Part shown: positions 1-64,000 of the stretch, one piece after another
How the letters are laid out: each line of letters starts with the position of its first letter
How positions within the stretch are numbered: position 1 is the first letter of the stretch
Source: an uncultured Desulfosarcina sp.
GTDB taxonomy: Bacteria > Desulfobacterota > Desulfobacteria > Desulfobacterales > Desulfosarcinaceae
Length of the DNA: 64,000 bases
Assembly (NCBI GenBank): GCA_963674945.2
Contig: CAXXWQ010000002.1
Coordinates: 608,001 to 672,000 of the forward strand
Reading direction: 5' to 3'
Made by a program: the position numbers and the translations under genes
Notes under the pieces: generated by a model
Told to the model about the DNA's origin: nothing
What the model saw: only the letters and a program-made list of their open reading frames with translations
The model's database searches: none

Positions 1-27
1 GAAAAACGGGTGATCTATAAGATTTAA
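1..27 (+). CDS. 3' end of an upstream gene (…EKRVIYKI*), partial
   Basis: Frame-1 reading ends in TAA at 25-27 and is followed by an intrinsic terminator. Confidence 0.4.
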   Translation, partial: EKRVIYKI

Positions 28-55
28 ACCGGTTTCTGCAAGATCATGAAACGCG

Positions 56-84
56 AAGCGCCCTGTCTTGGGGCGCTTTTTTTT
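56..84 (+). terminator. Rho-independent terminator
   Basis: Stem AAGCGCCC / GGGCGCTT with 7-nt loop, running into a T tract. Confidence 0.8.
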
Positions 85-134
85 GGTGTTGCCAAGCCGT
101 GCATTCCAATGAAAAATTCCAAATCACTAAACAA

Positions 135-345
135 CAGAAGTCAGAATGGCGATGTTGTCGCTGCGCTCCATCGTTTTTTTTCACATCGGCTGAGCCGAAG
201 GCGAACCCAAATTCTGGATTCTGGCCCCTGACGCCTGGATACTTTTTCTAATTTGTGATTTGGAATTTGTGTATTGGGATTTCTTCTTCAATGATGGAGC
301 GAAGCGACAGCATCGCCATTCCGGCTCCTGACGCCTGGATTCTCT
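135..345. repeat. Heptamer-arm palindromic element, empty, inverted relative to the other copies, plus an extra right arm
   Basis: CAGAAGTCAGAATGGCGATGTTGTCGCTGCGCTCCATCG (reverse S motif), short loop, GAGCCGAAGGCGAA (reverse P motif), TTCTGGATTCTGG; second S motif and arm at about 293-345. Confidence 0.8.
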
Positions 346-488
346 TCCCTCATGTCTCCGTGCCGTCATCCATCCACACCTATACTAGCTTGACCAGATT
401 CTTCTTTATTGATAGACACTTGCTTGAACTTACGCTGGGCGTCTCAAAATAAAATTGAAACGCACAGTTCCCGTTGGAGAAGAGGTCG

Positions 489-1133
489 ATGAAATACCAG
501 CGTCTGAGAAATCAAATGGTCACCAATCAGATCATCGCACGTGGGATCAACGATCCACACGTGCTGTCGGCCATGAGAACGGTACCGCGGCATCTGTTTG
601 TCAGTGAGGCAATGATGGATCAAGCCTATGGGGATTTTCCCCTGCCCATCGGCGAACAGCAGACGATCTCCCAACCATACATCGTCGCGGAGATGACACA
701 GGCGCTTCAGGTGACACCGGAAGATCGGGTATTGGAGATCGGCACCGGTTCCGGTTATCAGGCGGCGATCCTCGCCCAAATCGCCTTTCGGGTCTACACG
801 GTCGAACGCATTTATTCGCTCTACGCCAGAAGCCGAAAATTGTTCGATCAGCTTCGTTACCACAACATCGTCACGCGCTATTCCGACGGCACCACCGGCT
901 GGCAGGAACACAGTCCCTACGACGCCATTATCGTAACCGCAGGGGCACCCGAGATCCCTTCGGTTCTGGTAAACCAGTTGGCCATGGGCGGACGACTCGT
1001 GATTCCGGTGGGCGATCATCACAGCCAGGACCTGGTCAAGCTGTATCGTGACGAGAAGGGGATCCACCGGACCAATCTGGGGGGGTGCCGCTTCGTGAAG
1101 TTAATAGGCGAACATGGTTGGGATGCACCATAG
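489..1133 (+). CDS. pcm: Protein-L-isoaspartate(D-aspartate) O-methyltransferase
   Basis: Motifs QTISQPYIVA, VLEIGTGSGYQAA, PYDAIIVTA, GGRLVIPVG; ATG 489 chosen downstream of GGAGA. Confidence 0.95.
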   Translation: MKYQRLRNQMVTNQIIARGINDPHVLSAMRTVPRHLFVSEAMMDQAYGDFPLPIGEQQTISQPYIVAEMTQALQVTPEDRVLEIGTGSGYQAAILAQIAFRVYTVERIYSLYARSRKLFDQLRYHNIVTRYSDGTTGWQEHSPYDAIIVTAGAPEIPSVLVNQLAMGGRLVIPVGDHHSQDLVKLYRDEKGIHRTNLGGCRFVKLIGEHGWDAP

Positions 1134-1135
1134 TT

Positions 1136-1259
1136 GACGGCTTCGTAAAAAGTCCGATATCTGCGTTACGCTTCACCCCTCGTCACTGCGACGTATCATT
1201 AATACGCCTCATTCCTCGGGGTTCGCAAGCCTTGATCTCGAACTTTTTACGAAGCCGTC
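1136..1259. repeat. MITE/REP-like palindromic element
   Basis: Perfect 18-bp terminal inverted repeat GACGGCTTCGTAAAAAGT (1136-1153) / ACTTTTTACGAAGCCGTC (1242-1259). Confidence 0.8.
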
Positions 1260-1293
1260 CGAAACCCGACTTCTTACGAGTTCATCATAGTTC

Positions 1294-1436
1294 GTGTCCA
1301 TCCAGAAATGGTAGATCATGGCGCAGGCCAAGGCCGCAGAGACGTTGAAACCGGAGGCGTAGCAGCGCTACGTTGAGGATTTCGACGGAGCGAGAACGCC
1401 GGCATGGGCCATGAGATGCCGTTTCTGGATGGACAC
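1294..1436. repeat. Second MITE/REP-like palindromic element
   Basis: 15-bp inverted repeat GTGTCCATCCAGAAA / TTTCTGGATGGACAC with central hairpin CGTAGC-AGC-GCTACG-like. Confidence 0.75.
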
Positions 1437-1451
1437 TCGTTAGGACACGAT

Positions 1452-2030
1452 ATGAGGCGACTATACGACTGGGTCCTCCACTGGGCGGCCACTCCCTATG
1501 GCACTTGGGCACTCTTTCTTCTGGCATTCGCCGAATCTTCCTTTTTTCCCATACCGCCCGATGTGCTTTTAATCGCCATGTGTGTCGCCCGGCCCGAGCG
1601 ATCCTTTCGATTCGCCCTGGTTTGTTCCGTCGGATCGGTGCTGGGGGGATGCCTGGGGTATTTGATCGGCTGGCAGTTCATGGCATCGCTGGGGAGCCGG
1701 ATCGTCGATTTTTACGGATTGACCGAAAAGGTGACGTACATCGAGAACCTTTACAGCACCTACGACGCCTGGGCTGTGGGCATTGCCGGCTTCACCCCGA
1801 TTCCGTACAAGGTGTTCACGATCGCCGCCGGCATGTTCAAGATCGATTTCGCGGTGTTCGTTTTGGCCTCGGCGGCTTCCCGGTCGGCCCGTTTCTTTCT
1901 TGTGGGGGGGCTGATCCGGGTGTTCGGGCCGCAGATCCAACGCTTCATCGATCGCTATTTCGATATCCTTGCCGTCTCCTTCACCGTTTTGCTGGTCGGT
2001 GGTTTTGTCTTGTTCAAATACCTTTTTTAA
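1452..2030 (+). CDS. YqaA/DedA (VTT domain) family membrane protein
   Basis: ESSFFPIPPDVLL, GSVLGGCLGY and FTPIPYKVFTIAAG motifs; ATG 1452 follows AGGA. Confidence 0.9.
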   Translation: MRRLYDWVLHWAATPYGTWALFLLAFAESSFFPIPPDVLLIAMCVARPERSFRFALVCSVGSVLGGCLGYLIGWQFMASLGSRIVDFYGLTEKVTYIENLYSTYDAWAVGIAGFTPIPYKVFTIAAGMFKIDFAVFVLASAASRSARFFLVGGLIRVFGPQIQRFIDRYFDILAVSFTVLLVGGFVLFKYLF

Positions 2031-2096
2031 GGGGCAGAATATGGATCTGCGGAATCGAGGATCCAAGGGGGACAAGGGAACGATCCAAAAATATGC

Positions 2097-2347
2097 AGGA
2101 TTAGAATCCAGGAGTCAGAATTCAGAATACAGAAGTTGGCCCCGCCTTCGGCGCAGCCGAAAAGAATGTAACCACAGAGGACGCAAAAGAGCACAGAGAA
2201 AGAATCAAATTGCAGTTCTCTGTGGCCTCTGAATAAAGCATTACCTGAAAAGGTAGGCATCTTTACATTAGAAGGAGCGCAACGAAAAAATCGTCGTTCT
2301 GATTTCTGCTGTTCCGTAATTCGTTCCTTATTCAACGTTCGATGTTG
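2097..2347. repeat. Degenerate heptamer-arm element with internal CACAGAG/CTCTGTG hairpin cargo
   Basis: Colinear with 20936-21174: heptamer arm, CGCCTTCGGCG, ACCACAGAGGAC…TTCTCTGTG, CCTGAAAAGG, GGAGCGCAACG. Confidence 0.75.
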
Positions 2348-2486
2348 AGAACGCCGGCCACAACATCATCGAGACCGCGTCTGCCTACTGGCAGGCCATC
2401 AACGAATATTCGGCACCACGATAGTCGAATTCATGTGGCCGCACGGGACTGACAGTCGTTTTGGCCAGGAAATTACATAGTTGGGG

Positions 2487-2515
2487 TTGCCATCCGGCGC
2501 AAAGTAACGTATAAA
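2487..2515 (+). promoter_or_regulatory. Putative sigma70 promoter of the kps operon
   Basis: TTGCCA-17 nt-TATAAA, about 165 bp upstream of kdsB. Confidence 0.5.
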
Positions 2516-2681
2516 TAATCCGGCTGCGATAAAATCGTCAGCGTTTCCTTTTTCCATGCGAAAAGAGCGATCCTTCTAACAGTTTATCATATTCTTTTTG
2601 TGTCATTCGGTCCGAATGGTGATTTCGTCCGATGAACGACGCAAATCCGAAACGGCGTTGGATGAGGATTAGATTTATCAT

Positions 2682-3437
2682 ATGAAGATCGTTATTGTGA
2701 TTCCGGCGCGATATCAATCGTCTCGTTTTCCGGGGAAACCCCTTGCCAATATTTTAGGCAAACCCATGATTCAGCATGTCTACGAGAGATCCTGCCTGGC
2801 GACATGCGCGAGCCGGATCCTGGTCGCCACCGATGACCGCCGCATTGCCGATGTCGTCGAGGGATTTGGCGGAGAGGTCATGATGACAGACCCGGATCAT
2901 CCGTCGGGAACGGATCGGGTCGTCGAAGTGGCCAGGCGAATTCCGGCGGATATCTACGTCAACGTTCAGGGCGATGAGCCATTGATTCGACCGGCGGATA
3001 TCGATCGCCTGGCCCATGCCCTGGTCCATTGCGGCTCGGTTGATGTGGCGACCCTTTGCCACCCCATCTCCGTCAAGGAGGCCCTGGATCTCAATACCGT
3101 GAAACTGATCAAATCCCACAACGATAACGCCCTGTACTTCAGCCGCAATCCCATCCCCTATGTTTCGGAACAGACGAAAGTGGCAAACGTCTACTGGAAA
3201 CACATCGGCGTTTACGCCTATCGGTCAAAACTCCTGTCCCGTTACAACGAACTGCCCGAATCCGATCTGGAACAATGGGAGTGTCTGGAACAACTGCGAT
3301 TGCTCCAGGCGGACATCGCCATCAAGGCCGTACCCACCCATCCCACCGGCCCGGGTGTGGATACCCCCGCCTGTTTGAAGCGGGTGATCGAGATCATGGC
3401 CAGAGAACAAACGTATGGACCGACCCTGGCCAACTAA
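2682..3437 (+). CDS. kdsB: 3-deoxy-manno-octulosonate cytidylyltransferase (CMP-Kdo synthetase, KpsU/KdsB)
   Basis: IPARYQSSRFPGKPL, SGTDR, VNVQGDEP, YFSR, KHIGVYAY, LEQLR. Confidence 0.95.
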   Translation: MKIVIVIPARYQSSRFPGKPLANILGKPMIQHVYERSCLATCASRILVATDDRRIADVVEGFGGEVMMTDPDHPSGTDRVVEVARRIPADIYVNVQGDEPLIRPADIDRLAHALVHCGSVDVATLCHPISVKEALDLNTVKLIKSHNDNALYFSRNPIPYVSEQTKVANVYWKHIGVYAYRSKLLSRYNELPESDLEQWECLEQLRLLQADIAIKAVPTHPTGPGVDTPACLKRVIEIMAREQTYGPTLAN

Positions 3438-4242
3438 AGTCTCGGGCAACCTTTCCCTTCGCCGCACCCCCTGGCAGATCCACCGCGCCGTGGTCTTCGC
3501 CCTGATCATGCGGGAGATGAAGACGCGTTTTGGTGCCAAGAAGTTCGGTTACTTCTGGGGGTTCCTGCAGCCCATGCTGTTCCTGCTCATTTTCTGGGTG
3601 ATGATTTCACTTGCCCTTCGGGGCTCAAGGAGCGGGACCGGCCTGGATTTTCGCATGTATCTGCTCACCGGGTTTCTTCCCTACGGCCTGTTTCGAACCA
3701 TCGTCAACAGCTCCATGAACGCCTATACTGCCAACCAGGGGCTGTTCAGTTACCGTCAGGTCAAACCCATCGACACCCTGGTCTCCCGGTGTATCGTGGA
3801 ATGTATCGTGAACCTGTTCGGTTTTGTTTTTTTGGGATTTGTCGCCATGGCCCTGGGATTCGGTTCACCCGTCCACGACATGCTCTTATTGATGTGGACA
3901 CTTTTTCTGCTGGTGTGGTTTTCTTTTTGTTTAGGGCTTTTTTTTTCCGTGATTGGAACCTTTTCGGAAACTTTTCCGAATGTCGTCAGCGTCCTCTTAA
4001 CCCCACTGTTCTGGCTCTCGGGGGTAATGATCCCAATTACCTCCCTTCCAGAAAAATATCAGAGTTGGCTGTTTTTTAATCCTCTATTACACTTCATGGA
4101 ACTGATACGTGTTGCCTATTTCGAGGGGTATTATAGTCCGTTGGCCAGTTATGGGTACATCACATGCTGGACAATCGGTTTTTCTTTTTTGGGGCTGTGG
4201 TTGTACACTCGTTTGAAAAACAGGATCATCTTGTCGCTATGA
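3415..4242 (+). CDS. kpsM: Capsule ABC transporter permease
   Basis: ALIMREMKTRFG…GYFW, YRQVKPIDT, NPLLHFMEL; multiple hydrophobic segments. Confidence 0.92.
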   Translation: MDRPWPTKVSGNLSLRRTPWQIHRAVVFALIMREMKTRFGAKKFGYFWGFLQPMLFLLIFWVMISLALRGSRSGTGLDFRMYLLTGFLPYGLFRTIVNSSMNAYTANQGLFSYRQVKPIDTLVSRCIVECIVNLFGFVFLGFVAMALGFGSPVHDMLLLMWTLFLLVWFSFCLGLFFSVIGTFSETFPNVVSVLLTPLFWLSGVMIPITSLPEKYQSWLFFNPLLHFMELIRVAYFEGYYSPLASYGYITCWTIGFSFLGLWLYTRLKNRIILSL

Positions 4243-4895
4243 TTCGGCTGCAAAACGTAACCAAATACTTCGAGACCAAAGGGGACCGAAAATACATCCT
4301 CAAGGATGTGACCCTGACCATCCCCAGCAGGACAAATCTGGGTATTCTGGGGCTCAACGGAACCGGCAAGTCCACCCTGCTGCGCATGTTGGGCGGTATC
4401 GATTTTCCCAACCGGGGGCGCATCGAATCCGATATGAATTTTTCCTGGCCCCTGGCTTTGGGAAGCGGTTTTCAGGGCAGCCTTACGGGAAAGGAAAATG
4501 CCCAGTTCGTCTGCCGAATCTACGACCTGTCAGAGGCCGAGATAAAACAGACAATGGATTTCATCCTCGAATTCACCGAACTGGGGGACTACTTTCACAT
4601 GCCCGTGAAGACCTATTCGTCTGGTATGAAATCCCGACTCAATTTTGCCACGAGTCTTGCCTTTGATTTCGATTGCTATCTCATCGACGAGGTCCTCAGC
4701 GTGGGGGATCCGAAATTCCGGGAAAAGGCCAATGCGGCATTGAAAGATCTGATGCATCGCCGCAACTTCCTGCTGGTGAGCCATAGCTTGCCGGTACTCA
4801 GGGAGATGTGCGACAGCGGTATCGTCCTTTCCGACGGCCGGCTCTCCTATTTCGAGGATGTCAAAGAGGCCATTGGATACTATCAGTCACTATGA
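4239..4895 (+). CDS. kpsT: Capsule ABC transporter ATP-binding protein
   Basis: Walker A GLNGTGKS, YSSGMKSRL, YLIDE; ATGA overlap with kpsM. Confidence 0.95.
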   Translation: MIRLQNVTKYFETKGDRKYILKDVTLTIPSRTNLGILGLNGTGKSTLLRMLGGIDFPNRGRIESDMNFSWPLALGSGFQGSLTGKENAQFVCRIYDLSEAEIKQTMDFILEFTELGDYFHMPVKTYSSGMKSRLNFATSLAFDFDCYLIDEVLSVGDPKFREKANAALKDLMHRRNFLLVSHSLPVLREMCDSGIVLSDGRLSYFEDVKEAIGYYQSL

Positions 4896-6046
4896 ATCGC
4901 ATTGAATTGGAATCAAAACCCATGGGTGGTATAAAGAAAGTCATCGGGCCCCGGATGTGGAAAATTGTCAAGGCCCACGGCATGAAGCTGATCGTAATGG
5001 CGGTGCCGTTGGCGGTTTTTCTTATCTATATCGCCTTTTTCGCCGTGGAGAAATACCGCTCCGAATCCATTTATGTCATCCGGGATCTGGCTACCCAACA
5101 GAGTCTGGGCGTGGACTTGAGTCTCTTCGGAGGGGGCAGTTCCAGCTCTCAGCTGGATTCAAAGATCGTCGTCAATTACCTGCAGTCCATGGATATCTTC
5201 AATCGTGTGGACCGGTGGTTCAACCTGACCGCCCGATACCGCAGCGAAAAGACCGATATCCTGGACCGGCTTATTTTCAATCCCACCGCAGAGGATTATC
5301 TGGATCTGTTTCGCAAGAACCTGAAGATCGTTTCCGATGAGGCCAGCGGCATCACCACCATCTCCTTCGACTGCTCCGACCCGGAACTGGCCCAATCCAT
5401 CCTTCGGTATCTGCTGACCGCCGGCGAAGCCTTTTTGAACCAGTTGAACCACAACACGGCGGAAAAGAAGATCGCCTTTCTCACCGAACAGCTGGCGGAC
5501 AACAAGGCCAAGTGGGACGATGCCGTGCAGGCGATGGAAGTATTTCAAAACAAGCACCGGCTGGTGGACCCGTCCGCATCCCTTTCCACCTACCACAACA
5601 TCATCGCCGGCATCGAGATGGAGATCGCCAAAAAAACCTCCGAATACAATCAGCTTCTGCGCTACATGTCTCCCGACACCATGGAGGCGAGCAAATTGAA
5701 AAATGAGATCGAGGAGCAAAAGGCCGCGCTGGACAAAATGAAAAACCGGTTGTCCGGTCCGGAAAAACAGCATCTCAACGATCTGATCTTCGAATACCAG
5801 CGGTTGCAGTCCGTTGTGGATTTTGCCAGCGAGGTTTACAAAAACACGCTGGTGCAGTACGAAATGAACAAGATGGAGGCATTGCAGGAGTCCAAGGTGT
5901 TCGAAGTGATCGCCGTTCCTTCGCTGCCGGACGGTCATGTGTATCCCAAACGCATCCGCATGACCCTAACGGCCATTGTCCTGATTTTCCTTTTTTATCG
6001 CGTCGTAATGTTAGTATGGATTGTTATTCGAGACCATAAGGATTGA
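4892..6046 (+). CDS. kpsE: Capsule export inner-membrane co-polymerase (KpsE/RkpR)
   Basis: N- and C-terminal TM segments with a coiled-coil core, PSLPD…YPKR motif, position after kpsT. Confidence 0.88.
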   Translation: MNRIELESKPMGGIKKVIGPRMWKIVKAHGMKLIVMAVPLAVFLIYIAFFAVEKYRSESIYVIRDLATQQSLGVDLSLFGGGSSSSQLDSKIVVNYLQSMDIFNRVDRWFNLTARYRSEKTDILDRLIFNPTAEDYLDLFRKNLKIVSDEASGITTISFDCSDPELAQSILRYLLTAGEAFLNQLNHNTAEKKIAFLTEQLADNKAKWDDAVQAMEVFQNKHRLVDPSASLSTYHNIIAGIEMEIAKKTSEYNQLLRYMSPDTMEASKLKNEIEEQKAALDKMKNRLSGPEKQHLNDLIFEYQRLQSVVDFASEVYKNTLVQYEMNKMEALQESKVFEVIAVPSLPDGHVYPKRIRMTLTAIVLIFLFYRVVMLVWIVIRDHKD

Positions 6047-6050
6047 GAGC

Positions 6051-7727
6051 ATGAAACGAACCGTTTTTGCCTGTTTCGCCGCCGCCGTACTTCTTTTTTC
6101 ATTAACACCGCCATCCATCTTCGCCGCCGATATCTCCATCGGGGATGCGGTCATCCCCGAGTCGGAACTGGCGGAGTCCGGCCTGACGGGGGGGGACACG
6201 CCATCCACACCGGAGAACAGGGCTGCCGAAACGGGTCGGGAATCCGTATTCGGTCAAAATCTATTTCAGGGCCAATTCAGCCAGAAGGCACAGCCCTACT
6301 TCAACCCTGCCTACAAGGTCGCCATCGGTGATGTCATCAATCTGAAAATTTGGGGTGCCTTCGAACTGGAGATCAATGCGCCGGTGGATTCCCAGGGAAA
6401 TATCTTCATCCCAAAACTGGGAACGGTGGCCGTTGCCGGCGTGGCCAACAAGGACCTGGTGCGCGTCATCACGGCAAAGGTCTCCCAGTCCTACAAACAG
6501 AAGATTAACGTCTATGCCAACGTTGCCAGTTATCAGCCGGTTTGGGTGTTCGTCACCGGAAACGTCCATAAACCGGGATTATACCAGGGTATGGCGTCGG
6601 ATTCCGTTTTGCAGTTCATCGACAAGGCGAGGGGAATCAATCTGAAATACGGAAGTTTTCGGAAAATTTCCATTGTCCGTGACAATAAGGTGATCCGAAG
6701 AATCGATCTGTACGGCTTTCTTACCGAAGGGAAATTGGAGCTGTTTCAGTTTCACGACGGCGATTCCATCGTCATCGGCGATCTTGCCTACCGCATCACC
6801 ACGACCGGGGACGTGCAACGTCCTTTCATGTTCGAATTCACCGCTTCCCAAGTTCCCCTGCGGGAAGTACTGGACCTGGCGATGCCCAATGTGACGGCGA
6901 ACAACCTTACATTGACCCGATGGACACCGGACAACAAAAGAGAACTCCATGCGTATTCCTTCTCCGAAATCGATCAGGTGATGGTGCAGTCCGGCGACCA
7001 GATCGAAGTCTACTCCGATCATACGGAGAATTCGAACAAGATCACCATTGTCGGAGAGCACAAGGGGCCCCACACCTTCGTCGTTCCCAAGAACTACACC
7101 CTTTCCGAACTGATGAACAAAGTCATCGTTACCGACCTGTCGGACGTCGAATCCATGCAGTTGTTCCGAAAAAGTGTCGCCGAGAGGCAAAAACAGCTTC
7201 TGGATGCAAAACTCGACGAACTGGAAAAACTGGTGTTGACCAGCTCGGCGGTGACCAAGGACGAAGCCCTGATGCGCAGCCAGGAAAGCAAATCGATTCT
7301 GACCTTCATCGACCGGGCCAGGCGGCTGGAACCCAAAGGGCGGGTCATTATTCACGACCGCCAGGGATTTTCCGATATCTTCTTGGAAGATGGCGACCAG
7401 CTGTACATTCCCCGGAAGAACAACATCGTTCAAATCCAAGGGGAAGTCTCCTTTCCGGGCGCCCATACCTATATTGCGAAAAGTACCGTCGGCGATTATA
7501 TCAAGCTGGCCGGTGATTTCGGGGAGCGGGCCGATAAGGACCGGGTTCTGTTGATTCGAAAAAACGGTACCGTGGTGAAATGCGATGGAGAGAATGAATT
7601 GGTCGAAAAAGGCGACTCGATTCTGGTATTTCCCAAGCTGGAAGGAAAAACCATTCAGCTGACCAGGGATCTTACCCAGATACTGTACCAGATGGCCATC
7701 ACGTTCGGTGTCTTTTTGTCGATATAG
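6051..7727 (+). CDS. kpsD: Polysaccharide export OPX protein with SLBB repeats
   Basis: Signal peptide, Y..GD…VDSQGNIFIP.LG PES motif, repeated V.G.V..PG SLBB motifs. Confidence 0.9.
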   Translation: MKRTVFACFAAAVLLFSLTPPSIFAADISIGDAVIPESELAESGLTGGDTPSTPENRAAETGRESVFGQNLFQGQFSQKAQPYFNPAYKVAIGDVINLKIWGAFELEINAPVDSQGNIFIPKLGTVAVAGVANKDLVRVITAKVSQSYKQKINVYANVASYQPVWVFVTGNVHKPGLYQGMASDSVLQFIDKARGINLKYGSFRKISIVRDNKVIRRIDLYGFLTEGKLELFQFHDGDSIVIGDLAYRITTTGDVQRPFMFEFTASQVPLREVLDLAMPNVTANNLTLTRWTPDNKRELHAYSFSEIDQVMVQSGDQIEVYSDHTENSNKITIVGEHKGPHTFVVPKNYTLSELMNKVIVTDLSDVESMQLFRKSVAERQKQLLDAKLDELEKLVLTSSAVTKDEALMRSQESKSILTFIDRARRLEPKGRVIIHDRQGFSDIFLEDGDQLYIPRKNNIVQIQGEVSFPGAHTYIAKSTVGDYIKLAGDFGERADKDRVLLIRKNGTVVKCDGENELVEKGDSILVFPKLEGKTIQLTRDLTQILYQMAITFGVFLSI

Positions 7728-7804
7728 CAATGCGTTCGGGCGAGATGATCGTAAGAAAAATGAGCTGAAAAAGAATCAAGACGTCAGGGAGGCAACACCT
7801 AACA

Positions 7805-8185
7805 AAATTCCAAATCACAAAATAGAAAGAGAATTCAGGAGTCAGAAGTCAGAATCCAGGAGTTGGATTCGCCTTCGGCTCAATCGCCAAACAAAGCTGT
7901 AAATTCAGAATGTTGGGTGGAATAACCACCGGCATAAAAATTTCAAGACTTGATTGTATGGCAAAAAACTCATCAATTTGTTCTGGTTGTGCATCGCTAT
8001 AGTGAATCATTCCCTAAACATGAGATTTATGGGCTGACCTCACAATTATGAAACGAAGCGACAACATAGCCATTCTGAATTCTGACTCCTGGATTCTGGC
8101 TTCTGTAATTTTGGAATTTGGATATTGGTATTTTTCTTCTTCGAATAGCTCTTTCTAATGTTCGACGTTCGATTTTCAGCGTTCA
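7805..8185. repeat. Nested inverted-arm element enclosing a four-helix-bundle fragment
   Basis: AAATTCCAAATCAC; heptamer arm 7831-7862; P motif; cargo; CGAAGCGACAAC; reverse arm to 8105; TTTGGAATTTGG; TTCGACGTTCGA. Confidence 0.85.
7917..8048 (+). pseudogene. Four-helix-bundle gene, 5' fragment (copy 1)
   Basis: Encodes FQDLIVWQKTHQFVLVVHRYSESFPKHEIYGLTSQL, then joins directly to the S motif; homologous to 31789-32160. Confidence 0.85.
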
Positions 8186-8226
8186 TTTTGTGCTTGACGG
8201 TTGGACTTTGTCGAGCTTTTCATCCT

Positions 8227-8303
8227 TAAGCTCTAAGCTCTAAGCTCTAAGCTCTAAGCTCTAAGCTCTAAGCTCTAAGCTCTAAGCTCTAAGCTCTAAG
8301 CTC
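8227..8303 (+). repeat. Perfect tandem heptamer (TAAGCTC)11
   Basis: 77 bp counted directly. Confidence 0.97.
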
Positions 8304-8330
8304 TTGGATTCTGTATTCTGTAGTTTTACC

Positions 8331-8359
8331 ATGACATAATCTACAATTACTGTTATAAT
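8331..8359 (+). promoter_or_regulatory. Putative extended -10 sigma70 promoter
   Basis: ATGACA-17 nt-TATAAT with TGn extension, 43 bp before the ATG at 8403. Confidence 0.6.
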
Positions 8360-8402
8360 TGCAAAAATTCTTGATTAATCTAAAATCCAAATCACATACC
8401 CT

Positions 8403-11093
8403 ATGAGTCGTTTCATCGAAAAAAATTTTTGTCGGTGTTCGGTTCTGGTGTTGGAAACGATCGCTCATCTCCTGTCGATTGTCGGGCTGGGAAAATATTA
8501 CCGCTATTTCACTGCCGCGCTGATACGACAAAGCGGTCTATTTGATGATGCCTATTATCTGAAGAACAATCCCGACGTGGAGAAGGACGGATACGATCCG
8601 TTGCGGCATTATGTCGCCTATGGGGACAGGGAGAATCGTCTTCCCATGCCCCTTTTCGACCCGGCCTATTATCGTCGAAATGCCATTCAAAATCGTCCCG
8701 GTAATGTCAATACCCTGCTTCACTACAGGCTGGTGGGCCGGTTTCGGGGCATACCGACCAGTCCCTGGTTCGACACCGCCTACTATCTTTCCACGAATCG
8801 GGATGTAAAATTCAAGGGGGTAGACCCGCTCTCCCATTACCTGAAATATGGCGGGCGGGAGGGTCGGTCACCCTGCGCCACATTCGATGGCGCCAATTAT
8901 CTGCTGTCCCATCCTGATGTTGCCAGGGCGGGCGTCAATCCGCTGTTTCACCATTTGGGTTGCACCCAGGTGAAACAGGAGTCGACGTCGGAACTGCCGG
9001 TTGTGAAGATCTGTCGCGACCACAGTGGTGAACCTCCATCTGCGTTTCAGTGGAAAGTGCTCTCACCACTGAGAATCCATGGCCGACCGCTTGTCGATAT
9101 TATCGTTCCCGTTTACAAGGGGCGAACCGAGACGTTGCGCTGTATCTTCAATGTATTGCGCTTTGTTCAGAAAACCCCCTTCGCATTGGTGGTGATCAAC
9201 GATGCCAGTCCGGACCGGCGCCTTGCCGCCGAATTGGCCGATTTGTCCCGAACCCATGGATTTACCTGCATCGAAAACAAGACGAATATGGGATACGTCC
9301 GATCGGTGAACATGGGAATGAAGCTTCATCCGAAGCGGGACGTGGTATTGCTCAACGCCGATACGCAACCGTGCAACGACTGGTTGGACCGTCTTCGGAC
9401 CGCTGCCGATCGGGATCCTCGCATCGCCACGGTTACCCCGTTGTCCAACAATGCCACGATTTGCAGCTATCCGGTATTTGACAGCGACAATCCCTGTCCC
9501 ATCGAGATTTCCAGTGCCCACCTCGATCATATTGCCCGGAATGCCAATCCCGGCGTTTCCATCGAGACGCCAACGGCCGTGGGGTTCTGCATGTACATCA
9601 AGCGGGCCTGTCTGGACGACATCGGGCTCTTCGACGAATCGGCGTTTTCACGCGGATACGGGGAAGAGAACGACTTTTGTCAACGCGCCATCCGTTCCCG
9701 TTGGAAGCATGTGATCGCGACGGATGTCTTCGTCTGGCACTGGGGGGCACGATCTTTCAAGGGCCAGAAGGGGCGCCGGATCAGAAAAGCCCTCAAGATC
9801 CTGAAACGGCGATATCCCAACTACATGTCGGATGTCGCCGCATTCGTGGCCAAAGATCCCCTGCTGCCTGCCAGGCGGAGAATGGACGAGGCGCGCCTTT
9901 CCCAACAGATTGAAAAACAAAACGTTTTGGTGATTACCCACAACCGGGGCGGGGGAACACAGCGTAGCATCATCGAAAACGGCCAGCGTTTGCAAGACAA
10001 AGGCATGGGACTGTTTTTCTTAACGCCCTCGGGCGGTCGCCATCAGGCAAGGTTGTCATCCGTTCATGCCTGTCTTCTGCCGAATCTTCCACCCGTCGAC
10101 TTTCGCAAACCCAGCTCCTTTTTTTACGTTCTAAAAAGGTTTCAAATCACTCATATCCACGTTCACCAGCTGGTGGATCTGGGCGACGCCGCGCCTCGGG
10201 TCATTGCCGCCTGTGCCGATCAGGCAGGAGTACAACTGGATGTGTTTGTTCATGATTATCAGTCCATATGTCCCCGCATCAATATGGTCGATTCCACCGG
10301 TGTCTACTGTAAGAGTCCGGCGGAAAACATGTGCAATGCCTGTTTGAAGAAAAAAACGCCGGATGTGTTTTTCCGGCGGCGGGTTGATATTCTCACCTGG
10401 CGAAATGGATACGGCCGTTTGTTTGAAGCCGCTTCGGCGGTGAATGTCCCCAATGAGGATGTAAAGGACCGTTTGAATCACTGGTTTCCAACGGTACCGA
10501 TACATGTTCGGCCGCCGGAACCACCGATCCTTTTGCCTCGGACAAAATTGCACCGTTCCATTCGACCGGGAACTTCCATTCGCATCGTCGTTGTGGGGGC
10601 CATCGTGCCCATCAAAGGCTTTTATGTTCTCAAGGCCTGTGCCAAGGATGCTTTCAGGCGCCATCTTCCCATCGAATATGTCGTCATGGGGTTTACCAAG
10701 GACGACGCTTCATTGAAAAGAGTCGGCGTCACCATAACCGGCCGGTATATGGACCATGAAGGCGTACAAACCCTTCAGTCCCTGTCTCCCGATTTGGTCT
10801 GGCTGCCTTCCATATGGCCGGAAACCTATTCATACACCCTGAGCCTGGCCCTTTCCGCCGGTGCCGACATCGCCGCCTTTGATCTTGGTGCCATCCCCCG
10901 CCGATTACGGGCGGCCGGAAAAGGGGAATTTTTGCAGCCGCTGGATTGGATTCGACGGCCGTTCCGGATCAACGACGAGTTTGTAACGATCAGAAGCAGA
11001 AGGATCCGGGAAAATCTGGTCAGACTCTCCTTTTTTAATTCTTCCGGAAACGATCATGAGGCCCGCGCGTATGCCAAGGGGGTGGGGATGTGA
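8403..11093 (+). CDS. Multidomain glycosyltransferase (N-terminal FDxxYYLxxNPDV repeats, GT2, C-terminal GT-B-like)
   Basis: IIVPVY…INDAS…N.GY, LLNADT, GYGEENDF; C-terminal KG…PSIWPETYSYTLS. Confidence 0.85.
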   Translation: MSRFIEKNFCRCSVLVLETIAHLLSIVGLGKYYRYFTAALIRQSGLFDDAYYLKNNPDVEKDGYDPLRHYVAYGDRENRLPMPLFDPAYYRRNAIQNRPGNVNTLLHYRLVGRFRGIPTSPWFDTAYYLSTNRDVKFKGVDPLSHYLKYGGREGRSPCATFDGANYLLSHPDVARAGVNPLFHHLGCTQVKQESTSELPVVKICRDHSGEPPSAFQWKVLSPLRIHGRPLVDIIVPVYKGRTETLRCIFNVLRFVQKTPFALVVINDASPDRRLAAELADLSRTHGFTCIENKTNMGYVRSVNMGMKLHPKRDVVLLNADTQPCNDWLDRLRTAADRDPRIATVTPLSNNATICSYPVFDSDNPCPIEISSAHLDHIARNANPGVSIETPTAVGFCMYIKRACLDDIGLFDESAFSRGYGEENDFCQRAIRSRWKHVIATDVFVWHWGARSFKGQKGRRIRKALKILKRRYPNYMSDVAAFVAKDPLLPARRRMDEARLSQQIEKQNVLVITHNRGGGTQRSIIENGQRLQDKGMGLFFLTPSGGRHQARLSSVHACLLPNLPPVDFRKPSSFFYVLKRFQITHIHVHQLVDLGDAAPRVIAACADQAGVQLDVFVHDYQSICPRINMVDSTGVYCKSPAENMCNACLKKKTPDVFFRRRVDILTWRNGYGRLFEAASAVNVPNEDVKDRLNHWFPTVPIHVRPPEPPILLPRTKLHRSIRPGTSIRIVVVGAIVPIKGFYVLKACAKDAFRRHLPIEYVVMGFTKDDASLKRVGVTITGRYMDHEGVQTLQSLSPDLVWLPSIWPETYSYTLSLALSAGADIAAFDLGAIPRRLRAAGKGEFLQPLDWIRRPFRINDEFVTIRSRRIRENLVRLSFFNSSGNDHEARAYAKGVGM

Positions 11094-11153
11094 GTGTGGG
11101 GAACAGATGAACGTTGACCATTGAATGTTGTGATCGCAAGCATTTTGACAAGA

Positions 11154-11301
11154 GAATTCAGGAGACGAAAATCAGAATCCAGGAGTCAGAAGTCAGAATC
11201 CAGAATGTGGATTCGCCTTCGGCTCAATCGATTTAAATAACGATGGAGCGAAGCGACAACCTATCTATTCTGGCTTCTGACTCCTGGATTCTGTATTCTG
11301 G
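11154..11301. repeat. Empty heptamer-arm palindromic element
   Basis: Left arm and GGATTCGCCTTCGGCTCAATC, 12-nt spacer GATTTAAATAAC, GATGGAGCGAAGCGACAAC and reverse arm. Confidence 0.92.
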
Positions 11302-11306
11302 TTTTT

Positions 11307-12374
11307 ATGCCTCTTTCACCCCGATATCCTTCGATAACTTCGCCTTTCCGTTCCCTGCTTTCCCGATTTTTCGAAACCGTCGCCGGCGGCAAGGGCCTTC
11401 TTCGGCCGCTTTCGGGTCGTGGCGATCTAAGGCCGAAACGTGTCGTGATTCTATCACCGGGCGCAATCCCCACCACGGACATCTACCTCACGAAACGGTT
11501 CCGGGGAAATTTCGTCGATACCGTTCGAACCGTGGATACGCTGCTCCAGCGGCCGGCGGCGGTTGTTGTCGGCGAAACGCCCATCATGATCGTGGTGGTC
11601 CGATACGCTCCGTTGCCATGGCTCAGATGGGTGGCGCGACGCCAGGCGGCAGGTGACTTCGTGGTCTATTTTATGGATGACGACATGCCCATGACCACCC
11701 GTTCACCCGAACTCCCCTTCTCCTATGCCGTGAAAACCGGTTGGCGGTATGCCATGACAAAAAGATCCCTGTGCCGCCATTGCAATGAGATTTGGCTCTC
11801 AACCGCCGCGTTGGCGCGGCGATATCCCGAATCTGCGGCACGGGTCATAGAACCGGTTTTTATGGTTCCCGGAGAAACGAATACCAACGGGCCGGTCTAT
11901 TTTTACCATGGTACCAGGGCGCATCGATGGGAGATGCAATGGCTTGTACCGGTGGTAAAGGCCGTACAGCAGGAGTCTCCCCATGCGTGGTTTGAAATCA
12001 TGGGGAACCATCGGGTCCGGCGACTCTTCAAGGGGATTCCCCGGGTTCGGGTGATTCATCCCATGCCTTGGCCGGATTATCTTGAATACACCGGTTGCTG
12101 CCGTTTTCAGGTCGGTCTGGCACCGTGTATGGATACATCCTTCAACCGGGGACGCTCTCACACGAAGGTATTCGATATCACGCGCATGGGGGCTGCCGGC
12201 ATTTATTCGTCGGGGATTGTCTATGGTAATACGGTGGTTCATGGACAGACCGGCCTTCTATGCAGAAATCACCAAAAAAGATGGGTCGCGGCAATCCTTT
12301 TGTTGTTCGCGGATCCGTCGCTGCGGGATCGCCTGTATCGCGGGGCGCTGGAGTGGTGTGAGGAACGACAGTAA
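11307..12374 (+). CDS. Glycosyltransferase (GT-B/GT4-like)
   Basis: YFMDDD, VGLAP.MDT.FNRGRS.TK, G.TGLL motifs; start codon uncertain. Confidence 0.7.
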   Translation: MPLSPRYPSITSPFRSLLSRFFETVAGGKGLLRPLSGRGDLRPKRVVILSPGAIPTTDIYLTKRFRGNFVDTVRTVDTLLQRPAAVVVGETPIMIVVVRYAPLPWLRWVARRQAAGDFVVYFMDDDMPMTTRSPELPFSYAVKTGWRYAMTKRSLCRHCNEIWLSTAALARRYPESAARVIEPVFMVPGETNTNGPVYFYHGTRAHRWEMQWLVPVVKAVQQESPHAWFEIMGNHRVRRLFKGIPRVRVIHPMPWPDYLEYTGCCRFQVGLAPCMDTSFNRGRSHTKVFDITRMGAAGIYSSGIVYGNTVVHGQTGLLCRNHQKRWVAAILLLFADPSLRDRLYRGALEWCEERQ

Positions 12375-12479
12375 CAAAAAATTCCAATAAACAAATTCCA
12401 AATCACAAATAAATTCCAATGACCAAATAACAAAACAGCAGAATTCAGGAGTCAGAAGTCAGAATCCAGAAGGTGGATT

Positions 12480-12605
12480 AGTTGTATTCAAACCGGGTGC
12501 TTTGCACCCGGAATCACCCCGAACGATGAAAGCACTAACGTGCTTTTGGATATCCGGCCCATGGCCGAATATCCAAGTCACCCGCTTTGCGGGTGATCGT
12601 TGACG
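12480..12605. other. 126-bp multi-hairpin insertion inside the P motif
   Basis: Four stems: CCGGGTGC/GCACCCGG, AAAGCAC/GTGCTTT, TTGGATAT…ATATCCAA, TCACCCGC/GCGGGTGA; second copy at 23463-23588. Confidence 0.75.
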
Positions 12606-12653
12606 CGCCTTTGGCTCAATCATAAATAAAGAGCTGGAAATCCAGAATGTAGA

Positions 12654-13017
12654 ATGAAACGAGCACCGGCAAAAATTTTCAGGACTTGATTGTATGGCAA
12701 AAAGCGCATCAATTTGTTTTGGCTGTGTATCGCTATAGTGAATCATTCCCTAAGAATGAGATTTATGGGCTGACTTCACAATTGAGAAGATCCGCTGTTT
12801 CAATTCCAGCGAACATCGCAGAAGGATTCAAGAAAAAGACCAGGCCAGACAAGGCAAGGTTTTTAAATATAGCACAGGGCTCCCTTGAAGAGACACGGTA
12901 CTATCTATTTTGGCAGCAGATCTCGGTTATGGTGAAAATGTTGAATTGGCAAACCAACTTCGGGAGATCAGTAAATTGCTGGAAGGTTACCTTTCTTCCA
13001 TTTTGCATTCTGTATAG
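12654..13017 (+). pseudogene. Four-helix-bundle gene with two 1-bp deletions (copy 2)
   Basis: A5 instead of A6 near codon 7 and a missing C in TATCT(C)ATT versus the intact copy; EIYGLTSQLRRSAVSIPANIAEG and GSLEE retained. Confidence 0.88.
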
Positions 13018-13060
13018 AGGCAACGGTAATATTCAAATTGAAGGAGCGAAGCGACACCTT

Positions 13061-13249
13061 CTCCTGGCTCCTGGCTCCTGGCTCCTGGCTCCTGGCTCCT
13101 GGCTCCTGGCTCCTGGCTCCTGGCTCCTGGCTCCTGGCTCCTGGCTCCTGGCTCCTGGCTCCTGGCTCCTGGCTCCTGGCTCCTGGCTCCTGGCTCCTGG
13201 CTCCTGGCTCCTGGCTCCTGGCTCCTGGCTCCTGGCTCCTGGCTCCTGG
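13061..13249 (+). repeat. Perfect tandem heptamer (CTCCTGG)27
   Basis: 189 bp counted directly. Confidence 0.97.
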
Positions 13250-13319
13250 ATTCTGACTCCTGGATTCTGAATTCTACAGTTTTGTGGTTAAAAAAAGTTA
13301 CCTGAAAACACAATCAATC

Positions 13320-15401
13320 ATGGAAAATAATAACAGTCCCACTCCCATCATCGGCACCTTTTCACGGGGGCTTGTTACTAGACGGCACCTCGGCGCCGCA
13401 TTGGGCGGCCGGGTCCTGCGATTGGGAAGGCATAACGACGGTACTGCCCTGTCTGCCGTTGTTGGCTGGGGACGAAAGGACAACACGAATCGGGCAAGGA
13501 GTTTCGCAGCCAACGCCGGTTTGCCGTACATCTGTATCGAAGACGGGTTTATTCGATCCATCGGCCTGGGTGTGAACAATGCACAGCCATTCGGCTTCAT
13601 CGTCGATACATCCGCCATCTACTACGATGCGACCCGGCCATCGGACCTGGAAATCCTCATTCAAAGCAACGGCGAGGGGGGGGGGGACCTTGATCGCGCA
13701 CGCAGGCTCATGGCCCGCATCGTGAAGGAACAGATCTACAAGTACAACCACGTCTGGGACAGCGTTCGTCTGCCACAGACCCGTCGACCACGAATCCTCC
13801 TCATTGACCAGACCCGGGGTGACCTCTCCGTCACGTATGGGATGGCCGGCGCCGACAGCTTCCGGCAAATGCTGGATTCTGCCAGAAAGCGATATCCGGA
13901 TGGCGCCTTTTTCGTCAAGACGCATCCGGACGTCATTGCGGGAAAGAAAAAGGGGTATCTGCTCGATGACCTGCCGGCCGATGTCATGCGAATCGGAGAT
14001 GACTGTAACCCCTACGCCCTGCTCCATCAGGTTGACCACGTCTATACGGTGTCCAGCCAGATGGGATTCGAAGCGCTCCTGGCGGGAAAACCGGTGACAT
14101 GTTTCGGAATGCCCTTCTACGCCGGATGGGGGGTGACGGAGGATCGGGTTCACTGTGCGCGCAGGGGCGTCACCCGTTCCATGGAAGCGCTTTTTGACGC
14201 CGCCTATCTGAAGTACGTTCGATACGTGGATCCGTTGACAGGGGATCCTTGCGAGCTGGAGCAGATTCTCGACAGAATCGTTTTTCACAAACAGGTGGCA
14301 CTGGAAAACAAAGGCAAGGTGTTTTGTTTCGGGTTTCGTTTCTGGAAAAGGGGGATCATCAACCGGTTTCTGGATGCATCCGATGCCGATGTCCGGTTTA
14401 CGAGGCGTCCGGAGACGGCCGAACGGACAGGACTCGATGGCGAGAGTCGCATCGCCGTCTGGGGCCTTCGCAATGATACCGGTGTCATGAAACTGGCCAC
14501 GCGCCATGGGATTCGGGTGGAGCGGATCGAGGACGGGTTTATCCGATCCGTCGGTTTGGGATCCGATTTCGCTCCTCCCTCGTCCCTTATCGTGGATCGT
14601 CGGGGCATCTATTTCGATCCCCGTCGTCCCAGCGAGTTGGAGAACCTTCTCAACACGGTGGTCCTCGATGGAAACGCCAGAAAAGCGGCCCGTCGATTGC
14701 GGCGATCCATCATTGCATTGGGGATGAGCAAATACAACACGGGCTGCAATGAACCGCTGCACGTGGACGCGCAACCGGACCAACCGGTCGTCCTCGTTCC
14801 CGGGCAGGTGGAAGACGATGCCTCCATCCAGGCGGGCTGCGTGGATATTCGGACCAACATCGGCCTCCTCAAAGCGGTCCGCCGCCAATCTCCCGATGCA
14901 TACATCATTTACAAACCCCATCCCGATGTCCTGGCGGGCAATCGTCGCGGGTTCATTCCCAAGGATCGTGCGCTTTCCCATTGTGACAGAATTGTGACAG
15001 ACCGGAATATCATCCAATGTCTGGATCGTGTTGACCAGGTCCATACCCTGACCTCCCTGACGGGGTTCGAGGCGCTGTTACGGGATAAGGCCGTTTTCAC
15101 TTACGGGCGTCCCTTCTATTCCGGATGGGGGCTCACCGTTGACCGTCATCCCTCACCGCGCCGCACACGTAGTTTGACCATAGATGAACTGGTTTATTGC
15201 AGTCTGATTCTTTATCCGCGCTACTACGATTGGGATGCCCGCTGTTTCGTTCAGGCGGAGGATGTCGTCGAAAAACTTCGCAAACAACTGCTCAGCCGCG
15301 ACCTTTCCATCAAACCATCCGTGCACCGGCATCTTCGCCGCAAGGCCCTGTTTCTTATGGAGGATCTGCGCGAGGCAATGGGGACGATACGGATCAAATG
15401 A
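13320..15401 (+). CDS. kpsC: Capsule beta-Kdo transferase KpsC
   Basis: Two homologous halves, each with EDGFIRS.GLG, YYD/YFD…PS.LE, KYN, K.HPD, S..GFEALL, PFY.GWG. Confidence 0.93.
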   Translation: MENNNSPTPIIGTFSRGLVTRRHLGAALGGRVLRLGRHNDGTALSAVVGWGRKDNTNRARSFAANAGLPYICIEDGFIRSIGLGVNNAQPFGFIVDTSAIYYDATRPSDLEILIQSNGEGGGDLDRARRLMARIVKEQIYKYNHVWDSVRLPQTRRPRILLIDQTRGDLSVTYGMAGADSFRQMLDSARKRYPDGAFFVKTHPDVIAGKKKGYLLDDLPADVMRIGDDCNPYALLHQVDHVYTVSSQMGFEALLAGKPVTCFGMPFYAGWGVTEDRVHCARRGVTRSMEALFDAAYLKYVRYVDPLTGDPCELEQILDRIVFHKQVALENKGKVFCFGFRFWKRGIINRFLDASDADVRFTRRPETAERTGLDGESRIAVWGLRNDTGVMKLATRHGIRVERIEDGFIRSVGLGSDFAPPSSLIVDRRGIYFDPRRPSELENLLNTVVLDGNARKAARRLRRSIIALGMSKYNTGCNEPLHVDAQPDQPVVLVPGQVEDDASIQAGCVDIRTNIGLLKAVRRQSPDAYIIYKPHPDVLAGNRRGFIPKDRALSHCDRIVTDRNIIQCLDRVDQVHTLTSLTGFEALLRDKAVFTYGRPFYSGWGLTVDRHPSPRRTRSLTIDELVYCSLILYPRYYDWDARCFVQAEDVVEKLRKQLLSRDLSIKPSVHRHLRRKALFLMEDLREAMGTIRIK

Positions 15402-15406
15402 TATAT

Positions 15407-15622
15407 AAATCTCAAATCACAAGCAACAAATAGCAAACAAACGCCAAATTTCAATGACCAAACAACAAACGGATCACATAACTAAATATGAAATTTTCAT
15501 CTTACCGATCGGGTTGTTTGGAATTTGAAAAATTGTTTATTGGGATTTGTTTGTGATTTGGAATTTGGTTATTGTGATTTCTTTATAGCGGAGCGCAGCG
15601 ACAGCATAGCCATCCTGGCTCC
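15407..15622. repeat. A-rich/T-rich inverted arm pair plus S motif
   Basis: AAATCTCAAATCACAA…CAAACAACAAAC (15407-15470) versus GTTGTTTGGAATTTG…TTGTGATTTC (15513-15581); GGAGCGCAGCGACAGC follows. Confidence 0.75.
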
Positions 15623-15702
15623 TTTTCCCTTGAGGAAGTCGGATCGGATGTGGTAAAGATACCGTTTGGTAATTTTTTATAGAGCAGCGCATTTCCCGAA
15701 AA

Positions 15703-16911
15703 GTGAATGAATGCATGATCGGATCGGTCAAAAATAAAAATTGTCTGCTGCTGCAAGGGCCCATGGGCCCTTTTTTTCGCAAGTTGGACAAGGAACTTCG
15801 CCGCCGCGGCGCAAATGTGCACCGCATCTGCTTCAATGGCGGTGACTTTCTGTATGCCAACAAGGACAATTGCCGCAACTTTACCGGAACCCCGGAGAAA
15901 TGGCCCTTTTTTATTGCCCGTTTCCTGAAAAAACACCGTATCCAAATGATTTTTCTTTACGGGGACTGCCGGTACTATCACAAACAGGCCAAATTGGCTG
16001 CCGCCGGATTGGGTATAGACGTCTATGTGTTCGAAGAGGGGTATGTCCGTCCCAATTTCATCACCCTCGAAAAGGGTGGGGTGAATGCCCACAGCAGCAT
16101 GCCGGCCGAGGCTGACGATTATCGCAACGATACGCCATCAAAACCCGTCGTCCATAACCAGGATGTCGGCAGATACGCTTTTCAGAACTGGACCCTTTGT
16201 ACAATCGCCTACTATGTGGCCATGCGGCTTCTCTTCTGGTACTATCCCGGCTACCGTCATCACCGCGACGATTCCGTTTTAAAGGAAGCCTTTTACGGCA
16301 TTCGAAACGGCTGTCGGAAGATCGCCCACGGCATCGTGGAGCGGAATCTGGCTGCCTTCATATCGACAAAGCTTACCAAACGGTACTTTTTCGTACCCCT
16401 GCAGACCATCGGTGATTTCCAGATCAGCGAATATTCCCCCTTCGTCGATATGAAGGACTTTATCGGGGTCGTGATGCGATCATTCGCCGTCCATGCGCCC
16501 AAAGATCTGTTTTTAATCATCAAGCACCATCCCTTGGACCGGGGGCGTGTCAACTACAATGCCCATATCCGAAAGGCCGCCAAAAGCCTGGGCATCGCCG
16601 ACCGTGTCCTCTCCATCCATGACGTGCATCTTCCCACCTGCCTGATGCATGCCATTGGAACGGTTACCGTCAACAGTACCGTGGGAATCGCCTCCCTGTT
16701 TCACGAAACGCCGACAATCGTATTGGGAAAGGCACTTTACGATATTGACGGGCTCACCTGCAAGGGAATGGCCCTTGAGCGATTCTGGACCCGGTGCCGA
16801 ACTCCCGAAAAGCAGCTGTTCAACCGTTTTCGAGCCCGCCTCATCGAACAGACCCAGTGCAAGGGGTCTTTCTACAGTGGCTTTCCCGGAACTCTTTTTA
16901 AAAGCGTATGA
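15703..16911 (+). CDS. kpsS: Capsule Kdo transferase KpsS
   Basis: LLLQGPMGPFF, FEEGYVRP.FITLE.GGVN, PLQ…DFQ, KHHPLDRG, NSTVG, G.ALYD. Confidence 0.93.
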   Translation: MNECMIGSVKNKNCLLLQGPMGPFFRKLDKELRRRGANVHRICFNGGDFLYANKDNCRNFTGTPEKWPFFIARFLKKHRIQMIFLYGDCRYYHKQAKLAAAGLGIDVYVFEEGYVRPNFITLEKGGVNAHSSMPAEADDYRNDTPSKPVVHNQDVGRYAFQNWTLCTIAYYVAMRLLFWYYPGYRHHRDDSVLKEAFYGIRNGCRKIAHGIVERNLAAFISTKLTKRYFFVPLQTIGDFQISEYSPFVDMKDFIGVVMRSFAVHAPKDLFLIIKHHPLDRGRVNYNAHIRKAAKSLGIADRVLSIHDVHLPTCLMHAIGTVTVNSTVGIASLFHETPTIVLGKALYDIDGLTCKGMALERFWTRCRTPEKQLFNRFRARLIEQTQCKGSFYSGFPGTLFKSV

Positions 16912-19457
16912 ACACAAACCAGAGAAACGAGGAAACCGGCCGCGACACCGACGAACAAAAACGGCGGTTGGATCTCTATGAACGAAAAATCCGCGAACTG
17001 CAAGCCCAGGTCTCTCATGTTGAGACATTATCCGATACCATCTCCCGTAAAGAAGAGGAGATTTCCTACCTGAAAGGGCTCGTTCAGGATCAGGCCAATA
17101 CCATTGACGCCCTTCGAAATGGGCTCTTGTGGCGATCCACACTGCCATTTCGGCGATTGGGGAAAAAGGTTCGGCGACTTGTTTTCAAAAAGGATGGATT
17201 CGAAACCAACGACTGGATTTCCGCGGGCCGGGTGGCATTCAAACTCACCGCCGTCCACGAGCTGGAAGTGGATATCTCCTTGCGGAACCACTGGCGATCA
17301 TTGGGGGATGACCCCCATTTCCATTTGACGCCCCATCGCGCAAGGTCCTTTCGCGGGTGGTACATGGTCGAAGTCGCGGTCACCGGATCGTTGCCCCATG
17401 CGCTGGCCCGTTTCTATTTCGACGCCGGCAACGGCTATTCAGAGCGCCGAAGTATTGCGATTCCCTATCGTAACGGACAACTCACCAAACGGCTCTGCTG
17501 GTTCGATACATCACCCGTTGGCATTCGTTTCGATCCCATGGATTGCAAGGGATCTTTTCGAATCGACCATCTCGATTTCGTCAAGGTGCCCGGTTGGTTC
17601 GCCGTCAATCGAATGCTTCGGAAAATCCGGGCGACCAACGACGCGTATCTGGGAAAAAACCTGTCCGAGATTCGACAGGGGATCCAGCAGCAGGCCAGGG
17701 AAGAAGGGATTTCTTTTACCGAGGCCGTCAACAAGTTATATTCCCAATATTTTAAAGCCTCTACCAGAAGTTACGAGCAGTGGATCGAAACCGTCGAGGA
17801 ACCGGTATTTTCTGACTTCGTCGCCATTGAGAAAAGCATCGAAGGTTTTCGGCAAAAGCCCCTGATTTCGGTGATTGTACCGGTATACAACACCCGGCCA
17901 AGGCTCCTTCGCCGATGCATCGAATCGGTCATCGGACAGTCCTACTCCCACTGGGAGCTTTGCATCGCAGACGATGCCTCCACGGATGCCGCCATCGGCG
18001 AGATATTGTTATCCTATGCCCAACGCGATGCACGCATCAAGGTCGTGAGAAGACGGGAAAACGGGCACATCAGCGCGGCCTCGAACAGTGCCTTGCGATT
18101 GGCAACCGGTGACTTCATTGCCTTGCTCGATCACGATGATGAATTGGCCGAGCATGCCTTTTTTTTCGTAGCCAGGGCCGTCAATGAAAATCCCCGGACA
18201 AAAATCATCTACACGGATGAGGACAAGATCGACGAGAGCGGTCGCCGAAGCGATCCCCACTTCAAATCCGATTGGAACCCGGATCTTCTTTTTTCCCAGA
18301 ATTACATTTCTCATCTGGGCGTCTACCATCGGGATGTGGTCAATGCGGTCGGGGGGTTTCGTTTGGGCGTCGAAGGCAGTCAGGACTATGATTTTCTGTT
18401 GAGATGCGCCGCATCGGCGGATGGCGACGAGATCGTTCATATTCCCCTCGTGCTGTATCACTGGCGGACCGTCGAAGGGTCGACGGCCCAGGCCGCCCAT
18501 GAAAAAAGCTATACCACGGAAGCGGGCATCAAGGCGCTGGAGCACATCATTCCGATTCATCAATGGGATGCGGATGTGACACAAGGGATGCTGCCCAACA
18601 CATATCGGGTGATCCATCGCATCGCCGATCCGGAACCGCTGGTTACCCTGATCATCCCCACCCGCGATGGATTCGAGGTTCTTTCCCGCTGCATTTCGAG
18701 TATCCGGGAAAAGACCACTTATGGTAACTATGAGATCCTGATCGTGGACAACCAGAGCCGGGACCCCGAGACCCTCGATTATCTGCAGGCGATACAGGAT
18801 GGTGAAAAAATCCGGGTCGTCTCCTTCGATCACCCCTTTAATTTTTCGGCCATCAATAACTACGGAGCAAAACAGGCACGGGGAGATGTGCTCGGGTTGC
18901 TCAATAACGATATCGAAGTGATTACCCCGGATTGGCTGACGGAGATGGTCTCCCAGGCACTTCGGCCGAAAAGGGGGTGTGTGGGCGCCAAGCTGTACTA
19001 TCCGGACGGCAGAATCCAGCACGCCGGCGTGATTCTGGGCATCGGCGGCGTGGCCGGACACTCCCACAAATACTTCAACAAGTCCAGCCCGGGCTATTTC
19101 AGTCGTCTGATGCTGATTCAGAATGTATCCGCGGTGACCGCCGCCTGCCTGGTCGTTCGAAAAAAGATCTACCAGCAGGTCGACGGCCTGGACGAAAAGA
19201 ACCTTACCGTGGCATTCAACGATGTGGATTTTTGTTTAAAGGTACGCATGGCCGGGTACAAAAACGTGTGGACCCCTTACGCCGAGCTGGTGCATCACGA
19301 ATCCGTGAGCCGCGGTGTGGAAGATTCCACCGACAAAATTGAACGCTTCAATCGCGAAACCCGCTTCATGAAAGAGAAATGGAACGCGGTGCTTTCGTGC
19401 GATCCCTATTACAGCCCGCATCTTTCCATGGAGAAGGAGGATTTTTCCATTGGGTGA
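16908..19457 (+). CDS. Tandem GT2 glycosyltransferase with N-terminal coiled coil
   Basis: ISVIVPVYN…DDAS, LLDHDD, YTDED, GSQDYD; second domain FNFSAINN, LLNND, VTAACL, FNDVDFCL. Confidence 0.92.
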   Translation: MNTNQRNEETGRDTDEQKRRLDLYERKIRELQAQVSHVETLSDTISRKEEEISYLKGLVQDQANTIDALRNGLLWRSTLPFRRLGKKVRRLVFKKDGFETNDWISAGRVAFKLTAVHELEVDISLRNHWRSLGDDPHFHLTPHRARSFRGWYMVEVAVTGSLPHALARFYFDAGNGYSERRSIAIPYRNGQLTKRLCWFDTSPVGIRFDPMDCKGSFRIDHLDFVKVPGWFAVNRMLRKIRATNDAYLGKNLSEIRQGIQQQAREEGISFTEAVNKLYSQYFKASTRSYEQWIETVEEPVFSDFVAIEKSIEGFRQKPLISVIVPVYNTRPRLLRRCIESVIGQSYSHWELCIADDASTDAAIGEILLSYAQRDARIKVVRRRENGHISAASNSALRLATGDFIALLDHDDELAEHAFFFVARAVNENPRTKIIYTDEDKIDESGRRSDPHFKSDWNPDLLFSQNYISHLGVYHRDVVNAVGGFRLGVEGSQDYDFLLRCAASADGDEIVHIPLVLYHWRTVEGSTAQAAHEKSYTTEAGIKALEHIIPIHQWDADVTQGMLPNTYRVIHRIADPEPLVTLIIPTRDGFEVLSRCISSIREKTTYGNYEILIVDNQSRDPETLDYLQAIQDGEKIRVVSFDHPFNFSAINNYGAKQARGDVLGLLNNDIEVITPDWLTEMVSQALRPKRGCVGAKLYYPDGRIQHAGVILGIGGVAGHSHKYFNKSSPGYFSRLMLIQNVSAVTAACLVVRKKIYQQVDGLDEKNLTVAFNDVDFCLKVRMAGYKNVWTPYAELVHHESVSRGVEDSTDKIERFNRETRFMKEKWNAVLSCDPYYSPHLSMEKEDFSIG

Positions 19458-19466
19458 CAGGAAAAC

Positions 19467-19838
19467 CAGAATACAGGAGTCAGGAGTCAGAATCCAGAAG
19501 TTGGATTTGCCTTCGGCTCAATCATAAAAATGAGTTGGGGATCCATACGTTAGAATGAAACGACCACCGGCAAAAAATTTTCAAGACTTGATTGTGTGGC
19601 AAAAAGCGCATCAATTTGTTTTGGCTGTGTATCGCTATGGTAAAAATGTTGAATTGACAAATCAACTCCAGGATGTCAGCAAATTTTTGGAAGGTGACCT
19701 TTCTTCCATTTTGCAAACAGAAAATAGGTAATGCTAATATTTATATTAATAGATGGAGCGAAGCGACAACATCGCCATTCTGACTCCTGACTCCTGACTT
19801 CTGGATTCTGAATTCTGTATTTTTGTGATTTGGAATTT
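19467..19838. repeat. Filled heptamer-arm element (copy 3)
   Basis: Left arm, P motif, shortened four-helix-bundle gene, S motif, reverse arm, TTGTGATTTGGAATTT. Confidence 0.9.
19555..19731 (+). pseudogene. Four-helix-bundle gene with in-frame 195-bp internal deletion (copy 3, 58 aa)
   Basis: MKRPPAKNFQDLIVWQKAHQFVLAVYRY|GKNVELTNQLQDVSKFLEGDLSSILQTENR; junction at shared GCTAT. Confidence 0.88.
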
Positions 19839-19886
19839 ATATATGAGCTTAGCAACACATTCTCCTGGTTCTTCACGGTTTTGATA

Positions 19887-20894
19887 ATGCTTCCCATGAT
19901 CTTCATCCATATTCCAAAGACCGCCGGAACGAGCTTTCGACTCGGTGCCAGGGCCTATTTCGGCCCCGAATATGAGATCAAGGATTATGGACCCAGAGTG
20001 GAAGCCACTTCACCCATGGTAAGAAAAATCATTTACCAACAAAACGATTTCGAACGATTTCGAAAGGTCATCGATAATCGTGAAATCAAATTTGTCACGG
20101 GACATTTCCCATCGGAAAAATATCTGGCATACTTCGATATGGGCACATTTGTCACGTTCGTCAGAGACCCGGTGCAACGGGTGGTCTCGGAGTACAAACA
20201 CGCGGTGCGGGTCAACGGATTCAACGGTACGCTCCGTGAATTTTGCCGACGACCGCGCAATATCAACCGGCAGTGGGAGGCCGTTCGGGTCATCGGGATT
20301 GAAAACATGGCCTTCGTCGGCCTCACGGAACAATACGAAACATCACTTTCTGCCATCAACGCCATCTTCGGTACCGATATCATGGCGTTGAAGAAAAATA
20401 TCGGTAAGGAGACGTTGCATGAACAGCATCCTATCGATCCGCCGGATGTCGATTTCATCAAAACCCTGAACCATGCCGATGTGGCGCTTTACGAAGAGGT
20501 AACGGATCGTTTTACAAAAGCCGATAAACCATTTTCCGTTGTCTGCAGGGATGACCAGTATAAAGGAAATGTCGGCGGGATAAGGGACGGGAAAATCTTT
20601 GGGTGGGCGGTAAACGAGACACGGGAGGCCCCCGTCGTTCTCAATATCCTGATCAATGGCGAAATGGTGGCAGAGGTCATCGCCAATCGGTATCGGCCGC
20701 ACTTGAAGGACGTGGGAATCACACGTTCCGGCTGCGCCGGCGTTCTCTTCGACCTCGGAAGCCGATCCGTGCGCAGCGGTGACATCATCGCCTTTCAGGT
20801 CGTAAAAACCGGGCAGGTGCTGGGAACCCGGCGCGTCACGGCGGAGATGGTCGAAGGGGGAAAGAACATTGAACGTCCTACATCGAACAATTAA
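19887..20894 (+). CDS. Sulfotransferase family 2 protein with C-terminal GWA beta domain
   Basis: FIHIPKTAGTSF (5'-PSB-like) and RDPVQRVVSEY (3'-PB-like). Confidence 0.8.
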   Translation: MLPMIFIHIPKTAGTSFRLGARAYFGPEYEIKDYGPRVEATSPMVRKIIYQQNDFERFRKVIDNREIKFVTGHFPSEKYLAYFDMGTFVTFVRDPVQRVVSEYKHAVRVNGFNGTLREFCRRPRNINRQWEAVRVIGIENMAFVGLTEQYETSLSAINAIFGTDIMALKKNIGKETLHEQHPIDPPDVDFIKTLNHADVALYEEVTDRFTKADKPFSVVCRDDQYKGNVGGIRDGKIFGWAVNETREAPVVLNILINGEMVAEVIANRYRPHLKDVGITRSGCAGVLFDLGSRSVRSGDIIAFQVVKTGQVLGTRRVTAEMVEGGKNIERPTSNN

Positions 20895-21174
20895 CTACAA
20901 CTCCCAATGGCTAAATTCCAAACCATGAATGAAAAGAATTCAGGAGTCAGGAGTCAGAATCCAGAAGTCGGATCCGCCTTCGGCGCATCCGAAAAAAGGT
21001 AACCAAAGAGGACACAAAAGAGTACAGAGAACGAATCAAATTGTAGTTCTCTGTGTACTCTACTGCTCTCTGTAGTGAATAACGCATTGCCTGAAAAGGC
21101 AGGTGTCTTTACATTAGAAAGAGCGAAGCGATAACAACGCCATTCTGACTACTGACTCCTGGATTCTGGCTTCT
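20866..21174. repeat. Nested element with hairpin cargo
   Basis: AACATTGAACGTCCTACATCGAAC arm; heptamer arm from 20936; P variant; AGAGTACAGAGAAC/GTTCTCTGTGTACTCT hairpin; S variant; reverse arm. Confidence 0.85.
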
Positions 21175-21195
21175 TTCGTTTCGAAATGAAATATT

Positions 21196-22146
21196 ATGAC
21201 GAAAAACATAGAACCACTGATCAATACCGGTATCCATCTTTTAAACCCGGATGATGAACGCGCGCATCAACCGCGAAAAACCATCATCGTCTCCGGGGTG
21301 GCGCGAAGCGGAACTTCCCTGGTGGCCGGAGTCCTTTCAAAGTTGGGCGTCTTTTTGGGAGATACCGCATGTCCCCCGGTCTATGAGGATACGGAACTCG
21401 GTCGTGCCATGGAAAACCGGGAACTCGCGGCGGCCAAGGCGATTATCGGCCGATACGATGAAAAACACGCGATTTGGGGATGGAAGCGACCGTCTTCCAT
21501 CGGGTATCTTGATGAGGTCGACGCGGTTTTCTCCAATCCCATTTACGTTTTTATTTTCAAGGATATTTTTTCCATAGCAAAACGAAACGAGATCTCCATG
21601 CATGCGGATCTGATAAAAAATATGCGAAGCGTCTATAAACAACAGGGAAAAATCATCGACTTCATCGAGGAAAGAAATCCCGTTGCCATGCTTGTCGCAT
21701 ATGATAAGGCATTGGTGGAGAAGGATCGATTCGTCCGCGCCCTTTGTGAATTGGCCGGAATCGAGGCGTCGGCCGACCAATTCAATGCCGCCGTGGAATT
21801 TATCACACCCAATCCGCCCGACTACCTGGATGCATCCCGGATCACCAAGGCAAGAGGGAGCGTGGGGATGATAAAGGAAAATTGCGTGGTGGGTTGGGCC
21901 CGGGCGGTTTACAATGACACGCCCATTCATGTAGAATTGTATGTGAATGAAAGACTTGTCGCCGTAACGATGGCCAATCTTCTTCGAGAGAATCTCGTGG
22001 AAAAGGGCCTTCACCCCACCGGTCATGCGGGATTTCGTTTCGACCTCGATGAAGACACGAAACTTCAAAAAGGGGACGTCATACGGGTACGCGCGGAAAA
22101 CGAGGTGAATGACCTTGGCAATTGTCCGTTGGTGTTTGGGGAATAA
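21196..22146 (+). CDS. Sulfotransferase-like P-loop protein with C-terminal GWA beta domain
   Basis: IIVSGVARSGTSLVA, WGWK.P; C-terminal VGWA…ANLLRENL…GHAGFRF. Confidence 0.65.
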   Translation: MTKNIEPLINTGIHLLNPDDERAHQPRKTIIVSGVARSGTSLVAGVLSKLGVFLGDTACPPVYEDTELGRAMENRELAAAKAIIGRYDEKHAIWGWKRPSSIGYLDEVDAVFSNPIYVFIFKDIFSIAKRNEISMHADLIKNMRSVYKQQGKIIDFIEERNPVAMLVAYDKALVEKDRFVRALCELAGIEASADQFNAAVEFITPNPPDYLDASRITKARGSVGMIKENCVVGWARAVYNDTPIHVELYVNERLVAVTMANLLRENLVEKGLHPTGHAGFRFDLDEDTKLQKGDVIRVRAENEVNDLGNCPLVFGE

Positions 22147-22154
22147 AAAAAAGG

Positions 22155-22212
22155 GAATTCAGTAGTCAGGAGTCAGAATCCAGAATGTGGATTTGCCTTC
22201 GGCTCATTCGAT
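22155..22212 (+). repeat. Solo left arm (heptamers and P motif)
   Basis: GAATTCAGTAGTCAGGAGTCAGAATCCAGAATGTGGATTTGCCTTCGGCTCATTCG. Confidence 0.8.
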
Positions 22213-22270
22213 CAATAAACAGCAAGAAACCACAGAGATAAGTCACCAACAAAATAGCGGGGATAACCAA

Positions 22271-23359
22271 ATGAAAAAAAAATGTGCATTGATCACCGGT
22301 GTTACAGGACAAGATGGCGCCTATCTTGCCGAGTTTCTGCTGGGAAAGGGCTACGAGGTGCATGGGCTCAAACGGCGAACCTCGCTGATTAATACCGATC
22401 GAATCGATCACCTTTATCAGGACCCCCACGAAGAAGACCGGAGTTTTATTTTACATTACGGGGATCTGACCGATTCCTCCAGCCTGATCCATGTGATCGA
22501 AAAGGTCAAACCCGACGAAATTTACAACCTGGCTGCCCAGTCCCATGTGGCGGTTTCCTTTGAAGAGCCGGAATATACGGCCAATGCGGACGGCATCGGT
22601 GCATTACGGATCCTGGAAGCCATTCGGATCTTGGGCCTGACGAAAAAAACGAGGTTCTATCAGGCCTCCACTTCCGAGCTTTACGGACTCGTACAGGAAA
22701 TTCCCCAAACCGAGAAAACCCCCTTTTACCCCCGATCACCCTATGCGGTGGCCAAACTATACGCCTATTGGATAACGGTAAATTATCGGGAGGCCTATGA
22801 CATCTACGCATGCAACGGCATCCTGTTCAATCATGAGTCGCCCATTCGCGGGGAGACCTTTGTTACCCGGAAAATCACCCGAGGACTGGCCCGGATCAAG
22901 GCCGGGCTTCACGATTGTTTGTATATCGGAAATTTGAATGCGAAACGGGATTGGGGGCATGCAAAGGATTACGTGGAGATGCAGTGGCTTATGCTGCAGC
23001 AGGAAAAGGCCGCGGATTTCGTGATCGCGACCGGTGAGCAGCACAGCGTGCGGGAATTCATCTCGGTTGCCGCCGACCAGTTGGATATGTCCATCACCTG
23101 GGAAGGTGCCGGACCCGATGAGAAGGGATTTGATGAAAAGGGGCGGTGCATCGTTCGCGTCGATCCACGATATTTCCGCCCCACGGAGGTGGAGACGCTT
23201 CTGGGGGATGCGACGAAGGCGAAAGAGAAGTTGGGATGGACCCCCAAAATAACCTTCAAGGAGATGGTCGAAGAGATGGTGGCGGAGGATCTCAAAACCG
23301 CACAGCGGGACGAACTGGTCATGCGGCATGGGTTTCAGATCCACAATCATCATGAATAG
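22271..23359 (+). CDS. gmd: GDP-mannose 4,6-dehydratase
   Basis: [65 protein letters not shown]. Confidence 0.97.
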
Positions 23360-23636
23360 GGTGGCAGAATCAGAAGGTCGAACAATTAAATACAAATTCC
23401 AATATCCAAATAACAAAACAGCAGAATTCAGGAGTCAGAAGTCAGAATCCAGAAGGTGGATTAGTTGTATTCAAACCGGGTGCTTTGCACCCGGAATCAC
23501 CCCGAACGATGAAAGCACTAACGTGCTTTTGGATATCCGGCCCATGGCCGAATATCCAAGTCACCCGCTTTGCGGGTGATCGTTGACGCTCCTTTGGCTC
23601 AATCATAAATAAAGAGCTGGAAATCCAGAATGTAGA

Positions 23637-24001
23637 ATGAAACGAGCACCGGCAAAAATTTTCAGGACTTGATTGTTTGGCAAAAAGCGCATCGATTCGT
23701 ATTAGGTATGTATTGCTATACTGAATCATTTCCTAAAAGTGAGATTTATGGTTTGACATCACAATTGAGAAGATCATCCGTATCCATTCCAGCTAATATT
23801 GCAGAAGGCTTTAAAAAAAAGACGGTGCCTGATAAGGCAAAGTTTATGAACATAGCGCAAGGTTCTCTTGAAGAGACACGGTACTATCTCATTTTGGCGG
23901 CGGATCTTGGTTATGGTGAAAATGTTGAATTGACGAAGCAACTTCGGGAGGTCAGTAAATTGTTGGAAGGTTACCTTTCTTCTATTTTGCATTCTGTATA
24001 G
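23637..24001 (+). pseudogene. Four-helix-bundle gene (copy 4); 5' frameshift, 110-aa body intact from TTG 23669
   Basis: Same A5 tract as copy 2; VWQKAH, EIYGLTSQLRRSSVSIPANIAEG, AQGSLEETRYYLILAADLGY. Confidence 0.8.
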
Positions 24002-24044
24002 AGGCAACGGTAATATTCAAATTGAAGGAGCGAAGCGACACCTT

Positions 24045-24324
24045 CTCCTGGCTCCTGGCTCCTGGCTCCTGGCTCCTGGCTCCTGGCTCCTGGCTCCTGG
24101 CTCCTGGCTCCTGGCTCCTGGCTCCTGGCTCCTGGCTCCTGGCTCCTGGCTCCTGGCTCCTGGCTCCTGGCTCCTGGCTCCTGGCTCCTGGCTCCTGGCT
24201 CCTGGCTCCTGGCTCCTGGCTCCTGGCTCCTGGCTCCTGGCTCCTGGCTCCTGGCTCCTGGCTCCTGGCTCCTGGCTCCTGGCTCCTGGCTCCTGGCTCC
24301 TGGCTCCTGGCTCCTGGCTCCTGG
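24045..24324 (+). repeat. Perfect tandem heptamer (CTCCTGG)40
   Basis: 280 bp counted directly. Confidence 0.97.
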
Positions 24325-24384
24325 CTCCTCTCGTTTGTCTTTCTTGTAGTGGAAAACCATTACTCGACAAGGTAAGGTTCAACT

Positions 24385-25548
24385 ATGCAAAAAAACAGCA
24401 AGATCTACGTCGCCGGCCACAGGGGGCTCGTGGGATCGGCACTCATGCGAACGCTTCAAGCGCAGGGATATGGTAATATCGTCACCCGCACCCATGCCGA
24501 ACTGGATTTATGCGATCAAGCCGCCGTTCGAGATTTTTTCCAACAGGAGCAACCGGAATATGTCTTCCTTGCCGCGGCCAAGGTCGGCGGCATCTGGGCG
24601 AACAACACCTTTCCGGCGGAATTCCTCTATCAGAATATCAGCATCCAGAGCAATGTCATCCATTTTGCGAAACAAACCGGAGTTCGTCGTCTCCTGTTTC
24701 TCGGCTCCTCCTGCATTTACCCCCGCGATTGTCCCCAGCCGATGAAGGAGTCGTACCTGTTGACCGGACCGCTGGAATCAACCAATCGGCCCTATGCGGT
24801 GGCGAAGATCGCCGGTATCGAGATGTGCTGGTCGTACAATCGGCAATATGGAACGAAATACCTGGCCGTGATGCCGACAAACCTTTACGGTCCCAACGAT
24901 AGCTATGATCTGACAAATTCCCATGTGCTGCCCGCATTGATACGAAAGATTCACCTGGCGAAGCTGGCGAAAAATGGGGATCTGGAGGGGATTCGACAAG
25001 ACAGGGACCGAAGAGGGGATATACCCGTAGACGTGTTGCAAACCATCGGCGTTTCCGAAGATCTCTCGGCTTCCATCTCCGATGATGTGAAACTCGTCGT
25101 GTGGGGCACCGGATCTCCAAAGAGAGAGTTTTTGTACAGCGACGATATGGCCAGGGCGAGCCTGTTTCTGATGTCCCTTCCCGACAAGGAATTTGACAAT
25201 CTGGTAAGGGCCGAAGCGCTTCCGCTGATCAACATCGGGTGTGGCTATGATCTGACGATCAGAAAACTGGCTGAAACGATCCAGGACGTGCTCGGTTTTT
25301 CCGGGGAAATCATCTGGGACAAGAACAAGCCGGATGGTACGCCCCAAAAGCTATTGGATGTCGGCAACCTCTTTTCCCTGGGATGGAAACCAACCGTAAA
25401 TCTCGAAGCGGGCATCGCGGCGGCGTATGAGGATTACCTGAACGAAAGAATTCAGGAGCCGGAAGTCGGAATCCGGAAATCGCGGGTTTTATCGCCACAG
25501 ACACACACAGACGCACACAGACGAAATAGAGCCGATTCCAATTTTTAG
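24385..25548 (+). CDS. fcl: GDP-L-fucose synthase with repeat-derived C-terminal tail
   Basis: AGHRGLVGSA, AAAKVGGI, LGSSCIYP, MPTNLYGP.D, SHVLPAL, WGTG.P.REF, KPDGTP. Confidence 0.95.
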   Translation: MQKNSKIYVAGHRGLVGSALMRTLQAQGYGNIVTRTHAELDLCDQAAVRDFFQQEQPEYVFLAAAKVGGIWANNTFPAEFLYQNISIQSNVIHFAKQTGVRRLLFLGSSCIYPRDCPQPMKESYLLTGPLESTNRPYAVAKIAGIEMCWSYNRQYGTKYLAVMPTNLYGPNDSYDLTNSHVLPALIRKIHLAKLAKNGDLEGIRQDRDRRGDIPVDVLQTIGVSEDLSASISDDVKLVVWGTGSPKREFLYSDDMARASLFLMSLPDKEFDNLVRAEALPLINIGCGYDLTIRKLAETIQDVLGFSGEIIWDKNKPDGTPQKLLDVGNLFSLGWKPTVNLEAGIAAAYEDYLNERIQEPEVGIRKSRVLSPQTHTDAHRRNRADSNF

Positions 25549-25604
25549 CTCATTACACATCACTCATTACTGATCACTGATTTTTCCTCCGCGTCTCAGC
25601 GTGC
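25492..25604 (+). repeat. 113-bp direct repeat, copy A
   Basis: TCGCCACAGACACACACAGACGCACACAGACG…GCGTCTCAGCGTGC, identical to 26375-26487. Confidence 0.95.
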
Positions 25605-25729
25605 TCGAGCAAAGCGGGCGAGAAAAAGATCAGCGAAGCGACAACTTCGCCATTCTGACTCCTGGCTTCTGCAGTTGCAGTTCTCTGTGGTGAATAACGA
25701 ATTACCTGAAAAGGCAGGAACAATTAAAC

Positions 25730-25763
25730 TTGATAGTACTAAAAAATGTACTATAATACGTAC
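25730..25763 (+). promoter_or_regulatory. Putative TA promoter/operator
   Basis: TTGATA-16 nt-TATAAT overlapped by three GTAC cores spaced 12 bp apart (25736, 25748, 25760). Confidence 0.55.
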
Positions 25764-25789
25764 AAAATAAACATGCATGCGGGTGCAAT

Positions 25790-26071
25790 ATGCAAAGAAT
25801 AAAAATTGATCAGGATATTAAGCCCTTGTCGGAAGTTAGGACCGGAATTGCAAACTTCATAAAACAAGTTCATGATACAAAACGCCCATTGGTCATTACA
25901 CAGCATGGAAAAGGCGTGGCCGTGCTAATCGATGTTCATGAATATGAAGCGATCCAAAATCGGCTTGAGCTTTTGACAGATATCCAGTTAGGGCTGAACC
26001 AGATTGAAAACGGACAAGGAATCGATCAAGAAAATGCAAAGCAGATGGTTATCCAGCGAGCCTTACAATGA
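25790..26071 (+). CDS. Phd/YefM family antitoxin
   Basis: RPLVITQHGKGVAVLI..EYE motif; 93 aa; overlaps the toxin start. Confidence 0.9.
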   Translation: MQRIKIDQDIKPLSEVRTGIANFIKQVHDTKRPLVITQHGKGVAVLIDVHEYEAIQNRLELLTDIQLGLNQIENGQGIDQENAKQMVIQRALQ

Positions 26072-26364
26072 AAATTGTATGGTCTCCTCTTGCGATAGAG
26101 CGGACTTCAGAAATCGCGGGTTTTATTGCCAGAGACAAACCATCCGCTGCAGAAGAATGGATCGATACCGTTTTTCTGAAGGTCGAACAGCTATTGGACT
26201 CACCTGAGATCGGTAGGATTGTGCCCGAAATAAACAACAAGCAGTTTCGAGAGATAATTTATGGTAACTATCGAATTATTTATCGTGTCGAAATAAAGCG
26301 GATTTCAATTCTTACGATCCAACATGGGAACCAGATATTACCAATAAAGGAAATCTTGACATAA
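26068..26364 (+). CDS. RelE/ParE family toxin
   Basis: MKIVWS..A, P..GRIVPE, REIIYGNYRIIY. Confidence 0.9.
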   Translation: MKIVWSPLAIERTSEIAGFIARDKPSAAEEWIDTVFLKVEQLLDSPEIGRIVPEINNKQFREIIYGNYRIIYRVEIKRISILTIQHGNQILPIKEILT

Positions 26365-26374
26365 CAACATCTTT

Positions 26375-26487
26375 TCGCCACAGACACACACAGACGCACA
26401 CAGACGAAATAGAGCCGATTCCAATTTTTAGCTCATTACACATCACTCATTACTGATCACTGATTTTTCCTCCGCGTCTCAGCGTGC
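26375..26487 (+). repeat. 113-bp direct repeat, copy B
   Basis: Identical to 25492-25604. Confidence 0.95.
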
Positions 26488-26549
26488 AAAATTATATCAT
26501 AATTGTAATTATGCATTGCATTGTTACAAATTCATTGTATGATAGCACC

Positions 26550-27731
26550 ATGAAAACCAAATTCGTACCACGATTGCTTCGGATCCCCAATTATTCTTTT
26601 TTTCTTTTTGGTCCACGCGGTGTAGGGAAAACAACGGTTTTACGTAAGGTTTTGCCTGATGCCATTTTTTTTGATTTGCTTGAATCTTCATTGTATCTTG
26701 AATTATCACAAAATCCCGAAAACATAGAGGCCCTTATCGGAGATGCCGATAAGGGCGACTGGATCGTCATTGATGAAATTCAAAAAGTTCCTACCCTTTT
26801 GGATGAGGTTCACCGTTTAATTGAAAATAGAGACTGGAATTTTGCCCTATGCGGGTCATCAGCCAGAAAACTTCGGCAAGGTGGTGTGAATCTTTTGGCA
26901 GGTCGTGCCGTTACTCGAAACCTTGACGCATTTTCATTCAAGGAATTGGGCGACGACTTTGACTTAGATTTTTCTTTGGAATGGGGTCTCCTTCCAATAG
27001 TCCAGACCCATCGAAGGAATCCTTCTGATTTTTTAAGCGCTTACGTAGATACCTATCTTAAGGAGGAAATCAAAGAAGAGGGGATTGTTCGCCGTTTACC
27101 GCCCTTTTTACGATTTTTAAATATTGCCGGACAACTTAATGGTCAAATAGTAAATGCACAAAATATTGCCAGAGAGGCAAGCATACCCAGGAGTACGGTT
27201 GATGTTTATTTTTCCATTTTAGAAGATACGCTGCTGGGACACTTTCTGCCGGCCTATCGACCGGGTTTAAAAGTGCGAGAGCAGGCGCATCCAAAATTTT
27301 TTTGGTTCGATTCCGGGGTTTCTAGAGCGGCCTCAGGCCTTCTATTTGATCCGGTAGACCGCATTTGGAAAGGATCAAGCCTGGAGACACTGATTCTGCA
27401 CGAACTGAAAGTATACAACCATACGCAAGAAAAACATCGGGACATTTATTATTACAGAACAGGCAGTGGTGTTGAAATTGATTTTATAATTGAAACGCAA
27501 AAACGTCAGCAAACAAACCACCCACATGTGGTATGCATGGAAGTCAAACTGGCGGAAAAATGGGATCGACGGTGGGAGAAACCGATGCGTTCATTCAATG
27601 AAAATAAAAAAATTCACGTAGAACGGATGATTGGTGTTTATACGGGGTCCAGAAGTTATCATTTTGATGGCATAGATGTCCTGCCGGTTGATGCTTTCCT
27701 GAAGCAACTGCATTCAGGTAAAGTGTTTTAG
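26550..27731 (+). CDS. AAA+ ATPase with DUF4143-type C-terminal domain
   Basis: GPRGVGKT, IDEIQK, GSSARKL, LAGRA, KFFWFD.G, EIDFI…EVK. Confidence 0.9.
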   Translation: MKTKFVPRLLRIPNYSFFLFGPRGVGKTTVLRKVLPDAIFFDLLESSLYLELSQNPENIEALIGDADKGDWIVIDEIQKVPTLLDEVHRLIENRDWNFALCGSSARKLRQGGVNLLAGRAVTRNLDAFSFKELGDDFDLDFSLEWGLLPIVQTHRRNPSDFLSAYVDTYLKEEIKEEGIVRRLPPFLRFLNIAGQLNGQIVNAQNIAREASIPRSTVDVYFSILEDTLLGHFLPAYRPGLKVREQAHPKFFWFDSGVSRAASGLLFDPVDRIWKGSSLETLILHELKVYNHTQEKHRDIYYYRTGSGVEIDFIIETQKRQQTNHPHVVCMEVKLAEKWDRRWEKPMRSFNENKKIHVERMIGVYTGSRSYHFDGIDVLPVDAFLKQLHSGKVF

Positions 27732-27744
27732 TTTGGTTCCTTAT

Positions 27745-28107
27745 TCGACGTTCAATGTTGGGCGTTCGATGTTCGACGTTCATTCTTTGTTGGCTCCCTG
27801 TTCCCTGCTCCGAGATTTTTCCTATTTAGTGGTTGAAATCACACCCCCATCCAAGATATAGTGCCTGCATTCTAATGTAATCTGAGTGTTTCCCATGTTG
27901 CATTCGTTTAAATGTGTTGCAAAAATAATGAGTTATTTAAATACTATCCGTCCAATTCCATATTCCCGGAAATCACTTTTCTTAAGGCATAGATCCTTGT
28001 TTGCATTTTGACTATTGGGATTTGGAATTTATTTGTAATTTGGTGCTTGTGATTTGGAATTTTATTTATCGATTTGTTCCTAATTCGATGTTGAATGTTC
28101 GACGTTT
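27745..28107. repeat. Cluster of reverse (T-rich) arms
   Basis: TTCGACGTTCAATGTTGGGCGTTCGATGTTCGACGTT (7-mer period); TTGGGATTTGGAATTT…GTGATTTGGAATTT; TTCGATGTTGAATGTTCGACGTT. Confidence 0.75.
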
Positions 28108-28165
28108 ATTGGTAATTGGCGCCTGTTTTCTGACATCTTATAACTATTTTTTGAGATCTAAATTC

Positions 28166-31147
28166 ATGACTGAAAAACAACCCATCGATTGTCTGTTGAT
28201 TACGGGAATGCACCGAAGCGGTATGTCGGTGTTGTTGGAATGCCTCGATCTTCTCGGCGTGAGTATCGGGAAAAGCAAATCAGGCAAATATTCCGGCAAT
28301 GGCGCACAGACGACTGCCACGAATGAGATCACAACCACACACGACGTCCTGCTCAGAGATCTGGGGTGCAAGTGGGACATGGTCGGGGCCTTGCCCGGAG
28401 ATTGGATGGAGACCCGGGCGGCCAAGAACGCCAGGGAACGTGTCCGAAACATTATCAAGAACAATTTTTCCAAAAATGGACTCTGGGCCGTTGCCGATCC
28501 GCGATTGAGCCGGCTCATGCCCCTATGGCAGTCCGTGCTGCAAGAGATGAATTTGACCCCGGGATTCTTGTTGACCATACGCCACCCCTGGGAAGTCGCG
28601 CAATCATTGAAGAAGAACTGCCGGATGGATATCGGGCATGGCCATCTGCTTTGGCTGGCGCTAAACAAGGAAGCCTTTGATCTGTGCCAATCAAGCCCGT
28701 ACACGGTCACCACATATGACCAGCTGCTTGCAGATCCTTCGGCCATCTTAAACGATATCGCATCCCAGTTCGGTCTGTCCTTTCCGAATCCTCTGCAGAA
28801 ACAGATCTATCAGATATTGGATGTTGTCAGGCCGGAACACAAGCATCACCATCTGAGCGGATTTGACCGATCCGGTGACGATTGGGCATCATTTTCTCCT
28901 TTTTCATGGCTTTATGAACAGATTTCAAGCCATCGATCCGCCTTGAAGCTGCTTGTCCATGAAACCCCTGAGGATGTCGATGCAGATGCCATCACACGTG
29001 AAGCCATGCCGGCCCGTTTGTACCCGACGCCTCTTCCGATTGTCAGCCAGAACGCCGCAGTTCAAAAAGAGTCCAATCAGCAGGGCAACCGTTTATTCTA
29101 CCATTTCCTGCACCTGATCGGACAATATGAGCGTGAGCAACGGGACCTGGAGCTGAAAAAGATGCACCGGATCTTGCGCAGCACACGTGTTGAAGAGACC
29201 CTCTTTGCCAGACTCTGCATCCCATCCGAAGATGAGAACGCAAATGGTTTGAAGACAAGCGCCGAATCCCTTCTGCTAAAAAATGAATGGCAAAAGGTTC
29301 GTTTTTCCATTCCGAAACCAGAGCTGTTGCAAGCATCCAATCTCGAATTTGCTCCCATTAACACAAGGGGCGTCGTTTCCATATCAAAGATGACTCTGAT
29401 CAATGTTGCCACGGATGCGGAATACTGGAACGCATCCACCGAGGAAGGCTTCCAGTCAATCAAATTGAAGGACGCCATTCGGCTGCCCGGAAATGGTGCC
29501 TTCCAGGTAATGACCACAGGTGATAACGCAATACTCTCTTTGCCGGAGTTGCCTGATCTGCCGGATTGTCCGATTGCCTTTCAGGCATGGATAAAGGTGG
29601 ACACCAGCCAGAACATCGTCAACACCGCATGGCAAACCCTCCTGAATGAAAAGGATCAATTGGCAGCCAAGTTGGAAGGAGCCATGGCTGACCAACAGGC
29701 GATTGCAGCGAGGTTGAAAGAAAAAGAGCGTGAACTGGTGGCGGTATCGGAAAATAACGAAGCGAGCCGGTCTGCCTTGAAAAAGGAACGCGATACCCAT
29801 AAAGCCAAATCTGATCAACTTTCCAATGAACTGGAGAAAGTTCGACATGACCTCGATGCGCGAAATGCGGAAAACATTAAAATTCAACAAACTCTGGAAG
29901 AGCAAAGAAAAAAGGTACAATCTTTACAAGACGCATTATCCGAAAAAAACGGGACCAACGAGGCTTTATCCAAAAAGGTTGTAGAAATGGAGGAAGCTAA
30001 AAAAGCCTACACGCAAGCCCTTCGGGAGCGGGAATCGGAGAACGATAGTTACTGGCAGGCGCAAAGACGCCATGTAAAAGAAGTCGCCCTTCTTGAGAAG
30101 AAGGTCGGAGAGTTGGAGCGTGCTCTCGGTGCAGCCAAGGAAAATGTGGGTACTCGATTCAAGGAGCTTTCCATCATTACCCATTTATTGAAGGAACGAG
30201 AAGATGATGTAAACCAAAAAGAGGTCCAGTTGACTTCGCTGAAGAGGCAATTGGACCAGTCTTCCGACGAATTGGCGGCAAAAAACAGGCAACTCAACCA
30301 GTCTTCCGACGAATTGGCGGCAAAAGACAGGCAACTCGATTCATCCAGGGATCAGATCAAACATTTACAGCAGAATTTGGCCGGAATGTCCGCTTCGCTG
30401 AAAACCGCCAATGAGGAAAAGAAACTGCTGCACCGTAAACTTGTGCAACGGGACAAATCCATTCAAGCAAAAGATATCGTGATCGATCTGCAGCGCAAAC
30501 AGATGGAAAAGATCAAGGACTCGGCAACGTGGAAGGTAATGGCACCAGTCCGCGGATTGTCACGTCCCTTTAAAAAGTCCTCTCGAAGAATGGAACCAAT
30601 CGATGAGCAGATCGAGCAGATCCGGCAGTCGGACCTGTTCGATGCGAATTGGTATTTGGAGCAATATCCCGATGTGGCGGAGCATGGTTTGGATCCGGCG
30701 GAACACTATTTTCACTTCGGTGTATCCGAAGGAAGAGATCCCGGACCGGATTTTGATACGATCTGGTACATGAAGACATATCCGGATGTATCGGAAACGG
30801 GATTTAATCCTCTGGTGCATTACGTGAAATATGGAAAGGAAGAGGGGCGGCGTCCCAATGCGGGCAAACCCTTTGATGAACAAATAGGATTGGTAAAACA
30901 GTCTGAATTGTTCGATGCTTCCTGGTATCTGGAGCGATACCCAGATGTGGCAAGTCATAAATTGGATCCGGTGGAACACTATTTTTATTTTGGCGCTTCC
31001 GAAGGCAGGAATCCCGGACCGAATTTTAACACAGCCTGGTATGTGAAAACCTATCCGGACGTATCGGAGGCGGGGATGAATCCGTTGGTGCACTACTTGA
31101 CATTTGGGGAAAAGGAAGGGCGGAAGATTCAGCCGAACCAAAAATAA
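28166..31147 (+). CDS. Sulfotransferase-like domain, long coiled coil and C-terminal FDxxWYLxxYPDV repeats
   Basis: GMHRSGMS, DPRL, RHPWEVAQSL, YDQLL; heptad-rich middle with a 42-bp duplication near 30255-30338; duplicated C-terminal block. Confidence 0.75.
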   Translation: MTEKQPIDCLLITGMHRSGMSVLLECLDLLGVSIGKSKSGKYSGNGAQTTATNEITTTHDVLLRDLGCKWDMVGALPGDWMETRAAKNARERVRNIIKNNFSKNGLWAVADPRLSRLMPLWQSVLQEMNLTPGFLLTIRHPWEVAQSLKKNCRMDIGHGHLLWLALNKEAFDLCQSSPYTVTTYDQLLADPSAILNDIASQFGLSFPNPLQKQIYQILDVVRPEHKHHHLSGFDRSGDDWASFSPFSWLYEQISSHRSALKLLVHETPEDVDADAITREAMPARLYPTPLPIVSQNAAVQKESNQQGNRLFYHFLHLIGQYEREQRDLELKKMHRILRSTRVEETLFARLCIPSEDENANGLKTSAESLLLKNEWQKVRFSIPKPELLQASNLEFAPINTRGVVSISKMTLINVATDAEYWNASTEEGFQSIKLKDAIRLPGNGAFQVMTTGDNAILSLPELPDLPDCPIAFQAWIKVDTSQNIVNTAWQTLLNEKDQLAAKLEGAMADQQAIAARLKEKERELVAVSENNEASRSALKKERDTHKAKSDQLSNELEKVRHDLDARNAENIKIQQTLEEQRKKVQSLQDALSEKNGTNEALSKKVVEMEEAKKAYTQALRERESENDSYWQAQRRHVKEVALLEKKVGELERALGAAKENVGTRFKELSIITHLLKEREDDVNQKEVQLTSLKRQLDQSSDELAAKNRQLNQSSDELAAKDRQLDSSRDQIKHLQQNLAGMSASLKTANEEKKLLHRKLVQRDKSIQAKDIVIDLQRKQMEKIKDSATWKVMAPVRGLSRPFKKSSRRMEPIDEQIEQIRQSDLFDANWYLEQYPDVAEHGLDPAEHYFHFGVSEGRDPGPDFDTIWYMKTYPDVSETGFNPLVHYVKYGKEEGRRPNAGKPFDEQIGLVKQSELFDASWYLERYPDVASHKLDPVEHYFYFGASEGRNPGPNFNTAWYVKTYPDVSEAGMNPLVHYLTFGEKEGRKIQPNQK

Positions 31148-31171
31148 ATGACACAGAGAGCATAGAGAAAG

Positions 31172-31630
31172 ATGACTTCCAAATACGAAAATGAAATAAA
31201 AAAAATCGAAGAATCCGGCCTGTTTGACCCCGTTTGGTATCAAGCCGAATACCCCGATACACAATTTCTCAACATGACCCCCATCGAACACTATTTATGG
31301 CTGGGTGCAACATTGGGGCGCAATCCCTCTCCGAAATTCGATGTCGCCTTTTATTTAAAATCCTATCCGGAGGCAGCCAATTCCGGCATTAATCCATTGC
31401 TCTATTTCATTGAAAAGGGAAGGGCAGCAGGACACGAAACGGTTTCACCTGATGAAAAAGAAGAGAAAGAGTCGACTTATAAATCAGTTGATCTCCTTAT
31501 TGAGGAAGAAGAATTAAGGGAAGAAAATGAATTATTATTGCTCCAACTTCATCAGGTCCAGGAGGAACTGGAAACCTATTATCTGAAGTATCAGGAGCTG
31601 AAGAATCGTGTGGAAGAGAAGGAAGGGTGA
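31172..31630 (+). CDS. Small FDxxWY-repeat protein with coiled-coil tail
   Basis: SGLFDPVWY..EYPD, GRNPSPKFD..FYL..YP, ENELLLLQLHQVQEELE. Confidence 0.75.
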   Translation: MTSKYENEIKKIEESGLFDPVWYQAEYPDTQFLNMTPIEHYLWLGATLGRNPSPKFDVAFYLKSYPEAANSGINPLLYFIEKGRAAGHETVSPDEKEEKESTYKSVDLLIEEEELREENELLLLQLHQVQEELETYYLKYQELKNRVEEKEG

Positions 31631-31637
31631 AGAAAGA

Positions 31638-32354
31638 GAACGTCGAACATCGAACGTCCAACATCGAATATCGGATGATGTGGGTGCAAGCATACTGGGA
31701 GAGAATCCAGGAGTCAGGAGTCAGAATTCAGAATGTGGATTCACCTTCGGCTCAATCATAAAAATGAGTTGGGGATCCATACGTTAGAGTGAAACGACCA
31801 CCGGCAAAAAATTTTCAAGACTTGATTGTGTGGCAAAAAGCGCATCAATTTGTTTTGGCTGTGTATCGCTATAGTGAATCGTTCCCTAAGAATGAGATTT
31901 ATGGGTTGACCTCACAATTGAGAAGATCCGCTGTTTCAATCCCAGCGGACATTACAGAAGGCTTCAAGAAAAAGACGAAGCCTGACAAGGCAAGGTTTTT
32001 AAACATAGCACAAGGTTCGCTTGAAGAGACACGATACTATCTCATTTTAGCAGCAGATCTCGGCTATGGTAAAAATGTTGAATTGACAAACCAACTCCAG
32101 GAGGTCAGCAAATTGTTGGAAGGTTATCTTTCTTCCATTTTGCAAACAGAAAATAGGTAATGCTAATATTTATATTAGTAGATGGAGCGAAGCGACAACC
32201 TATCCATTCTGAATTCTGACTCCTGGATTCTGAATTCTGTTGTTTTGTAATTTGAGATTTGTTTGTAATTTGGTGCTTTTGTTTTGGAATTTAATCGGGA
32301 GCAAAGCGACAACCGCTCCATTCTGAATTCTGACTCCTGACTACTGAATTCTGA
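31638..32354. repeat. Filled heptamer-arm element (copy 5) around the intact four-helix-bundle gene
   Basis: AACGTCG/AACATCG arm; perfect 21-bp inverted repeat 31715-31735 / 32205-32225; P and S motifs; extra S and arm 32297-32354. Confidence 0.92.
31789..32160 (+). CDS. Four-helix-bundle protein (23S rRNA IVS protein / TIGR02436-type family)
   Basis: FQDLIVWQKA, FPKNEIYGLTSQLRRSAVSIP..I.EG, FLNIAQGSLEE, DLGY; 123 aa, GTG start. Confidence 0.9.
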   Translation: MKRPPAKNFQDLIVWQKAHQFVLAVYRYSESFPKNEIYGLTSQLRRSAVSIPADITEGFKKKTKPDKARFLNIAQGSLEETRYYLILAADLGYGKNVELTNQLQEVSKLLEGYLSSILQTENR

Positions 32355-32430
32355 AATGCTTTCGCTTTTTGTTCTCTCTGGTGAAAACAAAGATAACCTT
32401 TTATGATTTAGCCAAATATGGGAAACCTCG

Positions 32431-35115
32431 ATGCCCAATCCAACACTGGTAGAAGACGATAACGGTCTGATCCTTTTGGGTGCTCCCCGAAGCGGCCTCT
32501 CCCTGCTGTCAGGTTGTTTTCACCTGCTGGGAATGGATACTGGAGGAGCCGATCCGGAAGTGGTGAGGGAGATACATCATGAATTTTGTCGTGAACTCGG
32601 CGTGGACCTGTTGGCTTCAGATCAATTACCAATGGGGTGGCAAGATTCTGCTGCCGCTACAAATGCTCGCGGTAAAATTGTAGAGCTGCTTCGTTCCCTC
32701 GAAACATCTGAACAACCATGGATGATCGCCGATCCCTTCTTTTGCATGGTATTTCCATTATGGCGGGATTGCTTCGATGAATTGGAAATCGAACCAAGGT
32801 TTGTTCATTTGATACGTCATCCCTGGGAAACAGCCCAATCCATATCCTGTGATGAAAATATCGATTTGAAAACCAGCCACACGATTTGGATGGCATACAA
32901 TCAGGAACCATTGGCTATTCGGGCAGATTACCCTTACGTTTTGGTAACGCTCGATCAACTCCTTGCCGATCCCTTATCGGTTCTCACCAAAGTCAAATCG
33001 GCGTTATTCATAGAGTATCCAAATGATTTACGTACCGTGTATCCTGCAATACTGAATTCGGTTCGTCCTGGTGGCAAGCGTTTCAATGCAGGGGTTGCGA
33101 CGAGAGAGGATCGTGATGATTTCGGTCAATTTTTTCATGCTTATCAAGAATTCTGTGCGCTCCAGGTAGATGTCACGAAGGTGGTTGAATCGAATCCAGC
33201 AAAGAAAGGGATTAAAGCGAAGCTTCAAAAACTAACCCAAGATTTTGAAGAAAAAACAAAACTTCTCTCCGCGCTACAAGACAAGTTAGACCAAATTGAA
33301 AAATCTCGAGACGAAAAGGTGAAGCTTGTCAGTGACCGGCAGGCGGAAATCGACCAGCTAAAACAAACCTTGGCAGAAAGGATCAAGGAGTCGGAAGCGC
33401 ATCAAAGCCAGCTCGGTCAAATGACCAAGTCCCGGGATGAGCATGCGAAGCTGGCGGCCGACCGGCAAGTTCAGCTACAGGACCTTGCAAAGTCCCGGGA
33501 TGAACAGGTGAAGCTGGCAAATGGACGGCAGGCGGAAATCGACCAGCTAAAACAAACCTTGGCAGAAAAGATCAAGGAGTCGGAAGCGCATCAAAGCCAG
33601 CTCGGTCAAATGACCAAGTCCCGGGATGAGCATGCGAAGCTGGCGGCCGACCGGCAAGTTCAGCTACAGGACCTTGCAAAGTCCCGGGATGAACAGGTGA
33701 AGCTGGCAAATGGACGGCAGGCGGAAATCGACCAGCTAAAACAAACCTTGGCGGAAAAGATCAAGGAGTCGGAAGCGCATCAAAGCCAGCTCGGTCAAAT
33801 GACCAAGTCCCGGGATGAGCATGCGAAGCTGGCGGCCGACCGGCAAGTTCAGCTACAGGACCTTGCAAAGTCCCGGGATGAACAGGTGAAGCTGGCAAAT
33901 GGACGGCAGGCGGAAATCGACCAGCTAAAACAAACCTTGGCAGAAAAGATCAAGGAGTCGGAAGCGCATCAAAGCCAGCTCGGTCAAATGACCAAGTCCC
34001 GGGATGAGCATGCGAAGCTGGCGGCCGACCGGCAAGTTCAGCTACAGGACCTTGCAAAGTCCCGGGATGAACAGGTGAAGCTGGCAAATGGACGGCAGGC
34101 GGAAATCGACCAGCTAAAACAAACCTTGGCGGAAAAGATCAAGGAGTCGGAAGCGCATCAAAGCCAGCTCGGTCAAATGACCAAGTCCCGGGATGAGCAT
34201 GCGAAGCTGGCGGCCGACCGGCAAGTTCAGCTACAGGACCTTGCAAAGTCCCGGGATGAACAGGTGAAGCTGGCAAATGGACGGCAGGCGGAAATCGACC
34301 AGCTAAAACAAACCTTGGCAGAAAAGATCAAGGAGTCGGAAGCGCATCAAAGCCAGCTCGGTCAAATGACCAAGTCCCGGGATGAGCATGCGAAGCTGGC
34401 GGCCGACCGGCAAGTTCAGCTACAGGACCTTGCAAAGTCCCGGGATGAACAGGTGAAGCTGGCAAATGGACGGCAGGCGGAAATCGACCAGCTAAAACAA
34501 ACCTTGGCAGAAAAGATCAAGGAGTCGGAAGCGCATCAAAGCCAGCTCGGTCAAATGACCAAGTCCCGGGATGAGCATGCGAAGCTGGCGGCCGACCGGC
34601 AAGCGCAATTACAGAATTTGATGAAGGACCGAGACGAAAGGAGCAAGCAACTTGCTGATCGCCAAGCTCAATTGGAACAGCTCACTAAAGAAAGAGAAGC
34701 GCAAACAAAACTCGCAAATGATCGGAAAACACAGTTTGATCAGTTAAAGCAAGAATTGGAAAATAAGACAAAGGCGTCTGACGCTCTTCAGAGCCAAATC
34801 GTAAAGCTTGTTAAAACCCGTGACGAACAAGAAAAGTTGGCAGCCAATCGTGAGGAGCGAATTGAAAGCCTGACAAAGGACCAAGACGAAAAGGCCAATC
34901 AAATTGCTAATTACCAAACTCAATTGGAACAACTTACCAAAGAAAGAGACGCACAGGCGAAACTTGCCAAACAAAGTAAATCAAGAATAAAAGAGCTTGA
35001 AGAAAAAATTTTGGAAGCTGAAGGACGAAAACATCTATTCTCTGAGGAAATTGCCAGGGCAGAGGGTCAAATCGAATTCATTAAAGAGATTATTTTTTTG
35101 GAGTCTGAAAGATGA
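32431..35115 (+). CDS. Sulfotransferase-like domain plus very long tandem-repeat coiled coil
   Basis: LLGAPRSGLS, RHPWETAQSI; more than 600 aa of heptad-pattern sequence ending RAEGQIEFIKE. Confidence 0.75.
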   Translation: MPNPTLVEDDNGLILLGAPRSGLSLLSGCFHLLGMDTGGADPEVVREIHHEFCRELGVDLLASDQLPMGWQDSAAATNARGKIVELLRSLETSEQPWMIADPFFCMVFPLWRDCFDELEIEPRFVHLIRHPWETAQSISCDENIDLKTSHTIWMAYNQEPLAIRADYPYVLVTLDQLLADPLSVLTKVKSALFIEYPNDLRTVYPAILNSVRPGGKRFNAGVATREDRDDFGQFFHAYQEFCALQVDVTKVVESNPAKKGIKAKLQKLTQDFEEKTKLLSALQDKLDQIEKSRDEKVKLVSDRQAEIDQLKQTLAERIKESEAHQSQLGQMTKSRDEHAKLAADRQVQLQDLAKSRDEQVKLANGRQAEIDQLKQTLAEKIKESEAHQSQLGQMTKSRDEHAKLAADRQVQLQDLAKSRDEQVKLANGRQAEIDQLKQTLAEKIKESEAHQSQLGQMTKSRDEHAKLAADRQVQLQDLAKSRDEQVKLANGRQAEIDQLKQTLAEKIKESEAHQSQLGQMTKSRDEHAKLAADRQVQLQDLAKSRDEQVKLANGRQAEIDQLKQTLAEKIKESEAHQSQLGQMTKSRDEHAKLAADRQVQLQDLAKSRDEQVKLANGRQAEIDQLKQTLAEKIKESEAHQSQLGQMTKSRDEHAKLAADRQVQLQDLAKSRDEQVKLANGRQAEIDQLKQTLAEKIKESEAHQSQLGQMTKSRDEHAKLAADRQAQLQNLMKDRDERSKQLADRQAQLEQLTKEREAQTKLANDRKTQFDQLKQELENKTKASDALQSQIVKLVKTRDEQEKLAANREERIESLTKDQDEKANQIANYQTQLEQLTKERDAQAKLAKQSKSRIKELEEKILEAEGRKHLFSEEIARAEGQIEFIKEIIFLESER
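33337..34603 (+). repeat. Intragenic 189-bp (63-aa) tandem repeat, about 6.7 near-identical units
   Basis: Unit starts at 33337, 33526, 33715, 33904, 34093, 34282, 34471. Confidence 0.97.
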
Positions 35116-36449
35116 TTCCTCTCAGAATTAAAAAAAAAATGAGGAATAGAAGGAGGATTAAGAATTATACGATTAAAACATATCCTTATCATAACTATTT
35201 ACATTCGCGGGAAATTGATCCCGGAAAAGTAGTGAATAAAAAGTCCATCTTTGAAATTTCTGGATTAGATTTTCAAAAAAAGTTAGCGGAAGAATCGCAT
35301 TATAAAAACCTGTTTGAAAAGGCCGTGACGCAGTGGAGATTCGGAAACTGGAACGCTCTGACAAAACTTTCCTTGGATTATATCAAAACACAATCGGAAC
35401 GCTCTACGATTGCCCTATTGGTTGCCGCTGGCCACTTACAGAACAATGACCTACAAGAAGCAAGGCAATTTGTATGGTCAGCAAAAAAGTGGGGTTGCAG
35501 TAAGACGCAGATCAGCAGGATCTTGATTGCCAGTGTGCACAACAGTTTGGGGCGCGCTGCAGCAGTTGCTGGCCAACAGCCTCGTGCGTATAGACATTTT
35601 AAAAGCGCAATTTTAGTTGGAACACCGGACTGTGAGATAAAGTTGATCGCCCAAACTCGTATGACTGAACAGCTGAAACAGATTAATAATTCCGTTCGTA
35701 ATTTAGCTGATATGCAGCGAGAAAGAGAGCACAGGGGTGTTGCATTGACTCGTGAAAAGGCATTCAATTTTATTAACAAATTAACATTAGGACAAGATGG
35801 AGAAGTAAGAAATCGCATTGTTATTGCCGGCATGCGTCATTCCGGCTCAACTGCTCTCTTTAATATAATCAGATTGAGCCTTTGTAATGCGGGGCTGGAT
35901 AATATTTCCTTCTATTCTGAACAAAAGGATACAATTTCAAATGAAGATATATCACGTAAGATACTGATAATTAAAACACATGAATTTAGAGACGATATTG
36001 CTTTTCCCAATAGTTTGATCATTACTACACGACGTGATTTGCGTGATACAGTGGCTTCAGCTGTCAGAAGAGGCTTCCCATTGCTGAGAAAAATTGGAAA
36101 TCCTGTTGAGTATGCAAAATACAACCGAACCCTTCATGATGTGTGGTTGCCACGAAGCCATTATGTATTTGTTTATGAAGACTTTATTAACAATCCGATA
36201 GCTACGATCAATAAATTATTAGTGTTTATAGGATTGGAAGATATCAATGCAAAAAAAATTTATGAAGAGGTAATGGGTCTCCCTTTGGATCAATACAACG
36301 TCACATTGCTGACTCCGTCCCATATTACTGATCCTGAACAGAAACTAACTTTTAATGATACGTTAGATGACGAGACGATTGCCAAAATAAATTCAGAGCA
36401 TAACCTTTGGCTTGATAAATACAACTATAAGACAGAGACAAGTAAATGA
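35112..36449 (+). CDS. Helical N-terminal domain plus C-terminal sulfotransferase-like domain
   Basis: IAGMRHSGST, IIKTH, RDLRDTVAS, YEDF; start codon uncertain. Confidence 0.65.
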   Translation: MIPLRIKKKMRNRRRIKNYTIKTYPYHNYLHSREIDPGKVVNKKSIFEISGLDFQKKLAEESHYKNLFEKAVTQWRFGNWNALTKLSLDYIKTQSERSTIALLVAAGHLQNNDLQEARQFVWSAKKWGCSKTQISRILIASVHNSLGRAAAVAGQQPRAYRHFKSAILVGTPDCEIKLIAQTRMTEQLKQINNSVRNLADMQREREHRGVALTREKAFNFINKLTLGQDGEVRNRIVIAGMRHSGSTALFNIIRLSLCNAGLDNISFYSEQKDTISNEDISRKILIIKTHEFRDDIAFPNSLIITTRRDLRDTVASAVRRGFPLLRKIGNPVEYAKYNRTLHDVWLPRSHYVFVYEDFINNPIATINKLLVFIGLEDINAKKIYEEVMGLPLDQYNVTLLTPSHITDPEQKLTFNDTLDDETIAKINSEHNLWLDKYNYKTETSK

Positions 36450-36512
36450 TTTGCTGAGTTAATCTTTAATTGCAACGGATATCGGTTTAAAACCATTCCT
36501 ATAGGAGATTGT

Positions 36513-37199
36513 ATGCACGTTACTGCACTTTTACCTATGAAGGGACACTCCGAGCGAGTTCCAAATAAAAATATTCGTCCTTTCGCAGGTAGGCCGTTGT
36601 ATCATCGAGTCGCCGAGGTCCTGCAGGCTTGTGAACGTATTGATGCCATCATTATCAATACCGATAGCGATGTAATTGCCGATGATGCTATAAAACATTT
36701 TTCCAAAGTGAGAATCATCGTCCGGCCCATGGAACTCAGGGGGGACTTCGTTCCGATGAATGATATCATTGGTTATGACCTGAAAATGACGGACGGAGAG
36801 CATTATCTTCAAACCCACAGCACCAATCCCCTTCTTACCAAAAATACAGTGGATGCAGCGATAAAGGAATACTTCAATGCCATTTCGGCCTATGATTCGG
36901 TTTTTTCCGTCACCCGGCTGCAGACGCGGCTGTACTGGGAAAATGGGCAACCGGTAAACCATAATCCCGATGAATTGATTCGTACCCAGGATTTGCCGCC
37001 GGTTTTTGAAGAAAACTCCAATTTCTTTATTTTTTCGAAGGCTTCCTTTGCCGGTGCCGGAAATAAACGAATCGGGAGCAAGCCAATGATGTTCCCCATG
37101 GAAAAGCTGGAAGCGATCGATATCGACGAGGAAGCCGATTTCCGTTTGGCTGAGGTCCTGTACCGTATGCGGGCCGAAGGAGGAGCGAATGGGCTTTAA
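36513..37199 (+). CDS. Acylneuraminate cytidylyltransferase family protein
   Basis: PMKGHSERVPNKN, INTDS, HSTNPL, RTQDLP..FEENS, DIDEE.DF. Confidence 0.88.
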   Translation: MHVTALLPMKGHSERVPNKNIRPFAGRPLYHRVAEVLQACERIDAIIINTDSDVIADDAIKHFSKVRIIVRPMELRGDFVPMNDIIGYDLKMTDGEHYLQTHSTNPLLTKNTVDAAIKEYFNAISAYDSVFSVTRLQTRLYWENGQPVNHNPDELIRTQDLPPVFEENSNFFIFSKASFAGAGNKRIGSKPMMFPMEKLEAIDIDEEADFRLAEVLYRMRAEGGANGL

Positions 37200-37983
37200 G
37201 GAACGGTTTGAAAATGACAAACCGGTGATCGGTTCCTGGATCAACACTGCGAGTCCCATTGCCGCTGAATTGATGGCTACTGCCGGTTTTGATTTCTTGA
37301 CCGTGGATGTTGAGCACTCGGCTGTCGACCTGGTACAGGGGCAGGCCCTTTTTCAGGCAATTCGCTCCGGCAACCCCAATTGTGTTCCCTTCGTTCGCCT
37401 CGCGGGAAATGTCTATGCAGAGACCAAAAGATATGTCGATGCCGGTGCGATCGGCGTAATCGCGCCATTTATCAACACACGGGCACAAGCCGAGGAACTG
37501 GTTCGTTCCGTCAAATATCCCCCTTTGGGTATGCGCGGGGTCGGGTTCTGTCGAGCAAACAGCTATGGGATGCAACTGAAAGAATCCGTAAAAACCGCCA
37601 ATGACCAGACTTTCGTCTGTGTTCAGATTGAGCACGCCGAAGCAGTGGAAAATATCGATGAAATTCTTGGTGTAACAGGTGTTGATGCGGTCATGATCGG
37701 TCCCTATGACCTCAGTGCTTCCATGGGAATTACAGCGCAATTCGATCATCCCAAGATGGAATCTGCTACGAAAGCCGTGCTGAATGCCTGCCGGAAACAA
37801 GGTATTATCCCTGGCATTCATGTCGTTCAACCTGATCCGGAGGCGGCCATTGCCCGAATTCGTGAAGGTTACCGGTTCATTGCCTACAGTCTTGACATCA
37901 CCATGCTCCTCAACTCCTGTGTGCAGGGTGTGGAGGAGATCCGCAACCATTATCAGACAAGTCCCACAGAGGATGAAGCATGA
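37189..37983 (+). CDS. HpcH/HpaI class II pyruvate aldolase
   Basis: GFDFLTVD.EHS, KYPPLG.RG, QIEH..AV.NIDEI, IGPYDLSASMG. Confidence 0.9.
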   Translation: MGFKERFENDKPVIGSWINTASPIAAELMATAGFDFLTVDVEHSAVDLVQGQALFQAIRSGNPNCVPFVRLAGNVYAETKRYVDAGAIGVIAPFINTRAQAEELVRSVKYPPLGMRGVGFCRANSYGMQLKESVKTANDQTFVCVQIEHAEAVENIDEILGVTGVDAVMIGPYDLSASMGITAQFDHPKMESATKAVLNACRKQGIIPGIHVVQPDPEAAIARIREGYRFIAYSLDITMLLNSCVQGVEEIRNHYQTSPTEDEA

Positions 37984-38912
37984 AAAATGTTCTCGTTACC
38001 ACCTCTTCTTTCTGTAAAGAAGATCCGGCTCCTTTGTCGGAGATTGAAAGCGCCGGACTGATCGCCATTCTCAATCCTTTCGGGCGCAAGCTGACCGAGG
38101 GAAAAGCAATCGACCTCATAAAAAAATACGATCCCGTGGGCATAATCGCCGGTGTTGAGCCGTTAACGCGAAAGGTATTGGAAGAAGGAAAAAACCTTAA
38201 AGTCGTTTCTCGTTGTGGTATCGGTATGGATTCGGTCGACCTTGTTGCTTCCAAAGACCTGGGAATAACTGTCACCAATACACCGGATGCACCTACAATT
38301 CCTGTTGCGGAATTGACAATGTGCATGATTCTTTCCCTGTTACGCAAAATACACGTTTCGGATGCGAGCATCCGATCGGGTGCGTGGGAACGCCCCATGG
38401 GAAACCTGCTGCACGGAAAGACCGTGGGAATCATAGGCTGTGGGCGTATCGGATCATTTTTGGGACGACTTCTGGCGCCTTTCGATTGTACACTGTTCGG
38501 TTACGACCCCTATTGTCAGCAGTCAGACCTTTTCCAGTTGGTTTCCTTGGAAGACCTGCTGATTCAATCCGACATCGTTACGTTGCATCTTCCCTTCACC
38601 GAGGAAAACCGGCATTTTATCAACGTGGACCGTCTTGGCAAAATGAAACAGAATGCATTTCTCATTAATGCTGCACGGGGAGGACTCGTTGATGAAGATG
38701 CATTATATGATGCCTTGTCATCGGGAACCATTGCCGGTGCGGCTCTGGATTGTTTCGAGAAGGAACCCTATAAAGGCAGGCTGAGGGATTTGGACAACAC
38801 GTTGCTGACCGGCCATATCGGGTCCTATGCCAGGGAAGGAAGAATCATGATGGAGGCCCAGGCAGTTGAAAATTTGATCAGAGAACTGAAAAGCAGAGGT
38901 GTCATCTCATGA
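37980..38912 (+). CDS. D-isomer-specific 2-hydroxyacid (phosphoglycerate-type) dehydrogenase
   Basis: GIIGCGRIG, TLHLP, LINAARGGLVDE, ALD.FE.EP, HIGS. Confidence 0.9.
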   Translation: MKNVLVTTSSFCKEDPAPLSEIESAGLIAILNPFGRKLTEGKAIDLIKKYDPVGIIAGVEPLTRKVLEEGKNLKVVSRCGIGMDSVDLVASKDLGITVTNTPDAPTIPVAELTMCMILSLLRKIHVSDASIRSGAWERPMGNLLHGKTVGIIGCGRIGSFLGRLLAPFDCTLFGYDPYCQQSDLFQLVSLEDLLIQSDIVTLHLPFTEENRHFINVDRLGKMKQNAFLINAARGGLVDEDALYDALSSGTIAGAALDCFEKEPYKGRLRDLDNTLLTGHIGSYAREGRIMMEAQAVENLIRELKSRGVIS

Positions 38913-39832
38913 ATATTCTGGTAACCGGTGGCTCCGGCTTTTTAGGCAGCCACGTCTCGGATGCATTGAGTGATGCCGGTCATTCCGTGAAGATTGTTGA
39001 TATTCGGGAATCACCTTACTTACGGCCCGACCAGGAAATGTGTGTCGGGGATCTGATGGATATGGATCATATGGAATCCTGTCTGCGGGGTATGGATGTG
39101 GTCTACCATTTCGCGGGTATTGCCGATATCGATGAGTGCAAGTTACGACCCGTGGATACAGCAAAATTCAACATCCTGGGGACCGTACAGATTTTGGAGG
39201 CTTGTCGCAAAACAGGGGTTCGGCGTTTCGTCTTCGCAAGTTCCGCCTATGTTTACAGCGATTCCGGCTACTTTTACCGGTCAAGCAAACAAGCGTGCGA
39301 ATCTTTTATTGAAAATTACGCAGAACTTTACGATCTGAAATACACATGCCTCCGATATGGTTCTTTGTATGGCCCGAGGGCGGATGAACGGAATAGTATT
39401 TACAAGCTTATTCTCCAGGCGGTTGAGGAAGGAAAGATAACCTATCGCGGAACGGGAGAGGAACTTCGTGAGTTTATCCATGTTCAAGATGCCGCGCAAA
39501 GCAGTGTCCATGTTTTGGATAAAAAGTTTGAAAATAGTTATATTACACTGACGGGCAAAGAGAAAATGCGTTACTCCGTTCTTCTGGAAATGATCAAGGA
39601 GATGCTGGGTAACAGGATTGAAATCGAAATCGTACCTTCCAACCGAAAGGCACATTATCGGATTACACCGTACAACTTCAGTCCAAAATTGGGCATGAAA
39701 CTTACCAACAATCCCCATGTGGATATGGGGCAGGGGCTGTTGCAATGTATCGGAGAGATTTTCGAATCCATCCATTCGGAAAAAACCGCAGAGTTGGGAA
39801 TATTTGTTAATGGAAACAACAAGGCGGAGTAA
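38909..39832 (+). CDS. NAD-dependent epimerase/dehydratase (SDR)
   Basis: GGSGFLG, YRSSK, YGP, REFIHV.D. Confidence 0.88.
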   Translation: MNILVTGGSGFLGSHVSDALSDAGHSVKIVDIRESPYLRPDQEMCVGDLMDMDHMESCLRGMDVVYHFAGIADIDECKLRPVDTAKFNILGTVQILEACRKTGVRRFVFASSAYVYSDSGYFYRSSKQACESFIENYAELYDLKYTCLRYGSLYGPRADERNSIYKLILQAVEEGKITYRGTGEELREFIHVQDAAQSSVHVLDKKFENSYITLTGKEKMRYSVLLEMIKEMLGNRIEIEIVPSNRKAHYRITPYNFSPKLGMKLTNNPHVDMGQGLLQCIGEIFESIHSEKTAELGIFVNGNNKAE

Positions 39833-39833
39833 A

Positions 39834-40508
39834 ATGAGTTCTGAATGGATTCTATTGTCTCATTTACTTCATCCCGATGCTCCGGCATATGGCGGACATC
39901 AGGCTTTTTTCGATGAACCGGATAAAGAAATGGTCAAAGGAGATTCATGTAATACAAGACAGTGGAAAATGTCGAACCATGCTGGGACCCACATCGATGC
40001 TCCTCGCCATTTTTCCATCGACGGTAAAACCATTGATCGCTATCCTCCAAATTTCTGGATTTTTTCAAGGCCATTCGTTCTCATGGTCAATGGCGTTGAG
40101 CCAGGGCAAATACTGAATGATGAAGACATGGATTTAGCATCAATACCATCTGATACGAATTTCCTTATAATAAAAACAGGTTTTGGTGTTTTCCGAGATA
40201 GTCCGATTTATTGGCAAAAAAATCCCGGGCTTCATCCGGATCTTGCAGAAGAATTTCGCCATCTTTTTCCAGACCTCAGAGTGGTTGGATTTGATTTTAT
40301 CTCGGTATCATCTTTTGCAGATCGAGAATTGGGCAGGCGTGCACATAAGGCGTTCCTGGACCATACACGTCCGCTTCTACTTTTGGAGGATATGGACTTG
40401 TCGGTGAATTATGATGAAAAGCGCGTAAATCAGGTTGTTGTGTCTCCTCTCCATGTAAAAGGTGCAGATGCAGCACCTTGCACGGTATTGGCAGAGGTTA
40501 CAAGATGA
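39834..40508 (+). CDS. Cyclase / kynurenine-formamidase-like metallohydrolase
   Basis: HAGTHIDAPRHF motif; C-terminal PL…GADAAPC. Confidence 0.85.
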   Translation: MSSEWILLSHLLHPDAPAYGGHQAFFDEPDKEMVKGDSCNTRQWKMSNHAGTHIDAPRHFSIDGKTIDRYPPNFWIFSRPFVLMVNGVEPGQILNDEDMDLASIPSDTNFLIIKTGFGVFRDSPIYWQKNPGLHPDLAEEFRHLFPDLRVVGFDFISVSSFADRELGRRAHKAFLDHTRPLLLLEDMDLSVNYDEKRVNQVVVSPLHVKGADAAPCTVLAEVTR

Positions 40509-41134
40509 AATGGGAGGCGGTCTTTTTTGATTTTGATGGCGTGATATTGGATTCGGTGGATGTTAAAACCCAGGCATTCGCTGCCATGTTCCGATCTTAT
40601 GGCCCTGACGTCGAGAAGGCTGTTGTGGAATATCATCTGGCCCATGGCGGTATATCAAGGTTTAAAAAATTTAAATATTTTTATGAGCACATACTCAATC
40701 TGCCATTACCTCAGGATGTCCTTGAGAAATTAGGCTCTAAATTTAATCAAATGGCACTGGAAGGGGTTCTGTCTGCTCCATTTATTGAAGGGGCATTGGA
40801 AACTTTGAAAATGCTCAAGGATAATGAAATACCAGCGTTTGTGATTTCAGGAACACCGCAAGAGGAAGTACAGCTGATTGTCGAGAAAAGAAATCTTAGC
40901 GCTTATTTTATAGAGGTGCATGGTTCCCCTCGCACTAAGCAAGATATTATTCATGATATCGCTTCACGTCATGATTTTGATTTGTCTTGTTGCCTTTTTA
41001 TTGGTGATGCTTCTACGGACTTTATGGCTGCACAATTATGTGGGACAGATTTTTTAGGAATTGTAAAGAATACCAAAAAATCCCCATTCCCTGAATCAAC
41101 ACGGATATCAGAACATGTTAGCATTTTTTCATAG
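40505..41134 (+). CDS. HAD family hydrolase/phosphatase
   Basis: FDFDGVILDS, ISGTP, K…FIGDA.TD. Confidence 0.9.
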   Translation: MKWEAVFFDFDGVILDSVDVKTQAFAAMFRSYGPDVEKAVVEYHLAHGGISRFKKFKYFYEHILNLPLPQDVLEKLGSKFNQMALEGVLSAPFIEGALETLKMLKDNEIPAFVISGTPQEEVQLIVEKRNLSAYFIEVHGSPRTKQDIIHDIASRHDFDLSCCLFIGDASTDFMAAQLCGTDFLGIVKNTKKSPFPESTRISEHVSIFS

Positions 41135-41350
41135 TAACATTTTTAAATGAGAGGTTTTTGTAACCATTGTATCCCAAATTTTACCGTATATTTAGGAAAA
41201 TTTAAAGCTTAGAATAAAAAATTAAATTAAAAATAATGCTGAGCATTATAATGCTTATTCCAATAATAAACACATAGTTTTAAGTTGATAGAAGGAGGAA
41301 AATATAAAATTTTTGGATAGAATGTTTTTAGACAAAAATAGGAATAGATA

Positions 41351-42307
41351 ATGAAAACGGCTTTAGTTATAGGTGTCTCAGGTCAAGATGGCTCATATTT
41401 AGCAAGATTTTTAATTAATAAGGGCTATCGTGTTGTCGGTACTTCACGTGATGCACAAATGAACAGTTTTAGAAATCTTACTAAGCTGGGTATCAATGAT
41501 GATGTGATTAAAGAATCTATGAATCTCAATGATTTCAGAAGTGTTATGCAGGTATTAAATAAAGAAGATTTTGATGAAATCTATAATTTAGGTGGTCAAA
41601 GCTCAGTAGGATTATCGTTTAATCAACCTATGGATGCCTTTGAAAGCATAAGCATTGGTACTTTAAATCTTTTAGAATGTATTCGATTGCTTCGTATTTC
41701 AGCCAAGCTTTACAATGCAGGGTCAAGTGAATGTTTCGGTAATACGAATGGAGAAGCTGCAAATGAATTAACATCTTTTCGACCGCGAAGCCCTTATGCG
41801 ATGGCGAAGTCGGCTGCCTTCTGGGCAGTAGAAAATTATCGTGAAGCCTATAACTTGTTCGCATGCACAGGCATTTTATTTAACCATGAATCTCCTTTAC
41901 GACCAGAACGATTCGTGACAAGGAAGATAATTAAAGCAGCATGCAATATTGCTAAAGGAAAACAGTATAAATTGAAGTTAGGAAATATTGATATTCAACG
42001 AGATTGGGGGTGGGCTCCTGAATATGTTGAGGCGATGTGGCTTATGCTGCAAATGGAAGTGCCTGATGATTATATTATCGCTACTGGGAGGACGATTAGT
42101 TTAAAGGATTTTGTTAAGCTTGTTTTCAAAAAACTTGACCTTGATTGGGAAAGGTATTTGGAATTTAATTCTGAATTATTAAGACCGACCGATATTTTAG
42201 TTAGCAAATCTGATCCAAGAAAAGCTCGTGAAAATCTCGGGTGGTATGCAAGATTTTCTGTTGAGGATTTAATAGGGATGATGATTGAAGAAGAAATGTC
42301 TAATTGA
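41351..42307 (+). CDS. Second GDP-mannose 4,6-dehydratase-like SDR
   Basis: GVSGQDGSYL, QSSVGLSF, PRSPYA, FNHESPLR, RDWGWAPEY; AT-rich and divergent from gmd. Confidence 0.85.
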   Translation: MKTALVIGVSGQDGSYLARFLINKGYRVVGTSRDAQMNSFRNLTKLGINDDVIKESMNLNDFRSVMQVLNKEDFDEIYNLGGQSSVGLSFNQPMDAFESISIGTLNLLECIRLLRISAKLYNAGSSECFGNTNGEAANELTSFRPRSPYAMAKSAAFWAVENYREAYNLFACTGILFNHESPLRPERFVTRKIIKAACNIAKGKQYKLKLGNIDIQRDWGWAPEYVEAMWLMLQMEVPDDYIIATGRTISLKDFVKLVFKKLDLDWERYLEFNSELLRPTDILVSKSDPRKARENLGWYARFSVEDLIGMMIEEEMSN

Positions 42308-42340
42308 CCCAGAATCATTCTTTTTTATTGAGGAATAAAA

Positions 42341-43507
42341 TTGAGTAAATATATATTTGTTAATTGTGAGAAGCTCAATATAGAGAGAACGCTTGGAGTG
42401 GCTCATTTTTTAATTGAGTTATGTAAAGAATTAAAGAATTATTATAAAATCATTTTTGTCATTAATTCTCAAAATGAAATAGAAAATAATCAGTCTGGCC
42501 AAATCGTGAAAGAAATAGCTGAAGATATAATTATAGCAGGAGACAAGTATTCTGACTTCAATGTTATTAACTACATTCCAAGTAGTAGTCGAGCAGTTGA
42601 ATTACTACCCCATCATTTCCAACCTCCAAGATTTAACCTTCCTTCGGTGCTGATTTGCCATGACTTGCATGTGTTTGACATAGAATGGAAATACAATAAT
42701 GCAGAAAATGTAAAAAATGAGTTTCGCAAAAATCTTCTCTCAGCAAACGCTGTAGTTTGTGAATTCCCAAGAACATTTTATGATATCGAGCATATTGCAG
42801 ATATAACACTTCAAAATCTTTATTTGACAGAAAGCCCTTTATTAATAAATACTGCAATAAATTGCAGCAAAAATATTGAGAAGGCAGATTTAAAAATAAC
42901 TAATATTTTGTTTCCTGCGCAAATGCAAAGGCATAAGAATCATGAAGCTTTAATTCAAGGTCTTAATGAGTGCAGAAAAGAGGGAATTGCTGCAAATCTA
43001 CTATTTCCTGGTAGTAGTTTTGATGCAAACTACAAAACGAAATTGATTGATTTAATAAAAGAACTAAACTTGACCTCTTCAGTAGAATTTTTAGGAAGAA
43101 TAACAAATAAAGAAATAATTGATTTATACCATATGTGTGATGGCGTGATTATCCCAAGTCTAGCTGAGGGCGGAGCATATGTTGCTTTTGAAGCCATTGC
43201 GGCAGGAAAGCCTGTTGCAGTGAATAGCATAAAGTCTGCCATGCAACATATAAAAATGATAAAAGGAAAGGTGCATTGGTTTGATTCAACAGATATTGTT
43301 GATACTGCTGCCGCAATAAAGTTTATTGTTACACAAAAGGAAGAGGATTTTTTTTCAATAAACAAAGATGGCAGAGAAAGAATTCAAGCCATGACATGGA
43401 AGGTTGTCAGTGAAAAATTCGCTCAGATTATTAGTTGGCTTTTAGGTGATCGTGACAGGCCAATTATGAAAATAGATAGTGATGGCTGGAATATAAAGTA
43501 TTCATAA
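42341..43507 (+). CDS. GT4 family glycosyltransferase
   Basis: HKNH, PSLAEGG….EA.AAGKPV (EX7E). Confidence 0.8.
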   Translation: MSKYIFVNCEKLNIERTLGVAHFLIELCKELKNYYKIIFVINSQNEIENNQSGQIVKEIAEDIIIAGDKYSDFNVINYIPSSSRAVELLPHHFQPPRFNLPSVLICHDLHVFDIEWKYNNAENVKNEFRKNLLSANAVVCEFPRTFYDIEHIADITLQNLYLTESPLLINTAINCSKNIEKADLKITNILFPAQMQRHKNHEALIQGLNECRKEGIAANLLFPGSSFDANYKTKLIDLIKELNLTSSVEFLGRITNKEIIDLYHMCDGVIIPSLAEGGAYVAFEAIAAGKPVAVNSIKSAMQHIKMIKGKVHWFDSTDIVDTAAAIKFIVTQKEEDFFSINKDGRERIQAMTWKVVSEKFAQIISWLLGDRDRPIMKIDSDGWNIKYS

Positions 43508-43630
43508 AAAGTCTTTTATCGGTATTATCTGCAATTAGTGTTAAAAAAATGGATATTATATAAACTATAAATTAAAGTATCATTTATCAGGTTACTCGAC
43601 AATTACAAAGATTAAGCTAAAGGATCTATT

Positions 43631-45439
43631 GTGCTAAATAATAAGGAAAAGTGGAAACAGATAGAAAAAACAATCATCACAGATAATCCAGATGAGTATT
43701 GTCTAAAGTGGGGAAATTTACGTGAGAAATTTTATCAAGAAAATGGCTATATAGATATTGAAGAGGACGATGTCGAAAAGCTAAAAAGACTAAAGGATAA
43801 ATACAAAAATAAGAGAATCTTTATATTAGGTAATGGGCCTAGTTTGAATAAAACCCCTTTGGATCTTTTAAAGAATGAATTTACGTTTGGAGTTAACAGA
43901 ATATATTTACTATTTGATCGGATAGATTGGAAACCAACATTTTATACTGCAAATGATTGGAGGGTTGTGCCTGATATTGCCCGTGAAATAAATGCTTTAA
44001 CAGGTATGACATTTTTTTTTGAGGAGAGATTTAGAGGCATTTTGCGTGAAGGAGATGATGTTTACTATCATGCGCATACTCCAGTAGGCCCGAACTATCC
44101 AGACGAAAGAGAATTTGCTTTTAATATCGACAGAGGAGTAAGGGGTGCAGGGTCAGTTGTAGGAACTGCTATACAAATTGCATATTACATGGGTTTCAAC
44201 CCAATATATTTAATTGGATGTGACCTGGGATATAAAGTTCTGAAAACAGTAAAACAGGAAGGGGACGATAAATTTAAGACTGGAGTAAAATTGTTCCTGA
44301 CTAGTACAGAAGATGATGACCCCAATCATTTTGATAATAGATACTTTGGAAAAGGTAAAAGATGGCATGATCCCAATGTAAAAAGAATGGTAGAAGGACA
44401 TCAGCAATGTAGAAGAGCAATTGAGGCTAAAGGTAGAAAAATTTATAATGCTACCATTGGTGGAGAACTGGAAGTATACAAACGCAAAGATTTTTATAGA
44501 CTCTTTAAATTCAAAAAATATTCTAGAATTAGGCATGCTCACATAGAGGAAACTGCAATAATCGCAAAATGTAGTGAAGATGTGGGTGTTACAAATAAAG
44601 TAATGTTGGATGTTGGCGCACACCATGGATCAAGTCTTTCAAGATTTGTTGATAACAATTGGACAATATATGCTTTTGAACCGGATCCAAACAATCGACA
44701 AAAATTGATTAATAGATATTCAAAAAGGGAGAATGTCTACATTGATTCACGAGCTGTTGGAGAGGTTATTGAGTCTGGAAGAACGTTCTATTCATCCGAA
44801 GAGAGTTCAGGTATTAGTGGTATGCTGGAATTCAGAGAAAGTCATAAAAAAGTTGCATCTGTAGATGTCACAACTGTTAAAGAGATAGTAAAAGAATACT
44901 CAATAAAACATGTAAATTTTTTAAAAATTGATGTTGAAGGCTACGACTTCATGGTTCTTAAAAGCGTTCCTTGGGATATAGTTAAGCCTGAATTTATTGA
45001 ATGCGAATTCGAAGACGCAAAAACTAACCTATTAGGATTCTCATATTACGATATTGGTGATTATCTTGTTTCGAAAGGTTACATCGTATACCTCAGTGAG
45101 TGGCACCCAATTATAAAATATGGTATTAAGCATGATTGGTGTTGCTTAAAGAAATATCCCTGCAAACTTGAAGATTCAAATGGATGGGGAAATTTTTTAG
45201 CTTTTCTTAAAGATCCTGGTTATGTAGCAATTAATAACGCAGTTAATGAATTGGTTCGATTCCATAGTCCTACTATAAATAAAGAAAAATTAAATATTGC
45301 ATATGCAAACAAGCTTTATAAAGAAGGGCAGTTCGATATTGCTGCAGAAGCATATAAGCAATTAATTAGCAGATCTGGAATATATAAATGTTTAGAATTT
45401 AATTTAGCAATGTGTTATAAAAAGCTGCAAGTTATATAA
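43631..45439 (+). CDS. DUF115/Maf-like domain plus FkbM methyltransferase
   Basis: FILGNGPSL…GVNR, YMGF..IYLIGCD, NHFD..YF, NAT.GG; DVGAH.G, FEPD, LKIDVEG. Confidence 0.75.
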   Translation: MLNNKEKWKQIEKTIITDNPDEYCLKWGNLREKFYQENGYIDIEEDDVEKLKRLKDKYKNKRIFILGNGPSLNKTPLDLLKNEFTFGVNRIYLLFDRIDWKPTFYTANDWRVVPDIAREINALTGMTFFFEERFRGILREGDDVYYHAHTPVGPNYPDEREFAFNIDRGVRGAGSVVGTAIQIAYYMGFNPIYLIGCDLGYKVLKTVKQEGDDKFKTGVKLFLTSTEDDDPNHFDNRYFGKGKRWHDPNVKRMVEGHQQCRRAIEAKGRKIYNATIGGELEVYKRKDFYRLFKFKKYSRIRHAHIEETAIIAKCSEDVGVTNKVMLDVGAHHGSSLSRFVDNNWTIYAFEPDPNNRQKLINRYSKRENVYIDSRAVGEVIESGRTFYSSEESSGISGMLEFRESHKKVASVDVTTVKEIVKEYSIKHVNFLKIDVEGYDFMVLKSVPWDIVKPEFIECEFEDAKTNLLGFSYYDIGDYLVSKGYIVYLSEWHPIIKYGIKHDWCCLKKYPCKLEDSNGWGNFLAFLKDPGYVAINNAVNELVRFHSPTINKEKLNIAYANKLYKEGQFDIAAEAYKQLISRSGIYKCLEFNLAMCYKKLQVI

Positions 45440-45504
45440 AAATAAATAAAATATGTTTATGAACAGAAGCTTCTAAAAAAAATAAAAAATAGGAGTATAT
45501 TTAT

Positions 45505-46446
45505 ATGGAAAAATTAAAATCACAATTTAGTAAAAATTCAATTCATTACTCTCAATATTTAACAGATGAATTTCATATCTATTTTGCTACCAAAGAAGAT
45601 TCGAATGATAGTTACTCTATAAAAATTAGAAATAATTGGAAAATTGAACCACAAGCATTATTAGCGAATAAAATTATTAATATGGGTGATACTTTTATAG
45701 ATCTTGGAGCAAATATTGGAGCTTTTTGTCTGCCTGTTGCTATAAATAAAAAAGCGAAATGTTATGCAGTTGAAGCATTAGATGAAAATGTTGAACTTTT
45801 AGCTGCAGCTGTTCGCATGAATAACTTGATTGATTTTAAAATTATTCATGCTGCAGTGTATGATAGTGATGGATTTGTGAATTTAAGCGGTTCAAGTGCT
45901 TATGCAACTGTAAAGCAAAATGGTGAGAAAAAAGTTAGGTCTTTGACTCTTGATAGCATCTTAAAAGAATATAATATCACTACTGATTTAGCTTTATTAA
46001 AAATGGATATAGAAGGATGTGAGATTAAAGCTTTAAATGGAGCAAAAAAATTTTTCCAAGATAACAAAGATGTTGACATTATATTTGAAGCTAATGGTGC
46101 ACATTGTTTTGCAAATGGCTATATGCCCCAAGATCTTTTGTCTTATATGGAATCATTAGGTTATAATAATTACATGATATTTGGTAATAGATTGATTAAA
46201 AGAACTTCAAGAGATATACAAGAACCTGCTATTATAGATTACATTGCCACAAAGAAAGAACTAAAAGGATTTGTTGATGGATTTAGGTTTGATGAAATGA
46301 ATGAAAACGAACGTATCAGTCAGATTGTTCGTTCTTTAACTTTGATGAAAGAAGGATATAGAATGTTTATGTTAAAACAACTTGAGAATACAAAAGAAAG
46401 CATTAAAGCCAATAAAAAAATAATTAATGCAATCGAAAATAAATAA
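45505..46446 (+). CDS. FkbM family methyltransferase
   Basis: IDLGANIG, LKMDIEG.E. Confidence 0.85.
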   Translation: MEKLKSQFSKNSIHYSQYLTDEFHIYFATKEDSNDSYSIKIRNNWKIEPQALLANKIINMGDTFIDLGANIGAFCLPVAINKKAKCYAVEALDENVELLAAAVRMNNLIDFKIIHAAVYDSDGFVNLSGSSAYATVKQNGEKKVRSLTLDSILKEYNITTDLALLKMDIEGCEIKALNGAKKFFQDNKDVDIIFEANGAHCFANGYMPQDLLSYMESLGYNNYMIFGNRLIKRTSRDIQEPAIIDYIATKKELKGFVDGFRFDEMNENERISQIVRSLTLMKEGYRMFMLKQLENTKESIKANKKIINAIENK

Positions 46447-46759
46447 TAATATTTTGTAAATGCTAAGAGGTATCTTCGAGATACTACAAAGCTTTCTAAG
46501 CAAAATAATAGAAAAAAATGATGACATCATGAATATACATAAAATTAACAAATAGGTATAGATTGCGTACTATATCTATACCATTAATGCTTTTCATGGC
46601 ACTCAAAGACCATCATCTTAACTTGATTTATATAAATTGTATCTGGGATATGAGTTGAACGATATGTAAGAGTTAATTGAGAACCAAGAAGAGCATATAT
46701 TAACTTGAGATCTATATAATAATGAATTCAAATAATTTAAGAAAAAAACCTACACGAGA

Positions 46760-47920
46760 ATTGTTGTTCAGTCAGAAGAACAAATACAGAAAATGAGCAA
46801 AAGATTAAAAACAAACAAAAAGGGCAAAAATAGCAAAAATAAAAACTGCTCGATCCTACAAAACATAATTCTTCGGTGCAAATACGTTGCAGATATGGAT
46901 ATAAAGTAATCGATCAGGAAACAAAGAAGCCTTTTTACACCCATCAAAGTATCGAATTTTCCAAAATCAAAATGAAAATCAACTTTTATATTTTGCACAA
47001 TTGCGATTTCCACAATTGCAGAAAGGCTCTAAAATTCAAGCTTCCATATGCATTGTTGATCGGACACGGTCTCCTTTCTAAGGAATTAATTGTTGAAATA
47101 TGTTTTATCAAAGGCATGATCCAAAAGGAAGTCAAGCAGTTAAGCGAATCTGTGTTTGACATTCCTATCGCTACTGGAAATATACAAACAATTGTTGACG
47201 GCACTTCGATGGCATTTTTTTCTTTGTATGTACTTAACGTAATATCGCAAGAAGTAACTGATGCAATTACATCAATAAGAGCTTCTGGTTTACAGAGAAA
47301 GATTTGAATCAGTTATGGGCATAGATCATCAATCGTGTTGCTTTTACAGAATCGAAGAGAATCGTTCAAAAGCTTAATACGAAGCATTCAACAAAAACTG
47401 GATCGGAATTATGAATTATAGTAAGCGACGGTTACGGAAGGTATTAAAAATAGTTTCACAGACTGACGTGCTTAGTTCTTCTGATCTATAATGCCGATGC
47501 AAAAGAATAAAGAAAAAAGATTTATGTTGATTAGGAAAATTCGTCATGACAATTCGTCACCGTTTGGTTGAAAAAATTATAATGTTTGTCCAAAAGCCTC
47601 CTGACTCAAAGCCATGGCAGGATTTTTATATATTCATCTTGTTTACCGTATCACTATGGTTACTCGGTAAAACGGATTTTGGAAAACTCGCTCGGAAGAT
47701 CATCCGAGAAAAGAAAACTTCTGTATGTTTATGGATCACATAGGATTCCATCTAACAGATAATTGTGCAGAAAGAGCGTTACACTTTGGTATAATGTGGA
47801 GGAAAAGAAGCATTGGAACTAAAAATGAGATAGGAAATCAATGGGGTTGAACGGATATTATTACTGAAAGAAATATGTCGCTCACAAAAAATCAGGCTTT
47901 TCCTTTTCTAAAGGATTGAA
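46760..47920 (+). pseudogene. Degraded IS66-family transposase
   Basis: Frame-broken pieces HQSIEF…, SVFDIPIATGNIQ, and near 47760-47860 N.AERAL.FG.MWRKRS.GT…G..W/VERIL, typical of an IS66 TnpC C-terminus; boundaries approximate. Confidence 0.6.
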
Positions 47921-48444
47921 ATTACTTCTTAATTACGAAATTCATAGCCAAACCTTTTATGAATATGATCCAAAGGATATTACACTGTTATTGCGTGATT
48001 TTAAAAGAAACATAGAAAGTAAAAAATTATCAAAAAAGCGTTATCTGAAAATCGAAAATTAATATTATTATTGCTTAATCTTAAAACAGATAAATTGGCT
48101 GATCAAAGATTTGCAATTTATTTAATAAAGAACCATAGACTCGATCTGCCTAAGAAGAAAATGTTATCGCAATTACATCATGGGAAAAATTTACTCAATA
48201 TAAACCAATATCCTATATTAAAAATATAATAGATAGAAAGCAAATAATGGTGTCGAAAATTAATGATCGTAGCGATGCTATGAATTGAATAACTTATAAT
48301 TATTCAATTTTGTAGGACATTATTCGTTTAATGATGTAATATGATCGGAAAATCTTTAATACACGAAAAACAGAATAATCGTAATATATGTTTCCTTTGA
48401 TACCAAATAAATATGAGATAATCTTATCCTGTTAAAATAAATAG

Positions 48445-51400
48445 GTGCTTTTTATGTCAAATAATCAATTCTTGCAGTCTCTTAATCAGATTTGGAACGT
48501 TTGGGAAAATGACAAGTATATTGATTTAAAGACTATTAAGAAAATTAGTAATCAGCAGTATTGCCTTATTAATAGAATATCAATAAAAGAGTTATATATC
48601 TCTTTTAATTGTTCCGACACATCAATAACAAAGATAAAATATTCGGCAGAAAAAGGTAGTAAAAAAGCTATAGAGTTATTTCAATACGCTTTAGATAATA
48701 ATTTATTTAGTATTCCATATGTGACTATTTCTTCAGAGCATTTTAAGGAGTTAAGAAAGAAGCTCTACTCAAACCCTGAAAAATTTATGAAATCTGAGTT
48801 AGTTAAAAGTTTTTATCCTTATTATTCACCAGGAAGAACTTATGGTTATGCCCCTAATTGGGTAAAAAAATCTATTGATCATTCAAAACATTTATTTAAT
48901 TTATTTAAAAAATCCAAACGAAGTGAGACGGCAGTCCTGATTGGCAACGGACCTTCGTTAAATAAAATTGATTTCGATCTTTTTAATGGTCAAGATGTTT
49001 TTTTATCTAATTATGCAATAAAGAATGAAATACTATTAAATTATGCAAAGGGAGTGGCTGTTACAAATAACTTAGTTGCAGAACAGGAACCTTACTGGTT
49101 TAGCCTGAACAGAATTTGGAAATTTCAGCCTCTATGGTTGGCTTATACATTACCTCAAACTGAAAATTCAATTCTATTAAATGCGTTAGGTGGTGATCTA
49201 TTTTTTTCTAAGAACATTTTGGAAACGATTGCTTGGCATTCTACAGTAAGCTACTTTTGGCTTCAGATATTATATTCTGCAGGCTACCGAAAAGTAGTAA
49301 TGACAGGCTTTGATCATTTTTATCACCAAAATACTAATGCGCAAGAAGGTGATTTAATACATCAAACTACGGATGATAAAAATCACTTTGATTCTAATTA
49401 TTTCAAAGGTAAAAAGTGGCAAGCTGCCGATGTTGGAAAAATGGAGGAAACTTATCGCTTAGCAAAAAAATATTACGAAGCAGATGGAAGAGAAATAATC
49501 AATGCAACTGTAGGCGGCCACTTAGAAGTATTTAGACGATCTGAACTTGTAAAAGAAATACCGCCTCGTCGAATTTATGGGAGAATTGCGCGTACATCAT
49601 CAGAGCCTAAGATTGCTATAATTACTTCTTTTTGGGAAGGTGATATTAAACAGACAGAACTCCATTGGCGTTTGATTAACAGGCTCTCTTTTCCATCTGA
49701 TGATCACTTCCATATTTTTAAGCATGATGAAGAGAAACTTCAGCCTTCAACCTTGCCACGGATAATTTTTGCTTCTATTGAAAAGGAGTATCCCGAAGCA
49801 AGTAAATTACCGCATCCTGCAGGTCCTAATCTTGTTTTTGTTCATACGATTAAATTACTATTGGATACAGACTATACACATTTCTTTTGGTTAGAGCCTG
49901 ATTGTATTCCAACCGATAAGAATTGGCTTTCTCCATTCATTAATCGATTAAAAGAGTATCCAGATGAACCAATTATAGGTACAGGCGGCGGGACAGTCTC
50001 ACCAGGAAAACTCCATTGGAGAAATCATTTTGCTGGATGCTCACTTTACAGCATTAAGCATCTATCTGAATTAGATTGGGATAGTTTTATTAAATACCAG
50101 CTTGATGTCTCATTTGATGTTTGGCTGTCTGTCAATTTAGGCTATATTAAACTTAATCAAGTAAACAATGAAAATAAAACAGATACGATCATATTTGGAA
50201 AGAACCGATATGATTGGACTGAAATGCGTAAGCCTAAATCTTTGGTATATGGGATGTTTGAACATTGGCGTCCAGAAAAAATTATGACATACGGACAGCT
50301 TCAAGACCGTCTTGGTTGGCCTGGATTTACTTTGTACCATGCAATTAAAGATACTGATGTAATAAAAAAAATCTATAAACGTCTTCCAAAGTCTGCGTCG
50401 ACGATCATCATTAACTACAACAATGAAAAATATTTATTTGAAGCGATAAAATCTGCGCTAAATCAGACATTAAATGGAATTAAATACGAAGTTATTGTAG
50501 TCGACGATGGATCAACAGATTCTTCAAAAATGATTATTGAATTTTTCAGTGATCGTATAAAAACTGTTTTCCTTAGCCATGGCATGCTAAATAGCAATTT
50601 CAATCAACAACGTGCATTAAAAGCTGGTTTAGAGATCGCTGAAGGCGAAATTTTATTACTACTTGATGGTGACGATGTATTCTATTCAAACAAGGTTAAT
50701 CGTGTTTGTGAGGCATTTGATGATCCTGAAGTTGTTATTTGTCAGCATTCGATTGATCTTATTGATGAGAAAGGATTGTCATTAAAGAAAACATTTAAAG
50801 CTTTCCCGAACGAAACAATCACTAATGAAATTTATAAAAAGTTAGGAAGGGTTAATCTTTATCAGTCTACTAGTGGACTTTCTTTTCGCCGATCCTATTT
50901 AATGTCACAGTTATCTAATCTGTTCGTTGATAATCATCTAAACACTTGGCTAGATGTAAGGCTTACACGTTTTGCACCCTATTATGGTAAAATATTTAGT
51001 AGTAGAGATTGTTTGGGTGCTTGGCGGAGGCACTCTCGTTCCGATTCTATACGAACTGACAATATCGCAGAAAGAGTAGAAGGGCATGAGAGATGGTACG
51101 ATGAGACCGCCTTAAAGATGGGCTTCCCTACAATACCGTTTAGTTGGAAATTGTCATGTAACTCAAAAAGGCCCAATAAATCAAAAAAAAATGAAATTCT
51201 TTTGGGTCCTTACCCAAGAGAATCTCATGCTCACTGGGATGAAACTCTGGGAGTACGTCAGCTAATAGCCTACAATAAAAATGGAATTATGATTGACGTC
51301 GGTGCACATGAGGGCTACGCATTAATGCCTTTTTTGAACGACGGCTGGTATGTTTTTGCATTTGAACCGGACAACAAAAATAGAACCAAACTATTAGAAA

Positions 51401-52650
51401 GGCTTGAAAAACATAAACATGAATCCCGTATACACATCGATTCTCGATGTGTAAGTAACAAATCTAAGAAAGGTATCCCATTTTTTACTTCAGAACAAAG
51501 TACAGGGATCAGTGGATTGTCAGCTTTCCATGAAACTCATATTGAATCGCAAAAAGTTGATGTTACAACACTAAGTGATTTCTTTATGGATAAAATCATG
51601 CCGGCAGTGGAATTTTTAAAGATTGATACTGAAGGGTACGACCTTTTTGTTTTACAGGGGTATCCTTGGGATCGTGGCAAGCCTGCAGTGATTGAATGCG
51701 AGTACGAAGATTTAAAGACGGTTCCATTGGGCTACACTTTCCATGACCTTGCAGGCTTTCTTGTTGATAAGGGGTATACTATATATGTAAGTGAATGGCA
51801 CCCGATTATTCGATATGGAATTCAACATGACTGGCGGCAGTTGAAACGCTATCCATGTGAACTTGCAGATTCGAAAAAGGGGTGGGGAAATTTGCTCGCC
51901 TTTAGAGACCCCATAGATGAAAATGAGTTATTGGCTGCGATTAGTATAGTAATGAAAAGTAATCCAATCTCATCAGAAAACATAGCCGCTGCTATCCTGT
52001 CATATAAAAGAAATTTTTGGCCTGGCTTTTGGATTGAAAATGGTAAAAATTACGAAAAAATTAGTAATAATCAATGGCTTTATACTCAATGGTGCCATAA
52101 ACATAGCTATGCACAACAAAAAATTTGGATGGCTATCGCCGAAACTAAAATAGAAACAAAAAAACGGACCTATATATGTGGTGTTCGCCTAAAATCTGAT
52201 CGAAAAATGATACTGAATGTCATTTTAGACCGTTACGGGATTACGAATTACGAAGGAGTATCAGAGCAGGTCATATTGACACCTGGAGTTGAAAAGGAGA
52301 TCAAGCTTTATAAGAAATTTTCAAAATCGCATTTATCGATAAAATTTCAAATAGAAGTCGTTGAGCTTGAAGGTGGCGGAAGTTCATTACTAACGATAGA
52401 TAAATTATATTTTTATGAGACGTTGGATAGTATTAAACATCGGATGGATGCTAAAAATATTACGCTCAGTGAGGGAAATCGTTTGTTTCGAGAAGGAGAT
52501 CTATTTTCGGCCATGGGGATATATATGATACTTTACCAGAAAAGACCACTGCCGATGTACTTTAAAAATGCAAAGCTGGCGATTAAAAAATTAAACATGG
52601 AAGAAGAGGTCGGGTCCGTAGATGACTTGTTGCAGAGAGTTAGTGTATGA
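48445..52650 (+). CDS. 1401-aa multidomain protein: DUF115/Maf-like, GT-A-like, GT2 and FkbM domains
   Basis: LIGNGPSL…NHFD.NYF…NATVGG; WLEPDC; INYNN…VVDDGSTD…LDGDD; DVGAHEG…KIDTEG. Confidence 0.8.
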   Translation: MLFMSNNQFLQSLNQIWNVWENDKYIDLKTIKKISNQQYCLINRISIKELYISFNCSDTSITKIKYSAEKGSKKAIELFQYALDNNLFSIPYVTISSEHFKELRKKLYSNPEKFMKSELVKSFYPYYSPGRTYGYAPNWVKKSIDHSKHLFNLFKKSKRSETAVLIGNGPSLNKIDFDLFNGQDVFLSNYAIKNEILLNYAKGVAVTNNLVAEQEPYWFSLNRIWKFQPLWLAYTLPQTENSILLNALGGDLFFSKNILETIAWHSTVSYFWLQILYSAGYRKVVMTGFDHFYHQNTNAQEGDLIHQTTDDKNHFDSNYFKGKKWQAADVGKMEETYRLAKKYYEADGREIINATVGGHLEVFRRSELVKEIPPRRIYGRIARTSSEPKIAIITSFWEGDIKQTELHWRLINRLSFPSDDHFHIFKHDEEKLQPSTLPRIIFASIEKEYPEASKLPHPAGPNLVFVHTIKLLLDTDYTHFFWLEPDCIPTDKNWLSPFINRLKEYPDEPIIGTGGGTVSPGKLHWRNHFAGCSLYSIKHLSELDWDSFIKYQLDVSFDVWLSVNLGYIKLNQVNNENKTDTIIFGKNRYDWTEMRKPKSLVYGMFEHWRPEKIMTYGQLQDRLGWPGFTLYHAIKDTDVIKKIYKRLPKSASTIIINYNNEKYLFEAIKSALNQTLNGIKYEVIVVDDGSTDSSKMIIEFFSDRIKTVFLSHGMLNSNFNQQRALKAGLEIAEGEILLLLDGDDVFYSNKVNRVCEAFDDPEVVICQHSIDLIDEKGLSLKKTFKAFPNETITNEIYKKLGRVNLYQSTSGLSFRRSYLMSQLSNLFVDNHLNTWLDVRLTRFAPYYGKIFSSRDCLGAWRRHSRSDSIRTDNIAERVEGHERWYDETALKMGFPTIPFSWKLSCNSKRPNKSKKNEILLGPYPRESHAHWDETLGVRQLIAYNKNGIMIDVGAHEGYALMPFLNDGWYVFAFEPDNKNRTKLLERLEKHKHESRIHIDSRCVSNKSKKGIPFFTSEQSTGISGLSAFHETHIESQKVDVTTLSDFFMDKIMPAVEFLKIDTEGYDLFVLQGYPWDRGKPAVIECEYEDLKTVPLGYTFHDLAGFLVDKGYTIYVSEWHPIIRYGIQHDWRQLKRYPCELADSKKGWGNLLAFRDPIDENELLAAISIVMKSNPISSENIAAAILSYKRNFWPGFWIENGKNYEKISNNQWLYTQWCHKHSYAQQKIWMAIAETKIETKKRTYICGVRLKSDRKMILNVILDRYGITNYEGVSEQVILTPGVEKEIKLYKKFSKSHLSIKFQIEVVELEGGGSSLLTIDKLYFYETLDSIKHRMDAKNITLSEGNRLFREGDLFSAMGIYMILYQKRPLPMYFKNAKLAIKKLNMEEEVGSVDDLLQRVSV

Positions 52651-52708
52651 ATTTAAATATCGTTTGGGACGTCATAAATAATTCATATGTAAATATTAAA
52701 ATTTTTGA

Positions 52709-54904
52709 ATGAAAAAAAATTATGAAAATATAAAATTGGGGGCGATGGTGCTAGGGAATGGACCATCGCTTCGTAATTTTGACTTTAATCGGCTTTGCCG
52801 TTTCGATGTTTTCGGTATGAACGCTGCCTACAGGTACTGGTACGAAATTAATTGGTTCCCTCAATACTATTCATGCCTGGACCTTGTTTTGGGGATTTCC
52901 CACAAAGAGTCGATTGCTGATATGATTATAAACTCAGAACGGATAGGTATTAGAGCCTTTTTATTGAGACAGAATCTTATCCATGAACTGGAAGATGCCG
53001 GTACCTATGAGAATGTTTTTAATTTTGATGTACTTCGGCCCGGATTCGACAAATGGATTCCTGATCCGGTAACCACGGGTAGTCACACCTGTGCCTGGGC
53101 TTCCATTTTAGGATATAGGGATATTTACCTCCTTGGTGTAGACTGTAACTACGTAGAGATCGTGGATAACGCAGAACATTTAGATGGAACTGTACTGCAA
53201 ATTACTTCAGACGCTCCGAACCCGAATTACTTTTTTGATTCTTATCAACAAAAAGGAGATAAATATAATATACCAAACACCAGGAAGGATCTTCATTTAG
53301 AAAGTTGGCGGAATGTTGGAAAAAGAATTGAGGTAAAATCAAGGGTTTTGAATGCGAATTGGGAGTCGAAAGTTGACGCGTTTCCCTTTGTCTTTTTTGA
53401 AGATGTCGAAAAGGGAGGAAGAATACCTGTTTATTCTCAAGAGAAAGTGATTGATAGCAACAGGCTGCCTGAAGAATTCGATCACGTTTTCGTACCATCA
53501 AGGGTAACTGACAAAGAGAATACGACCTCGGCCTATAAATCGGTGAAGACGGAAAATCGGTTGATAGAGGACAGAAATCTCATAATAAAGAAAGGATCAA
53601 TTATATCATACGATTCGGAACTAACCGATATGACGCTTACCGAAAAACATGCTTTCAGGCAGGCAAATAAAATATTGTTTGAAGTCGATGGGGCCACATA
53701 TCTTGGTTTCCCTTGGACAATGCTGATTGAAAAACGGAAAAGAAATGAACATCTTTCAGATTTTCAAAAAGAAATTGTTCAAAAATTAAAGGCGTATCTG
53801 ATAGACAAAAAGTATGTTGTCACAGTTTGTGAACATCCTGATATGCTGAATTATCAAAAATTATTTATCGAAATCGGTGTTACACATGTATTTTGGACTC
53901 ATGCAGGTAAGGGGAAAGATTGTTTTCCTGATAGAGAAAAAATAACAATCTATCCATTTCCCATGCTTCCCCTGCAAACAGCTTTCCAACCTCTTTATGC
54001 TGATGAAAGTAATGAATACTTGTACTCGTTCGTTGAATCAAAAGGCAACAACAAGGTTCTAAAGAAAATAAAAAAGATGATTCTTGATGATCTTACGAAT
54101 AAGAAAGGAAGCTATGTAGTCCCGCGTTTAAAGTGGGATTTTGAGGAAGTTCTCTTTTGCAATAAAACGAACCCAAAGGGAGAAAAACTAAATATACTGA
54201 TAGACCGTTCTGATCAATTTGAAATGGGAGACATTTTAAAAAGAAGCATTTTTTCAATATGTCCGATCAGTTCTGGTCATTATTTAGAAAGGTTGTGGAA
54301 ATCCATCAGTAATGGTTCAATACCGGTTGTTATTTCAGATAATTATCATCCTCCTGGAGTAAAAACTCTTTGGGAAGCGGCAACGGTTTCATGCCCTGAA
54401 CGAAAAGAAGATATCCTGGCTCTGCCCGAAAAACTTAAAGCTATCGCTGATGACGAAGAACTTCTAAATAGGAAAAGAAACGCCCTACGACTATTATGTT
54501 TGAAATACGGCCCTTCCTTTTTTATTTATGATATTCAGAAATTGTTTTTTTCTTTCGCGAAAGAATTTTTCGACCCAAAATCGAATCAACCGTATTTTTC
54601 TTATTTATGGATACACCGGATGGCTGATAAGATAAATCAGGAAAAAAATCCTGAATGCTCAATGGCCAATGTATTCATTCTCGGGTGTATAAGTCGGTTG
54701 ATGTCCAATCCCTTAGAGTTTGTCTCGAGTTTTAAACAAAAAGAGACGTTTCGTATTGCAGTTAAGCAAGCCATTACTATTTGTAATCACGAATATGCTG
54801 CGTATATGTACAGAGCAATCAAATTGAAAAATATAGTTTTAGAATTTGATCAACTTGATTCGTCTCCTGAAAAAGAGATCGCCTCCCAGGGGAACAAGCA
54901 ATAA
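52709..54904 (+). CDS. DUF115/Maf-like domain plus exostosin (GT47)-like C-terminus
   Basis: LGNGPSL…GMN, YLLGVDC, PNYFF; C-terminal S.FSICP…RLW.SI..GSIPVVISD. Confidence 0.65.
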   Translation: MKKNYENIKLGAMVLGNGPSLRNFDFNRLCRFDVFGMNAAYRYWYEINWFPQYYSCLDLVLGISHKESIADMIINSERIGIRAFLLRQNLIHELEDAGTYENVFNFDVLRPGFDKWIPDPVTTGSHTCAWASILGYRDIYLLGVDCNYVEIVDNAEHLDGTVLQITSDAPNPNYFFDSYQQKGDKYNIPNTRKDLHLESWRNVGKRIEVKSRVLNANWESKVDAFPFVFFEDVEKGGRIPVYSQEKVIDSNRLPEEFDHVFVPSRVTDKENTTSAYKSVKTENRLIEDRNLIIKKGSIISYDSELTDMTLTEKHAFRQANKILFEVDGATYLGFPWTMLIEKRKRNEHLSDFQKEIVQKLKAYLIDKKYVVTVCEHPDMLNYQKLFIEIGVTHVFWTHAGKGKDCFPDREKITIYPFPMLPLQTAFQPLYADESNEYLYSFVESKGNNKVLKKIKKMILDDLTNKKGSYVVPRLKWDFEEVLFCNKTNPKGEKLNILIDRSDQFEMGDILKRSIFSICPISSGHYLERLWKSISNGSIPVVISDNYHPPGVKTLWEAATVSCPERKEDILALPEKLKAIADDEELLNRKRNALRLLCLKYGPSFFIYDIQKLFFSFAKEFFDPKSNQPYFSYLWIHRMADKINQEKNPECSMANVFILGCISRLMSNPLEFVSSFKQKETFRIAVKQAITICNHEYAAYMYRAIKLKNIVLEFDQLDSSPEKEIASQGNKQ

Positions 54905-55012
54905 TCCATTTTGCTGGATATAACTCTTCATTTTATATTGCCACCCATAGATGTTCCGGAAAGTGTCAAACCAATTTCTTTCTATTAATGAAATAAGCTG
55001 TTGTGCAGAATA

Positions 55013-55372
55013 TTATTCTGCTACGTCTATCCTGTAGGCCTTTGGTATTTCACCGCCATAACCGGACGCACATCCATTTACACCAAAACCAACTGTTTTT
55101 CCTTCAACGTAGGCCGTTAGGGCCAAAGCAAAGAAGGCTTTCATATTAGGATCCGTACTCCAGTCGAGGTGTACCGCACTACTTGCCAAAGGGCCACTGC
55201 AACCATTACCATCGGCGCTCGCTGGTGAATATATTAACGTTGCCCCATTTGCATACGAATGGATCTCCGTTATAATTTTTTCTGTGGGAATTTGTATTGT
55301 CCCTGCCATAACCGTCGAAGACAAAAAAGTTACAGCCAATAAAACAAAAAACAACAAAATCATTTTTTTCAT
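55013..55372 (-). CDS. Small secreted hypothetical protein
   Basis: Signal peptide MKKMILLFFVLLAVTFLSSTVMA, two Cys, upstream AAGGGA. Confidence 0.7.
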   Translation of the reverse strand: MKKMILLFFVLLAVTFLSSTVMAGTIQIPTEKIITEIHSYANGATLIYSPASADGNGCSGPLASSAVHLDWSTDPNMKAFFALALTAYVEGKTVGFGVNGCASGYGGEIPKAYRIDVAE

Positions 55373-55599
55373 CGTTCAATTCCCTTCGTCTCGTAGTAGT
55401 AATTGTTAAGGTTTGGTTCCTCACAAACCTTCAGCTTCTTCAAAGATCGGTGTTAGTCTCATCCGCGTCAGAATAAAGCTGATTATCTTATTGCACGAGA
55501 GTAAGCCCAAAAAGGCATAATCTAAACCCATAACCGTTACAAATGTTGCGGTCAAGTAAAAACTGGACACCGAATTAAGCATAATTTTGAATATTTTTA

Positions 55600-56649
55600 T
55601 CTGGGGTATGCACTTAAATCCAGCACATACTATATGTTGTGGCCCAGGTCATCGTCAATTGGATCGAGATTTAAATTTGCTGCCCCTTCCAAAAACGGTA
55701 ACGATGCACCTTTAAGAGTACTAGCTGGGGCAGGGTCCACCATCACGGCCTGTTGGACCAGCCTGTAAAATAGTTTTCCGCGAGACACTGATGTTCTACG
55801 GTTGAACCTGAATGTGAATTCATCCAAATAGTACATCAAATGAGACGGTCTGACCGCCCCTTGATAAGTACCAAGTAACCATCGTTTCATGAGCGACGCT
55901 ACCAAATGTACAATCTTCAAGTCATGCGATGGAATCGCAATATGCTTAAATCCTTTATCGCCAAGGCTGCTATAGCCGGGCCAATCATCCGTCCTGATGG
56001 TGCTGCCTGGCTGGGCGATTTCTTGTACAAATTGAGTCAGACTATCTCCCGATGCGTCTTCGAGGTGCCAGAGTCTAATTCGCCCAATTCCTTTTCGGCC
56101 TTTATCCTCCACGGCAATACCGACCAAAGCTTTACCTTCAGCACCCCGACCGCGTTTTCCAGACTTTTTCCCACCGACATAGGTTTCATCAACTTCAACA
56201 ATCCCGGACAATCGGTCACGTCCTGGACGAACCATTGCTCTTCGAAGTTTATGGAGCCATTGCCAGGCGGTATTATAACTCCCAAGGTTAAGTACTCTCT
56301 GAAGCCCAAGTGCATTAGCTCCGTACTTCTGACCTGTAATGTGCCACATAGCCCGAAACCAAAGAGACAAGGGCTTTCTGGTGCCGTGAAAAATTGTACC
56401 GGAAGTTATCGTAGATTGATTTCCACAATCAGTACAATGAAACTGGGATCGTTTAGTTCTCCACGAGGATGCAGAACCGCAATGAGGGCAACGGAAGCCT
56501 TCGGGCCATCTAAGAGCCATCAAATAGTCAGTGCATCCAGCTTCAGAGCTAAATCGTTTTTCAAATTCTATCAACGTTCTGGGGTAATCTTCCTCCATAG
56601 ACTGGTACACTATATGTTGTGGCCACTGGAGTCAAGTGCATACCCCAGT
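55600..56649 (-). mobile_element. IS1595-family insertion sequence
   Basis: TIRs CTGGGGTATGCACTTAAATCCAG (55601-55623) / CTGGAGTCAAGTGCATACCCCAG (56626-56648); 8-bp target duplication TATTTTTA at 55592-55599 and 56650-56657. Confidence 0.92.
55630..56610 (-). CDS. IS1595-family DDE transposase
   Basis: Zn ribbon CPHC…CTDC, VEVDETY.GG, TDDW.GY, YLDEF.FRFNRR. Confidence 0.93.
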   Translation of the reverse strand: MYQSMEEDYPRTLIEFEKRFSSEAGCTDYLMALRWPEGFRCPHCGSASSWRTKRSQFHCTDCGNQSTITSGTIFHGTRKPLSLWFRAMWHITGQKYGANALGLQRVLNLGSYNTAWQWLHKLRRAMVRPGRDRLSGIVEVDETYVGGKKSGKRGRGAEGKALVGIAVEDKGRKGIGRIRLWHLEDASGDSLTQFVQEIAQPGSTIRTDDWPGYSSLGDKGFKHIAIPSHDLKIVHLVASLMKRWLLGTYQGAVRPSHLMYYLDEFTFRFNRRTSVSRGKLFYRLVQQAVMVDPAPASTLKGASLPFLEGAANLNLDPIDDDLGHNI

Positions 56650-56978
56650 TATTTTTATATGCATTTCCCGAAACTGGCGAGTGGCTTACAGCATATTTCT
56701 GTAAATATTCTGAAATAGCCTCTTGCCTTGGTTGCTCATCTTTCATTCCATTGGAAATTTCATGTCGATAAAATGTGCATCCAATCCTGCAAGGTTCCAA
56801 ATATATTCATTATCGGCAGACAGCGATTCAATCTTAATAATCAACCTGGCCTCTGCCGGGTTCATGTGCTTCAGTATCGCACATATTGCCGAAGTGAAGA
56901 AGTCTGTCTATCGATAACTTTTTAAAGAACCTTTTCATTTTGCTCAGATCCAAGTCCTGCGGCATGGGCTAAGGGTAG

Positions 56979-58346
56979 CTAACTGCCGTCATCTTTGAAT
57001 GTATTGCCATGCAAGGACTTTTTCGATACAACAAGCATCCCCCAAGGTGTGAGCGCCGGAACTTCAACGAGTCGCCAGTCTCCTTGGACAGTGATCGGTA
57101 AGACGGTCGTTTGTGATAGGTTAGCGTAGCCTTTTTTTTCCTCCGCTTCCGCATGCAGCTTCGCATCGTAAGGAACAGGCGACTTCAGTGATACCGAAAT
57201 TTCACCGGTTTCAAAGAATGCCGGCACATTGAGTCGAATCCGCAGAGGACGCGGCTCGCCCCATTCAATTAAATGGATGATGACGGCAGCATCGCGATTT
57301 CCCGGTTTTGCACGGATAAAAGCGCTCGTTCGTTCGGCCTTCTCCAGTTCTAGTATCGGACTCGTTGCCCAACGGGAATCCGCCAATCGATATCCGACAG
57401 CGGCAGCGTCTTCATAGCCATCAAAAAAAGCCCCATTTGCCCGAACAAAGCCGTAAAGGTCCGCCAAATCCCTGGGCCGGCTGAAAACACGTGGTTCATT
57501 GACTCCCGCATATTGGTCCCAGGGTACGATAAAATGCATGCCTGTGGCATAGCATCCGGCTATGGCCAACCGATAAGTCTTCAGACCTAAATTTTGATTA
57601 GATGTGTAAACCAAAGACTTACCAAATCGACTTGCACCTTTGGATACGTTCCAGAAGAAATCCGGTTTAACCTTGTCCCTTCCCATTTCGGTCATCCCGA
57701 AGTCAAAAAGTATCGCGACATGCCTGCCCTTTCCACCGAAAACGGACCCGTTCCACATGAGATTGCAGGATAGCGGCACATGTCGGCCCGTTTGTTTTTC
57801 AAAACTTGCATGGATCTCTCGAAAAAAACGCACCGCGTCCGGAATCGAGGTCCGCTTGCATGTCGTCGGCTCGTCTCTCTGGATGCTGTCGGCGCCGACC
57901 TTTACCCACTCTACCATCTGTTGCAGGTACCACTGGCGGTATGATATGTTGCCGTTGTCGGCCCAGTAGCGCCCGTCCTTTTGAAAATGATCCAACGTTG
58001 GTTGGTCATTCTCGTCCCTCTTGGCATGTTCGGGATTCGGCGTCGTGGCGTTCATTGTTCCCTGAAAAGTCCAGCCGAGGTCATGGATCATCTTGATGTA
58101 CCCGGGATCTTTAATGTAGGACCAGTCTGCCCGCGTAATATGAAATGCCTTGGCCGCTGCCAGCTCCGCCTGATCCTTTTTCTTTACGAATAATCGCATC
58201 GACACGTCGCTTGGACGAGGCGCTCCTTCTGGCCGTTTTGCATGTTTGGCAACTTCAGATACGGTAGCACCGAGGCACACATTCATTGTCATGAATGCTA
58301 ATGCAAAGATCGCAAGCCCGATCCTGATAATTCTTTTCCAGGGCAT
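56979..58346 (-). CDS. Secreted hypothetical protein (possibly carbohydrate-active)
   Basis: 455-aa ORF with signal peptide; no family motif recognised with confidence. Confidence 0.6.
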   Translation of the reverse strand: MPWKRIIRIGLAIFALAFMTMNVCLGATVSEVAKHAKRPEGAPRPSDVSMRLFVKKKDQAELAAAKAFHITRADWSYIKDPGYIKMIHDLGWTFQGTMNATTPNPEHAKRDENDQPTLDHFQKDGRYWADNGNISYRQWYLQQMVEWVKVGADSIQRDEPTTCKRTSIPDAVRFFREIHASFEKQTGRHVPLSCNLMWNGSVFGGKGRHVAILFDFGMTEMGRDKVKPDFFWNVSKGASRFGKSLVYTSNQNLGLKTYRLAIAGCYATGMHFIVPWDQYAGVNEPRVFSRPRDLADLYGFVRANGAFFDGYEDAAAVGYRLADSRWATSPILELEKAERTSAFIRAKPGNRDAAVIIHLIEWGEPRPLRIRLNVPAFFETGEISVSLKSPVPYDAKLHAEAEEKKGYANLSQTTVLPITVQGDWRLVEVPALTPWGMLVVSKKSLHGNTFKDDGS

Positions 58347-58402
58347 TTTAACGAAATCTCTTTCTATTCGTCGAACCGGTTATTATGCCATTTCACATTC
58401 TA

Positions 58403-59083
58403 TCAGGAATCGTTATCCAGAAGCAATTGCCTTAGAATCATAGGGAAACTGACAGATGAAATCATTGTCGGATCACTTTCCCCCTCGTCAGCCCTTCCAT
58501 TGAAATTAAGGTCTTCATCGCCATCGGATATGAAATCCCCATCTGTATCCCAATTGGTTGGCGATGTCGTGGTTGTCGGGTCTTCGTCCGGAACGAACCA
58601 CTCAATATCCGTTTCCGGTCCGATATCCGCCAGGGTCAGTCCAATTTCCGTTCCATCCTGGATACCGTCGTCATCAGTGTCCGGGTTGTAGGGGTCGGTT
58701 CCATAAATATCGGTTTCATCATTATCCGTAATGCCATCATTATCGCTGTCCTTCGCATCCGCTATAATTGCATTGACTTCATCCGAGTCTTCGCTTTCCA
58801 GATTATCGATGAAGGCGCGTACCACAAAATAGTGGGTAACCTCTGTTTCCAAATTTTTTATGTCAGCGCTTTCATCACTCCCGGTCCATATCGGTTGTGT
58901 ATAGTCGTACGTTTGGCCTTCCATCCGATGATAGATGCGGTACCCCTCGGGTGCCGGATCAGCTTGTTGCCAACTGATAACAAGATGTCCGGCATGTATG
59001 AATCCGGCAGTGGCAAAGTGGCATAATAGAAACGTTACTGTGAATAGAAATATTCTTTTTTTGATGGGCATCCCTTTTGTCAT
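58403..59083 (-). CDS. Secreted fibronectin-III-like plus DxDxDG (thrombospondin-3-like) repeat protein
   Basis: Signal peptide; W…GYRIY…YFVVRAF…ES..S; DSDNDG, DTDDDG, DTDGD repeats. Confidence 0.75.
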   Translation of the reverse strand: MTKGMPIKKRIFLFTVTFLLCHFATAGFIHAGHLVISWQQADPAPEGYRIYHRMEGQTYDYTQPIWTGSDESADIKNLETEVTHYFVVRAFIDNLESEDSDEVNAIIADAKDSDNDGITDNDETDIYGTDPYNPDTDDDGIQDGTEIGLTLADIGPETDIEWFVPDEDPTTTTSPTNWDTDGDFISDGDEDLNFNGRADEGESDPTMISSVSFPMILRQLLLDNDS

Positions 59084-59538
59084 GCTTGTTTCCTCTGTGG
59101 TTTCTGATGACAATCGATAACCCGCAGAGGTCTTTGCCGCTTGTGATCGATAGCCATTTTGCCGGTATATCAGTTGCGTATGGATCCTGCTCCGTTCCGT
59201 TGGCATAGCTATTTGATGTAAGAGGTTTCCAGTGGACTTCAGACAAATTTTTTTCTGGGATTTATGTTCGTGCTGCTGCATTGGTAGTGTAAAGGAAGCA
59301 ATTTAGATGCCAAAAAATTGCAATGGTCAGCATTTGTTTCTATCCTGCTAAAACAACAGGACTTATGCATTCCTTGATATCAATTGACAGGGGGTGATAG
59401 GCAAATAATAAAACGATTTATGCAAGAATGGTAATTGGGGCGGCTTATAAAAGTTCGTTTTTTTCACTCGTACCTTGGTTGATGCATGGCTTGGTGTCAA
59501 TGGGTAGGTGTCAAAATTCTGACCATAGAAACATTTTT

Positions 59539-59569
59539 TCGCCACAGACACACACGGACGCACACAGAC
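59539..59569 (+). repeat. Truncated copy of the 113-bp repeat
   Basis: TCGCCACAGACACACACGGACGCACACAGAC. Confidence 0.85.
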
Positions 59570-59767
59570 AAGAGTACTCTTTCAATCCAAATAGCATTTC
59601 AAAGCTGTTTCACTTTGTATTAAGAGTAAAAAAAGTAAAAAAAGGGACAGGTACTTAATACTTTAGTATTGACACCTATGGAAATTTGAAATAATTTGTA
59701 ATTGTTACATGGATACCGTCTAAATTATTAGGAAAAAAGTTGTTCGTAAACTTAACACAACCTTTAA

Positions 59768-60223
59768 ATGCCTAAGATGATACGAGAAAATAAAAAGCTA
59801 CCAGATGGCACGAAAGAAAAGATTCCGGAGCTTATCAGGTCTATAAAACGTGACAAGGAGGTTATTGCGCTCTATTCGTTCGGGAGTTTGGCAAAGGATG
59901 CACTAAGGCCAATGAGCGATCTTGATTTCGGTGTACTATTGAACAATAAAATTACGAAAAAACAAAGTATTGAAAAGCACATTGAGTTAATTGGATTGTT
60001 CACGGAGTTATTTAAAACAGAAGAGATTGACTTGATCCTTATGAACCAATCGCCAAGTCACATTGCTTTTCAGATAATTAAAACTGGAAATCTTCTGTTT
60101 TGTGGTGATCGGCGGTCGCTCGTAGATTTCATAGAAAGAGTAATTGGATTGTACCTGGATTTTAAACCTTTAAGAGAGGAGTTCGATTCAACTTTCATGG
60201 AAGGGATAGGCTACTATGGATGA
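59768..60223 (+). CDS. mntA: MNT nucleotidyltransferase antitoxin (MntA-like)
   Basis: FGS…SDLD motif, IDLI; directly upstream of a DUF86 gene. Confidence 0.8.
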   Translation: MPKMIRENKKLPDGTKEKIPELIRSIKRDKEVIALYSFGSLAKDALRPMSDLDFGVLLNNKITKKQSIEKHIELIGLFTELFKTEEIDLILMNQSPSHIAFQIIKTGNLLFCGDRRSLVDFIERVIGLYLDFKPLREEFDSTFMEGIGYYG

Positions 60224-60662
60224 CCGAATCAAGGAGCATCTGAAGCACCTGAACAAATACTATTTGCTCTTATTGGAGTCCAGAAAAATACCATATGATC
60301 AATTCATGGTTAACCCCCTGCATCAGGGAAGCACCGAACGATTCCTTCAATTAGCCATTGAAAGCTGTATCAACATAGGAAATCGGTTGATCTCCTTATA
60401 TCAATTTACGAAGCCGGTTACGACACCGAATACGTACGCGGATATATTCAAAGAAATTGGAAAGTTGGGGGTCGTGGACAAAGAATTTTTGCAACGACTG
60501 ATCAAGATGGCAAGATTTCGTAACAGGTTGGTACACTTATATTGGGAAGTAGATATTGAAACGATCTATGACATTCTTCAGAATAACCTCGATGACTTCA
60601 AGCGGTTTCAAAAAGATGTGGTTGGTTTTTTAAAAGAAAATCCACTTCCTTTAAATGAATGA
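60216..60662 (+). CDS. hepT: HEPN/DUF86 RNase toxin (HepT-like)
   Basis: ER.LQ.AIE, P.TY.D.F, RNRLVH.Y (RX4HXY). Confidence 0.85.
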   Translation: MDDRIKEHLKHLNKYYLLLLESRKIPYDQFMVNPLHQGSTERFLQLAIESCINIGNRLISLYQFTKPVTTPNTYADIFKEIGKLGVVDKEFLQRLIKMARFRNRLVHLYWEVDIETIYDILQNNLDDFKRFQKDVVGFLKENPLPLNE

Positions 60663-60684
60663 AACATCTTCTATCGAGGTGATC

Positions 60685-61629
60685 ATGCCACGTATCTCAA
60701 GGATGATCATTACAGAGCAACCAACCGTCTACCATGTAATGTCCAGAACAGCACTAGACGGTTTTCCGCTACATGATTTCGAAAAAGATCATTTGGTAAA
60801 CTTGATCAAGCGGATGGGCAGTCTCTTTTTCACCGAAATGTATGGGTATTGCATCATGGGGAATCATTTCCATCTCTTAGTGAAGATGATTCCTGAGCAT
60901 CATTTCACCGACGAAGAAGTAAACGATCGTTTGATCAGATTCTACGGGGAGAAGAGGGCTCCAATGGGTGAGGGGCAGTTGCCAATCATGCGTCAAAAGT
61001 TGGAAAGCTTGTCGGAGTTTGTACGGGAAATAAAAGTCAATTTTACGCGTTTTTACAACAAACGCCATGGACGGAAAGGGTATTTCTGGGGAGATCGATT
61101 TAAGAGCGTGATCGTTGAAAAAGGAGAGACGCTGATCAATTGTCAAGCTTACATCGATCTTAATCCAATTAGAGCCGGTATCGTAGAAAAACCCGAAGAT
61201 TATCGCTGGTGTTCGCTGGGCTATCATATTCAGACCAATAACAAGGATGGATTTTTATCCACAGATTTTGGATTGAAGGAATTCAACGTAAGAAGGGAAA
61301 AAGAAAGAGTTCGGCGTTACCGGAAATATGTCCATGAAGCCGGTGCGATTCAGTCGGGAGACAAAACTTACGCAAAAACGATAAGCGAAAAGATCATTGA
61401 AAAGGAACGAAGGAAGGATTTCGAAATCACGCGTACAGATAGATTCATTTACCGTACGAGGTATTTTACAGATTCAGGAATTATCGGTTCGCGGGAGTTT
61501 GTATCGGTTAATTATAAGAAGTTTAAGCACTTGTTTCTATCAAAGCACGAGAAAAAACCGAAGCCGGTGAAGGGACTTGCTGGGGTATTTTCGTTAAAAC
61601 GTTTTTCTGAAAATGTTAATTTTCTTTGA
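60685..61629 (+). CDS. Y1 HUH transposase, RAYT/IS200-like
   Basis: MPR..R, YHVMSR, YCIMGNHFHLLV (HUH), FWGDRFKS, YIDLNP.RAG.V..PEDYRW.S. Confidence 0.88.
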   Translation: MPRISRMIITEQPTVYHVMSRTALDGFPLHDFEKDHLVNLIKRMGSLFFTEMYGYCIMGNHFHLLVKMIPEHHFTDEEVNDRLIRFYGEKRAPMGEGQLPIMRQKLESLSEFVREIKVNFTRFYNKRHGRKGYFWGDRFKSVIVEKGETLINCQAYIDLNPIRAGIVEKPEDYRWCSLGYHIQTNNKDGFLSTDFGLKEFNVRREKERVRRYRKYVHEAGAIQSGDKTYAKTISEKIIEKERRKDFEITRTDRFIYRTRYFTDSGIIGSREFVSVNYKKFKHLFLSKHEKKPKPVKGLAGVFSLKRFSENVNFL

Positions 61630-61677
61630 GTCGAATTGACAACAGAGGGCAAAGATAGGGAAAATTCCAAATTACAA

Positions 61678-61860
61678 TCACGCTTGTTAGCCAGTAATTT
61701 TAGTTCTTCAATCATTGATTCCGGAAGGCGGATGGAAATTTTTACGCGTCGAAGGTTTTGTCGCGTTTTACAATGATTGGCTTATTGAAAAAGATTTGTT
61801 CACATTCAAAGGTTGACACATCGTGCCGTTCCCAATTTTGGGTAATATTTCCTTTGATCA
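61678..61860 (-). pseudogene. Collapsed BrnT/BrnA-like toxin-antitoxin relic
   Basis: KGNITQNWERHDVS..ECEQIFFNKP (BrnT-like N-terminus) joined to KISIRLPESMIEELKLLANKRD (CopG/RHH antitoxin-like). Confidence 0.6.
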
Positions 61861-61865
61861 GAAGA

Positions 61866-62855
61866 CTAAATAAATTGGTCATTCCATAGATCGGAGAGAA
61901 AATTTTTCCAGTGCATCGTCTTGATACCATCGGTCACAGTGCTAATCGGATCCTGGCTAACCAGTATGAAGTTTTCAAAAACATTTTCTTCATTCAGGTA
62001 CTTCAAACCCTTGAAGTCACGTGTGCTTACTTTTTTTGATGCTTTTACCTCAATGGCGCTTTTGGTGCCCACCAAGAAGTCGACTTCGTGGCCGGTTTTG
62101 GATCTCCAATAAGTTAAAGGGAGTTTCTTTCGCTTGTAACTCAAGTAAGCCCGCAACTCCATAAAGATGAATTGCTTAAAACTTTTTCCATATAAATTTG
62201 AGTTACGCTCCAGCGTTTCCGTACCGGCCAAAATGTGGGTGATACCGGGATCGAAGAAATAAAATTTTCCTGTTTTTATTGCTTTGCGCTTTTTGGATTC
62301 GGTCCAGGCTGGAAGGAGAAAACCCACCAGTGTATCCTCCAGAAGCGACACATATTCCGTTACAGTTGACGGCGGTACCTGGCAATCATTTGCGAGTTTG
62401 GAGAAATTGATCATTTCACCATTAGCCAGGGCGATGGTTTTTAAAAAGCGTGAGAAGGGCGGAAGGCGCCTGATCAATCCCTCCGCCATTATTTCTTCCG
62501 TAAGATAAGTATTCACATAGGCATCAAGCTCTTCTTCGGGATACTTGCTTAAATACACGGCGGGTAATCCGCCATATCGAAGGTAGCGGTCCAGTGAAAA
62601 ATCTTTGATTTCCCGATGAATCAAAGGAAACATCCCGGCGCTCCAGATGCGGCCGGCAAGCAGATTCGCCTTTCCTCTGCGCAATTTTCTTGCACTGGAT
62701 CCGGTGAGGAGGAAGGTATGGTTGCTTGATTCGATCAATCTATGGATTTCATTAAGAAGATCCGGAACACGCTGGATCTCGTCAATTACGATGATGTTGG
62801 CCGGATTGGCTTTGATTAGCGACTCCAGCTCATGTGGAGAGCTTGATAGCTTCAA
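61866..62855 (-). pseudogene. 5'-truncated AAA+/DUF4143 ATPase
   Basis: IDEIQR, TGSSARKL, LAGR, KFYFFD.G, EVDF…IEVK present; N-terminal Walker A absent (compare 26550-27731). Confidence 0.75.
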
Positions 62856-63025
62856 GTTGTGGATTATCAGGATAATTAGCAATATAATTGTTGTCTGTTA
62901 GAGTTACAAGAAGAAAAAGCAACATTCGGTTTTTAGACAAAAGATAAAGGGGACGAAGAAGGGGACGTTATGTATTTCTTATGGTAAAGAATTTTTATTA
63001 TCTGTGATTTCAAATTGTTAAAAAT

Positions 63026-63152
63026 CCACAGAGAACCCAGAGCCCACAGAGATGGGGGAAATTACAAAAAAGTATTTAGGAGATGGAATAACATCGAACA
63101 TCGAACGTCCAACGTTGAACATCGAATGATGTGGTCGCTTTCGCTCCATCGA
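63026..63152. repeat. Repeat arms: CACAGAG motif, AACATCG heptamers, reverse S motif
   Basis: CCACAGAGAACCCAGAGCCCACAGAGA; AACATCGAACATCGAACGTCCAACGTTGAACATCGAATG; GTCGCTTTCGCTCCATCG. Confidence 0.8.
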
Positions 63153-63225
63153 TACAGGTACACATGCAATCGAAGCGAATAATCCCTATAATCGTTTCAA
63201 ATTATGAGGCGATTGGGAGGCGTAA

Positions 63226-63282
63226 ATGATTCAATATATCTGGCAGCACAAGGAGTGGCCCCACTTTTACTGGCAAAAAAAT
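63226..63282 (+). pseudogene. N-terminal fragment of a Fic/DUF4172-like gene
   Basis: MIQYIWQHKEWPHFYWQ after GGAGG; resembles the YIWQ..WP.F.W start of that family; no continuation. Confidence 0.45.
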
Positions 63283-63345
63283 ATTGATCCAGAATTCGGG
63301 AAGGGGTCGAAGTGTCAGCTATGATCTGGTCTGGCCGGACTGACT

Positions 63346-63474
63346 TTATGCAAAGATTGGTCGATTCGCTTTATAGCAGATATTCGTGATTACGATTTCT
63401 TTGCCGGTTTTATTTACTTTGTCCATTAAAGATAAACATTTCGCCTTAAATTCGGATGCTTTTATAGTTTCCAT
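63346..63474 (-). pseudogene. Truncated Phd/YefM antitoxin (42 aa)
   Basis: METIKASEFKAKCLSLMDKVNKTGKEIVIT, then divergent sequence and early stop. Confidence 0.65.
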
Positions 63475-63515
63475 TTGTTCCACTCGTTGTTAAGGAAAGA
63501 ACATCGAACATTTTT

Positions 63516-63727
63516 TCGCCACAGACACACACGGACGCACACAGACGAAATAGAGCCGATTTCACTTTTTTGACTCATCATCCACGTCCTATCAGCTAAT
63601 TTTCTATAGCCCGCAGCCTACCCCCCTGTTGTCTCCACCCATTACACAACACTGATTTTTCCTCTGCGTCTCGGCGTGCTCGAGCGAAGCCCGATAGGTG
63701 GGACAGGCAGGGCGAGAAAAAGATCAG
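63516..63727 (+). repeat. Variant of the 113-bp repeat family
   Basis: Shares both ends with 25492-25632 (GCCACAGACACACAC…GAGCCGATT and CTGATTTTTCCTC.GCGTCTC.GCGTGCTCGAGC…GGGCGAGAAAAAGATCAG) with a different interior. Confidence 0.8.
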
Positions 63728-63809
63728 AGAATCGATTACTATCATTCAGCCTTGATTTGTCTGTAACCCATACTGATCTCGTAATGAACTTCAATTGTGA
63801 AGGTAACTG

Positions 63810-64000
63810 TTACATCTTACCCTGAAGTTGGCTCAGTGTCTCTTCTAAAATCGGAAGGCGGTATTTGTCTTTGGGGTCTTTTGAGGTTTTTTTCAGTCTA
63901 ATCATCGTTTCAAGATCGAGGACTTTGATCGTGTAGCCTCTGAAAGGAATATTCACCGTGTGTTCAATCAAATGATCGTATGTTTTTCCTCCCTCAATAA
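63810..64000 (-). CDS. 3' end of a probable nucleotidyltransferase-like gene (partial)
   Basis: …IEGGKTYDHLIEHTVNIPFRGYTIKVLDLETMIRLKKTSKDPKDKYRLPILEETLSQLQGKM*; L..LK…R/PKD-type tail. Confidence 0.5.
   Translation of the reverse strand, partial: IEGGKTYDHLIEHTVNIPFRGYTIKVLDLETMIRLKKTSKDPKDKYRLPILEETLSQLQGKM

Follow-up and report, generated by a model that had tools for sequence, protein, structure and literature searches.

What is the unit, a four-helix-bundle gene or its relic between inverted arrays of 7-base repeats, that recurs in the gaps of a capsule locus from an uncultured Desulfosarcina sp., and how did it come to lie there? The stretch of DNA analysed here (the window, 64,000 nt) contains a group-2-type capsule locus (kpsM/T/E/D-like genes, kpsS, gmd, fcl, and glycosyltransferases) around the units. 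The original prediction described left and right heptamer arms, two internal motifs (P and S), and five enclosed gene or relic copies; all of these are found where it placed them (Table 1). The 21-bp inverted repeat of copy 5 (31715-31735/32205-32225) is indeed perfect, and all five copies lie on the + strand, as does the kps operon, in agreement with the predicted co-orientation. Over the whole window, the gaps hold CAG(G/A)A(G/A/T)(T/C)-type heptamers in ten left and twelve right arms, and eight of the ten left arms contain exactly five repeat units. Five arm-gene-arm units in the kps locus enclose TIGR02436 sequence, and one of these genes is intact.

Table 1. Units, partial units, and the intact gene in the window
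Feature	Position	Strand	Description
Unit 1	7829..8105	+	left arm 7829-7863 (5 units), P 7865-7885, truncated relic from 7917, S 8047-8065, right arm 8071-8105 (5 units)
Gene-less compact unit, arm-P-S-arm	11173..11300	+	one long predicted hairpin
Unit 2	12439..13276	+	left arm 12439-12473, nested small hairpins, P-like 12601-12621, frameshifted gene 12654-13017, S 13040-13058, right arm 31 units
Unit 3	19467..19817	+	arm, P, relic 19555-19731 with 195-nt in-frame deletion, S, right arm 6 units
Gene-less unit	20934..21168	+	encloses a second, 9-mer-like hairpin resembling (by eye) those flanking GxxExxY genes
Half unit, left arm and P	22160..22209	+	
Unit 4	23422..24330	+	near-duplicate of unit 2; gene 23637-24001 frameshifted after codon 6, leaving a 110-aa ORF from 23669; right arm 41 units
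Degenerate gene-less unit	25446..25671	+	
Unit 5	31701..32239	+	left arm 31701-31735 (5 units), P 31737-31757, S 32181-32199, right arm 32205-32239 (5 units)
Four-helix-bundle gene, 123 aa	31789..32160	+	TIGR02436 118 bits, PF05635 125 bits
Extra S and right arm (5 units)	32295..32353	+	

Copy 5 is the sole full ORF of the five. Its product has two substitutions, N54D and A56T, in columns that are otherwise almost invariant, and its scores lie far above the curated cut-offs of 24 bits (TIGR02436) and 33.8 bits (PF05635). Copy 1 is truncated, with a stop at codon 3; copy 2 has two frameshifts; and copies 3 and 4 carry the deletion and the frameshift listed in Table 1. Within the capsule locus, the unit may have multiplied locally and now be decaying. 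The duplicated, near-identical units at 12401-13060 and 23384-24044 are 98-100% identical in their flanks and 75-82% identical in their gene interiors, which suggests gene conversion or replacement of the cargo in units 2 and 4. Other heptamer families occupy the same gaps (8227-8318, 12376-12435, 15407-15583, 27743-28063, and 31638-31676) as TAAGCTC x11, CCAAAT-type, and GAACGTC-type inverted pairs; these are probably the arms of lost cassettes. The window also contains a Phd/ParE toxin-antitoxin pair (25790-26364) between two copies (near 25495 and 26377) of a ~100-bp repeat that itself holds further periodic repeats. Two ORFs for coiled-coil proteins are internally repetitive: an 894-aa ORF at 32431 has seven 189-bp coding repeats (33277-34710), and a 1048-aa ORF at 28001 has a 273-bp repeat (30626-31123). 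An Rfam scan of the window gives no match, no + strand promoter match lies within unit 5, and no syntenic flank for a filled/empty comparison of the window copies is present among 25 relatives.

The architecture extends well beyond this locus. Two sets of relatives were compared: a close set, the best 80 of 502 close relatives (66-86% identical, with at least 12 phylum-level labels), and a diverse set (loci L081-L235), taken from part of the matches listed in family searches of three phyla and from five further genomes. Full-length, de-duplicated genes with 160-nt flanks (n=195) were scored as armed at an inverted repeat score of at least 26, and 134 ORFs from the same loci served as controls. 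By this measure, inverted arms flank 155 of the 195 TIGR02436/PF05635 genes (64/78 close, 91/117 diverse; 40 lie below the threshold) and 2 of the 134 controls, as expected from the proposal that such homologues are associated with arms elsewhere. The proposed covariation of left and right arms is likewise borne out: 1.9% of swapped arm pairs attain the score, and for 73 genes their own right arm is the best-scoring among 117. In most arms the best lag is 7. A reverse search used inverted TAACTGA arms alone, at a spacing (365-395 nt) picked to fit the gene, TAACTGA being one arm type of the class. A family gene is enclosed in 36 of the 109 distinct metagenome matches listed, compared with 1/134 flanks, and the other 73 listed enclose no four-helix-bundle gene. 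The family itself is present in 38/61, 20/41, and 26/33 of the sampled genomes of three phyla. Thus, the arm-gene-arm architecture is real and general across many phyla.

Two features that the original prediction treated as characteristic are not general. Nearly all of the close relatives have the heptamer of the window, without P or S. Motifs P and S are missing from 193 of the 195 loci and present in two; they therefore lie outside the general element and have been dropped as core parts. A link to capsule genes has also been discarded as a general rule, since sugar-pathway neighbours occur at only 8/49 and 2/45 scanned loci elsewhere, although in the Desulfosarcina genome most copies, by our reading, lie within polysaccharide loci. 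Both P/S and the capsule link are local extras of the Desulfosarcina locus.

A heptamer can be derived for all but 41 of the 195 loci, and 88 scorable diverse loci contain 82 distinct units. Units match (with at most one mismatch) in 7 of 11 cross-genome pairs of proteins at least 60% identical, in 41 of 2155 pairs below 50% identity, and in none of 29 same-genome pairs below 60%. Judged by pairwise identity (the protein tree is a quick tree of few columns), the heptamer tracks protein similarity, not host. However, the 33 full-length proteins among the matches listed in the reverse search form six clusters, and with the heptamer TCAGTTA shared by six protein clusters, heptamers and proteins do not correspond one to one, which counts against the explanation favoured below.

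Arm length has a mode at five units in both sets (55/128 and 56/136 arms). The estimator recovers simulated lengths, and a unit-free measure peaks at 4-5, not sharply at 5. A mode of five fits one heptamer per subunit of a ring, but the 30-35 bp of such an arm could simply be an optimum of stem length. These properties bear on a passive origin, in which slippage would make the arrays, template switching would mirror them, and the gene would survive in the hairpin without binding it. Such a process could account for the right-arm expansions of 31 units (unit 2) and 41 units (unit 4) and for the sharing of one heptamer by six protein clusters. It could also account for the modest mirroring of the arms in register (1.3 versus 1.5 mismatches per unit, p 0.002-0.003). 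It is nevertheless very improbable, given that control genes in the same loci lack arms, that the heptamer stays with the protein across phyla, and that arm length has a mode, not a decaying distribution.

Can the arms be understood as an RNA stem? A long stem closing the gene is predicted in 46 of 50 folded loci. In the minimum free energy fold of copy 5, a single stem formed by the arms alone encloses the gene (z = -7.3), and P and S do not pair with each other; P-S pairing is predicted in gene-less compact units. The arms differ at ~1.3 of 7 bases, and G-U pairs are not in excess when compared with A-C among these mismatches (68 vs 58 and 103 vs 97). The lack of a G-U excess, together with the modest in-register mirroring, argues against a purely RNA-stem role. 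It is extremely improbable that the unit is an mRNA intron, whose stem would be cut and whose flanks would be re-joined, restoring the original junction. The predicted stems would suit an intron, and a gene for RNase III is present. However, besides the absence of G-U bias, excision of rRNA intervening sequences (IVSs) is not known to be followed by re-ligation. Passages of PMC4990558 describe a Coxiella IVS with heptamer repeats that is cut by RNase III, which favours an intron, and report three fragments from its processing, which does not. Of four sequencing runs mapped to one cysH-sbcD locus (L056), the three RNA runs contain only the joined form, with other SNPs and with the gene uncovered; the same joined form is present as DNA in two relatives (L257/L259), and the RNA runs thus derive from the empty allele.

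The structure of the protein suggests what the arms may be for. The model of the copy 5 product (pLDDT 95) is closest to Xcc0516 (Z 19.7, rmsd 1.3, 110 aligned), followed by BT_0352 (Z 15.1) and Avd (Z 13.9-14.2). Xcc0516, a homopentamer according to the portion of PMC4990558 that treats it, has five chains in its structure. A four-copy model of the cassette protein (contact agreement 82%, pLDDT 83) gives a self-association score of 0.63 versus 0.19 for the best control, a value that possibly reflects memory of the solved structure 2GSC; the mark for self-association is reached by 20/30 solved pairs and 1/23 single chains. The protein is therefore predicted, by homology to Xcc0516 and Avd, to form a ring that would be a pentamer, and this ring likely binds its own arms. 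The majority of conserved residues, however, fall in the predicted oligomer interface, a point against the favoured explanation.

Dozens of operon junctions with no relation to one another hold cassettes, among them hom-ask, cas4-cas1, argB-argG, and mutase subunits. Both flanking genes are co-oriented with the cassette in 148 of 188 cases (by a crude ORF call), and the median distance from the end of the right arm to the next ATG is 14 nt. The 85 + 94 neighbours scanned include one transposase (ISL3) and no reverse transcriptase (RT), and cas genes occur at several loci. Cassettes lie inside cas operons (cas4-cas1, after cas1, cas6-cas4) at L007, L031, L046, L101, L117, and L181.

Filled and empty alleles were compared at three junctions, with two unpublished genomes left out. 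At the mutase junction, an exact ATGA stop-start overlap is kept in 17 of 25 loci; five others are filled, with (T)ATG at both ends of the cassette, and three contain other hairpins. The (T)ATG duplication is seen at this one junction, and selection alone could enforce it. The filled alleles fall on four host branches. In another genome, a REP-like palindrome occupies the same ATGA mutase junction (L284), a shared insertion hot spot. The cysH-sbcD junction is syntenic in 23 of 25 loci: the cassette is present in four, a short RBS-like gap takes its place in two near-identical relatives, and ~13 contain remnants of other heptamers (by eye). Of 28 loci compared at a kinase-regulator junction, 8 are filled, by cassettes that belong to about three heptamer families. 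Genes at the same site differ by dN of 0.02-0.24 versus dS from 0.35 to saturation; the cassette protein is under purifying selection. Gene divergence at the mutase site roughly parallels the host tree, and the empty cysH-sbcD alleles nest among filled ones; thus, a cassette that stays for long periods and is precisely lost time after time would explain these patterns as well as repeated insertion does.

That purifying selection is strong at fixed sites even where dS is saturated would also be expected if the unit served its host, with the ring protein and its heptamer sites tuning operon processing or translation and the unit spreading by helping the host. The short distance from right arm to start codon and the more than 100 gene-less sites in the Desulfosarcina genome point the same way, and such a protein was proposed for TAACTGA repeats in a section of MacGregor 2015 (PMC4679880). 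Yet the neighbours have no functional theme, four of the five window copies are broken, at one junction the occupant changes from one heptamer and protein family to another, and cassettes are missing from close relatives. A host-serving regulator is therefore unlikely.

Those gene-less sites emerge from the genome scan that the original prediction called for: the arm-P-S-arm unit is a dispersed repeat in its own genome, with 139 nhmmer matches, 106 of them long. Forty-eight are compact gene-less copies, mostly antisense (20) or convergent (15) to their neighbours, with 9 sense, 1 divergent, and 3 inside ORFs. Their extra flanks decay gradually, and sharp ends were not found in these copies. 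Period-7 arrays number 199 in this genome versus 7-37 at lags 5, 8, 10, and 11, and chance is therefore excluded. By inspection, each of the other four-helix-bundle genes of the genome has its own distinct inverted array (GCTGATA, GTTCAGG, GGCTGTA, or GTTCCCG, plus an 8-9-mer type on an insertion-split gene). One four-helix-bundle gene (G000:C2:360373-362378) is split by an inserted ORF of ~450 aa on the opposite strand.

Taken as a whole, the cassette is very probably a mobile or homing unit. As to how it moves, we lean, with somewhat better than even confidence, towards a promoterless selfish element of ~450 bp. It would be expressed by read-through transcription, and this need may be why intact copies are sense-oriented. 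In the transcript the arms are predicted to pair, looping the cassette out; this looping, together with a site between stop and start codon or within an rRNA loop, would explain why cassettes are tolerated. A pentameric ring would engage the five heptamers of each arm, keeping both ends together, and insertion or homing would take place at the DNA level, catalysed by a host or trans-acting enzyme. Loss of the gene would leave heptamer hairpins that spread as dispersed repeats.

Against this explanation counts the fact that no mobilising enzyme is found in cis. The original prediction of a cassette lacking its own transposase stands, in that the only ORF inside unit 5 encodes the four-helix bundle; no transposase or RT was found to travel with the unit, the single ISL3 gene being the one transposase among the 179 scanned neighbours, and a profile search gives no nuclease family match in it. 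Could an RT act in trans instead? An Avd-like ring would then bind the cassette RNA and recruit the enzyme, and the cDNA would integrate at empty junctions. This would accommodate the Avd fold (PF22296 E 2e-5, below the cut-off), the sense orientation, the insertions in rRNA, and the (T)ATG found exactly duplicated at a single site. However, no RT is adjacent, gene-less units are mostly antisense or convergent, and two single-contig genomes with 5 and 9 family matches yield no RVT_1. RVT_1 is found in 15/37 gene-positive versus 6/23 gene-negative genomes, an unconvincing co-occurrence that was set aside. Retro-homing is consequently quite unlikely. Phage as a vector was rejected, as viral contigs and 50,697 phage records contain no relative; 39 plasmid records, mostly cyanobacterial, contain one.

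A second family has a similar layout. GxxExxY (PF13366) genes lie within inverted arms, mostly of period 8-10, at 15 of 23 loci (swapped pairs, 6.7%), and they occur in 18/38 genomes with the four-helix-bundle gene versus 2/23 without (Fisher p 0.002, the kin not being independent). GxxExxY genes flanked by inverted 8-10-mer arrays are seen at G000:C2:376509-376850 and L456-L484, and a second polysaccharide cluster (C2 ~353-392 kb) has many gene-less arms of this type in its gaps. A broader proposal, plausible but tentative, is that the cassettes are a widespread, unrecognised mobile class. In it, a pentameric Avd-like ring would read five heptamers at each cassette end, insert exactly at stop-start junctions and rRNA loops, and seed genomic heptamer repeats, with the GxxExxY genes, which belong to a nuclease family, as a sister class and possible catalytic partner.

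These observations offer a testable role for a large unexplained protein family, and connect three separate puzzles: rRNA IVSs that carry an ORF, the surplus of heptamer repeats between genes, and reports of the family beside cas genes or diversity-generating retroelements (DGRs) (portions of PMC3936711, PMC10910872, and PMC10053308). That reported neighbourhood may represent insertions rather than functional partnership. The cassettes are likely to be a source of long-unexplained 7-base repeats in bacterial genomes, whose transfer is said in a passage of PMC4679880 to have "no mechanism". Should the sequence of the ring determine which heptamer it prefers, the family would be a natural collection of small proteins that bind repeats; exact insertion at start codons with no transposase, if it occurs, would represent a new route of mobility. 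In open-access PMC and bioRxiv texts, no description of arms around TIGR02436/PF05635 genes was found beyond the heptamers upstream of the Coxiella IVS ORF.

How does the cassette compare with known systems? It has terminal inverted repeats, as insertion sequences (ISs) and MITEs do, but encodes no transposase. REPtrons/TIRtrons and REP/MITE systems, as treated in parts of PMC3733652, also combine a gene flanked by palindromic repeats with many dispersed gene-less copies. They carry an HUH tyrosine transposase, which the enclosed gene here does not encode, and the arms here are periodic 7-mers that differ per protein lineage. The Y1_Tnp-like gene of the window (60655-61626) scores under the cut-off and lacks adjacent arms, and so does not form a REPtron or TIRtron; it belongs to a region (59768-61629) in which a MntA/HepT toxin-antitoxin pair is followed by this weak Y1/RAYT-like transposase gene, without heptamer arms. 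The intergenic heptamers TAACTGA (PMC4679880) and GGGAATC (PMC4692102) are described in sections of those papers as 7-mer arrays just upstream of starts with a patchy phylogeny, as here, and part of the latter paper, on Xanthomonas, reports inverted pairs like the cassette arms. The terms "helix bundle" and "S23" occur in neither main text. A triple GGGAATC repeat gives 0 viral matches and is present in 0/39 and 1/401 genomes, the groups sampled being apparently not the intended ones.

Homing-endonuclease elements resemble the cassette in their patchy filled and empty alleles at fixed sites, purifying selection, and decay, the stages of a homing cycle, but the unit here has no nuclease domain. 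IVP ORFs share rRNA insertion sites with such elements, according to a portion of 10.1101/2024.02.27.582315. Avd of DGRs shares the fold and, by homology, the ring oligomer, but it is only 13% identical. The cassette protein falls below the Avd cut-offs (NF033474, 26.3 vs 80; PF22296, 25.3 vs 40), no RT adjoins the cassettes among the window ORFs or the scanned neighbours, and the RVT_1 matches of the genome lie on other contigs than the window. Thus, the cassette is no member of the IS, REPtron, or DGR classes or, by location, of the IVSs. rRNA IVSs (Coxiella, Leptospira; PF05635 23S_rRNA_IVP) hold the same protein family within a terminal stem, like that predicted here, and a passage of PMC4990558 places heptamer repeats upstream of the Coxiella ORF. 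IVSs lie in rRNA, whereas the window copies lie in the kps operon and most copies examined occupy mRNA gene junctions. However, the link to IVSs suggested by the original prediction finds support in a 23S rRNA gene with a heptamer-armed copy inside it (L121) and in three TAACTGA-armed metagenome copies with the same rRNA-like flanks (judged by flanking sequence). The ORF-bearing rRNA IVS looks like a special case of the heptamer-armed class.

Follow-up and report, generated by a model that had tools for sequence, protein, structure and literature searches.

What lies between two repeat arms that recur close together in one genome, and can it be exchanged? In the stretch of 64,000 nt analysed here (the window), a first-pass annotation had described two sequences, P and S, that stand 12 nt apart at 11154-11301, enclose an intact gene at 31703-32239 and a non-coding hairpin at 20936-21174 and 2097-2310. 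It had proposed that the loop is an exchangeable slot, comparable to attC or REPIN-like sites, or else that the empty copy is a MITE-like deletion derivative. The answer towards which we lean, with somewhat better than even confidence, is that a dispersed hairpin with a short loop took up nested insertions in the capsule locus and that these loops were then swapped by recombination through shared arms.

The P-S hairpin and its nearly empty copy

P and S are the two arms of one inverted hairpin repeat of about 130 bases (Table 1). P consists of a degenerate array of CAGGAGT/CAGAAT heptamers followed by a core that ends in GGCTCAATC; S begins with a core starting with GATGGAGCG, which is followed by an inverted heptamer array. 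The gap of 12 nt at 11154-11301 is confirmed (GATTTAAATAAC, 11230-11241), and the predicted fold of this copy is a single long hairpin with a terminal loop of 10 nt (RNA fold of -69.9 kcal/mol, z -10.3, none of 200 shuffles equally good). The outer flank at 11107-11153 can be aligned over 32 nt with 31638-31701, and 15 of 2000 shuffles were as good. No similarity was found between this flank and those of the copies at 19468, 7830 or 20935.

Table 1. Coordinates of P-S features in the window
Feature	Position	Strand	Remarks
Outer GAAC-type heptamer arm and linker	11107..11153	+	Related to 31638-31701
P arm, empty copy	11154..11229	+	CAGGAGT/CAGAAT array, linker, core ending GGCTCAATC
12-nt loop	11230..11241	+	Short AT-rich type, found in further empty copies
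S arm, empty copy	11242..11301	+	Core GATGGAGCGAAGCGAC, private linker, inverted heptamer array
Second empty window copy	134..243	-	16-nt loop, nested in CCAAAT-type hairpin
P arm without S	22155..22209	+	
Extra S arm behind CCAAAT-type arm	32296..32352	+	Like the solo S arms at 294, 15588, 25628
P arm of gene-filled copy	31702..31757	+	Genome's closest P arm to 11154..11229, 29/31
Four-helix-bundle ORF, 123 aa	31789..32160	+	PF05635, TIGR02436; GTG start, N54D
S arm of gene-filled copy	32182..32239	+	14-mer in common with 11242..11301
P-S copy, 229-nt loop	19468..19805	+	Gene with 195-nt internal deletion at GCTAT microhomology
P-S copy, 162-nt loop	7830..8104	+	5' part of gene with stops; 3' part gone up to S core
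Gene-filled copy	12439..13275	+	P interrupted by another hairpin module; gene lacks 1 nt at two sites
Near-duplicate of 12439 copy	23422..24335	+	Gene frameshifted near start
P-S copy, 127-nt loop	20935..21174	+	CCACAGAG-type hairpin inside
P-S copy, degenerate S	2103..2310	+	114-nt loop, CCACAGAG-type hairpin

A genome-wide family with mostly empty loops

Searched with profiles that were constructed from 50 P and 36 S seeds, the 7.08-Mb genome yielded 79 matches to P and 78 to S that cover the core. Chance is excluded as their source, because the reversed genome yielded no core-covering match of either arm. Pairing of the matches resulted in 66 pairs, of which one mis-pairing of 741 nt was dropped; the window copies at 2103, 12439 and 23422 escaped this step and were included after visual inspection. 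The loop measures 10–17 nt in 54 of the 65 pairs (exactly 15 nt in 38), 22–44 nt in four and 124–424 nt in seven. Among the matches listed, most copies with a 15-nt loop belong to a subfamily of about 290 bp with further outer inverted ends.

From relatives in the genus, 40 regions were fetched, the selection being based on exact matches to the P core and on preceding blast hits. Both arms were called in 24 of these, always with a loop of 12–24 nt, and the four-helix-bundle gene was absent from all 40. Similarly, 19 metagenome matches included five with S 18 nt downstream and none with the gene. Since short loops are found in 54/65 pairs here and in all 24 calls from relatives, the empty state is the normal one, and the empty form is dominant in this genome as well as in its relatives. 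Loop length is set per genome and differs between genomes, with 15 nt here and 18 nt in most copies of the relative G025. Across 300 other genomes of the order the exact pattern of P core and S core, a match that misses diverged copies, did not occur.

For 32 elements of relatives the flanking genes were compared with this genome. In 12 cases both flanks are adjacent here, and all 12 gaps lack a P-S; one side matched in seven (one of them near a P-S), the flanks were not adjacent in one and no match was obtained in 12. As all 12 orthologous gaps are bare here, whole elements come and go at gene junctions. Orthologous gaps without P-S exist for a comparison of target-site duplications, but in relatives that are only 67–85% identical. 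Next to pcm and yqaA, no core-covering P or S match was seen among the flanks listed from 29 relatives.

The S core also heads another heptamer family (GAACGTC/GACGTTC type) at no fewer than 14 places in the genome, for instance C3:1033976, C4:511424 and C4:1648260; cores and arrays are therefore separable modules. A further module of about 65 nt with two small hairpins is located inside the P heptamer array of at least ten copies; two copies have it in reverse orientation within the S array (C1:8858, C2:182633, C2:562201 and C3:442488 are among the copies that carry it).

According to a crude ORF caller, 52 of the 58 short-loop pairs are situated outside ORFs. Divergent gaps are avoided (3/58 versus 13.8 expected, 24%) and convergent gaps are favoured (19/58 versus 10.1 expected, 17%; p 0.0003). 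This distribution would suit an element that is kept for an effect in RNA, whose arms would pair in the capsule mRNA and would likely be cut by RNase III in analogy to rRNA intervening sequences; as the loop would then be excised from the mRNA and degraded, it would be nearly neutral cargo. The predicted folds of the filled copies, in which the arms pair around the loop (25–37 arm-to-arm pairs in four out of five, 11 in the fifth), are in agreement with such an effect, and so are the rRNA intervening sequences themselves, which, in the part of PMC4990558 used here, hold the same gene family in a stem-loop replacing a small loop. However, there is no bias of G-U over A-C on either strand (119 vs 141, p 0.19). 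Moreover, in co-directional gaps 28 of 36 empty copies are oriented against transcription whereas the capsule-locus copies are oriented with it, and because the two groups face opposite ways no one strand is preferred. An RNA effect would account for the tolerance of a loop but not for its movement, and we regard it as quite improbable.

Filled copies in the capsule locus

The loops of filled copies contain a four-helix-bundle gene or other hairpin repeats. Five copies bear the gene in whole or in part, four more than annotated before; the genome-wide empty family is likewise an addition. All five are found at 7.8–32.2 kb of the window, within the capsule locus, and the neighbours of the gene at 31789-32160 are genes for capsule export and glycosyltransferases. 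At 31703-32239 the arms indeed surround 423–424 nt with an open ORF of 123 codons. The description of this gene as intact needs qualification, given its GTG start and its Asp at residue 54, a site that is occupied by Asn in 78 of 80 relatives and by Asp in none.

The gene copies at 7830, 12439, 19468 and 23422 are all broken. Those at 12439 and 23422 have in common a frameshift near the start of the gene, and the two copies are identical at their ends and 12% diverged in the middle; the S array of the 12439 copy has grown into a long CTCCTGG run. At 19468 and 7830 the gene is partially lost, with breakpoints within the gene, one of them at a 5-nt microhomology. Gene-bearing loops decay via ordinary deletions and frameshifts.

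The loops at 20936 and 2097 contain a hairpin of the CCACAGAG...CTCTGTG type, 127 nt and 114 nt in size. This cargo is as annotated, with the qualification that the cores are degenerate on both sides (GGCGCATCC/GGCGCAGCC at 20936, AAAGAGCG/AAGGAGCG at 2097). In total, the CCACAGAG hairpin occupies the loops of three copies within 27 kb. A heptamer hairpin of CCAAAT type fills the loops of several copies elsewhere in the genome; as this family is located outside P-S in the capsule locus, the nesting order varies. Between the same cores at least five loop types are found.

Two junction elements of about 900 bp (12375-13290 and 23358-24340) are near-duplicates, 10,983 nt apart, and both end in a long perfect CTCCTGG run. 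These duplicates may form a hot spot where the intervening genes are subject to slippage or deletion. Furthermore, because like-oriented P-S copies stand at about ten capsule junctions, P-S copies may serve as recombination points at which capsule genes are reshuffled.

Discordant histories of arms and loops

That cargo boundaries fall at about the same place had been claimed in a partly circular way, because P and S were defined as the conserved part. Non-circular support comes from the discordance between arms and loops. Among the 66 pairs, the arms of the empty copy at 11154 and of the gene-filled copy at 31703 are mutual best matches (P 29/31, S 30/33), and a 14-mer in their S arms occurs at these two sites of the genome only. 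Both group in a clade of ten members that mixes gene, hairpin and short loops (97/90; this support is rough, as the arm tree comprises 64 columns with unsettled bootstrap, and the sister fork of 11154 and 31703 has an SH-aLRT of 74). The loop of the 31703 copy, on the other hand, is 222/229 identical to that of the 19468 copy, whose linkers match those of the 31703 copy at only 4/6 and 4/7 positions and whose 5' flank is unrelated. The empty loop at 11154 matches the loop of the empty copy C2:215312 at 11 of 12 positions and has with the gene-filled loop no common prefix and one common terminal base. Judged by these alignments, it cannot be derived from the gene loop by one deletion, and the idea of a simple deletion derivative has to be given up for this copy.

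Arms and loops have, as far as sequence can tell, discordant histories, the basis being linkers of 6–7 nt, one 14-mer and a flank of 32 nt. Because of this discordance and the insufficiency of a single deletion, a loop must have been transferred at least once, in one direction or the other, with junctions inside the cores. The notion of an exchangeable slot thus holds insofar as loops differ between close arm pairs and at least one has moved, but not in the sense of a precise cassette-type loss. Recombination among paralogues is evident in the locus, because a private S linker is common to the gene loop of the 12439 and 23422 copies and to a 44-nt loop, and because the gene copies have a mosaic build, their ends being identical and their middles diverged. 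Some elements combine a P of the major type with an S of the locus type. Signs that ends of the empty loop are retained in the gene loop are weak, with p 0.002–0.004 in one copy among 28 tests, and nothing of the kind is seen in the loop of the 31703 copy. Homology between gene-loop tails and hairpin loops gave p 0.02–0.7 in single tests, which is not significant over 36 comparisons.

Four public sequencing runs (X1, X3, X4 and X6) were compared with 24400-33200. In X1, X3 and X4 the long pieces listed are identical to the window, and these runs therefore look like the same strain; X6 contributed short pieces, mostly of repeat parts. No second strain was found. One X3 contig spans 31640-32139 with the gene in place. 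No loop excision was detected in the contigs of the four runs, in which rare variants are not visible, and the filled allele alone was seen. Precise cargo loss, which had been put forward as a check, is thus not borne out by these contigs, nor by the partial losses described above. A joint that skips from 31757 to 32181 was rejected as an excision because it carries the 12-nt loop of the 11154 paralogue at single-copy depth, and joints that go back were attributed to neighbouring paralogues.

Both junctions of the inferred swap are confined to 18–21 nt of shared core. Shared sequence of this length is short for homologous recombination, and the span fits an enzyme acting on the core equally well. 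The cores could, according to such a view, be the recognition sites of a hairpin-specific recombinase or nuclease and the loop a true exchangeable slot; a dedicated enzyme has to be considered since both junctions lie within about 20 nt, loops of several unrelated types are attached to the cores at nearly the same points, and the constancy of loop length per genome points in the same direction. Integron attC sites possess core boxes (RYYYAAC and GTTRRRY) at the ends of their hairpin, however, and these boxes are present in 0 of 58 elements on either strand, which also speaks against the suggested attC likeness. Neither P nor S was present beside any of three tyrosine-transposase-like genes, both partial losses have a break inside the gene, and the only skipping joint in the runs belongs to the 11154 paralogue. 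On balance we hold a dedicated core-acting enzyme to be unlikely.

The four-helix-bundle gene and its heptamer arms

The product of 31789-32160 matches PF05635 with 125 bits (cut-off 33.8) and TIGR02436 with 118 bits (cut-off 24), and is homologous to structure 2GSC (E 3e-21). With the Avd model NF033474 it reaches an E of 7e-6 and 26.3 bits, below the cut-off of 80 bits; the protein appears weakly Avd-like. Its relatives were examined as the best 80 of 502 confirmed ones, which come from many phyla. In 63 of these 80 at least two P-class heptamers are found upstream and at least two inverted ones downstream, whereas the same arms occur in 1/78 and 0/76 distant control windows. At the same 80 loci the profiles detected no P or S core. 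This genome has five other members of the family, and at least four of them possess, by eye, different repeat arms. Inside the cores, the local gene in P-S has short heptamer remnants at start and stop which fit the flank consensus of the 80 relatives. We infer that a P-S hairpin already in existence took up an armed gene in its loop, and that gene and P-S share their heptamer class by descent or affinity.

In another reading, the gene-filled element would be the parent and the empty copies would be MITE-like deletion derivatives, with the Avd-like protein helping to copy or protect elements with cognate arms, possibly by means of a borrowed enzyme. For this speak the paired heptamers of the relatives against the controls, the different arms of the other family members and the fact that the P-S arms carry the heptamer class of the gene's own subfamily. 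Yet the cores are missing at all 80 loci. G025 has 13 exact matches to the P core and G032, a complete genome, has seven, but neither has a gene match at E<=1e-25; G033 has a close gene but no P-core match. In addition, all five local gene copies are broken or altered, and no catalytic activity is known for the PF05635 family according to the part of PMC4990558 used here. A gene-bearing parent appears rather unlikely to us. Throughout the genus no link was seen between the number of empty copies and the presence of the gene. A role of the protein is suggested by the coupling to arms across phyla, not by the copy numbers in the genus.

At an orthologous site, G006 (L095, 960-1420) holds a four-helix gene that belongs to another subfamily and has 8-mer arms. 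In G010 (L216, 1060-1200) this 8-mer-armed gene is absent and the upstream arm is kept; the gap is bare in the genome studied here.

How loops could have moved

In the explanation that we prefer, nested insertion followed by recombination through shared arms, a four-helix-bundle gene that brought along short heptamer arms would have entered a P-S loop once, and the composite of gene and P-S would then have been copied to several junctions of the capsule locus. Loops would have passed from one arm type to another when paralogues underwent gene conversion or break repair whose junctions lay in the cores of about 20 nt, and the boundaries of the loops would coincide because homology ends there. 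Gene-bearing loops would subsequently be eroded by deletions at short homologies. When replication gives rise to a hairpin in E. coli, SbcCD cleaves it and homologous recombination repairs the break, as described in the part of PMC4125073 used here. A break at the hairpin tip that is repaired from a paralogue would yield a loop replacement, and by analogy a cut of SbcCD type with repair from a paralogue may have replaced the loop here. The sole match in a profile search for SbcD was below cut-off, and no mobilising enzyme for the P-S element was found.

One may go further and regard four-helix (Avd-like) genes with subfamily-specific heptamer arms as selfish cassettes without an enzyme, which would home into the loops of multi-copy hairpins when a tip break is repaired from a filled paralogue; the cores would be the site of exchange and rRNA intervening sequences a special case. 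We think this generalization improbable. If true, the gene would spread like a homing element without a nuclease of its own, and this class of cassettes would be undescribed. Since loop content changes between paralogues, the locus offers a compact and testable system for gene movement without a known enzyme. It also links three loose ends, which are the abundant intergenic 7-mer repeats, the functionless PF05635 family and the rRNA intervening sequences.

Other repeats in the vicinity

The pcm-yqaA gap (1135-1403) is 274 nt long here versus 7–29 nt in the relatives shown, and it contains two copies of another dispersed repeat of about 150 bp that is abundant across the genus. Gene-less inverted 8-mer arrays are present in the gap after yqaA in L123 and L128, with a remnant here at 2031-2085; because this remnant adjoins a P-S copy, the junction after yqaA attracts different repeat families. 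A perfect run of CTAAGCT heptamers (8227-8304) is located just upstream of a glycosyltransferase gene, and its length could vary.

Repeats of the CACACAGAC type occur at 25483, 26366, 59530 and 63507, near a Phd/ParE pair, AAA_14-DUF4143 genes and an MNT/HEPN pair, and flank the genome's GxxExxY gene in tandem. The CCACAGAG hairpin was compared with 28 GxxExxY loci as a possible empty form of their arms; the gene usually lies between hairpins, and related 9-mer hairpins flank many of the loci by eye (motif count 3–7 of 28). Seven tandem repeats of 189 nt (33277-34710) are contained in an 894-aa ORF at 32431.

Comparison with known systems

REPINs are REP doublets that form hairpins (PMC3116915). 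P-S is like the REPIN and REP-TIR elements of the passages used from PMC3116915 and PMC3733652 in its inverted arms, fixed spacer, intergenic position, many copies, lineage-specific sites and mutual nesting. The suggested REPIN likeness is borne out in build, by the hairpin and its z value, and in placement, which is intergenic and favours convergent gaps; doublets are formed by 65 pairs from 79 P matches, dispersed and mostly extragenic. Unlike in REPINs, the arms are degenerate 7-mer arrays with a core, and the loop can hold a whole gene. Inspection of the P and S consensus revealed no GTAG or CGTC tag. As to a linkage with RAYT genes, neither the two PF01797 matches nor the gene at 60655-61629 have P or S in their flanks. 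The latter encodes 324 aa, and its Y1/RAYT-like match is partial and falls short of the NCBIfam cut-off.

Intervening sequences with an ORF in 23S rRNA resemble the filled copies in that a PF05635/S23p gene sits in the loop of a long stem, a short loop is found elsewhere and the gene decays (PMC4990558, in part). The host of the P-S loop differs, being not rRNA but an intergenic repeat that is dispersed and here lies in a capsule operon. Rfam gave no match in the window at gathering thresholds. Paired intergenic heptamer repeats have been described for Xanthomonas (GGGAATC, PMC4692102) and Beggiatoaceae (TAACTGA, PMC4679880). Common to these and to P-S are the intergenic 7-mer arrays, which in Xanthomonas often form convergent pairs capable of a stem-loop (PMC4692102); the P-S heptamers differ from both motifs. 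A term search of PMC4679880 yielded no four-helix or intervening-sequence gene, none is named in the passages of PMC4692102 used here, and loop exchange is not described in these portions of either article.

With the Avd of diversity-generating retroelements (DGR) the protein shares a homologous four-helix fold (PMC10053308, in part), but the window is without a reverse transcriptase, and the three RT matches of the genome are on other contigs, C3 and C4. Like an integron attC, P-S is an imperfect inverted repeat that forms a single-strand hairpin between genes; its variable part, however, is inside the hairpin, whereas that of attC is between hairpins, and no integrase adjoins the locus. One integron-integrase-like gene exceeds the TIGR02249 cut-off, on another contig (C3:2206227-2207282). 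A major-type empty P-S follows its stop codon and none is present on its 5' side, where two small oppositely oriented genes are located. As for MITEs, no parent transposase was found between the arms, PF05635 being the only gene found there.

A search of open-access full texts found neither the P-S system nor a cassette of gene and heptamer arms described. The window contributes the P-S hairpin family with its inner cores and the sequence evidence for loop exchange between arms. The closest fit is a REPIN-like repeat with nested loop insertions that were likely swapped by recombination, and which resembles an rRNA intervening sequence outside rRNA.
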